From Candidatus Saccharimonadota bacterium (GTDB lineage: Bacteria > Patescibacteriota > Patescibacteriia > 2-12-FULL-60-25), in assembly GCA_016699205.1 (NCBI GenBank), contig CP064964.1:450001-482000 (forward strand): a stretch of DNA of 32,000 nt. Reading direction: 5' to 3'. How positions within the stretch are numbered: position 1 is the stretch's first letter; each line of letters starts with the position of its first letter. Positions 1 through 32,000 of the stretch are shown piece by piece. The translations under genes and the position numbers were made by a program. Under the pieces are notes generated by a model that saw only the letters and a program-made list of their open reading frames with translations, ran no database searches and was not told where the DNA came from.

Positions 1-50
1 AGCATGACGCCGAGCGCGGTCAGGACCAAACGGGCAATGAGTTGAATCAT
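1..50 (-). CDS. 5' end of a CDS running off the left window edge (N-terminus MIQLIARLVLTALGVM..., hydrophobic)
   Basis: There is an ATG at 50-48 on the minus strand and the frame stays open to the edge. It lies 12 nt downstream of the xseB stop in the same orientation. It is too short to assign. Confidence 0.3.
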   Translation of the reverse strand, partial: MIQLIARLVLTALGVM

Positions 51-62
51 ATGTTTGTATGG

Positions 63-260
63 TTAAGAATTTTTAATTTCTTTAATGCGGTTTTCTGCTT
101 CATCGAGTTTTGCCTTGAGTTCTTTGGCGAGCTCTGAGGCGCGCTCATAGCGCTTCATTCCTTCATCGAGATCGGGCTCCCCTTCTTCAAACCAGGAAGC
201 AATCTGTTCCAGCTCGGCGAAGGCTTTGGCAAAGTCGATATCTGATTTCTTTTTAGCCAT
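63..260 (-). CDS. xseB: Exodeoxyribonuclease VII small subunit
   Basis: This 65-aa helical protein (FAKAFAELEQIASWFEEGEPDLDEGMKRYERASEL...) is typical of XseB. It sits 3 nt downstream of xseA. Confidence 0.9.
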   Translation of the reverse strand: MAKKKSDIDFAKAFAELEQIASWFEEGEPDLDEGMKRYERASELAKELKAKLDEAENRIKEIKNS

Positions 261-263
261 AAT

Positions 264-1379
264 TTAGATGAGTTTTCCTTGCTTCCCTTCAATCATGGCA
301 CCAGTCTCGCCATCGCGCAAACCGATCGTAATGGGCATACCTGGCTTCAATTGGGCGACGGCGGAGAGAATATTTCCCTGCGTATCGCGCACGATGGCAA
401 AGCCGCGCTTGAGAATTGCTTCCGGATTAAATGAAGAGACGAGTCGCAAGAGCGAGGCAACGCGCTGACGGAATATCTCGAGCCATCGCTCGGCTCCTAA
501 CGTCGCACGCTCGATGATTTCACGGCCGTCGTCGATCTTTTGCAAAAGCGATTCACCAATCCCCTGCTCGAGTGTGGCGATCTCGTAGAGAACGTCGCGG
601 CGGTCGGGAACGAGGCGGCGGGCGGCGTCGGTTGGCGTTGAGCCGCGGACATCGGCAGCTTCTTCTACCAACGTCGTATCACGCTCGTGACCAATGGCAG
701 CGAGAACGGGGAATTTTGATGCGTAGACGGCGCGGACGACACGTTCATCGTTAAAAGCCATCAGCTCTTCGAGCGAACCGCCGCCACGTGTAATGACAAT
801 AGCATCGTATGGTCCGTTCTTTTGTGCGCGTTCGATGCAGTTCACGACGGAGTCCGGCGCTTTCTCGCCTTGGACGACCGCGTGATAGAGATCGATCTCG
901 AGACCGCGCCAGCGTTCTTCCACGATGCGTACGAAGTCGCCGTATGCAGCGCTTTCTCGCGAAGCAACGAGGGCGATACGTTGCGGGAAGCGAGCAAGTT
1001 GGCGTTTTCGAGACGGATCAAACAAGCCTTCAGCCTCGAGTTTAGCGCGTAGCATCGCCAAGGCTTTTTGGAGGGCGCCTTCACCGACGAGCTCGACACG
1101 ATCGGCGCTGAAGGAGAATTTTCCGTACTTGGGATAGATACGCGGGAAACCGTAGAGGCGGACGCGCATGCCGTCGGCGAGCGGGAGGTTGAGTTTTCCG
1201 AGAACCATAAAGACGGAGACGAGGGCATCGGCGTCTTTCACGTTAAAATTCACCCATTGTCCTTGCGAGACACGGAACTCACTTACTTCTCCTTCCAATG
1301 CGACGAGGGTCGGGTCCCAAATCGCTTTGAAGGTATCGTTGGCATAGGTGACGAATTGGCTAACGGTCAGTACTTGCAT
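264..1379 (-). CDS. xseA: Exodeoxyribonuclease VII large subunit
   Basis: The 371-aa protein has an N-terminal OB-fold-like segment (VSEFRVSQGQWVNFNVKD). The catalytic core motifs are IALVASRESAAYGDF, ITRGGGSLEEL and AIGHERD. It is paired with xseB. Confidence 0.9.
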   Translation of the reverse strand: MQVLTVSQFVTYANDTFKAIWDPTLVALEGEVSEFRVSQGQWVNFNVKDADALVSVFMVLGKLNLPLADGMRVRLYGFPRIYPKYGKFSFSADRVELVGEGALQKALAMLRAKLEAEGLFDPSRKRQLARFPQRIALVASRESAAYGDFVRIVEERWRGLEIDLYHAVVQGEKAPDSVVNCIERAQKNGPYDAIVITRGGGSLEELMAFNDERVVRAVYASKFPVLAAIGHERDTTLVEEAADVRGSTPTDAARRLVPDRRDVLYEIATLEQGIGESLLQKIDDGREIIERATLGAERWLEIFRQRVASLLRLVSSFNPEAILKRGFAIVRDTQGNILSAVAQLKPGMPITIGLRDGETGAMIEGKQGKLI

Positions 1380-2460
1380 GCGAAAAGGTTAGCACACCAG
1401 ATCGGATTTGTTCTGCCAGCTCTTTATCGGAAATTTTTACCAAAGCCTCGAGTCTCTTAGCCCGTTCCTCCCCTTCAACGATGCGCGGCTGGCTTGCATC
1501 GATCTGTAATGGGATTGGCTTGATGATGACGCGTTCTCCGAGCTCGATCTCAACGGCCATCCCTTGTCGCGTTCCAATCGACCAGTCTTGATCGAAAACA
1601 AAATTGCCCAGCGACCAGACAATCGGCTTGCCTTTGTAGCTCGAGATTCCCTGAACCCAATGCGGGTGTGCGCCGATCACGATATCGACACCGTTATCGA
1701 TAAACCAATGGGCGAGCTCGACATTTGAGACGTCCGGTTTGTCGCGATACTCGTTGCCCCAATGCATGTAGACGATCACGGTATCGGCCTGTTGCTTGGC
1801 GAGCTCGATCGACTGAAGCGCGGCCGTGCGATCGACGGGGTTATCCGTGTTGTTAAACCCAAGAAACGCGAGGCGTGTCGCGTGAAGCGTGGTTGTCGCG
1901 AGAGAAATCGCATCATCTTTTACTTGGTGGCCAAAAACAAGGAAGCCGGCGCCACGGAGACGATGGACGGAATCTTCATAGCCGAGATTGCCTTGGTCGA
2001 GGGCGTGATTGTTGGCTTGAGAGAACGCGTCGAGGCCTTGTTCTTTCAAAACAGGGATCACCGACGGATCAAATTGGAAATCGATCGTTTTTTCCGGTGG
2101 ACGGCGCAGATCCGTGACTGGTCCTTCCAAGTTTGCGACGGCGTAATCAAATGATTCAAACCAAGCTGATGGTAATTTTTGAAATGGGTAGGCAGGATCT
2201 TTGGAAACGCGCATGCGATCCCTCACCGTGCGGTCGAGCATGATATCGCCAACAAAAATGAGACGGATATTTCTTTGTTCTGGCGTGTCCAAGCCACCAT
2301 GGGTGACGGGGGCGGTGGAAGTCGAGAGGCCGGGAATGTGAATAACATTGATCCAATCGACAACGGGACAAATTGGTGTGAAGCGGGCGATCAAGATACC
2401 AAATACGCCCCCGAGCGCGAGTCCGAGGGCGATGCAAAACACCAAACGCCAAGGCTTCAT
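1360..2460 (-). CDS. CapA-family (PGA_cap) metallophosphoesterase-like membrane-anchored protein
   Basis: ORF 1360-2541 is trimmed to the ATG at 2460, which forms an ATGA overlap with the upstream stop at 2457. An N-terminal TM helix is followed by the motifs FVGDIMLDR, ANLEGP, ANNHALDQG, MHWGNEY and GAHPHW. Confidence 0.8.
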   Translation of the reverse strand: MKPWRLVFCIALGLALGGVFGILIARFTPICPVVDWINVIHIPGLSTSTAPVTHGGLDTPEQRNIRLIFVGDIMLDRTVRDRMRVSKDPAYPFQKLPSAWFESFDYAVANLEGPVTDLRRPPEKTIDFQFDPSVIPVLKEQGLDAFSQANNHALDQGNLGYEDSVHRLRGAGFLVFGHQVKDDAISLATTTLHATRLAFLGFNNTDNPVDRTAALQSIELAKQQADTVIVYMHWGNEYRDKPDVSNVELAHWFIDNGVDIVIGAHPHWVQGISSYKGKPIVWSLGNFVFDQDWSIGTRQGMAVEIELGERVIIKPIPLQIDASQPRIVEGEERAKRLEALVKISDKELAEQIRSGVLTFSHASTDR

Positions 2461-2897
2461 GCGACCATCCATAAGCCAACCAGACCAAAGTAGATGAAGC
2501 CCCAAAAAATATTCGTCAGGATGACGTCGACCATGAACCAATTGTCATGCTTGCGGCCAAAGAGGCCGTGACCCTCGATCGGCATGATGACGAGACCGGT
2601 AAATATGGCGAGGGCAAGCGAGTAAAACAGGATTGGGATAAAACCAAAGCCGGAAACGATTTGCTTATCGACTAAGTGAGCAAAGAGTAAGCCAAAAATC
2701 AGCGACAAACAGAGATGAACCAAGATACCCAGAAGATGCGCTTCCCGACGACTGATTTCGCGGCCAAATAATTGCGGTTGGTCAATGTCGCGGATGAAGT
2801 TTCCGGCCCCTAATCGCGGAGCAATATGCGAAAGAAATGTCATGATGGCTCCGGCTGACATTCCGGCAACGGCACCAACGAGAAGGAGGCTATCCAT
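2457..2897 (-). CDS. Small integral membrane protein (about 4 TM helices), family not recognised
   Basis: The 146-aa hydrophobic ORF is tightly packed between neighbours. It lies 3 nt after the upstream stop and has an ATGA overlap with the downstream start. Confidence 0.6.
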   Translation of the reverse strand: MDSLLLVGAVAGMSAGAIMTFLSHIAPRLGAGNFIRDIDQPQLFGREISRREAHLLGILVHLCLSLIFGLLFAHLVDKQIVSGFGFIPILFYSLALAIFTGLVIMPIEGHGLFGRKHDNWFMVDVILTNIFWGFIYFGLVGLWMVA

Positions 2898-2900
2898 AGG

Positions 2901-3968
2901 TTATGGCTGAAGAGATTCTTCCGGTGTTTTGCCCTCTTGTGAGATGACAACGTTACGGACGGATGGGAATTGCTTCAAGGTCTGCTCGATTTGCGCGCGG
3001 ATCGCGGCGACATTGCAAGAACCGCCGCCGTAGTTACCAAGTTCCGAGCTTAGGACGACCGTTGCCGTACCTCCTGAAACTTTTAATGTAACAAGTTTGG
3101 TGTCCGGCGGAATAGCGGAACGCTTGGAGCTCATGGTCGGACCGACAGAGAGGAGCGTACGTAAAGCTGTTTCAACGGGAAGCACGGAACGCGTGACGTC
3201 GAGCTCAACTGGCGACATTTCCGAACAGTCGGTTGTTGATCCGGATGGCATGAAAAACTTGGTTTTCATCGAAAGCGTCGGCAGACGGACTGGAATCTTG
3301 ACGACGTGAATCGGCGAGCCGTTTTCCGCCGAGTACTCGAGAACCTCGAGCGTGCCCGTGCTTGTTTTTGGAACCTGCAAGAGAAATGGACGGATCTCAA
3401 ATGGTCCGGCTTGTCCGACTTCTTGTGCATTAGCTGTGACAAAACCCTGCTGAAGCACTCCCCCGTTTCCGTCGAGCAAACGCCAGTTAATGGTGTTCTC
3501 AAAAGCGATGCCCGTGCCTTGTACAACGAATGGGCTCGTGAGCTGTTGGGACGCAAAAGCAGGATCGACACAGATGAAGTTACGATCGTCACAGGTCATG
3601 CCTGTTGGGCGTTCGCGAATTGGCGTTGTTTGTTCTGGCTGAGGCTGAACAATCGGCTCCGACTTTGCCAAACATTGCGGTACACAGACTTGATCGCAAG
3701 GTTCACCGAGCTTACAGCCTGCCGGCAAACCGCAATCAATCCAAGTACCACCCGACTCATTGCAGGAGATCTTGGCCGGATTTGTCGTTTCCGAAGGCTG
3801 GACGACGGGCGGGCGCGGAGCCGGCTGCTCGCTGCGCTTTGGTAATTGCAACCAGAGCCAAACAAGGCCGAATGAGGCAAAGAGAACAATAATCAGAAAA
3901 CCGGAGAGACGAAAACCAGCTCCGTTGTCTTCAATCCTTTTTTTGGATGTGGTTTTGGCTTTTGGCAT
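2901..3968 (-). CDS. Membrane-anchored Gmad2 Ig-like + GerMN domain protein
   Basis: ORF 2901-4112 is trimmed to MPKAKTTSKK at 3968, because the upstream gene ends at 3974. It has a TM helix, a Cys-rich linker and a Gmad2-like segment (FVVQGTGIAFENTINWRLLD...GPFEIRPFL). The C-terminal segment is GerMN-like (VETALRTLL...VTLKVSGGTATVVLS...AAIRAQIEQTLKQFPSV). Confidence 0.7.
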   Translation of the reverse strand: MPKAKTTSKKRIEDNGAGFRLSGFLIIVLFASFGLVWLWLQLPKRSEQPAPRPPVVQPSETTNPAKISCNESGGTWIDCGLPAGCKLGEPCDQVCVPQCLAKSEPIVQPQPEQTTPIRERPTGMTCDDRNFICVDPAFASQQLTSPFVVQGTGIAFENTINWRLLDGNGGVLQQGFVTANAQEVGQAGPFEIRPFLLQVPKTSTGTLEVLEYSAENGSPIHVVKIPVRLPTLSMKTKFFMPSGSTTDCSEMSPVELDVTRSVLPVETALRTLLSVGPTMSSKRSAIPPDTKLVTLKVSGGTATVVLSSELGNYGGGSCNVAAIRAQIEQTLKQFPSVRNVVISQEGKTPEESLQP

Positions 3969-3973
3969 AGGGA

Positions 3974-4804
3974 TTATGGCTTGATGACGATGACGATTTT
4001 GCGGCCGAGTTTCATGTCCGTTGCGTTGAAGTCGTGGATGGCGTCGAGCAGGCGTTGTTTTGGATAGAGATAGTCGGGGCCGTTGCGCGTTCCAGGGTCG
4101 TTGGTGATCCATTGGCCGTCTTTGGTGTAACCCTTGATGACGAGCATGTGATATTCCGGTCCGCCGTTACGGAAGTTGGGGTTCAAGAGCGCTTTGCCGT
4201 GTGCTGGTGCAATGACCGGATAGCCCTTAGCAAGCGCGGCTTTGATATCGGCTTCTGTCGCCTCGATGATTTCTATATTTGGACGGTTGAAGAAATTCTT
4301 GGCGGTGTTCATCACGTCTTCCGAGGTTGTGTCTTTGTTATAACCGTAGGTCTCGTCTTCGTAGGCAACGACATCGAGAATGGCTTTGACGCCTTCATCG
4401 GGACCAAAGGTTGTTTTGCGTCCATCGTAGTAGGCATCGACCATGATGAGGGAGGCTTCTTCGCAGGCGTCCTCAAATGGTTGAACCCAGTTTTGTTTTG
4501 GCGCTTGGAGCAAGAATGGAACAGACAAATTAATTTCTGCCGGGCTGGTTGGATTCGTTGTTGGGGCGGGTGTCGGTGCTGCCGGTTTCGTCGCAGGCTT
4601 TGTTGCCGGCTTAGTTGATGGAGTTGTTGTCGTAGCTTGCGCAGTGCTGGTCGGAGGAATGTACGGGATCGCGGCAGGCAGATTTGGGCGGGAATAGTGA
4701 TACGCTAAATCGCGCAGATTTCCGCGCCAGAGATAGGCCATTCCAGCGAGTGCGATTACGGCGAGAATCGCGACAGAAACACCGATTTGAACACGTTTAT
4801 TCAT
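3974..4804 (-). CDS. Peptidase C39-like (C39_2) domain protein with N-terminal TM anchor and Pro/Thr-rich KPAT linker
   Basis: The 276-aa protein has a putative catalytic Cys context (FEDACEEASLIMVDAYY) and a His context (EYHMLVIKGYTKDGQWITNDPG), as in papain-like C39_2 domains. Confidence 0.65.
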   Translation of the reverse strand: MNKRVQIGVSVAILAVIALAGMAYLWRGNLRDLAYHYSRPNLPAAIPYIPPTSTAQATTTTPSTKPATKPATKPAAPTPAPTTNPTSPAEINLSVPFLLQAPKQNWVQPFEDACEEASLIMVDAYYDGRKTTFGPDEGVKAILDVVAYEDETYGYNKDTTSEDVMNTAKNFFNRPNIEIIEATEADIKAALAKGYPVIAPAHGKALLNPNFRNGGPEYHMLVIKGYTKDGQWITNDPGTRNGPDYLYPKQRLLDAIHDFNATDMKLGRKIVIVIKP

Positions 4805-4810
4805 GGGGCG

Positions 4811-4839
4811 ATCGTACCTTGAAACAGGGGTTTGATCAA
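4811..4839 (-). promoter_or_regulatory. Sigma70-type promoter giving a leaderless mRNA for the C39-like gene
   Basis: The minus strand reads TTGATC (4839-4834), 17 nt, TACGAT (4816-4811), 6 nt, then ATG (4804). Confidence 0.55.
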
Positions 4840-4850
4840 CGATTCCGTAT

Positions 4851-4893
4851 AAAAATGAAGGCCCCGGTCCGAAGTACTTCGGACCGGGGCTTC
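4851..4893 (-). terminator. Rho-independent terminator of orphan cassette 1
   Basis: A perfect palindrome, gccccggtccgaagt/acttcggaccggggc (4861-4890), is followed on the minus strand by a T-run (4855-4851). Confidence 0.8.
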
Positions 4894-4907
4894 AGATGTT
4901 CGCGGAT

Positions 4908-5960
4908 TCAGGGGGCGAGGAGCTTGGCCAGAGTCTTCTCGATGGCCTTGCGTTGGCCGGAGTACTGCTGGAGCTTGAGGCCCGCGATGATGATGTTGTC
5001 GAGATCGGGACCCCAGCACGGACCGATGAGCGCGATGCCATCGTCCTCGATGGACTCTCCCTTGGGGAGGGCAAAGAGCATTGGATCGAGCACTCGGCGC
5101 GCGCGCTCGTATTCACGCTCGAGCTGTTCGTCGATGCGATGGCGCCGCTCCTGCTCCACCGCCTTGGACCGCATCTCTTGAGCGACACGCTCCGTGCGCT
5201 CGCGCTCGATGCGATCCTCGAGCCGCTGGAGAGCGCTCTTCATCTGCGAGAGCTGTCCTTCCATCTGCTCGACGCCTGCCTTGAGACTCGAGATGCCGCT
5301 CTGAAGGGTGCGGATGGTCGGGATGACCATGTCGAGCGCGGCGAAGGTCTGCTCGTGGCCCTTGGGCGCGCGCAGCGGGAGGTCGCTCGAGGAGGCGACA
5401 TGCCGCTCGAAGCTGTAGTAGCCGACCGGAGCGAGCGCGTAGACAGAGAAGCGGGACGCGAGCGAGCTATCGAATGCCCTGATCGCATTCTTGGTGACGG
5501 CGGGCTCGTCCCGGTACGCAGCCGGATCGAGATACTCGAAGGGCATGAGGACGAAGCCGAGGTTGTCGGCGAGCGCACGCATGGTGCGGAGGTTCGCCTT
5601 GGGCGTCTCGAGGATGAGCGTGCTCAGGTGCGCCACCTGCTTGATCGAAGGCGCATCCATACCATCCGCCAGACCTGGAAGCGATTCTCCCGTCGAGAGC
5701 GCGTACTCGATCGCGATGTCCCCGAGCTCTTGCGTGTGCTGCTCGGACTCGCGCATCACTTGAGCGCGAGCCACATCATTCTTGAGACTGCGCTGCGTGA
5801 TGTAGAAGCTGAGGCTCTTGATGAGCGCATCAGATCCCTTGCTCACGAAGTCCTTGCGCGCGAGCGTCTTGCGCTCACTCGTGCGGAACCGATCCTTGGC
5901 GAGCGGCTTGCGATCCGACTCGAGCTTGACCACACTGTGCATGTTCAAACCACTACTCAT
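4908..5960 (-). CDS. Orphan cassette 1: 350-aa hypothetical protein with C-terminal coiled-coil segment, strongly GC3-rich
   Basis: ORF 4908-5984 is trimmed to the ATG at 5960, which is preceded by GAGGAAAGGAAGG. Nearly all codons end in G/C (AAG, GAG, CTC, GCG). A heptad-like region is present (LQSGISSLKAGVEQMEGQLSQMKSALQRLEDRIERERTER). I recognise no family. Confidence 0.75.
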   Translation of the reverse strand: MSSGLNMHSVVKLESDRKPLAKDRFRTSERKTLARKDFVSKGSDALIKSLSFYITQRSLKNDVARAQVMRESEQHTQELGDIAIEYALSTGESLPGLADGMDAPSIKQVAHLSTLILETPKANLRTMRALADNLGFVLMPFEYLDPAAYRDEPAVTKNAIRAFDSSLASRFSVYALAPVGYYSFERHVASSSDLPLRAPKGHEQTFAALDMVIPTIRTLQSGISSLKAGVEQMEGQLSQMKSALQRLEDRIERERTERVAQEMRSKAVEQERRHRIDEQLEREYERARRVLDPMLFALPKGESIEDDGIALIGPCWGPDLDNIIIAGLKLQQYSGQRKAIEKTLAKLLAP

Positions 5961-6005
5961 AGACGCCTTCCTTTCCTCACTCAACCATCAAAGGGACTGT
6001 CGTTC

Positions 6006-6032
6006 TTTATAAGAAAATACTGGTCTTGTCAA
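6006..6032 (-). promoter_or_regulatory. Promoter of orphan cassette 1
   Basis: The minus strand reads TTGACAAGACCAGTATTTTCTTATAAA followed by gAACGACAG. It matches the cassette 2 promoter at 21 of 27 positions. Confidence 0.6.
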
Positions 6033-6049
6033 GGGTTACCGTCTTCTAC

Positions 6050-6095
6050 AAAAGCCCTCACTCGCGACCGTTTTCACGGGTACGAGATGAGGGCT
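6050..6095 (-). terminator. Terminator of orphan cassette 2
   Basis: An imperfect long hairpin pairs agccctcactcg (6053-6064) with cgagatgagggct (6083-6095). On the minus strand it is followed by TTTG. Confidence 0.55.
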
Positions 6096-6104
6096 CTCAG
6101 CTAT

Positions 6105-6659
6105 TCAGAAGGGTTGACGGACCAGCAGGATGCGCATCATCGAGCTACGACAATCTCCGATGTCGATGTACGAACTACCTATCGACATTTGGTCTGTGCG
6201 GCTAGACAGTGCGTAGCAGATACTCATCGCCTCGACGCGACCAAAAGCCCTCAACGTGCCGACAACGTAGGCTTGATTGTCGGAAGGCAACCTGACTGCG
6301 CGGGCGAAATCGACACCCTCTAGATCGATGGCAAATCGGTAGCCTAGCGAGCCGTAATACACCGCAAGGTCGTCCAGATTTGTCCAAAGGGTTTGACGCT
6401 GGAATCGACTAGGGATCTTTGCCAGACAGAAGGTGAGTTCCCGTGGCCTTTGATGAAGGTTCACACAGGAGCGATGGAACGTTCTCCTCACTTCTACGAT
6501 GTGGAAGTTCTCGAACCTGCTTTTCAGCACCTCGGGACTTGGAAGCTTGTAGGTCACGTGAACGCGGTGATGCTCCTCGTCCATCACGCCTGACTCTGAC
6601 GACAGCGGCAAACGTGCCGCAAGTTCCGCCATTGCATGGATGAGAGTCGGGCTCGTCAT
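6105..6659 (-). CDS. Orphan cassette 2: 184-aa hypothetical protein
   Basis: ORF 6105-6674 is trimmed to the ATG at 6659, because AAGGAGG (6670-6664) sits 4 nt upstream of it. I recognise no family. GC3 is moderately elevated. Confidence 0.65.
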   Translation of the reverse strand: MTSPTLIHAMAELAARLPLSSESGVMDEEHHRVHVTYKLPSPEVLKSRFENFHIVEVRRTFHRSCVNLHQRPRELTFCLAKIPSRFQRQTLWTNLDDLAVYYGSLGYRFAIDLEGVDFARAVRLPSDNQAYVVGTLRAFGRVEAMSICYALSSRTDQMSIGSSYIDIGDCRSSMMRILLVRQPF

Positions 6660-6689
6660 GCGACCTCCTTGCACTGTGTGCCTGTCGTG

Positions 6690-6716
6690 TTTATATCAAA
6701 ATATACGTTTTGTCAA
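6690..6716 (-). promoter_or_regulatory. Promoter of orphan cassette 2
   Basis: The minus strand reads TTGACAAAACGTATATTTTGATATAAA followed by cACGACAG. Confidence 0.6.
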
Positions 6717-6733
6717 TGCTCTCCTTGAGACTG

Positions 6734-6760
6734 AAAAGAGCTCCGTACGGAGCTCTTTTT
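6734..6760. terminator. Bidirectional hairpin terminator downstream of the cyclophilin gene
   Basis: The sequence is aaaa-gagctccgtacggagctc-ttttt. Confidence 0.8.
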
Positions 6761-6774
6761 GCTGTTTGTTTTGA

Positions 6775-7512
6775 TTACTCAATCGTCACGCTCACCATCT
6801 TTACTTCCGTATTTGGACGATCGTTTCCGTTGCGCGGCGTCATGGAGATTTTGTCGGCGACGTCTTGACCTTCAACGACGCGACCGAAGACAGAATAGTC
6901 TGGCGGAAGACCGACGCTATCGACCATGATGAAGAATTGCGAGCCATTGGTGTCGCGGCCAGCGTTGGCCATAGCGACGATACCTTTGCTATACGGAGAT
7001 TTTACCGGATCGTTCTTGAACTGATAGCCAGGACCGCTCATGCCCGTACCGGTCGGGTCGCCGCCTTGGATCATGAAGCCCGGGATGACGCGGTGGAAAA
7101 TCGTGCCGTTGTAGAAACCTTTCTTTACGAGATAGACGAAGTTGGAAGCGGCATTTGGACCTTGATCAGGATCGACCTGGACAACGATGTCGCCGAGCGT
7201 GGTTTTGATACGGACTTTCTTGTTTACTTCTTGAGCGTCCATGACGCCAGGAAAAGCGAGAGCTTCAGGCATAGGTGTTGGTGTTACAGGAGTAGTTGGA
7301 GTTGGTGCATCTGATGGTGACGGGGCTTGGCCGGACTCGGCGGGTGGATCGACTTTGGTATTTGCTGGCGGCTGGCCTTGGCTGGCCGCGTACTGCATGG
7401 CGACGGTGTCGCCGTTCATTCCTTGCGTCTCAGGCTCTGCCTGTCCGCAACCGGCTCCGAGAAGCGTTGTTGCGAGTAACGCTGGGAGAATCATTTTTGA
7501 GGCGTTCTTCAT
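6775..7512 (-). CDS. Cyclophilin-type peptidyl-prolyl cis-trans isomerase, lipoprotein
   Basis: It has a lipobox (LLGAGC), a Pro-rich linker and a cyclophilin core (FHRVIPGFMIQGGDPTGTGMSGPGY, MANAGRDTNGSQFFI). Confidence 0.9.
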   Translation of the reverse strand: MKNASKMILPALLATTLLGAGCGQAEPETQGMNGDTVAMQYAASQGQPPANTKVDPPAESGQAPSPSDAPTPTTPVTPTPMPEALAFPGVMDAQEVNKKVRIKTTLGDIVVQVDPDQGPNAASNFVYLVKKGFYNGTIFHRVIPGFMIQGGDPTGTGMSGPGYQFKNDPVKSPYSKGIVAMANAGRDTNGSQFFIMVDSVGLPPDYSVFGRVVEGQDVADKISMTPRNGNDRPNTEVKMVSVTIE

Positions 7513-7527
7513 AGTTTGACGAGTCTA

Positions 7528-8502
7528 TCACAACTCCCACGGCAATCGGAGCGTACTGTCAAAGGAGACGCGTATCGACTCGACGAGAAGTTTTGGCGAG
7601 TCCCAGCCGATCGGCGGATGCTCGAGATCAAATCGCGCGAGGTCGAGATGGGAACGGAGGTCCTCCCCTTTTTCATTTCGGACACGCATCGCCGAGGGCT
7701 TGGATTCATGCGGCGTGTAATCGAGTTCTGCGAGAACCGCTTTTCCAAATCCTCCCGCCACGAGTTCACGGGCCGCAGCTCGCGCATACCATGCACCAAG
7801 ATTTGAAGGATGCGCGAGATGATGGCCGTTGCCGGATGGCGTTGGCGGGAGTTTGCGTCCGTATGGAGAAAGCCTGCGGCCGGATGAACCAATGCGGCTA
7901 GCGAGACCGCCATTAGCTTTTGCGTGGGCGACGACAACGCGTAAATCATTTGCATCGACTTCCGGCAGAACGCGCAGGAGACGCGATTTAATTTCTTCTG
8001 GCGATGCCACATCGGCATGACCGAGACGAATAACGACTTCTTTCCCGCGAATGCCGCCGGCAAAGACGGCGTAGTCGGAGCCGAGCCAGTACCAGTCAGC
8101 GTCCATGAGGCGGCGGACTTCTATCGCCTGAAGAATGTGCCGAGCGCGCTCGACCTCGCGAGGAAGTCTTGAATCTGTCTCAGATGTTGCGTAGCCAAAG
8201 ACGGTAAGCGGATCGCGGTCGCCAAAGAGCGGCGGATCAATCATCGGTTCGATGGCGATGAATGGCTCGGCAGAGAGGCCGGCGTCGATTTGGCCGAGCG
8301 TGCGGCGAACAACGGCGGCGACGTCGAAATCGGCTTGGGATTTGGCTTCACCAGCCACAAAAAGCACGCCATGACCGCCGGAAACACGGATATTTAAAAG
8401 AGACGCAGGATCGCGCCGGAGATATTCATCGGCGATGGCAGCGGTAACCAGGTCGCAGGCCGTGTCGGGTGCGCCCGGGCCTTCCAAATGCGCCCAAGCC
8501 AT
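7528..8502 (-). CDS. Divergent S-adenosylmethionine synthetase (MetK)-like protein, probably non-canonical
   Basis: The 324-aa protein aligns by eye to MetK. [26 protein letters not shown] corresponds to [36 protein letters not shown] corresponds to [27 protein letters not shown] corresponds to SAAYAARYVAKNIVAAG. The GAGDQG and GGGAFSGKD signatures are degenerate. Confidence 0.6.
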   Translation of the reverse strand: [324 protein letters not shown]

Positions 8503-8550
8503 AGATTGGGCAGACCTTATCGGGCTAGTGGGATTGGGGCAAGTCGGCTT

Positions 8551-8630
8551 GTCATTGCGAGGAATCGAAGCAATCTTGGTCCGGACCGCACGCTCAGGAT
8601 TGCTTCGTCGTCGCTACTCCTCGCAATGAC
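8551..8630. repeat. Nested 80-nt palindromic (REP/MITE-like) element between the uvrD stop and the MetK-like start
   Basis: The outer 13-bp arms are GTCATTGCGAGGA (8551-8563) and TCCTCGCAATGAC (8618-8630). The inner 10-bp arms are CGAAGCAATC (8566-8575) and GATTGCTTCG (8598-8607). Confidence 0.7.
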
Positions 8631-8632
8631 AG

Positions 8633-10792
8633 CTAAAGGTCCTCGATCTCTCGCAGGTAGGAACCGGGCTTAAGTGGCTTCTTTGGCTTTTCGTCTTTTT
8701 TCCAAACGGTTGTGGGTGCGATTTGGATCGCCGGCTCTTCATAACCATCACTCCCCTCGCTATCGTCCCAAGACCATGCACCGGCTTTTTTGGATTGTTG
8801 CCACTTTGTCGTTCCGGAACCAGCCTCGCGCAGTTCTACTCTTTCGAATAGATGCGGATCGACTTCTTCGATGAATGTCGATGGCTGATTCAAAACCAAT
8901 GACTCTTGGCCGAGGGTGAGCGGGTAACTTAAGAACAGTTGGCGGCGGGCGCGTGTAACAGCAACGTAAAACAAGCGTCTCTCCTCTTCCATTCCGTCTT
9001 CTTCTGCGAGCGCGCGGCGATTTGGGAAGCTTTGGTCGGCTAAATGGATAATAAAAACTGTATCCCATTCCAAGCCTTTGGCTTGGTGGATGGTCGAGAG
9101 GATCATTTTCTCCTCACGCTCCACACCTCTCGCTTCACGCGTCGCTGATTGGGCGACAACATCATCGTAGAGCGAGATGTCGGCGAGGAAGGCGGCGAGA
9201 TCATCATAGCCTTCTGCAAAGAGGGCGAGCTGTTCCAAATCTTCCAAGCGTTCACGCCAGTTTGGATATTCGCGCTCCAAATAATCCTGATATGCGGACG
9301 ATGTGACGGCGCGGATAAGCTGAGCCGGGAATCTTCCCTTCTCCAAAAAGTTTTTGAGAATCAGCATCATGTCATTCCAACCAGTTTGTCCGCGGGCAGG
9401 GATACGCAGACCAGCGGAACCATCGACGATCATGTCGACGCTTTCTATCACGCGCATCTGCGAAGCGATGTCTCCCGCGGTTGTTGCGCCGATACCTGTT
9501 TGCAATCCAAGCGTGCGCAGCCAAGCGACTTCATCTTTTGGATTTTCATACACGCGTAAAAAAGACACGACATCTTTTATGTGTGCGCGTTCAAAAAACT
9601 TTTGGCCGCCGCGATACTCGTACGGAATATCGCGCTTCATCAACTCAAATTCCAGCGTTTGGGAATGAGCACTCGAACGGAACAACACCGCCATGTTGGC
9701 AAGAGCGACTCCCCCATCGCGCAAAGCCAAGACCTGTTCTGCGATATATCGCGCTTCCTGCGAGGCTGATGAACAGGCGATCAAACGAGGCTTATCCCCT
9801 TTTTCCCTCAGTCCAATTAGCTCTTTTTTGAATTGATGGCGGTTGTGCGAGAGCGATTCATTGGCGAGATCGAGGATTTGAGGCGTTGAGCGGTAGTTTG
9901 TAAGCAATTTAAAAATCTTTGCATCCGCAAATTGTTCAGGAAAAGAAAGAATGTTTTTTACATCTGCGCCTCGGAACGCATAGATCGACTGCGCGTCGTC
10001 GCCAACGGCGATAATATTACGATGGATTTTGGAAAATCCAGCGACGATACGCGCCTGCACGGCGTTCGTATCTTGATACTCGTCGACGAGCACGTAGCGG
10101 AAGCGCTCGGAAATTCTTTTGCCGTCCGGGCTATCGAGCAGCATGGCGAGATTGGTGAGCAAGTCATCAAAGTCCATGGCGTTCGCCTGCTTTTTTCTCT
10201 GATGATATTGCTTGGCGATTTCCTCGATGTCCGTGATGAAGGCTTGGAAGTTGGGATATTTTATTTCAAGCACGTCATCGATGGAGTGCTGGGTGTTGCG
10301 GGCGTAGGACAAAATATCGCCTACGACAGATGCGGTCGGGAAACGCCGGGCCTTTGGATCGATGGCCAAGTCTTTCATGACGGCTTTGATTAGATTGCGA
10401 CTGTCTTCTTGGTCGAGAATGGAAAAATTGGATTGATAGCCGAGGTCTTCTGCGAATGAGCGCAATAAGCGTGCGCCGATTGAATGGAAGGTACCGCCCC
10501 AAATACCGCGAGCCGAGGGTCCGAGCACGCTTTCTACGCGGCCAGACATCTCTTTTGCCGCCTTATTGGTAAATGTGAGTAGCAAAATCGAGGACGGATC
10601 AACGCCGTGCTCGATGAGATAGGCTACGCGATAGGTTAACGTGCGGGTTTTGCCGGAACCGGCTCCAGCTAACACAAGACAAGGGCCATCACCCTCCAGA
10701 ACGACAGCCAATTGCTCCTGATTGAGCGCTTGGACGTAGTCGATTTTTTTGACCGAGCCACCCGGATCGGAAGAAAGCGTAAAGGTGGACAT
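8633..10792 (-). CDS. uvrD: UvrD/PcrA-type SF1 ATP-dependent DNA helicase
   Basis: Motifs present are AGAGSGKTRTLTYR (Walker A), YVLVDEYQDTN, VGDDAQSIYAFRGA, LLTNYRST and TIHQAKGLEWDTVF. I chose the start at MSTFTL (10792) because a promoter-like element lies directly upstream. Confidence 0.9.
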   Translation of the reverse strand: MSTFTLSSDPGGSVKKIDYVQALNQEQLAVVLEGDGPCLVLAGAGSGKTRTLTYRVAYLIEHGVDPSSILLLTFTNKAAKEMSGRVESVLGPSARGIWGGTFHSIGARLLRSFAEDLGYQSNFSILDQEDSRNLIKAVMKDLAIDPKARRFPTASVVGDILSYARNTQHSIDDVLEIKYPNFQAFITDIEEIAKQYHQRKKQANAMDFDDLLTNLAMLLDSPDGKRISERFRYVLVDEYQDTNAVQARIVAGFSKIHRNIIAVGDDAQSIYAFRGADVKNILSFPEQFADAKIFKLLTNYRSTPQILDLANESLSHNRHQFKKELIGLREKGDKPRLIACSSASQEARYIAEQVLALRDGGVALANMAVLFRSSAHSQTLEFELMKRDIPYEYRGGQKFFERAHIKDVVSFLRVYENPKDEVAWLRTLGLQTGIGATTAGDIASQMRVIESVDMIVDGSAGLRIPARGQTGWNDMMLILKNFLEKGRFPAQLIRAVTSSAYQDYLEREYPNWRERLEDLEQLALFAEGYDDLAAFLADISLYDDVVAQSATREARGVEREEKMILSTIHQAKGLEWDTVFIIHLADQSFPNRRALAEEDGMEEERRLFYVAVTRARRQLFLSYPLTLGQESLVLNQPSTFIEEVDPHLFERVELREAGSGTTKWQQSKKAGAWSWDDSEGSDGYEEPAIQIAPTTVWKKDEKPKKPLKPGSYLREIEDL

Positions 10793-10798
10793 GGGCAG

Positions 10799-10827
10799 AT
10801 GATAACGAAGAAGCCCGACCATGTGAA
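10799..10827 (-). promoter_or_regulatory. Candidate leaderless promoter of uvrD embedded in the cassette 3 terminator hairpin
   Basis: The minus strand reads TTCACA (10827-10822), 17 nt, TATCAT (10804-10799), 6 nt, then ATG (10792). Confidence 0.45.
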
Positions 10828-10841
10828 CATGGCCGGGCTTC
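10810..10841 (-). terminator. Hairpin downstream of orphan cassette 3
   Basis: The arms are gaagcccgacc / ggccgggcttc, with an inner atg..cat pairing. The trailing T-tract (ttcgtt) is weak. Confidence 0.45.
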
Positions 10842-10862
10842 AGAGATCGAGTCTTTGGTTGT

Positions 10863-11402
10863 TTAGCGGATTTGCTTCCAGAGTAGGTCCTCCTGGTTGG
10901 GTTTGCCTGCCTTTTCTCGCGACTGACGCTCTTTGGAGCGCTTTTGCACCTTGCCGCGGATCCAGTCGCGCCGCACTTCCGAGAGCATCTCCAGCATCGT
11001 CTCGCCCTTGAGATAGGTGCTGAGACATTCGTCCTGATTGAGGGCGAGGACTTCCAGCTGGTTGATGCGGTTGATGCGGTTCACGATGAGCTCGGTTCTG
11101 TGGCCCAGACCAAGACGGTTCCAGATGCGCAGCGGATCGGTTTCGAAACCGACCAGGTACATCTCGTCACGGCCGTGGCGCCAGAGAAAGTAGTTGAACT
11201 CCTCCTCAAGTACCAGCCGCGCCAAGCGATCGCGCAAGCTCATGCGCTGACGCTCATCCGGGCTGAGGGTCGGAATCACCAGGTCTTCGTCGTCGTCCGA
11301 CTCGACGGGTTCGGGTTCTTGTACCGGGTACTCGCCTGATTCGTCGCGTATGAGCGATATCACCAGCTCGACATCAGAACGAGCTGCAAAGCTCCCGTCC
11401 AT
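10863..11402 (-). CDS. Orphan cassette 3: 179-aa hypothetical protein (acidic N-terminus, basic C-terminus)
   Basis: AAGGAG lies 7 nt upstream of the ATG at 11402. GC3 is elevated. An internal 9-nt tandem repeat (gttgatgcg x2, 11061-11078) encodes NRINRIN. I recognise no family. Confidence 0.65.
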   Translation of the reverse strand: MDGSFAARSDVELVISLIRDESGEYPVQEPEPVESDDDEDLVIPTLSPDERQRMSLRDRLARLVLEEEFNYFLWRHGRDEMYLVGFETDPLRIWNRLGLGHRTELIVNRINRINQLEVLALNQDECLSTYLKGETMLEMLSEVRRDWIRGKVQKRSKERQSREKAGKPNQEDLLWKQIR

Positions 11403-11459
11403 GATGAACTCCTTGAACGTTGTTAGTATCTCCCTGCCTTTATGAGCAGAGAACGAATC

Positions 11460-11488
11460 AATATACTACAAAATTGCGGTTTTGTCAA
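11460..11488 (-). promoter_or_regulatory. Promoter of orphan cassette 3
   Basis: The minus strand reads TTGACAAAACCGCAATTTTGTAGTATATT followed by GATT-CGTTC. The -35 box lies only about 20 nt after the mltG stop. Confidence 0.6.
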
Positions 11489-11507
11489 TCTTCTATTATT
11501 TCCTGTT

Positions 11508-12542
11508 TTACTGGCTATATCCGGCTTTTTGGCGATTGGCTATATGCTCATCCAGGGTTCTGGCGTAATAGGTTTTTCCGGCTTCATCGGTCAAAAAATA
11601 GCGATATTCGCTTGGTTCTGGATTCAAAACAGCCTTGATCGCCGCCTCTCCCGGGTTGCCGATGGGTGATGGCGGCAGACCCCGATACTTGTAGGTATTC
11701 CACGGAGAGTCGATGGAAAGATCGCGCGAGGTGGCGCGGGCGCGGCCCGAGCCCGTCATGTAATTCAATGTTGCATCGGATTGAAGGGCCATCCCGTCGC
11801 GTAAACGGTTCAGGAACAAGCCGGCGACCAAACGCATGTCTTCTTCGGAACGGACTTCATCCTGAACAATCGAGGCAAGAATAATGACGTCGTCGAGATC
11901 GGTGAGCGGAGCACTTGCGGCACCAGGCTTAGCAGCGGAAAAACGCTTACTGAATTCATCGAGCTGTTTGGCGATCAGGCCTTCCGGCAATTGATCGGCC
12001 CAAACGCGATAGGTATTTGGGAAAAGATAGCCTTCCAATGAGCGGTCGCGGGGCAAGCTTCCGAGAAAGGGATAGGTGTCGCGTAGCGCGAGATCAAAAG
12101 GAACGCGATCGAGCGAGCGGCCGATAACACGCACGGCATCTGCGGGGTCGATTTGCTGCTCGTCCTGCAATTGATCAATAAGCGCATCGACCGTTTCACC
12201 TTCTATGATCGTGATTTGTACTTCTGTTCTGGCAGGTCCGAGAGCGAGCTGTCGGGCAATTTCACGATAATTTGTTCCCGGGCGGATTTGATAGGAGCCA
12301 GGGCGTGCGCGGTTTAGCGCGCTGTCAAAACGGCCATACATTCTATAACGAGCTGCGGACTCGATGATGCCGTTCTCTTCCAAAATCTGCGCGACCTTGG
12401 CGCCATCAGCACCTTCCGGGATTTCTACCGCCTTTACCGCTCCGACAGGTACGGCCCAATAGGCTTCATTGGCCCATTGCCAGCCAAACCAGATACCGAA
12501 CAACAAGACGAGAACGACCAACAGCTTAACCATGTTTCGCAT
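11508..12542 (-). CDS. mltG: Endolytic murein transglycosylase MltG (YceG-like)
   Basis: It has an N-terminal TM helix and YceG family motifs (YLFPNTY, ILASIVQDE, LQSDATLNY, YNTYKYRGLPPSPIGNPG). Confidence 0.9.
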   Translation of the reverse strand: MRNMVKLLVVLVLLFGIWFGWQWANEAYWAVPVGAVKAVEIPEGADGAKVAQILEENGIIESAARYRMYGRFDSALNRARPGSYQIRPGTNYREIARQLALGPARTEVQITIIEGETVDALIDQLQDEQQIDPADAVRVIGRSLDRVPFDLALRDTYPFLGSLPRDRSLEGYLFPNTYRVWADQLPEGLIAKQLDEFSKRFSAAKPGAASAPLTDLDDVIILASIVQDEVRSEEDMRLVAGLFLNRLRDGMALQSDATLNYMTGSGRARATSRDLSIDSPWNTYKYRGLPPSPIGNPGEAAIKAVLNPEPSEYRYFLTDEAGKTYYARTLDEHIANRQKAGYSQ

Positions 12543-13080
12543 AGGATTCCGGAGCTTGTTTTTTTATGGTCTGACGAAGCTTCACGTAATGAACAATGAC
12601 GCCGACGAGACTGCCGAGCAATGCACCGGCGAGTACATCCGTCGGATAATGGACACCCGTTGCCATGCGGCCAAAGCCGATAAGCGTTGCAGCCAAAAGC
12701 GCAAGCATACCGATGCCCGGACTTCCGTAGACGAGAACGACGGCGGCAGCAAAAGACGTAGCCGTGTGGCCCGACGGAAACGAGTAGATCGTAAGCGGCG
12801 GAGGAATGAGCACCTGCACGGAAGCATCAGCGATAAATGGACGGATGCGTCCAATGAATTGACCGGATACCGTCGCTACCACCATTGCGATCAATGCAGC
12901 CCAAGTAGCCTCGTAAACAATCTTGCGGAGATGACGGCGCTTGCGCCAAAAACCAAGAATCGCCACAAGGAAGGCGAAGACAAAAACAAGGTAGCGGGAA
13001 AAAAAGACAGACAAGGCTTGGCCGGCTTCACCGGACATTGCTTGCTGTATTCCCTGCAGAATCAAGATTTCACCAGACAT
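12526..13080 (-). CDS. PAP2-family phosphatase (undecaprenyl-diphosphatase-like membrane protein)
   Basis: The PAP2 motifs FPSGHTATSF and GVHYPTDVLAG are present, with multiple TM helices. Confidence 0.85.
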   Translation of the reverse strand: MSGEILILQGIQQAMSGEAGQALSVFFSRYLVFVFAFLVAILGFWRKRRHLRKIVYEATWAALIAMVVATVSGQFIGRIRPFIADASVQVLIPPPLTIYSFPSGHTATSFAAAVVLVYGSPGIGMLALLAATLIGFGRMATGVHYPTDVLAGALLGSLVGVIVHYVKLRQTIKKQAPESYAKHG

Positions 13081-13092
13081 GGATAGAGGGTA

Positions 13093-13728
13093 TCAGACTT
13101 TTGTCTTATTTGGGTATGCACACCACTTTGCGACGGGGCAACGATAACATTGCGGCTTTCCCGGCTTACAGATATCACGGCCAAATTGAACCATCGATCG
13201 GTTGATGTCGATCCACTCTTTTTCCGGAACAAGCTTACGCAACTCCATTTCAACCTGTTCAGCGGTCTTTCCCTTGGCCCAGCCGAGACGATGCACGACG
13301 CGATAGACATGCGTGTCGACAGCGATAGCGGGGATCTTGAATGCGTAGGCAAGAACGCAGCTTGCGGTTTTGCGGCCAACTCCGGGTAAGCGCACGAGCT
13401 CATCCATCGTGCGGGGTACTTGGCCGTCAAAATCATCCATCAACATCCATGCCAATGCTTTGATGGCTTTTGCCTTGTTGCGATAGAGCCCGATGGAAGC
13501 AATTTTGGATGCGATGCTTGCGACGGGAGCTTTGGCTAAATCTGCCAAGGTCGGATAAGCGCGGCGGAGCCCCGGATAAACACGGAGCACTTGCACATCT
13601 GTGCTGCGCGCTGATAGGAGAGTCGCGATGAGCGTGTCTTCCGCTTTCCCCATGTCGACCATCCCCTTTTCCGGATAGCGCTTGGATAAAACCTGTACGA
13701 CTTTGGCCGCGGTTTTTGAATTCGTCAC
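13093..13728 (-). CDS. nth: Endonuclease III (DNA glycosylase/AP lyase)
   Basis: It has an HhH-GPD region (LPGVGRKTASCVL, VDTHVYRV) and a C-terminal 4Fe-4S cluster loop (CKPGKPQCYRCPVAKWC). Confidence 0.9.
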   Translation of the reverse strand: MTNSKTAAKVVQVLSKRYPEKGMVDMGKAEDTLIATLLSARSTDVQVLRVYPGLRRAYPTLADLAKAPVASIASKIASIGLYRNKAKAIKALAWMLMDDFDGQVPRTMDELVRLPGVGRKTASCVLAYAFKIPAIAVDTHVYRVVHRLGWAKGKTAEQVEMELRKLVPEKEWIDINRSMVQFGRDICKPGKPQCYRCPVAKWCAYPNKTKV

Positions 13729-13729
13729 A

Positions 13730-15310
13730 CTAAATCAGCGGTTGGCCCGTCATGATTGGCGGAGGTGTGATCTCGAGAAGCTTGAGCACGGTTGGAGCGA
13801 CATCAGCCAACATGCCGACGGGAGCGTTTAGAGAAAGATCGCCGCCAATGACATCGCCGGAAGGGGCGCGGATACCTTCCAGTTCTTTGCTCGCAATAAT
13901 AAAGGGCACGGGATTGGTGGAATGCTCTTTATCCATGTCGCTGGTCACTAGATTTTTTACTTCTTCTGCATTCCCATGGTCAGCGGTTATAAGAACCGCT
14001 CCGCCGACAGCAAGCGCTGCGTCAACAATAGAGCCGATCGCTTTATCAACGGCTTCACAAGCTTTTACCGTTGCTTCGTAATTACCCGTATGACCAACCA
14101 TGTCAGGGTTGGCGAAGTTGAGAACAATAAAATCGTAAGAACTGGCAGCGATTTCCTTTACAACGCGTTCCGCGATCAAAAAGGCGGACATTTCCGGAAC
14201 CTGATCATAACTGGAGACGCGCGGACTTGGGATAATGACGCGATCCTCGCCAGGGAACTCGTCCTCGCGCATGCCGTTCAAGAAAAATGTGACATGCGCA
14301 TACTTTTCCGTCTCGGCGATGTGCAGCTGACGCAAGCCAGCGTCGGAAACGACTTTTGCCAAGGACGTTTCAATCGGCTGAGGAGGAAAGGCGACTTCTA
14401 CCGGAAGATCTTTTTCAAACTCCGTCATCGTGACAAATAATACATTCTTGAGATACTCGCGCGGGAATTTATCAAAAGCCGGGAGGGCAAATGCCTTGGT
14501 CATTTCTCTTGCGCGGTCCGGACGAAAGTTAAAAAAGATCACAGCATCCCCTTCTTTCACCGGAGCTCCGACACCAATCACGGTCGGAATGAATTCTTCA
14601 TCAAACACTTGTTTTGCATAGGAAGCTTCCAGTGCGGCGACGGCAGAATCTGCGCGCTCGCCCTCGGCACGGACAATCGTGTTGTAGGCTTTTTCTACGC
14701 GGTCCCAACGGCTGTCGCGATCCATCGCAAAATAGCGTCCGGCGAGCGTGGCGATTTTTCCCGTACCGAGCTCGGCCATCTTGGCTTCCAATTCTCCGAC
14801 AAAACCAAGACCGGAATTATAAATCGCGTCGCGGCCATCGAGGAAACAGTGGACGGGAACATCTTTTAGACCTTCGCGCTTACAGAATTCAAGCAAAGCG
14901 TTCAGGTGTTCTTGCGAGGCATGAACATTGCCTTGCGACAATAAGCCCATGAGATGCAATCTCCCGCCATTTGCCTTGCTATGAGCGACGGCTTTTTTCA
15001 ACGCGTTGTTACTATAGAATTCTTCGGTTTCAATCGAGAGATTGATGCGGGGCAGACTTTGGTAAAAAATGCGGCCGGCTCCAATCGTGAGGTGGCCGAC
15101 TTCAGAATTACCCATTTCTCCCCATGAAAGACCGACAGCGCCCCCGGATCCATGCACGGTCATTGCCGGATAAGACTCGATCAAGCGTTTGAAAACGGGC
15201 ATTTTTGCATCGTAAATCGCGTTCCCGTCTGCCTGAGGGGCAATACCGAATCCATCGATGATGATCAGAACAACGGGTTTTGGTCGCGACATAGCCCTTA
15301 TTTTAGCCAT
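13730..15310 (-). CDS. gpmI: 2,3-bisphosphoglycerate-independent phosphoglycerate mutase
   Basis: The 526-aa protein has the motifs LIIIDGFG, NSEVGHLTIGAGR, TADHGNAE and HTGN. Confidence 0.92.
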   Translation of the reverse strand: MAKIRAMSRPKPVVLIIIDGFGIAPQADGNAIYDAKMPVFKRLIESYPAMTVHGSGGAVGLSWGEMGNSEVGHLTIGAGRIFYQSLPRINLSIETEEFYSNNALKKAVAHSKANGGRLHLMGLLSQGNVHASQEHLNALLEFCKREGLKDVPVHCFLDGRDAIYNSGLGFVGELEAKMAELGTGKIATLAGRYFAMDRDSRWDRVEKAYNTIVRAEGERADSAVAALEASYAKQVFDEEFIPTVIGVGAPVKEGDAVIFFNFRPDRAREMTKAFALPAFDKFPREYLKNVLFVTMTEFEKDLPVEVAFPPQPIETSLAKVVSDAGLRQLHIAETEKYAHVTFFLNGMREDEFPGEDRVIIPSPRVSSYDQVPEMSAFLIAERVVKEIAASSYDFIVLNFANPDMVGHTGNYEATVKACEAVDKAIGSIVDAALAVGGAVLITADHGNAEEVKNLVTSDMDKEHSTNPVPFIIASKELEGIRAPSGDVIGGDLSLNAPVGMLADVAPTVLKLLEITPPPIMTGQPLI

Positions 15311-15344
15311 TTTTTTGGTATTACCGCAATGATGTTAGAAATCA

Positions 15345-15373
15345 TTGACATTTTGGCTAATTTATGGTATTTT
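15345..15373 (+). promoter_or_regulatory. Promoter of orphan cassette 4 (FHA protein)
   Basis: The sequence is TTGACA (15345-15350), 17 nt, TATTTT (15368-15373) with an upstream TG, then ATCA-CGTTC. This is the same geometry as cassettes 3 and 6. Confidence 0.6.
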
Positions 15374-15461
15374 ATCACGTTCCCCGGAAGGCCGTGGGAA
15401 TGCGAGCGGCCGCGTTGCCGCAACGATTTTGGATCTTCAAAACACGAGAAGGAGAACAGAC

Positions 15462-17447
15462 ATGGCCAACGAGAAGAAGGGTTTCAGCTTCGACGACATC
15501 GAGGATGCGGTGCTTCCGAGCACGGTATCCAGCATCGCCGCGGCCTCCGCGACGGACACGCTCAGCGAGTCCTCCGAGGACGAGGCGGGCGACGAGAGCG
15601 ACGACAACAACAACGGCGACGACGGCGACGAGGATCTCCGGGAGACCGGGGTCCACGAGAACGAGGTCGACGCGCTGCTCATCGACACCGGCACGCCGGG
15701 CGGCGAGATCGAGGACCTGAACGAGACCGAGAAGTTCACGCTTCAGGTCAAGGCCGCCTTCGACAAGACGGTCGGCCTCGGCGAGGAGCTCCTGCGCGAC
15801 AGCACGCTCTCACTGCGCGAGCGTGCCGCCGCCATCGAGGTCGTCATCAGCGATCTCGACATGCAGCTCGACAAGGACGCCATCAAGGCGGACAACGAGC
15901 TCGTGATCGCGGGCCGTGCCACCAAGGCATCTCTCCAGCGCACGCTCGAGTACACGCTCCAGCGCTTGTGCCTCGAGGCCGCCAACGCGACCCCGAGCAC
16001 GCTGCCGGAACGGATCCAAGGCGTGAGCGACACCGATCTCGAGCGCATGGCGCTCGGTCTCGGCGAGCTCGAGCTCAAGGCCGTGACGGAGGAGGGCAAG
16101 AAAGAGGCCCTTCGACTGCACGCGATCGTCGCGGCAGACAAGGCGCGTCGCACGGCCACTGGTCCCACCATCGCGGTGAGCCTCACGCCGCCGCCTCCTC
16201 CGCCTCCGGTGGAAGAGCGGCAGCCGCTCATCGTCCCGCCCGCGTCCGCGGCTCCCGTGATCGAGACTGTCTGGCAGTCGGGTCCGGAATCCGTTCGTCC
16301 GGCCGATGAGGCCGTGACGCACGACGCTCCGCTCAAGACGGTGGCACCCGCCGCTGTCTCGCCCGCCTCGCCGGCCCCTTCCGAGGAGCCGTCCGTGCAC
16401 GTCTCCATCAGTATGGAGAAGGAAATGAACCAGCACCCGCAGCAGCAGCCGCCGGCAGAGACCGAGGTCCCGCCGGTCTTGGAGCCTCCGGCTCCGTCCA
16501 ACAGCGAGCCCGTGGAGGTCCGCACGCGCATGCGTGTGGGTCGAGCACTGAACAACGACTGGGTGATCGAACAGCCGCACATCAGCGCCCACCACGCCGT
16601 CCTCACGATCAATGAGGGCAGCCTCCAGATCGAGGATCTGGGCAGCACCCATGGCACGTTCGTGCTCGACGAGCTCGCCAACTGGGTGCGCATCACTCAG
16701 GGCAGCCCCGCGGTCGTCAAGATCGGGCAGCGCTTCCGCTTCGCCAACATCGAGGCGGTCTCGTCGCATGATAAGAGCAAGCGGACCAACGTCCACTTCG
16801 TGAAGCCGGACGGCAAGATCTCGCACTCGATCGGCTTCTTCTGGGCCGGCGAGCAGCAGAGCGAGTTGCACCGTCTCGAGCAGGCGCGGCTGAACGCCGA
16901 GGATGCCGCGAGGCAGCCCAAGCAGACACCGCTCAAGACGCCCGACGAGCTCGACAAGAAGAGCCCCACGCAGATGCAGCAGGCCATCGCCAAGAGTAAC
17001 TCGACCGGCAACGGTCTGAGCAGGGCTCTCGGCGTCGGTGTGCTGATCCTCGGAGCCCTCGCGCTCCTCGCCGTGCTCTTCATGTGGGGCAGCGGCGGCT
17101 TCAACCGCCACCACACGGTCGCGACCACCGAGACGGAAACGTCCACGGAGTCGGAGACCGAGACGGTGAGCGAGACCGAGACGACGGCCGAGACGGAAAC
17201 GTCCACGCCGACCGACACGGTCACCACCGAGACCGGCTACAGCCGCCGACCCGGTCGCGACGTCGCGAGCTGCGAGCACGTAACGAGCTTCCTGCTCGCG
17301 CGAGCCGATGGTGAGGCCTACTGGGACTGCTCGGGTATCACTCCCGACCAGTACCGAGATCTGTACAGGATCGAGGATCCCATGGGCGCGCGCCACGTCA
17401 TCGCCAACACCTGCGCGTGTCAGCGATGTGAACCGACCGTGCACTGA
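15462..17447 (+). CDS. Orphan cassette 4: 661-aa FHA-domain membrane protein with Thr/Glu-rich repeat and Cys-rich C-terminal domain
   Basis: ORF 15345-17447 is trimmed to the ATG at 15462, which is preceded by GAAGGAGAA. Codon usage is extremely G/C-ending. The FHA signature at about nt 16515-16754 reads RVGRALNNDWVI..PHISAHHAVL...IEDLGSTHGTFV. The TM helix (GVGVLILGALALLAVLFMWG) spans about 17025-17090. The TETETSTESETE repeat spans about 17115-17237. Confidence 0.8.
   Translation: MANEKKGFSFDDIEDAVLPSTVSSIAAASATDTLSESSEDEAGDESDDNNNGDDGDEDLRETGVHENEVDALLIDTGTPGGEIEDLNETEKFTLQVKAAFDKTVGLGEELLRDSTLSLRERAAAIEVVISDLDMQLDKDAIKADNELVIAGRATKASLQRTLEYTLQRLCLEAANATPSTLPERIQGVSDTDLERMALGLGELELKAVTEEGKKEALRLHAIVAADKARRTATGPTIAVSLTPPPPPPPVEERQPLIVPPASAAPVIETVWQSGPESVRPADEAVTHDAPLKTVAPAAVSPASPAPSEEPSVHVSISMEKEMNQHPQQQPPAETEVPPVLEPPAPSNSEPVEVRTRMRVGRALNNDWVIEQPHISAHHAVLTINEGSLQIEDLGSTHGTFVLDELANWVRITQGSPAVVKIGQRFRFANIEAVSSHDKSKRTNVHFVKPDGKISHSIGFFWAGEQQSELHRLEQARLNAEDAARQPKQTPLKTPDELDKKSPTQMQQAIAKSNSTGNGLSRALGVGVLILGALALLAVLFMWGSGGFNRHHTVATTETETSTESETETVSETETTAETETSTPTDTVTTETGYSRRPGRDVASCEHVTSFLLARADGEAYWDCSGITPDQYRDLYRIEDPMGARHVIANTCACQRCEPTVH
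17128..17207 (+). repeat. In-frame direct repeat inside the FHA protein gene
   Basis: The 20-nt sequence ccgagacggaaacgtccacg occurs at 17128-17147 and again at 17188-17207, a 60-nt period. It lies inside degenerate GAGACS hexamer repeats encoding (T/S)E. Confidence 0.8.
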
Positions 17448-17476
17448 CGCACCTTTGCCCTAACGGGCACCTACGT

Positions 17477-17519
17477 AAAAGCGCCTCTACCAATCTGGTA
17501 TGAGGCGCTTTTCTTTTTC
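17477..17519. terminator. Bidirectional terminator between the FHA gene and the FecR-domain gene
   Basis: The hairpin is aaaagcgcctc (17477-17487) ... gaggcgctttt (17502-17512), followed by tctttttct. Confidence 0.8.
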
Positions 17520-17524
17520 TGCTT

Positions 17525-19546
17525 TTAGTAGATGCGGTATGGATAGCGACTGCCGGGCGCAGAAGGGGTTGATGCATCTGGCGTTACCGTGATTGTTGCC
17601 GAGCTTGTTTTGGTTACACCCTGCTCCGTGTAACGAGCCGTTACCGAGCCGGAAGCTTGTTGGCCGGAGCAGAAGGTCAAGATTTTTCCGTCGCCTGGAA
17701 ACAGAAGCTTGGAATCGCTGACGGTAACTGTCGAAGAGATCGAGACGTCTTTGCTGGTCTTGTCGCCGTAGATCGCGAAGACCTTGTACGGAAGGCTTGC
17801 GCTACAGGTGACGGTGGTCGGACCGGTAAAGCGGATTTCAATCGACTGAAGGCCTGTGAGCTTGGCTGCGGAGTGAACAATATTCGCAGACACCGTGCGT
17901 GAACCGACCGTGTCGCTAAAGGAAGCATTGATTGTAATTGTTCCGATGAAGACTGGCGTAAGGACATTGCCCTGCAAAGATCCGTCACTTGATCGTGCGA
18001 GTGAGAAGGAAGCTTTGGAGGTTAGCTCATCTGCCCGACCATCGGACTTGATGCCAAAGAGTTTAAGGGTGACCGGTTGCCCACTGATCGGCGCGGATGG
18101 TGAGGCGAGCAAGGTCAGACTCTGATAGACACGGCCGGTTTGAGTCGTTGGCTGGTTTGTTGGAGGTTTGATAACCGGATTGCGGAGCGTTGGTTCATTG
18201 ATGCGGATTTCCGGCTTGTCCTCTGGCTCAACCGGGACGGTGATATCCGGAATACCGAGCGCGACAGACAAGCGTGCGCGGATCGCTTCTGACTTGTTCT
18301 TCAAACGATCATCGCCTGCTTCACCGAGCGCAGCGTCGACCGCATCGAGACGGGACATAAGATCGGCGACGACGCGCGTGCGGCCATCGGTCAGATCAAC
18401 ACCTTCCAAAACATCATCGACGCCTTCATCAATACGAACGAGTTCACGATAACGCGTGTCGGTTTCATCGCCATTCACGATGGCATCGCGAAGCAAGCGC
18501 AACTCACTGAGCGAGGAGCTTTCCGTGAGAGCCTGCGGCAAAGCTAGATCACTGATATTTTCACGGAGACCTGCGTAACGCGCACGAGACAAGAGCGTCG
18601 TTGCGATATGGAGCTCGCCGCGCAGCAAGCCGGCCTTAGGACCCATGGCTGGCAAAAGGCCGCGGATATTTGCGAGCGAAACCTTGATATTGGATGGATT
18701 TGCTACAGCTGCCGCAAGCTCACGCTTAGCGTAGGCGGCTGCGAGATCTTCACGCGCATCACCGGAAGCGAGAGCGAGATGCAAGCGCTCGGAAGCGCTG
18801 CGTACAAAAGACGGGGCTGCAGGGATGGAATCAGCACGCGCATCAAGGCGCTTGCGCAGCTCGCCCATGTAGTCGCGGTCAAATTTTGTGTCTTTTACTT
18901 TTTGCTCAGCCGGCCAGATGTCGGCTTCCGTTAGATTGCGGACGGGCTTTTTGCAGTCATTCGGACCAAAGCTCCCCCACTGATCATCCGTGAGAAGGGT
19001 TTCGTCGGTGCCGCCGTTAGCAAGAATACCGACAACGGATTCCGTGACCGCTGCTTCCGTACAGTTCGGCTGCTTGATGATGCCGTAAGAAGTTCCGCGT
19101 ACGGTTGCAACCACATCGCTTGTACGAACTTCCATGGCGCTATCGACGTCGAGCAATTTGAGCATGCGATTCCAGACGCGGCCGGCATTGAGCTTGAGAC
19201 TGATCACGGAGCTCGCAGCGCCCGAGCCGTCGGCTGGCGCATCAGCGATTTCAAGCTCGGTGCTTTGGTCGAGACGGGTTACACCTTGATCACCCCAAAG
19301 AATTTCCGCTTCGGAATCGGCGCTGGTCTTTACCATGTCACCGGCGTGGATTTCTTGGACGTCTTTTACAACTGACCAAACATCGCCTGTCTTATATTCC
19401 ACATTGCCCTTCACGACTTGCACGCGAATGGCAGGCAATTTTTCTGCCGCGACAGAACCAACGGACCAAAACCATGTTCCTCCGATAACGAGGAGCAGGA
19501 TGGCGAGAGCACCGCCGGACAATGCGAGAATACGAGACTTGTTCAT
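17525..19546 (-). CDS. FecR-domain membrane-anchored protein with C-terminal Ig-like region
   Basis: The 673-aa protein has an N-terminal TM helix and a FecR-like beta region (VKGNVEYKTGDVWSVVKDVQEIHAGDMVKTSADSEAEILWGD). The C-terminus is beta-rich. Confidence 0.6.
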   Translation of the reverse strand: MNKSRILALSGGALAILLLVIGGTWFWSVGSVAAEKLPAIRVQVVKGNVEYKTGDVWSVVKDVQEIHAGDMVKTSADSEAEILWGDQGVTRLDQSTELEIADAPADGSGAASSVISLKLNAGRVWNRMLKLLDVDSAMEVRTSDVVATVRGTSYGIIKQPNCTEAAVTESVVGILANGGTDETLLTDDQWGSFGPNDCKKPVRNLTEADIWPAEQKVKDTKFDRDYMGELRKRLDARADSIPAAPSFVRSASERLHLALASGDAREDLAAAYAKRELAAAVANPSNIKVSLANIRGLLPAMGPKAGLLRGELHIATTLLSRARYAGLRENISDLALPQALTESSSLSELRLLRDAIVNGDETDTRYRELVRIDEGVDDVLEGVDLTDGRTRVVADLMSRLDAVDAALGEAGDDRLKNKSEAIRARLSVALGIPDITVPVEPEDKPEIRINEPTLRNPVIKPPTNQPTTQTGRVYQSLTLLASPSAPISGQPVTLKLFGIKSDGRADELTSKASFSLARSSDGSLQGNVLTPVFIGTITINASFSDTVGSRTVSANIVHSAAKLTGLQSIEIRFTGPTTVTCSASLPYKVFAIYGDKTSKDVSISSTVTVSDSKLLFPGDGKILTFCSGQQASGSVTARYTEQGVTKTSSATITVTPDASTPSAPGSRYPYRIY

Positions 19547-19608
19547 AGGATGATTATAGGCGGTGAATATAGCTTAAAACGATAGAGATATCAACCCATG
19601 GCAAATAC

Positions 19609-19637
19609 TTGATTCTCTCTCCAAGTCCTGCTATTCT
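19609..19637 (+). promoter_or_regulatory. Candidate promoter of tRNA-Pro, implying a leader of about 100 nt
   Basis: The sequence is TTGATT (19609-19614), 17 nt, TATTCT (19632-19637). Confidence 0.45.
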
Positions 19638-19747
19638 CGTCCCGCTTAGGTAAGAGAGGTTACGGGCTATATCTTCGCTAAAGAGCTTGATATAGTCCTC
19701 CTACGCTCGCACACAGACAAGTTTACTTGTCTGTGTACTCGCTCCGT

Positions 19748-19823
<76 letters not shown>

Positions 19824-19826
19824 TAT

Positions 19827-19854
19827 AAAACACCCGCCATGAGGCGGGTGTTTT
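19827..19854. terminator. Bidirectional terminator (tRNA-Pro / YibE-F operon end)
   Basis: The sequence is aaaacacccgcc-atga-ggcgggtgtttt. Confidence 0.85.
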
Positions 19855-19856
19855 GT

Positions 19857-21074
19857 TTAGTGGCGATGACTCTTGCTTTCTGGCGGCATGCGGACCGTCG
19901 CCCAGGCGGCGAGGAGAGCGGTGATCGGAACGGTGAACACGAGGCCAATGGTGCCGGCGAGCGAACGAACAACTTCATCGGTGACGGAATCAAAGTTGAT
20001 GAATTTGAGCCAGGAACCGCCAAACTGTTCGTAGAGAAGCAGCGTTGAAAGCGAGGCACCGACATAAGCAAACACAAGCGTGTTGGCGAGCGCTCCCATG
20101 TGGTCGCGTCCGATGACCATGCCAGCGGTGAACAAATCCTTGAAACCTATTTTTGGATTAGCGCGACGCACCTCGGAAACTCCGGAAGCGATGGAAACGG
20201 CAACATCTTCCAAAACACCAACTGCCGCGATAATGATTCCGGCAAACAAGAGACCGCGCGGATCGAGTAAGGGATTTTTATTGAAGAATAGACGATCATC
20301 TTCCGTGGAAAGTCCGGAGAGACGGGTTGCATCGACAAAGATCAGCGAGATCAAATATGCGACGAGTGCGCCGCCCATCGTACCAACAGAAATGACGACG
20401 GTTTTACGATTCCAGCCGATGGTTAGTCCGCTTGAAATCAAAGTGAAAAGACCGGCGAGGACAATCGCGAGCGGTACGGCATTGACTCCGCGTAAATAGA
20501 GCGGAATGAGAATGTAGCCAATCATCGCAATCGAGAGCGCGATACCGAGTGCCACCTTTACGCCCTGCCAACCAGAGAGCAGTACCAATGTGAGGACGAA
20601 TAGTCCGATCAGCCAAAGCATGGCGCCGCGTCGATCAAAACCTTCGATGTACAGACTCCAACCTGTTTCAGCTGGCTGCATAAAGATCACAACCTTGTCT
20701 CCTGCATGTGGGTCGAGATTGTAAGGATTTGAACCGACATCAGAATGGATTTCTCGAATCTGGTTGATCATCGGACCGGAGAGGAAACGGACACGGAAAA
20801 GCTTGATCTGCTCTGCACCTCCTGGGATGGAGCTTGAACCGACCGAAACCGACTCAACCACCGCGCGCTCATATTGACCCTCGCGATCGCTTACACTGTT
20901 TTCCGGAGCACCGGAGCCATCGGTGCCGTTGGAAGAGCCGTTGTCTACGGGAGCCGTGGAAGTGACGGCTTCCAAAGTAGAGCTCGTTGAGGTTGCTTGC
21001 GCAAAAGCGAATTGCGGGATCAACAACAAAGCCACGATGAGTAGCGTGTAGCGGTTCATGAGAGATCGGATCAT
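19857..21074 (-). CDS. YibE/F-family integral membrane protein with signal peptide
   Basis: ORF 19857-21242 is trimmed to MIRSLMNRYTLLIVALLLIPQFAFAQ (21074; 21059 is also possible), because the upstream gene ends at 21079. It has an extracytoplasmic N-domain followed by about 6 TM helices. Confidence 0.7.
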   Translation of the reverse strand: MIRSLMNRYTLLIVALLLIPQFAFAQATSTSSTLEAVTSTAPVDNGSSNGTDGSGAPENSVSDREGQYERAVVESVSVGSSSIPGGAEQIKLFRVRFLSGPMINQIREIHSDVGSNPYNLDPHAGDKVVIFMQPAETGWSLYIEGFDRRGAMLWLIGLFVLTLVLLSGWQGVKVALGIALSIAMIGYILIPLYLRGVNAVPLAIVLAGLFTLISSGLTIGWNRKTVVISVGTMGGALVAYLISLIFVDATRLSGLSTEDDRLFFNKNPLLDPRGLLFAGIIIAAVGVLEDVAVSIASGVSEVRRANPKIGFKDLFTAGMVIGRDHMGALANTLVFAYVGASLSTLLLYEQFGGSWLKFINFDSVTDEVVRSLAGTIGLVFTVPITALLAAWATVRMPPESKSHRH

Positions 21075-21078
21075 AGGT

Positions 21079-22551
21079 TTATTGGAACCAAGGAAATGGT
21101 TTGGTGAAGCGCTGGATGTCTTTGGCAAAGCGGCGCATCCAGGAAAGGACATGGGCTGTTGCCTGCACGTCTTCTCGATTGTACTGGATAATCGCATCGA
21201 GGATGGAGCGGTCACCGCTTTCCATCCATTGTTCATAAGCAAGAACGGATGCTGCTCCCCCTTTCACATCGCCTTCCCAAGCAAAGCCGAGGAATTTAGC
21301 GATCGCTTTCAAGCTGTAAAAATGGAGCGGAAATACAATATGTTCGCGTGCGATTTCTTTCAAATCGACCATCGAGTTACGGAAGCGTTCAAGATCCTGA
21401 TTCTCGAGATCGCCATAGCGCTTAGCCAGAACCGAGAGACGCGCGACTTCATGGTTGGCGTAATGGTAGACGGTGTAGCGCTCGGGCAAGGTTGAAGTCC
21501 ATTTAAGAAAGTCTTTCCACATTTGCCCCTCGTCTTCCGGTCTTTCTGCAACAAATGCTTTGTATTCTTTTCCGAGCCAGAAACCAAAAAGATAATCGCG
21601 ATCAAGCGGCGGATAGCTTTCAATATCAAAATGGATTTCCAGGCCCATGGTCGGATCGAGGAATGGTTTCCGGATCATCACGGAGCCATGAACCAAGGAT
21701 TCGGCTTGGCGGCGGACAGCCTCGAGCGCATTTCTCGTGAGCCCAGGGAAACGTCCTTCCAAACTGTCGATATCGAGAATGGCGGCATCGTCGATGGTGA
21801 GTACGCCGAGCGAGCGGAGTGCTTTCAATTTTTTTACATCGACATTGAAGAGCAGGGCGATATCACGACGGGACTCGGCCAAGCGCAAACAAGCTGCACC
21901 CCAAGGCGATGTATCATTACAGCTTTTGCGATAGACGGGGGCCGGCATTTCTCCGGAGCGGATGCGCTCAAGCTGCTCGACGATCGTTGCAAATTCACTC
22001 TGGAATGCTGAAGCGTTGAAAGCGAGGCGCTCCCCATCGCCGTTGATGATGGCCGGGTGGGATGGGAAGTGGCCTTGTACGCGCTCGAGCAAGGTCGCGT
22101 AAAACGAAAGCTGACACATGTGCTCTTTTTTGAGTTCATGCGCGCGCTTCACATCAACCGGAACATAAAAATAATCACCGAGCAGACTTTTGCCTGGTTG
22201 ACGCTCAAGCAAATCAGGTCGGCCGCTCCAGTCGCCATCGACGAGCCAGCCTTGATAGATGATGGGGACTCCGGCACGCATGAGCTCGAGCGTACGGGCC
22301 GAGCCTTCTTCCATGTTTTTGATGACGCTCAGATCATCCGGCGTACCGTATTGGCTCGCGATAATCTCGCGCTCGTGAGCCAAACCGTCGGCGAGGCGCT
22401 TTTCCTCTTCTTTGGTGAGCGGGCGTCGATCGGCTTTATCGCCAAAACGCTCCCAATACGGCCAATGCGGGCATTGGAAAAAGCGGTAGAAATCGCTTCC
22501 GGTGAGCGGGGCAGATCGTTCCATGGCCAACATCACACCCGATTTTTCCAT
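21079..22551 (-). CDS. TM0106-family RecB-like nuclease (N-terminal PD-(D/E)XK/Cas4-like domain + C-terminal RNase H-like exonuclease fold)
   Basis: Supporting segments are FYRFFQCPHWPYW, YVPVDVKRAHELK, IHFDIESYP, YHYANHE and YNREDVQAT. The start is uncertain (ATGs at 22551, 22533 and 22524). The Arg-rich N-terminal extension to 22743 is rejected. Confidence 0.7.
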   Translation of the reverse strand: MEKSGVMLAMERSAPLTGSDFYRFFQCPHWPYWERFGDKADRRPLTKEEEKRLADGLAHEREIIASQYGTPDDLSVIKNMEEGSARTLELMRAGVPIIYQGWLVDGDWSGRPDLLERQPGKSLLGDYFYVPVDVKRAHELKKEHMCQLSFYATLLERVQGHFPSHPAIINGDGERLAFNASAFQSEFATIVEQLERIRSGEMPAPVYRKSCNDTSPWGAACLRLAESRRDIALLFNVDVKKLKALRSLGVLTIDDAAILDIDSLEGRFPGLTRNALEAVRRQAESLVHGSVMIRKPFLDPTMGLEIHFDIESYPPLDRDYLFGFWLGKEYKAFVAERPEDEGQMWKDFLKWTSTLPERYTVYHYANHEVARLSVLAKRYGDLENQDLERFRNSMVDLKEIAREHIVFPLHFYSLKAIAKFLGFAWEGDVKGGAASVLAYEQWMESGDRSILDAIIQYNREDVQATAHVLSWMRRFAKDIQRFTKPFPWFQ

Positions 22552-22823
22552 TCTTGTATAGCGATGGCCAGGATACGCATCGTCATGATGTGGCCGATCA
22601 CTAAAGCAGCCATTAAGGCGAGCAGATGCCAGAGCAGCCAATAGGAGGGACGGAGGAAGTCGGCGAGGATGGCGAGCGGCTGCAAGATCAAGATCCAAAA
22701 GAATACGCCGATGCGATAGACGCGCTTGGAACCGGGTGGCCACGCTTCCGCGAGCAGCGGGTTGATCGGTTTATCAGTAGGCGTCTCGGAAGACGGGGGC
22801 GAGGTAACGGTCGAGCGGGGCAT
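22533..22823 (-). CDS. Possible small two-TM membrane protein
   Basis: It fills an otherwise empty gap of about 220 nt. It has two clear hydrophobic helices (VFFWILILQPLAILADFL, WLLWHLLALMAALVIGHIM). The start overlaps the upstream gene by about 50 nt, so this call is uncertain. Confidence 0.4.
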   Translation of the reverse strand: MPRSTVTSPPSSETPTDKPINPLLAEAWPPGSKRVYRIGVFFWILILQPLAILADFLRPSYWLLWHLLALMAALVIGHIMTMRILAIAIQEWKNRV

Positions 22824-24306
22824 AGTCATCAGTAAGAATGGAAGCATCTTTGTGCTGCGCGAGGAACTCCTCTACCACCATTGGATCGAGACGTTTGGCG
22901 GAAGCTTCAATCGCTTGATCATCGGCTTCAAGGCGATCAAAGGAGGGAGGGCGAGCACGCTGCCAGCGATCGGAATCGATCGGTTCATCGGAAGCAATGA
23001 GAACGATGGTGTTGCGACCTGGTTCAAGCGTATCGGCGAGCGGTGCGATTTCTACATGCTTCCAGACTTGGCGTAGCGTGAGCGTCATCGCTGCAAGAAA
23101 ATTGCCGTAGCGGCTATCGTCGATCAAGTTGAGGGCGTAGATGCCGTCGGATTTCATGCGTGACTTGAGCAGCTGATGGAATTCGAGCGTCGTGAGGTGA
23201 ACAGGGACTCCGAAATCATTGAAAGCATCGCCGAAGACGAGGTCGTAGGGTTCATCGACGTTACGCATGAGGTGGCGACGAGCATCGCCCGAGGCCATAA
23301 CGATGGTGGTCGTTGTCGACAGTTCCATGAAGCGATGATTAGCCTCAATGACAGCCGGATCGATCTCGGAAACGGTGGAGGTGGCGTTGGGGTAATAGGC
23401 TTCAAGATAGCGAGGCAGAACAAAGCCGCCGCCGCCGATGAAGTAGGCATGAAAAGAATCGCGTGTTGCGTAGCGCGACGCGATCAAACGTGCGTAGACC
23501 TGCTCATACCCGTAGCCGAGATCGGATGGATCACGCGGCGAGACATAGGAATGCACCAAGTGGTCGAGGCGGAGCGTGTAGCGAGGCGTGTTTTCCAATC
23601 CATCGACCTTGATGCGGATACAAAAATAGTTGGACTCGATCTTGCAGATGCCGGGCAAGAGCACATTACCTGCACTGACCACGAGCAGAAATCCGATGAT
23701 GCGATAATTTAATACGTTCTCCCCTATTGCGATGTATACGCCTATCAAAAGGAGTGCGATCGCGACGGCTGACATCAGATATTGCGCGCCGAGGGCGGCG
23801 ATCAACACATAACCGCCAAGTCCGACGCCGAGCAAGCTGCCGACGGCACCAGCAGCCGAGAGCTTACCGATAATAGAACCCGTGTGACCGAGATCATCGA
23901 CGGCGAGCTTGGCGAGCTGGGGGCTGACCATCGAGAGAAAGAAAGCGACCGGACCAAAAACCACAAGCGCGAGCATGATAGAACGAAAGGCGAGGTCCAT
24001 CGGGTAGGCGGAAAGGCGGGTTGAGAAAAATGAGAGAGCAAAGTTGGCTGCGAGAGCAGCCGTACCGCTCAAGAGGAATGTCTGCGCCAAAGCACGGCGG
24101 CCTGATTTGCGATCCGCGAGATAGCCACCGGCTGCTTGACCGAATGTTAAGCCGATGAGCGTTGCTCCGATGACGGAAGTCCAGGTGAAAACGGATGTAC
24201 CAAGATATGGCGCGAGGGCGCGGCCGAATAAAACCTGGATCAGCATCAAACAAAAACTCGCGAGTCCATTCAAAATCCAAACCGGAGGCAGACGGAGCGA
24301 TTTCAT
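22774..24306 (-). CDS. Fused membrane-module / spermidine synthase-like (class I methyltransferase fold) protein
   Basis: ORF 22774-24450 is trimmed to MKSLRLPP at 24306, which forms an ATGA overlap with the upstream stop. About 7 TM helices are followed by FIGGGGFVLPRYL, SEIDPAVIE and YDLVFGDAFND. Confidence 0.75.
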   Translation of the reverse strand: MKSLRLPPVWILNGLASFCLMLIQVLFGRALAPYLGTSVFTWTSVIGATLIGLTFGQAAGGYLADRKSGRRALAQTFLLSGTAALAANFALSFFSTRLSAYPMDLAFRSIMLALVVFGPVAFFLSMVSPQLAKLAVDDLGHTGSIIGKLSAAGAVGSLLGVGLGGYVLIAALGAQYLMSAVAIALLLIGVYIAIGENVLNYRIIGFLLVVSAGNVLLPGICKIESNYFCIRIKVDGLENTPRYTLRLDHLVHSYVSPRDPSDLGYGYEQVYARLIASRYATRDSFHAYFIGGGGFVLPRYLEAYYPNATSTVSEIDPAVIEANHRFMELSTTTTIVMASGDARRHLMRNVDEPYDLVFGDAFNDFGVPVHLTTLEFHQLLKSRMKSDGIYALNLIDDSRYGNFLAAMTLTLRQVWKHVEIAPLADTLEPGRNTIVLIASDEPIDSDRWQRARPPSFDRLEADDQAIEASAKRLDPMVVEEFLAQHKDASILTDDYAPLDRYLAPVFRDAY

Positions 24307-24920
24307 ACGCGGCGAATACGCATCAAGTACACACAACCGACGATCATGAGAAGGATCGCGAGCAAGAACCAGACTTGGCGTGTCGAGAAATACGCCTGGA
24401 ACACAAAGCCAGTCAGATACGTTCCGAGAATACTTCCAGCCGAGTTCCAAGCGCCGAGCATACCGTAGACGCGGCCGGTGCGATCAAGGGAGTCGAGGCC
24501 GACGCGGACGGCGGCAGGAGTGATCGAGGCGGAAATGGCGGCCGGAGGAAAGAAGACGGAGACGCAAAAGATGAGCGTGAGTAACGGAAGCGGCAGCGTT
24601 GAAGCGGAAAGAATCGGTCCGATGGTGAAAGCGATGAGGTAGGCCAGGGCTGCAAATAGACCGCTGAATGCAAGCAGCCATCCAAGGAGACGAGCGTGGT
24701 GGAAACGATCGGCCAGATATCCGCCGAGACGGGATCCGGCAACAATACCGAGAAGCACGGCAGCGATCACAGCTGTCCAAGTCTGTAGCGAAGAACCGAG
24801 GAAGGGCGAGACAAGACGAGCGGCCATGATCTCAAAGGCCATCATCGTAAAACCTCCCAGAAATACAAACGCCCCGAGAATCATCGGGGAGTTTGGTGAA
24901 AATCGGGAGGACGTGGCCAT
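24303..24920 (-). CDS. Membrane-only paralog of the N-terminal module of the downstream spermidine synthase-like protein
   Basis: In this 205-aa protein, FEIMAARLVSPFLGSSLQTWTAVIAAVLLGIVAGSRLGGYLADR aligns with LFGRALAPYLGTSVFTWTSVIGATLIGLTFGQAAGGYLADR of the next gene. Confidence 0.7.
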   Translation of the reverse strand: MATSSRFSPNSPMILGAFVFLGGFTMMAFEIMAARLVSPFLGSSLQTWTAVIAAVLLGIVAGSRLGGYLADRFHHARLLGWLLAFSGLFAALAYLIAFTIGPILSASTLPLPLLTLIFCVSVFFPPAAISASITPAAVRVGLDSLDRTGRVYGMLGAWNSAGSILGTYLTGFVFQAYFSTRQVWFLLAILLMIVGCVYLMRIRRV

Positions 24921-24934
24921 GGCAACAGTCTACC

Positions 24935-25090
24935 TTATTTGGTCTCCTTGTGCGGAGAACGTCCTTTGCAGGTTTTACAAAATTTGGCGATCTCAAGGCG
25001 GGCCTTGATCGTCTTTTTGTTCTTGCTCGAGTGGTAGTTGACCTTACGGCACTGGGTGCACTCGAGTTTAATGAGGTTGTCTTGAGACAT
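24935..25090 (-). CDS. rpmG: 50S ribosomal protein L33
   Basis: This 51-aa ORF is missing from the track because it is under 60 aa. My manual translation is MSQDNLIKLECTQCRKVNYHSSKNKKTIKARLEIAKFCKTCKGRSPHKETK, with a CxxC...CxxC zinc ribbon. Confidence 0.85.
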   Translation of the reverse strand: MSQDNLIKLECTQCRKVNYHSSKNKKTIKARLEIAKFCKTCKGRSPHKETK

Positions 25091-25105
25091 AGGTAGGTAG
25101 TGGTT

Positions 25106-25160
25106 AGTTTTCAGTGGTCAGGGGTCAGGGCTGAAAACTCACAACTGACAACTGAAAACT
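25106..25160. repeat. Short tandem heptamers and inverted 9-mers in the tRNA-Thr/rpmG spacer
   Basis: GGTCAGG occurs twice in tandem (25116-25129) and ACAACTG occurs twice in tandem (25141-25154). AGTTTTCAG (25106-25114) is the inverted copy of CTGAAAACT (25131-25139 and 25152-25160). Confidence 0.7.
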
Positions 25161-25166
25161 GTTTTA

Positions 25167-25242
25167 TGGAGCCGCCTCGCGGATTTGAACCGCGGACCTT
25201 CACTTTACAAAAGTGTTGCTCTACCAGCTGAGCTAAGGCGGC
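25167..25242 (-). tRNA. tRNA-Thr (anticodon UGU), CCA encoded
   Basis: The reverse complement is GCCGCCT-TA-GCTC-AGCTGGTA-GAGC-A-ACACT-TTTGTAA-AGTGA-AGGTC-CGCGG-TTCAAAT-CCGCG-AGGCGGC-T-CCA. Confidence 0.88.
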
Positions 25243-25270
25243 GCGGGCGCGGGTGGAACGAACGGGCCTG

Positions 25271-25299
25271 AATATGCCATACGCCTTCAAAAAAGGCAA
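25271..25299 (-). promoter_or_regulatory. Candidate tRNA-Thr/rpmG operon promoter abutting the cassette 5 terminator
   Basis: The minus strand reads TTGCCT (25299-25294), 17 nt, CATATT (25276-25271), then cagg-CCCGTTCGTTC. Confidence 0.35.
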
Positions 25300-25323
25300 G
25301 CCCCGCACAGAGAGGTGCGGGGC
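25289..25323 (-). terminator. Terminator of orphan cassette 5
   Basis: The hairpin is gccccgcac (25300-25308) / gtgcggggc (25315-25323). On the minus strand it is followed by ttgccTTTTTT. Confidence 0.75.
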
Positions 25324-25359
25324 TGTTCTCAGGAAGGGAGGTTTGGCCGTGGTTATTGG

Positions 25360-25917
25360 CTAACCAGTAACCACATAGAGCGTTCTTTTTGCGCAGAGCC
25401 CGGCCGGCATGAATCCGTTCTCGTAGAGCATGAGCACAGACTCGATCTCGCGATAGTCGGCTTCACGATCCGTATTTTTGAAACACGTACCGTAGAAAAG
25501 AAGGAGGCGCACGCACTCTGAAAGCGTGCTCTTCAGCGTAATCAACGCGGGAGCAAACACAAGCGTGTCCCACAGAGCCTGCGTATGAGCTCCTTGATAC
25601 AAGCCCATGATCGAGCATCGAAGCAGCGCACTGTCGCCCGACAAGGACGTATCGAGACGCCTCGAGAAATGCTCGTGAAGAAGGCAGTCCATGCCGACCC
25701 ACTGTTTTTGCGCGAGCCCAACAGCGTCCGCATGACGCACGAACTCGATTCGGGACGGGTTCAGCCATGCAAAGGCTGTCATCGTGTTTTCGGCGAGCAC
25801 TTCTGCATCGCCTGGTGCGAGAAGATGCGGCACCCAATCACTCCATCGCTCCAATGGAAGAAGTGCCGGTACCATCGCGCCCGCGCGCGCTTGTCTCGAT
25901 TGCGAGAACGTCTCCAT
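25360..25917 (-). CDS. Orphan cassette 5: 185-aa hypothetical protein
   Basis: The ORF is intact and has its own terminator. GC3 is only moderately elevated. I recognise no family and the SD is weak. Confidence 0.55.
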   Translation of the reverse strand: METFSQSRQARAGAMVPALLPLERWSDWVPHLLAPGDAEVLAENTMTAFAWLNPSRIEFVRHADAVGLAQKQWVGMDCLLHEHFSRRLDTSLSGDSALLRCSIMGLYQGAHTQALWDTLVFAPALITLKSTLSECVRLLLFYGTCFKNTDREADYREIESVLMLYENGFMPAGLCAKRTLYVVTG

Positions 25918-25942
25918 GTTTACCCCACATCACGTGCCGATG

Positions 25943-25971
25943 TTGATACAAAAAGAGCGACATCTATCGAA
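25943..25971 (-). promoter_or_regulatory. Weak candidate promoter of cassette 5
   Basis: The minus strand reads TTCGAT, 17 nt, TATCAA. It does not carry the TTGACAAAAC box of the other cassettes. Confidence 0.3.
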
Positions 25972-26060
25972 TCGTATTTTCTTCATATTGTCCAGACTCT
26001 CCAAATCAGAAAATGTGGGTAACTGGACGGAATGAACCGATCCAGCGATGATATCTCCAT

Positions 26061-26654
26061 ATGCAACGCATGCTTTGGGCCGTGGTCGGTGTTCTCGTCG
26101 CCTTGTTGGGCGGCATTCTGCTTGGACGATTCGCTTTCTCTCCGGGAAGCGGGATGCAGACGGTCGTGAACAGCCAAGCGATTCTGACTGCGCTGCGCGA
26201 TCAAGGATTTTTAGTCACGCAGACGTATGTATTTGATCAGCCGGTGACCATCAAGAAGACAACCGGCAGCGCTTTCAAAGATTTCTTTGTTGGGCAGACG
26301 ATCGAGGCGCGCGGGAGCATGGAGGCAAATCTTGGAATCGACCTTGCAAAACTTTCCGAGAGCGATGTGAAAGTCGATGGAAACAAGGTGACGATTCGAG
26401 CGACGGGACCGAATGTGTTTAATACGCGTTTGATCGGACCGATTGAAGTCAGAAATACGCAGGGACTTTTGAAACGTGTGCTGGAACCGGATGATGGATA
26501 TAATCAGGCGCTCGCGGAGCTCGAGCGGGCCGCGAATGAGGCGGCGACGAGAGCAGAGATTACGGCGAGAGCTAAAACGACGTCGGAAACGGAGCTTGGG
26601 AGACTGGTGAGATTGATTGCGAGGGATGCGGAAGTGACCGTTGAATGGAAATAA
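26061..26654 (+). CDS. DUF4230-domain protein (N-terminal TM anchor)
   Basis: An N-terminal helix is followed by LRDQGFLVTQTYVFDQPVTI...FFVGQTIEARGSMEANLGIDLAKL, which is typical of DUF4230. Confidence 0.7.
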   Translation: MQRMLWAVVGVLVALLGGILLGRFAFSPGSGMQTVVNSQAILTALRDQGFLVTQTYVFDQPVTIKKTTGSAFKDFFVGQTIEARGSMEANLGIDLAKLSESDVKVDGNKVTIRATGPNVFNTRLIGPIEVRNTQGLLKRVLEPDDGYNQALAELERAANEAATRAEITARAKTTSETELGRLVRLIARDAEVTVEWK

Positions 26655-26661
26655 TCCAATA

Positions 26662-26690
26662 TTGACTTTTTACCTAAAATCCGGTATACT
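26662..26690 (+). promoter_or_regulatory. Near-consensus promoter, nearly leaderless, for the coiled-coil gene
   Basis: The sequence is TTGACT (26662-26667), 17 nt, TATACT (26685-26690), 8 nt (aaatcgtt), then ATG at 26699. Confidence 0.6.
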
Positions 26691-26698
26691 AAATCGTT

Positions 26699-27217
26699 AT
26701 GAATAACCCTGAATCTGCACACAGTTACGACGACGTTTCCAGTGCGGAGCGCGTCTCGCTTGATGCAAAACTCAAGAAAAATAATGTGGTCGCTTTTGAT
26801 GCCAAGGAAATCCAGCGACGGATCGAGCGCATGCAAGCCCTGGAGACCAAGATCGTTCCGGATCAAACCAATATTCTGGTTGGACTCAGACGTGAATTAG
26901 AAACCCTGAACAAAGAGTATCTTAGCCTGAAGGAAGTCGTGGACATGGGTATGGCTAAGTTTTCCGACCTGCAGCGACTTGAAGCTGTACAAGGAGAACT
27001 GCAGACCTTGCAATCTGAAGTCGTAGAAGCCGAGGGGATCCGCGCGGAATTGCGTCGGGAATTGGCTTTATTGAATCCTGATGAATACGGCGATCTCTAT
27101 CAGCTTGAACGGGCGCAAGCCGAGGCCTCCAAAAACGCACTCAATAACGCCGTCGCTGCAATGGATGAATCGATGCTCGATGAGATCCACCAGCAAATCA
27201 AAAAGAAGAAAAACTAG
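26699..27217 (+). CDS. Coiled-coil hypothetical protein (172 aa)
   Basis: The sequence is heptad-rich (LRRELETLNKEYLSLKEVV, LQTLQSEVVEAEGIRAELRRELALL). Codon usage is host-like, AT-richer. Confidence 0.6.
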   Translation: MNNPESAHSYDDVSSAERVSLDAKLKKNNVVAFDAKEIQRRIERMQALETKIVPDQTNILVGLRRELETLNKEYLSLKEVVDMGMAKFSDLQRLEAVQGELQTLQSEVVEAEGIRAELRRELALLNPDEYGDLYQLERAQAEASKNALNNAVAAMDESMLDEIHQQIKKKKN

Positions 27218-27227
27218 TGAAACGTGA

Positions 27228-27259
27228 GAACGCCCCGATCCGTGTGGATCGGGGCGTTT
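27228..27259. terminator. Shared bidirectional terminator (coiled-coil gene / cassette 6)
   Basis: The sequence is gaacgccccgatc-cgtgtg-gatcggggcgttt. Confidence 0.75.
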
Positions 27260-27264
27260 CTGTA

Positions 27265-27861
27265 TCAGGAGAATGGACCGAGAACTCGGCCCCACCACTT
27301 GCGGGGCGAGAGGCCTCGCACCGCGAGTAGCGTCTGCGGGCGGAAGCTCGGAGGCAGAAGCGTGGCAAACGGGATGCGCTTGTCCGCCTGCTCGTCCATG
27401 ATCGCGATGAGCGGGAGGACTCGGCTTCCATAGCCGCGGCGGCGGAGGAGGATGGCCACGCTCTCGAGGATCTCGCGCGCGAGCGCGAGGAGGATGAGGT
27501 CGTTGATCGGCCACTTGCGAGCTTCGAGGACGTCGAGCTCGGTGACGAGGCTCAGGGCCTCGAGCTCGGCGAGATGGGCGACTTCCTTCATGTCCTCCGG
27601 CGTCTGCGCCATGAGCCATGCTTGCGTGCGCTTCTCGAACTCCTTGTCGTAGTTGCTTTCGACGAAGGCTTCGAGCTCTGCATTGGTCACGGGCAGGAAG
27701 CGGTTGGTGACAAGACCCATCGCCGCAAAGCGGTTGTAGATCTTGTCGCTCTTACCGAGCTCCTCGTACTGGGCCTTGAGCCAGGACGGGATGGTCCAAG
27801 GACCAATGAGCTCGTCGAGGCGGGGCAGTGCGTAGGAAGGGGGTAGGATTTCCGTCATCAT
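27265..27861 (-). CDS. Orphan cassette 6: 198-aa hypothetical protein, strongly GC3-rich
   Basis: GGAGA lies 6 nt upstream of ATGATG. Codons are almost all G/C-ending (CTC, GAG, AAG, GCC). I recognise no family. Confidence 0.7.
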   Translation of the reverse strand: MMTEILPPSYALPRLDELIGPWTIPSWLKAQYEELGKSDKIYNRFAAMGLVTNRFLPVTNAELEAFVESNYDKEFEKRTQAWLMAQTPEDMKEVAHLAELEALSLVTELDVLEARKWPINDLILLALAREILESVAILLRRRGYGSRVLPLIAIMDEQADKRIPFATLLPPSFRPQTLLAVRGLSPRKWWGRVLGPFS

Positions 27862-27894
27862 CGCCTATCTCCGGGTTGAAGGAGCGAACGGCTT

Positions 27895-27923
27895 ATCTAA
27901 CCAAAAAAACGCGGTTTTGTCAA
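27895..27923 (-). promoter_or_regulatory. Promoter of orphan cassette 6
   Basis: The minus strand reads TTGACAAAACCGCGTTTTTTTGGTTAGAT followed by AAGC-CGTTC. The first 13 nt are identical to the cassette 3 promoter. Confidence 0.6.
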
Positions 27924-27945
27924 CCCACTGACCAGGGGGTAGCAT
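27917..27945 (+). promoter_or_regulatory. Candidate leaderless promoter of the RecD-like helicase, with -35 overlapping the cassette 6 -35
   Basis: The sequence is TTGTCA (27917-27922), 17 nt, TAGCAT (27940-27945), 7 nt, then ATG at 27953. Confidence 0.5.
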
Positions 27946-27952
27946 CTCTCGC

Positions 27953-29140
27953 ATGCCGGACTTTTCCTTATCTTCTGACCAAGCCCAGGCCCTGGAGCGA
28001 TTACTTGCTTGGATCAAAAAACCCGTAGGTCCTGCCATCACGCTTGGAGGCTATGCCGGAACCGGTAAAACGACCGTGGCGGCCGCTTTGCGTGCCATCT
28101 TAGCCAATAAGAATGCCGGCCATACAATCGCGTTTTGCGCCTTTACGGGCAAGGCAAGCCAGGTACTGCGAAACACCTTGGAATTACATGGAGCGATCCG
28201 CGAGGGTGATACCTGCGGCACGATTCACTCGCTCCTCTACTCTCCCATGGTCGATAAGAAAGGGAATATTACAGGCTGGCAGCGGACCAAAGAAGTCGAG
28301 GCGGATTTGATCGTGGTGGATGAGGCATCGATGGTGAATCAACGCTTGTGGCTCGATCTCCTTGGGACGGGCCGTCCTGTCATCGCTATTGGCGATCATG
28401 GACAGCTACCGCCGATTGAAGGGAGTTTTAATTTGATGGAAAAGCCGGACATGACGCTTGAGCGCGTGCATCGACAGGCGGAGGGAAATCCGATCATTCA
28501 GCTCGCACATGAAGTGAGATACACGGGAAAAATTGATGCGGGATCGTATGGAAAAGGCGTGCATAAATACTCGTGGGCCAAGGATGAGCCTTCCGATATG
28601 CAGACCGTGATCGACGAGCTGATGGATGAGGCGTCGGATGATCGACTTTTGCTCTGCGGCCGCAACAAAACACGCATCGAATTGAATCGAACCATTCGGC
28701 GAAAGCTGGGGCGCGAGTCGGATGAGCCGGAAGCTGGCGACCGCGTCGTGTGCTTGAAGAATGATTACAATCAAAGCGAGCCGATCTACAACGGCATGAC
28801 TGGCTACGTGGAATCGTGCGAACCGGATGGCGCACACTGGTATCAAATGAGCATCGACTTTGCAGAAGATGGCCGACGTTTTGATGGACGCGTATCAAAA
28901 CACGGATTTATGTCGGAGAAAGGCGCGGAAACGGTGGAGGGATTGGGTCCGAAAGAAATCGGAGCGCGTTTTGATTTTGGTTATGCACTTACGGTGCACA
29001 AAGCGCAGGGCTCGCAGGCCAAGCGCGTTGTGCTTTTTGAAGAACGCTTCCAGAAAATGGATGATGAACAATGGAAGCGCTGGCTGTATACGGCGATTAC
29101 GCGAGCGCGCGAGGAATTGATCGTGATTGGGAACGACTAG
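27953..29140 (+). CDS. Small RecD/Dda-like SF1 DNA helicase (AAA_30 + UvrD_C_2 type)
   Basis: Motifs present are GGYAGTGKTT (Walker A), LIVVDEASMV (Walker B), AIGDHGQLPPI, YALTVHKAQGSQAKRVVL and YTAITRAREEL. Confidence 0.85.
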   Translation: MPDFSLSSDQAQALERLLAWIKKPVGPAITLGGYAGTGKTTVAAALRAILANKNAGHTIAFCAFTGKASQVLRNTLELHGAIREGDTCGTIHSLLYSPMVDKKGNITGWQRTKEVEADLIVVDEASMVNQRLWLDLLGTGRPVIAIGDHGQLPPIEGSFNLMEKPDMTLERVHRQAEGNPIIQLAHEVRYTGKIDAGSYGKGVHKYSWAKDEPSDMQTVIDELMDEASDDRLLLCGRNKTRIELNRTIRRKLGRESDEPEAGDRVVCLKNDYNQSEPIYNGMTGYVESCEPDGAHWYQMSIDFAEDGRRFDGRVSKHGFMSEKGAETVEGLGPKEIGARFDFGYALTVHKAQGSQAKRVVLFEERFQKMDDEQWKRWLYTAITRAREELIVIGND

Positions 29141-29554
29141 TTACTTTTTAGCGAGGTCAATCGACGTGGAGTTGATACAGAAGCGTTTGCCGCCATGTTC
29201 GGATGGGCCGTCGTCGAAGATATGACCGAGGTGGGAGCCGCAGCGTGCGCAGGTTACCTCGATGCGCTGCATGCCGAGTGTTGAGTCGTCGTGGAATTTG
29301 ACGCGGTCGCCGCCGGCGGCTGCGAAGAAGGCCGGCCAGCCGCAGCCGGAATCGTATTTAGCCTTGGAATCGAAGAGCTCGGCCCCGCAAGCGGCGCACT
29401 TGTACGTGCCGTCGCCAAATTCATGATCGTATTTATTGGCAAAAGGACGGTCTGTCCCCTTTTCCCGGAGCACGTGATACTCCTCGGGCGTCAGAATTTT
29501 CTTCCACTCTTCTTCCGTCTTTGGAAGATCCTTGTCGTCTTTAATGATAGGCAT
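29141..29554 (-). CDS. msrB: Peptide-methionine (R)-S-oxide reductase
   Basis: ORF 29141-29617 is trimmed to MPIIKDD at 29554, because the upstream gene ends at 29556. The motifs are YKCAACGAELF, GCGWPAF and RIEVTCARCGSHLGHIFDDGP. Confidence 0.9.
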   Translation of the reverse strand: MPIIKDDKDLPKTEEEWKKILTPEEYHVLREKGTDRPFANKYDHEFGDGTYKCAACGAELFDSKAKYDSGCGWPAFFAAAGGDRVKFHDDSTLGMQRIEVTCARCGSHLGHIFDDGPSEHGGKRFCINSTSIDLAKK

Positions 29555-29555
29555 A

Positions 29556-30035
29556 TTAGAACGTAACGGGAATCTCAAATGAGTCAGAATTTTCTTCCAA
29601 GCCGGATGGGTTGTCATTCATCATGATAATAGTGCCACGGCTTCCGGCTGGCTGTTCCGGGAACGTGAATTGAACTTCAAACGGGACCCATTCTTCCGTC
29701 ATCCAATCGGACTTGGCTTGAGCAGGACCGAGTCCGAGCATGCGGTCAGCAGAGTCGCGGAGCTCGACCGGGAAAACAGCTTCAAAATACCAGAGACGGG
29801 CTTCGCCGGTGATTTTGAGCGGGTCGGAAAGCTTGCCGCCGGAGCTATCGACCTTGATGTTGCGCAGGCTGTCTGTTTTTCCTTTTTTGGTGGTGACGGT
29901 TTTGAATTCCAAAACGGTTGAGCCCGCGGGCTGGGTAATCGTTGTTGGTTCTGGCTGAGTATTTGGCATGCAACCGCCGCCAAGCAAGGCAGCAGCGACA
30001 CCAAAGGCCGCGAGAAAGCGAGGTGAAGACTTCAT
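29556..30035 (-). CDS. Gmad2 Ig-like domain lipoprotein
   Basis: The lipobox is LLGGGC. LKITGEARLWYFEAVFPVELRD...VPFEVQFTF...GTIIMMNDNPSG resembles the Gmad2 Ig-like domain, as in 2901-3968. Confidence 0.65.
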   Translation of the reverse strand: MKSSPRFLAAFGVAAALLGGGCMPNTQPEPTTITQPAGSTVLEFKTVTTKKGKTDSLRNIKVDSSGGKLSDPLKITGEARLWYFEAVFPVELRDSADRMLGLGPAQAKSDWMTEEWVPFEVQFTFPEQPAGSRGTIIMMNDNPSGLEENSDSFEIPVTF

Positions 30036-30038
30036 AGA

Positions 30039-30809
30039 TTATTTCTGAGCCATTCTTATTAACTTTCCTTTACGCTTAACGATGTTCTTGTAGTCCCACT
30101 GAATGTCTTTGGCTTTTTTCAACCAGCGAGCCAAGTCGTTTGCTCGAATCTTGTCTGCGGACGCGTAGGTCACGGATGCGTCTTTGAATTTGCCGGTTCC
30201 GGGGATGAGTTCTTTGACGCCAAACGAGGCGCCGCTCCAAAACATTAATCGGACACCGTCCTTTAGCTTGGAATATCCGACGATTGGATTGCCGTCCAAG
30301 AACCAAACAGGATGCGCGTGCCAGATTTTACGCTCGGCCTTGGATAAGCCTCGGTCGATTTCTTTGGCGAGCTTGTCGCAGATCAATTTATCTCCCTTGG
30401 ACTGGCGATTGTTGTAGGCGAGAATTTCTTTGGGAATTCCGGTCTGCTTAGGTTGATTTCCTACTGCATTAAACTTCACCATTTTCTCGATGAGCGCCAA
30501 CGGGATTGGTTGATCGATCGGGAACTGTACGGAACCTTTCCCCTGCTTGTATTTAGCGAGCTCTTTTTTGAAAGCCGTATGCGCGTTTGGCGTCGCGTAA
30601 AATCCGATGTGATGCTCGAATACCGCAAAATACGCGAGCGGCTTTCCATTCAGCTTGTAGGCGGGCATGCCGTAAGCGATGCCTTCTACTGCTTCCGGAG
30701 AAGCTTTGCGTACGGTTGCTTGAATTTGTTTCAAGGTTTTTTGAACAGCCTTTGGAGCCGAGGCGATGTAGCTGGCAACGTCTTTGAATTTGTTGGCGCT
30801 TGAATTCAT
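30039..30809 (-). CDS. Tandem DUF1801 (YdhG-like) domain protein
   Basis: VASYIASAPKAVQKTLKQIQATVRKASPEAVEGIAYGMPAYKLNGKPLAYFAVFEHHIGFY is a typical DUF1801 segment. A second related half is present. Confidence 0.7.
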   Translation of the reverse strand: MNSSANKFKDVASYIASAPKAVQKTLKQIQATVRKASPEAVEGIAYGMPAYKLNGKPLAYFAVFEHHIGFYATPNAHTAFKKELAKYKQGKGSVQFPIDQPIPLALIEKMVKFNAVGNQPKQTGIPKEILAYNNRQSKGDKLICDKLAKEIDRGLSKAERKIWHAHPVWFLDGNPIVGYSKLKDGVRLMFWSGASFGVKELIPGTGKFKDASVTYASADKIRANDLARWLKKAKDIQWDYKNIVKRKGKLIRMAQK

Positions 30810-30817
30810 ATTTTTGA

Positions 30818-31750
30818 TTACATCTTTCCCTCGTAAGCTGCTTGGAGCTTGGCGATGTCGAATTTTTTCATCTTCATAAAAGCCGCCGTGACACGCTTCA
30901 CTTTTTCTTGATCAGGATCAGTCATATAGTCGACGAGAACGTGCGGCGCGACCTGCCACGATACCCCGTATTTATCCTTGAGCCAGCCACACATGCTTTC
31001 CTCGCCCTCTTCCGTGAGCTTGTTCCAGAAATAATCGACCTCGGCTTGGTCAGCGCAATCAATAGAAAGCGAGACGCCTTCATTGAAGGAAAAATCATGC
31101 ATTCGTGCGCTGTCCATGGCGACAAGCCACTCCCCGGAAAGAGATGCCTCTGCGAACATGGCGGTACCAGCCTTATCCGGTTCCATGCCGGCTGGATAGT
31201 GCGCGACCGTTCCCATACGCGAGTTCTTGAAAAGTGAAGCGTAGAAGTTAAGCGCTTCCTCGGCTTTGCCGCAGACATCGCCAACAAACAACATCGACGG
31301 AATAATGTTAGGGCGCGGTTCGCCTTCCGGATTTGTCAGGATGAGCTGCCAAGAAACGCCAAAGCGGTCTTGAATCCAACCGTAGCGCTTAGAGAAAGGA
31401 TATTCTCCGATCGGCATCAGTGCGCTGCCACCTTCTGAAAGTTTGGCCCAAAGATCGTCGAGATGGGCTGCGGCATCCGCGTCACGCGACGGATCAAAGT
31501 TCACCATGAAATTGATGGATGGGTTGATTTTGAACAACGGACCACCGTCGAGCGCCTGGAAGGCAAGGCCGTTCAGTTCAAAAACTGCCGTCAGGACTTT
31601 GCCAGCCATATCGGTCATCGGGCCGACCTGCATATCGCTTGGGTAGCGCAGAATCGATGAAATCTTGGAATTTGGAAAGACGCTCGTATAAAAATTGATC
31701 GCTTCTTCGCAGTTCTTATCAAACCAGAGGCAGGGGGTGATTTTTTGCAT
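30818..31750 (-). CDS. Two-domain PhnB-like / VOC-superfamily protein (3-demethylubiquinone-9 3-methyltransferase-like domain x2)
   Basis: ORF 30818-31921 is trimmed to MQKITPCLWF at 31750, because the extension would read through tRNA-Tyr and a terminator. The halves repeat (ITPCLWFDKNCEEAINFYTSVF and IIPSMLFVGDVCGKAEEALNFYASLF; YGWIQDRFGVSWQL and CGWLKDKYGVSWQV). Confidence 0.8.
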   Translation of the reverse strand: MQKITPCLWFDKNCEEAINFYTSVFPNSKISSILRYPSDMQVGPMTDMAGKVLTAVFELNGLAFQALDGGPLFKINPSINFMVNFDPSRDADAAAHLDDLWAKLSEGGSALMPIGEYPFSKRYGWIQDRFGVSWQLILTNPEGEPRPNIIPSMLFVGDVCGKAEEALNFYASLFKNSRMGTVAHYPAGMEPDKAGTAMFAEASLSGEWLVAMDSARMHDFSFNEGVSLSIDCADQAEVDYFWNKLTEEGEESMCGWLKDKYGVSWQVAPHVLVDYMTDPDQEKVKRVTAAFMKMKKFDIAKLQAAYEGKM

Positions 31751-31770
31751 ATCGATATTGATTCTAATGG

Positions 31771-31801
31771 AAAACCCCGTCTGAAGACAGACGGGGTTTT
31801 T
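31771..31801 (-). terminator. Terminator after tRNA-Tyr
   Basis: The sequence is aaaaccccgtctg-aaga-cagacggggttttt. Confidence 0.8.
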
Positions 31802-31804
31802 CCG

Positions 31805-31891
31805 TGGTGGGTGGGGAAGGATTCGAACCTTCGAAGGCGCAAGGCCAGCAGATTTACAGTCTGCCCCCGTTGACCGCTTGGGTACCCACCC
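31805..31891 (-). tRNA. tRNA-Tyr (anticodon GUA), long variable arm, CCA encoded
   Basis: The reverse complement is GGGTGGG-TA-CCC-AAGCGGTCAAC-GGG-G-GCAGA-CTGTAAA-TCTGC-(15-nt variable arm)-GAAGG-TTCGAAT-CCTTC-CCCACCC-A-CCA. Confidence 0.9.
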
Positions 31892-31894
31892 GCG

Positions 31895-31977
31895 CGAGCT
31901 TAGCTCGGTTCCACAAACCAATGCTGACGGAAGCTAAGCTTCCGACCTATGATTCGCGAAATCGAGCTAAGCTCGAT
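31895..31977. repeat. Three related short palindromes in the inter-tRNA spacer
   Basis: They are CGAGCTtAGCTCG (31895-31907), GGAAGCTaAGCTTCC (31929-31943) and ATCGAGCTaAGCTCGAT (31961-31977). All share the core AGCT-W-AGCT. Confidence 0.7.
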
Positions 31978-32000
31978 GGAGCCACAGACCGGGATTGAAC
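31977..32000 (-). tRNA. 3' end of a tRNA truncated by the window edge (identity undetermined)
   Basis: The reverse complement reads G-TTCAATC-CCGGT-CTGTGGC-T-CCA, that is T-loop, T-stem, acceptor 3' strand, discriminator and CCA. Confidence 0.6.

Follow-up and report, generated by a model that had tools for sequence, protein, structure and literature searches.

Six orphan open reading frames in a 32,000-nucleotide stretch of DNA, analysed here as a whole (hereafter the window; ORF1 to ORF6 in Table 1), look like native, fast-evolving "conflict" genes and not like imports from a GC-rich donor. The reading that we favour on balance, at slightly better than even chances, is that they are native single-gene expression cassettes restricted to Uhrbacteria and held at constant positions between the genes of a conserved core backbone, where they recombine, are kept diverse, carry their high GC3 as a by-product and play a role in conflict. 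The regulatory flanks of the cassettes are conserved and their coding regions share 30-80% amino acid identity between strains whose flanking proteins are 92-100% identical. The window belongs to a Candidatus Uhrbacteria bacterium of the CPR with a tiny genome, and every related Uhrbacteria genome that was recovered has ORF3 to ORF6 in the slots that they occupy here.

An earlier, sequence-only reading of the window had described six orphan cassettes, three of them with strongly skewed codon usage; as a whole it stood for the cassette architecture, for orphan status and for the GC3 excess of four of the six ORFs, and failed for the skew of ORF2 and ORF5. All six ORFs are present, the neighbouring genes are those it had named, and the FHA domain of ORF4 (PF00498, E=4.7e-14) was the sole domain found. 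Seven copies of TTGACA occur on the two strands of the window, and five of them lie 57-117 nt upstream of the six ORFs (Poisson p=3.5e-8), giving all but ORF5, whose weaker -35 box is conserved, a perfect -35 box as claimed. A full promoter with a 17-nt spacer was accepted by a consensus scan for ORF3 and ORF4 only; the spacer is 15 nt in ORF1 and ORF2, and ORF2, ORF4 and ORF6 have a TGn extended -10. Leaders are 35-90 nt long, opening in ORF3, ORF4 and ORF6 with a conserved 5′ stem-loop, and the strong Shine-Dalgarno (SD) sequences that had been reported are found in five of the six cassettes (the exception being ORF5), against none of the 24 other genes of the window (Fisher p=4e-5). Strong 3′ hairpins follow all six ORFs (-24 to -32 kcal/mol, z -3.6 to -7.8), although the terminators are not all private, as had been thought, since ORF4 and ORF6 each share theirs with a convergent neighbour. 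Different cassettes have similar promoters and terminators, and what they have in common in promoter and leader renders a putative common regulatory class plausible. Note also that core genes are often leaderless and that no SD was found at rplJ, rplL, L33 or RRF; this contrast between SD-led cassettes and an SD-less core was absent from the earlier reading.

Table 1. Cassettes and a seventh hypervariable unit in the window (z, GC3 deviation from the 24 other genes of the window).
Unit	Positions	Strand	Promoter	Leader and SD	CDS	Product	GC3 (z)	Terminator
ORF1	4861..6032	-	-35 TTGACA 6027-6032	~65-nt leader; SD GGAAAGGAAGG	4908-5960	350 aa; coiled coil ~203-290	0.823 (8.5)	hairpin 4861-4890
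ORF2	6050..6761	-	-35 TTGACA 6711-6716	SD AAGGAGG	6105-6659	184 aa	0.638 (2.1)	hairpin 6050-6098; unit includes PPIase terminator hairpin 6732-6761, seen only in occupied slots
ORF3	10810..11488	-	TTGACA-17-TATATT 11460-11488	leader begins CGTTC, 5′ hairpin; SD AAGGAG	10863-11402	179 aa	0.744 (5.8)	10810-10841, overlaps promoter of leaderless uvrD
ORF4	15345..17512	+	TTGACA-17-(TG)TATTTT 15345-15373	88-nt leader, two conserved hairpins; SD GAAGGAGA	15462-17447	661 aa; acidic N-terminus, helical domain, Pro-rich linker, FHA (aa 358-427), TM (~aa 522-543), Thr/Glu repeat, Cys-rich C-terminal domain	0.879 (10.4)	17477-17512, bidirectional
ORF5	25299..25994	-	TGGACA 25989-25994	no SD in window allele	25360-25917	185 aa	0.634 (2.0)	25299-25324
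Coiled-coil gene	26662..27217	+	TTGACT-17-TATACT 26662-26690	leaderless	26699-27217	172 aa	0.55	
ORF6	27227..27923	-	-35 TTGACA 27918-27923 with TGn-TTAGAT	leader begins CGTTC; SD GGAGA	27265-27861	198 aa	0.829 (8.7)	hairpin 27227-27260, common to convergent coiled-coil gene

Against the 24 other genes of the window (GC3 mean 0.575, sd 0.029, range 0.517-0.648), ORF1, ORF4 and ORF6 are strong and ORF3 is a moderate GC3 outlier; ORF2 and ORF5, which had been called intermediate, fall at the upper limit of the host values. As the sequence-only reading had it, ORF1, ORF4 and ORF6 use G/C-ending codons almost exclusively (pooled fractions AAG 0.98, GAG 0.85, CTC 0.73, ATC 0.98), the skew of each ORF ends at its start and stop codons, and the long antisense ORFs are spurious, being predicted by codon usage in a synonymous-shuffle simulation. 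The skew is even along each ORF, and GC1 and GC2 of the six ORFs are close to background. The excess is not codon optimisation of the ribosomal type, because the cassettes' 0.82-0.88 exceeds the GC3 of rplL (0.71) and rplJ (0.61) and because GCG, GTG, GAG, CCG and ACG are enriched in them, in place of which rplJ and rplL use GCC/GCT, GTC, GGT and GAA.

Among 5.8 billion proteins there are 2, 7 and 9 clusters of homologues, all within the clade; ORF1 has only two, and the seven of ORF6 are all syntenic. The ORF5 family has four convincing representatives and one repeat-driven match among 1.84 billion proteins, and neither collection yielded a homologue outside this clade. Of the accessory or effector regulon that had been suggested, the "lineage-specific accessory" part is supported. 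The slots of ORF3 to ORF6 are occupied in relatives; that of ORF4 holds ORF4 in L001, L026, L126, L128, L130 and L131, and in L038 and L005 a GC3-rich, SD-led ORF without Pfam match. Every allele exceeds the GC3 background of its own genome (0.41-0.63) by 0.05-0.3, ORF4 alleles reaching 0.68-0.92 and those of ORF6, ORF3 and ORF5 being likewise elevated. The ORF5 allele of the window shares 29-33% identity with its counterparts in L043, L040 and L026, all of them SD-led and with a GC3 0.15-0.20 over background. Four of the ORFs are thus found at the same loci, with the same composition, throughout the lineage. The sole true presence/absence insertion is ORF2+ORF1, missing from L001, L026, L038, L003 and L047: the PPIase|C39 slot is either empty, as in some relatives, or holds ORF2+ORF1 or a different GC3-rich orphan, represented in L046 by a gene of 191 aa (GC3 0.86-0.87) with the terminator-promoter-SD-terminator layout of ORF2/ORF1.

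Divergence is concentrated in the cassettes. Flank dS in L126 is 0.01-0.10 (0.20 in one case) with dN at most 0.02, versus a dS of 0.26 and a dN of 0.145 for ORF4; in L128 flank dS is 0.07-0.5, ORF6 is 41% identical at the amino acid level, the coiled-coil gene has a dS of 1.7, and ORF3 a dS of 1.6 and a dN of 0.45, with dS of 0.2-0.5 in its own flanks. Alleles of ORF3 are 38-99% identical (mltG and uvrD 78-100%), those of ORF6 41-62% (flanks 96-99%), those of ORF2 83-87.5% with a dS of 0.23-0.30 (neighbours mostly 96-100%, PPIase 90-95% in L128) and those of the coiled-coil gene 37-69% (DUF4230 flanks 73-99%). Between more distant genomes, ORF6 and ORF4 do not exceed the flanks in dS. The dN/dS of 0.2-0.7 across ORFs (0.24-0.26 in ORF1, 0.32-0.35 in ORF2, 0.38 in ORF6) indicates that they encode real proteins. 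ORF4 is an intragenic recombination mosaic, informative sites switching from 176:8 to 4:163 across adjacent segments (p=5e-84); the 130 nt upstream of it match at 100% in L126 and almost completely in L128, and the 80 nt downstream match at 100% in both. Allele similarity does not follow that of the flanks: the coiled-coil gene of L128 is 69% identical to that of L040 and 59% to that of the window (flanks 73% and 99%), and ORF6 of the window is 62% identical to that of L043 and 41% to that of L128. The coiled-coil gene, hypervariable and GC3-rich in no genome, was not among the cassettes of the earlier reading.

On our preferred reading, diversifying or frequency-dependent selection would hold these loci diverse, homologous recombination through the conserved flanks would exchange alleles and allele segments, and the lasting GC3 excess would be a side product of that recombination, by GC-biased gene conversion (gBGC) or a like fixation bias, carrying no donor signature. 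The products would serve in conflicts or interactions specific to the strain, whether with phage or with a partner or host cell, and ORF4 could be a membrane-anchored phospho-threonine-binding scaffold. In-situ fast evolution combined with ancient alleles may be an alternative to allele exchange.

The sequence-only reading had proposed, as one possibility, that single genes were repeatedly acquired from a high-GC donor, for example an episymbiont's host, and put under native promoters. Independent and recent imports of this kind now seem highly improbable, in spite of GC3 outliers (z=6-10) set between AT-rich flanks, SD use alien to the core genome and the absence of ORF2+ORF1 from most relatives. 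ORF3 to ORF6 are syntenic across species with synonymously saturated flanks, no homologue outside the clade appeared among 5.8 billion or 1.84 billion proteins, GC1 and GC2 are host-like, and the elevation of GC3 in every orthologue, irrespective of genome GC, makes it a standing property and therefore not an un-ameliorated import. The cassettes also retain the host preference among G/C-ending codons (for leucine CTC 0.73 vs CTG 0.17; GGG 0.05), the reverse of that of typical high-GC phyla. Repeated acquisition is thus unsupported for at least four of the six ORFs, and for ORF3 to ORF6 it is largely refuted by synteny and by the shared GC3 elevation. Improbable too, in our view, are cassettes of phages or other mobile elements that were inserted site-specifically between genes and then inherited vertically, their SD use and GC3 mirroring the mobile pool instead of the host. 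Like phage morons, the cassettes are single ORFs with their own promoter and terminator, placed between conserved genes, deviant in composition and variably present among relatives; the PPIase|C39 insertion fits precisely into the interval from the PPIase stop to the C39 -35 box, each junction carrying AATC(G), in L039 an ORF1 homologue (37%) has other surroundings and follows tgt, L126 has a strain-specific, SD-led three-gene insertion, and promoters and terminators are alike from one cassette to another. However, a junction repeat of 4-5 bp is weak evidence, and no transposase was found around the cassettes, nor an integrase or att-length repeats, whose absence the earlier reading had already noted. 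No match came from IMG/VR (ORF1 and ORF6), from 50,697 phage and 72,556 plasmid records (five ORFs and the L046 protein), from PHROGs or from BFVD. Unlike morons, the cassettes lie outside prophages, have no phage homologues, are mostly fixed at one slot clade-wide (the same family in four of six slots), are GC3-rich and not merely atypical, and have hypervariable, mosaic alleles.

Selection on expression, a possibility that we rate as low, would explain the composition by very highly expressed or long-lived mRNAs, whose GC3-rich, A-poor coding sequences, 5′ stem-loops, SD and 3′ hairpins would have arisen by selection for efficient translation or stable mRNA. It accords with the strength of the -35 and extended -10 boxes, SD and terminators, with the conserved 5′-proximal hairpins, with the restriction of the skew to the ORF, with the C-ending NNY codons, AAG, ATC and CTC favoured by rplL and the cassettes alike, with the slightly raised GC3 of rplL, and with a dS of 0.79 for ORF4 against L001, below the 1.0-1.9 of its flanks, which constraint on synonymous sites would lead one to expect. 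The cassettes nevertheless depart from rplL and rplJ in GC3 and codon choice as described above, a dN/dS of 0.4-0.6 is atypical of highly expressed genes, and GC3 is not raised in glycolytic genes, RRF or TIM. Translational selection is, moreover, reportedly seldom strong in slow growers whose small genomes carry few rRNA and tRNA genes (Sharp et al. 2005). The GC3 excess is probably linked to recombination, putatively by gBGC. Lassalle et al. [quoted passage not shown] In our judgement, +0.25-0.30 looks very large for gBGC in a bacterial genome. Also against this step, the invariant C-terminal domain of ORF4 is equally GC3-high, the excess ends exactly at the ORF edges, neither ORF2 nor the hypervariable coiled-coil gene is rich in GC3, and ORF1 is GC3-rich yet varies little among its three carrier strains.

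Hypervariable islets and mosaic contingency or antigen genes (Neisseria and Streptococcus surface-protein genes, marine flexible islands), which are kept by recombination and balancing selection, share with the cassettes conserved flanks, deeply divergent alleles, intragenic mosaics and core-incongruent allele sharing. They differ from the cassettes, which are mostly small orphans with a persistent GC3 excess, SD-led in an SD-less genome. Read by eye, the sequences of ORF1, 2, 3, 5 and 6 show neither an obvious signal peptide at the N-terminus nor an obvious TM helix, and in ORF4 the most variable parts are cytoplasmic and the extracellular Cys-rich domain is the most conserved, so that a surface-antigen arms race does not obviously apply. 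Integron gene cassettes and CALIN arrays likewise place alternative single-gene contents at one site and end each unit with a hairpin-forming element; here, in contrast, there is no integrase and no attC consensus, the units are dispersed with promoters of their own, and exchange appears to use flanking homology.

Among the products, ORF1 gave a poor AF2 model, and ORF6 an all-alpha one (pLDDT 84, pTM 0.81) without match in PDB or BFVD. ORF4 shares a bona fide FHA domain with the actinobacterial FhaA, FhaB (FipA, Rv0019c) and GarA/OdhI. Its order of parts, an N-domain followed by a disordered Pro-rich linker and then FHA, is reminiscent of FhaA, and its predicted membrane anchoring of FhaB. 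Unlike FhaA/FhaB, it has its TM helix after the FHA domain, an additional Thr/Glu stalk and Cys-rich extracellular domain, and no kinase or phosphatase in its neighbourhood. It scores 39.6 bits, below the NCBIfam FhaB cutoff of 125 bits, and the PDB entries closest to it are OdhI, GarA and Rv1747.

With a GC content of 54%, the window is a stretch of a Candidatus Uhrbacteria genome (CPR/Patescibacteria). The gpmI protein has matches in Uhrbacteria MAGs at 70-90% amino acid identity and in identical gene order, the exact XseA protein lies on JGI contig Ga0558118_06706, which is 97.8% identical at the nucleotide level to window positions 72-11373, and an NCBI Candidatus Uhrbacteria contig encodes a protein (P0010) 100% identical to ORF4. 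The neighbouring genes had been correctly assigned from sequence only (PPIase, C39 peptidase, MltG/YceG, UvrD, iPGM, FecR-domain, DUF4230 and RecD-like helicase proteins), and the three tRNAs were confirmed too. The six ORFs between them (Table) are better described as a native, slot-bound and Shine-Dalgarno (SD)-led class of recombination-driven hypervariable coding sequences, most of them GC3-rich, in a genome with no SDs before its core genes. We refer to each ORF with its own promoter, leader and terminator as a cassette, and to the fixed gap between housekeeping genes that holds it as a slot.

Table. Positions and GC3 values of the cassette ORFs, their counterparts and associated features (window coordinates unless a related locus, L, is named)
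Feature	Position	Slot or observation	GC3	z score or background GC3
ORF1	4908-5960 (-)	PPIase–C39	0.823	z 8.5
ORF2	6105-6659 (-)	PPIase–C39	0.638	z 2.1
ORF3	10863-11402 (-)	mltG–uvrD	0.744	z 5.8
ORF4	15462-17447 (+)	gpmI–FecR	0.879	z 10.4
ORF5	25360-25917 (-)	tRNA-Thr/L33–DUF4230	0.634	z 2.0
ORF6	27265-27861 (-)	coiled-coil–helicase	0.829	z 8.7
Coiled-coil gene	26699-27217 (+)	hypervariable		
ORF3-slot genes	L038		0.64, 0.69	0.44
ORF3-slot gene	L003		0.70	0.52
ORF4	L001		0.92	0.63
ORF4	L026		0.68	0.41
ORF4 slot	L038		0.75	0.44
ORF5 allele	L043		0.77	0.60
ORF5 allele	L040		0.65	0.50
ORF5 allele	L026		0.61	0.41
ORF6	L043		0.83	0.60
ORF6	L040		0.64	0.50
ORF4 segment 1	15440-15615	L126 = L128, window differs		
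ORF4 segment 2	15616-16255	window ≈ L126, L128 differs		
ORF4 segment 3	16500-17030	includes FHA domain; window ≈ L128, L126 differs		
ORF4 segment 4	17031-17447	window, L126 and L128 nearly identical		
ORF4 5'UTR	15374-15461	two hairpins		
ORF4 Thr-Glu stalk	17122-17218	18/24-nt periodic repeat		
ORF3/ORF6 promoter and leader starts	11445-11488, 27880-27923	44-nt direct repeat, 70% identity		
AATC(G) junction sites	4805-4860, 6762-6774; L046:1381-1400, 2120-2140; L047:6730-6745	PPIase–C39		
Core starts, SD-less or leaderless (examples)	4804(-), 10792(-), 15310(-), 19546(-), 24920(-), 26699(+), 27953(+)			
L126 insertion	L126:2187-5997	between ORF3 and mltG (window 11403 to 11507)		
PI3/PI4-kinase-like gene	L126:21092-21932	corresponds to window slot 26699-27861	0.37	
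Similar ORF with DRHxxN	L026:111-641			
MetK-like gene	7528-8502 (-)	324 aa		
Inverted repeat	19691-19756	32 nt, imperfect, 72% complementary		
tRNA-Pro	19748-19823			
Spermine-synthase-like/MFS fusion gene	22774-24450			
rpmG (ribosomal protein L33)	~24960-25115 (-)	51 aa; between tRNA-Thr and MFS gene		

Homologues of the cassette products are few and confined to Uhrbacteria-type contigs. ORF1, ORF6 and ORF4 have 2, 7 and 9 homologue clusters, respectively, among 5.8 billion proteins, and ORF5 has four convincing representatives among 1.84 billion; another ORF5 match, the 1083-aa repeat protein P0023, was judged on reading its sequence to be a repeat-driven compositional match. The proposed orphan status of the six ORFs was upheld, the FHA domain of ORF4 being the sole domain recognised among them by Pfam and NCBIfam. 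PADLOC and PHROGs gave no match, and no phage, plasmid or defence relatives were found in these two collections, IMG/VR (ORF1 and ORF6), INPHARED phages and PLSDB plasmids (five ORFs and the L046 protein) or BFVD (ORF6).

ORF3 to ORF6 keep their slots in all of the related genomes that were recovered, where they diverge far more than their flanks. Against the related locus L043, flanking proteins are 92-97% identical (dS 0.4-1.2, dN/dS 0.02-0.08), and ORF6 is 62% identical (dS 0.75, dN/dS 0.38), ORF5 about 30% and the coiled-coil protein 32-37%. The gap widens within the species: in L126 the flanks are 98-100% identical in amino acids (dS 0.01-0.10, one 0.20) and ORF4 79% (dS 0.26, dN 0.145), and in L128 the flanks are 96-99% identical (dS 0.07-0.5), with ORF3 at 42-50% (dS 1.6), the coiled-coil protein at 59% (dS 1.7), ORF6 at about 40%, ORF4 at 70-77% and ORF5 at 96%. 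The DNA bordering ORF4 is conserved. Upstream, 130 nt match the window at 100% in L126 and almost as closely in L128; downstream, the window, L126 and L128 share 80 nt at 100% identity, and both stretches are still recognisable in L001 and L026. The ORF4 coding sequence is an intragenic recombination mosaic, in which informative sites divide 176:8 in the second segment and 4:163 in the third (Fisher p=5e-84). Alleles and flanks are also incongruent: the coiled-coil gene of L128 is closer to L040 (69%) than to the window (59%), as against 73% and 99% for the DUF4230 flanks; ORF6 of the window is closer to L043 (62%) than to L128 (41%); and ORF3 of the window is closer to L131 (64%) than to L128 (50%), as against 90-93% and 97-98% for the flanks. 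Excess divergence, mosaicism and incongruence together identify a recombination-driven hypervariable locus, of the kind that may be under balancing or diversifying selection. Gene-wide dN/dS values of 0.2-0.7 indicate that the ORFs are real, constrained proteins.

The slots also receive other genes. In L126, a 4-kb insertion next to ORF3 encodes orphans of 289 and 255 aa and a DEAD/Helicase_C protein, which is SD-led and gives weak Cas3-like matches in PADLOC (E~1e-6); the variable slot of ORF3 may here hold a module of defence type. In the same locus, which ends short of the ORF6 position, the coiled-coil gene is replaced by an AT-rich PI3/PI4-kinase-like gene, an accessory gene of the classical low-GC kind at the coiled-coil/ORF6 hotspot; a similar ORF with DRHxxN is present in L026.

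The absence of these genes from close relatives, as expected of recent imports, was found for ORF2+ORF1 and not for ORF3 to ORF6, which all relatives possess. A metagenome scan by PPIase returned chiefly distant cyclophilins, and only L046-L048 were informative. The window, L044/L045 and L128 carry ORF2+ORF1 in the PPIase–C39 slot. In L001, L026, L003 and L047 this slot is an empty gap of 30-45 nt, and it is unoccupied in L038 as well, the conserved C39 promoter then following directly after the PPIase stop. L046 (PPIase 98%, C39 97%) has in this slot one different 191-aa orphan (GC3 0.86-0.87), laid out as ORF2/ORF1 are, with the upstream-gene terminator, a TTGACAAAA promoter, SD, ORF and a GAAGCCCCG hairpin. 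The insertion point falls precisely in the interval from the PPIase stop to the C39 -35 box; empty sites have a single AATC(G) and occupied sites have one at each junction, which might conceivably be a 4-5-bp target duplication. An ORF1 homologue (37%, GC3 0.80) is found past tgt on the L039 contig, again behind an orphan of about 180 aa, which had no similarity to ORF2 by BLASTP. Aligned by hhalign, the L046 protein and the ORF5 family gave a full-length match with E=0.0077 across 137 columns and a probability of 5% (controls, E≈0.6 across 8-12 columns), which is suggestive of a relationship that we do not claim; no paralogy was detected between the ORF5 and ORF6 families or between ORF6 and the L046 protein.

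The expression signals set the cassettes apart from the core genes. The promoter elements, SDs and terminators ascribed to them are real features. The window has only seven copies of TTGACA, of which five lie 57-117 nt upstream of cassette ORFs (p=3.5e-8), but a full promoter was recovered by consensus scan for ORF3 and ORF4 only; read from the sequence, the -10 box is TGn-TTAGAT at 17 nt for ORF6 and TATAAA at 15 nt for ORF1 and ORF2. ORF2, ORF1 and the L046 cassette have in common the promoter variant TTGACAARAY...ATTTTG.WATAAA..CGACAG. Strong 3' hairpins (-24 to -32 kcal/mol) follow all six ORFs, and no shuffled sequence folds equally well. A strong SD precedes five of the six (ORF1, 2, 3, 4 and 6, after leaders of 35-90 nt) and none of the 24 core genes of the window (p=4e-5); the ORF5 alleles outside the window are SD-led too, as are the L046 cassette and the strain-specific three-gene insertion of L126. 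GGAG, GAGG and AGGA were absent within 20 nt of the start in about 24 window core genes, and no SD was found in rplJ, rplL, rpmG, frr and glyS of the same species or close relatives (e.g., L044:11940, 12617). Since a -10-like hexamer lies 6-8 nt before the ATG of many first genes (C39, uvrD, gpmI, FecR, MFS, coiled-coil and helicase), these probably have no leader; genes inside operons begin 2-8 nt past the upstream TAA. This dichotomy suggests two translation-initiation regimes within one small genome. The leaders of ORF3, ORF4 and ORF6 begin with CGTTC and fold as a 5' hairpin, and those of ORF3 and ORF6 are part of the direct repeat TTGACAAAACCGC...CGTTC. Both hairpins of the ORF4 leader are kept in L001 and L026 through compensatory changes, and the second, followed by a U-run, could be an attenuator; Rfam recognised only the three tRNAs in the window, and no known RNA family in the leaders.

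Against a background of 0.575±0.029 (24 other window genes, maximum 0.648), the reported GC3 skew is clear for ORF1, ORF3, ORF4 and ORF6, while ORF2 and ORF5 do not stand out in composition. The excess is not due to amino acid composition, because GC1 and GC2 of the six ORFs are ordinary; it is even along each ORF (0.75-0.97 in ORF4) and does not extend beyond the start and stop codons. As had been supposed, the long antisense ORFs are spurious, their lengths being reproduced by synonymous-codon shuffles.

Where does this excess come from? Import of single genes from a high-GC donor would account for an atypical composition, but fails for ORF3 to ORF6, which have clade-restricted homologues in the same slots. 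Every orthologue or allele is GC3-raised over its own genome, and since this offset persists while the background shifts by 0.2, a standing force is implied rather than an un-ameliorated import. The host ranking among G/C-ending codons is also retained (CTC 0.73 vs CTG 0.17; GGC 0.57 vs GGG 0.05), which is the reverse of that of typical high-GC phyla. Codon optimisation of the ribosomal type, as in highly expressed genes, was rejected both as class and as cause: rplL and rplJ of the same species, recovered via exact-protein look-up, have GC3 of 0.71 and 0.61, prefer GCC/GCT, GTC, GGT and GAA and avoid GCG and GTG, whereas the cassettes are enriched in GCG (0.42), GTG (0.41), GAG (0.85), CCG and ACG.

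We favour a recombination-linked fixation bias (GC-biased gene conversion, gBGC), because recombination is demonstrated here and the cassettes match the pattern of recombining bacterial genes, in which GC3 is raised mainly through non-optimal GC-ending codons (Lassalle et al., 2015; PMC4450053). Against gBGC, the effect is very large and gene-bounded, GC3 is as high in the C-terminal ORF4 domain, which is invariant, and the excess is missing in the hypervariable coiled-coil gene and ORF2. Its main rival is selection at the mRNA level, for stability or expression. The cassettes may offer a natural test bed for gBGC in bacteria. The atypical composition that would be read as horizontal transfer has here long belonged to native genes that recombine, which calls for caution in composition-based island detection.

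The lineage-specific accessory set envisaged as the alternative to imports is supported, and protein features bear on its function. The FHA domain of ORF4 (PF00498; 53 bits, gathering cutoff 20.7) is kept in the homologues P0010-P0018, L001 and L026 and has OdhI, GarA and Rv1747 as PDB relatives; against the FhaB/FipA equivalog NF049868, ORF4 scores 39.6 bits, below the 125-bit NCBIfam cutoff, through its FHA part alone. ORF4 is predicted to be a single-pass membrane protein, with an acidic N-terminus, a conserved helical domain, a variable Pro-rich linker and the FHA domain on the cytoplasmic side, followed by the TM helix, a Thr/Glu repeat stalk (TETETSTESETE...) whose length differs among homologues, and a conserved Cys-rich extracellular domain. 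The ORF6 model is all-alpha and confident (pLDDT 84, pTM 0.81), in agreement with the constrained protein indicated by dN/dS, and has no fold match in PDB or BFVD. The ORF1 model was too poor for fold search, and PDB sequence searches with ORF1, ORF2, ORF3 and the ORF5 family returned nothing or hits at chance level. Hypervariability combined with conserved expression signals suggests that the products could be strain-specific conflict or interaction proteins, facing phage or a partner cell.

The cassettes are new as a variant, the biology of hypervariable loci itself being known. As stated from sequence only, they form no classical genomic island: integrase and recombinase genes and long direct repeats are lacking, only the AATC(G) of one slot is present, and the cassettes are dispersed. 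They resemble phage morons in being single ORFs with their own promoter and terminator, but lie outside any prophage and have no phage homologues. Integron cassette ORFs are promoterless, unlike these; no integrase is encoded here, and the junction GTTGATC does not, by eye, fit the attC consensus GTTRRRY. Diversity-generating retroelements differ as well, the window containing neither TR/VR-like repeats nor RT, and variation extending in blocks across whole ORFs. The conserved promoter/leader and terminator of each slot could serve as handles, i.e., portable homology arms, of a natural cassette-exchange platform without recombinase. Through it, entire alleles, parts of alleles and even orphan genes of no relation would pass between competent Uhrbacteria, the cassettes would form a separate SD-dependent translational class beside a SD-less or leaderless core, and repeated heteroduplex repair would have left its accumulated trace in their extreme GC3. 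Taken as a whole, we consider this scheme tentative and rather unlikely. If true, the slots would be a functional analogue of integrons, based on homologous recombination, for strain-specific conflict and host-interaction proteins of CPR.

Most CPR/Patescibacteria are uncultured, and roughly half the genes in their tiny genomes have unknown function. In this window strain-level novelty is concentrated in a few single-gene slots, which bears on strain differences and on the mediators of host and phage interaction, and the slot signature (perfect -35 box, leader with SD, GC3 excess and own terminator) can be searched genome-wide for candidate interaction and conflict genes.

Several minor features of the window deserve mention. 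The rpmG gene (MSQDNLIKLECTQC...) is below the length of the ORF lists. Of SAM synthetase, the MetK-like protein covers the N-terminal domain and some of the central domain only, and it is strongly conserved (86-100% among relatives). An imperfect inverted repeat runs up to or into the 5' end of tRNA-Pro. Finally, the spermine-synthase-like/MFS fusion gene has a dS of 0.20 against L126, compared with 0.05-0.08 for its neighbours, and may be a separate recombination import into a core gene.
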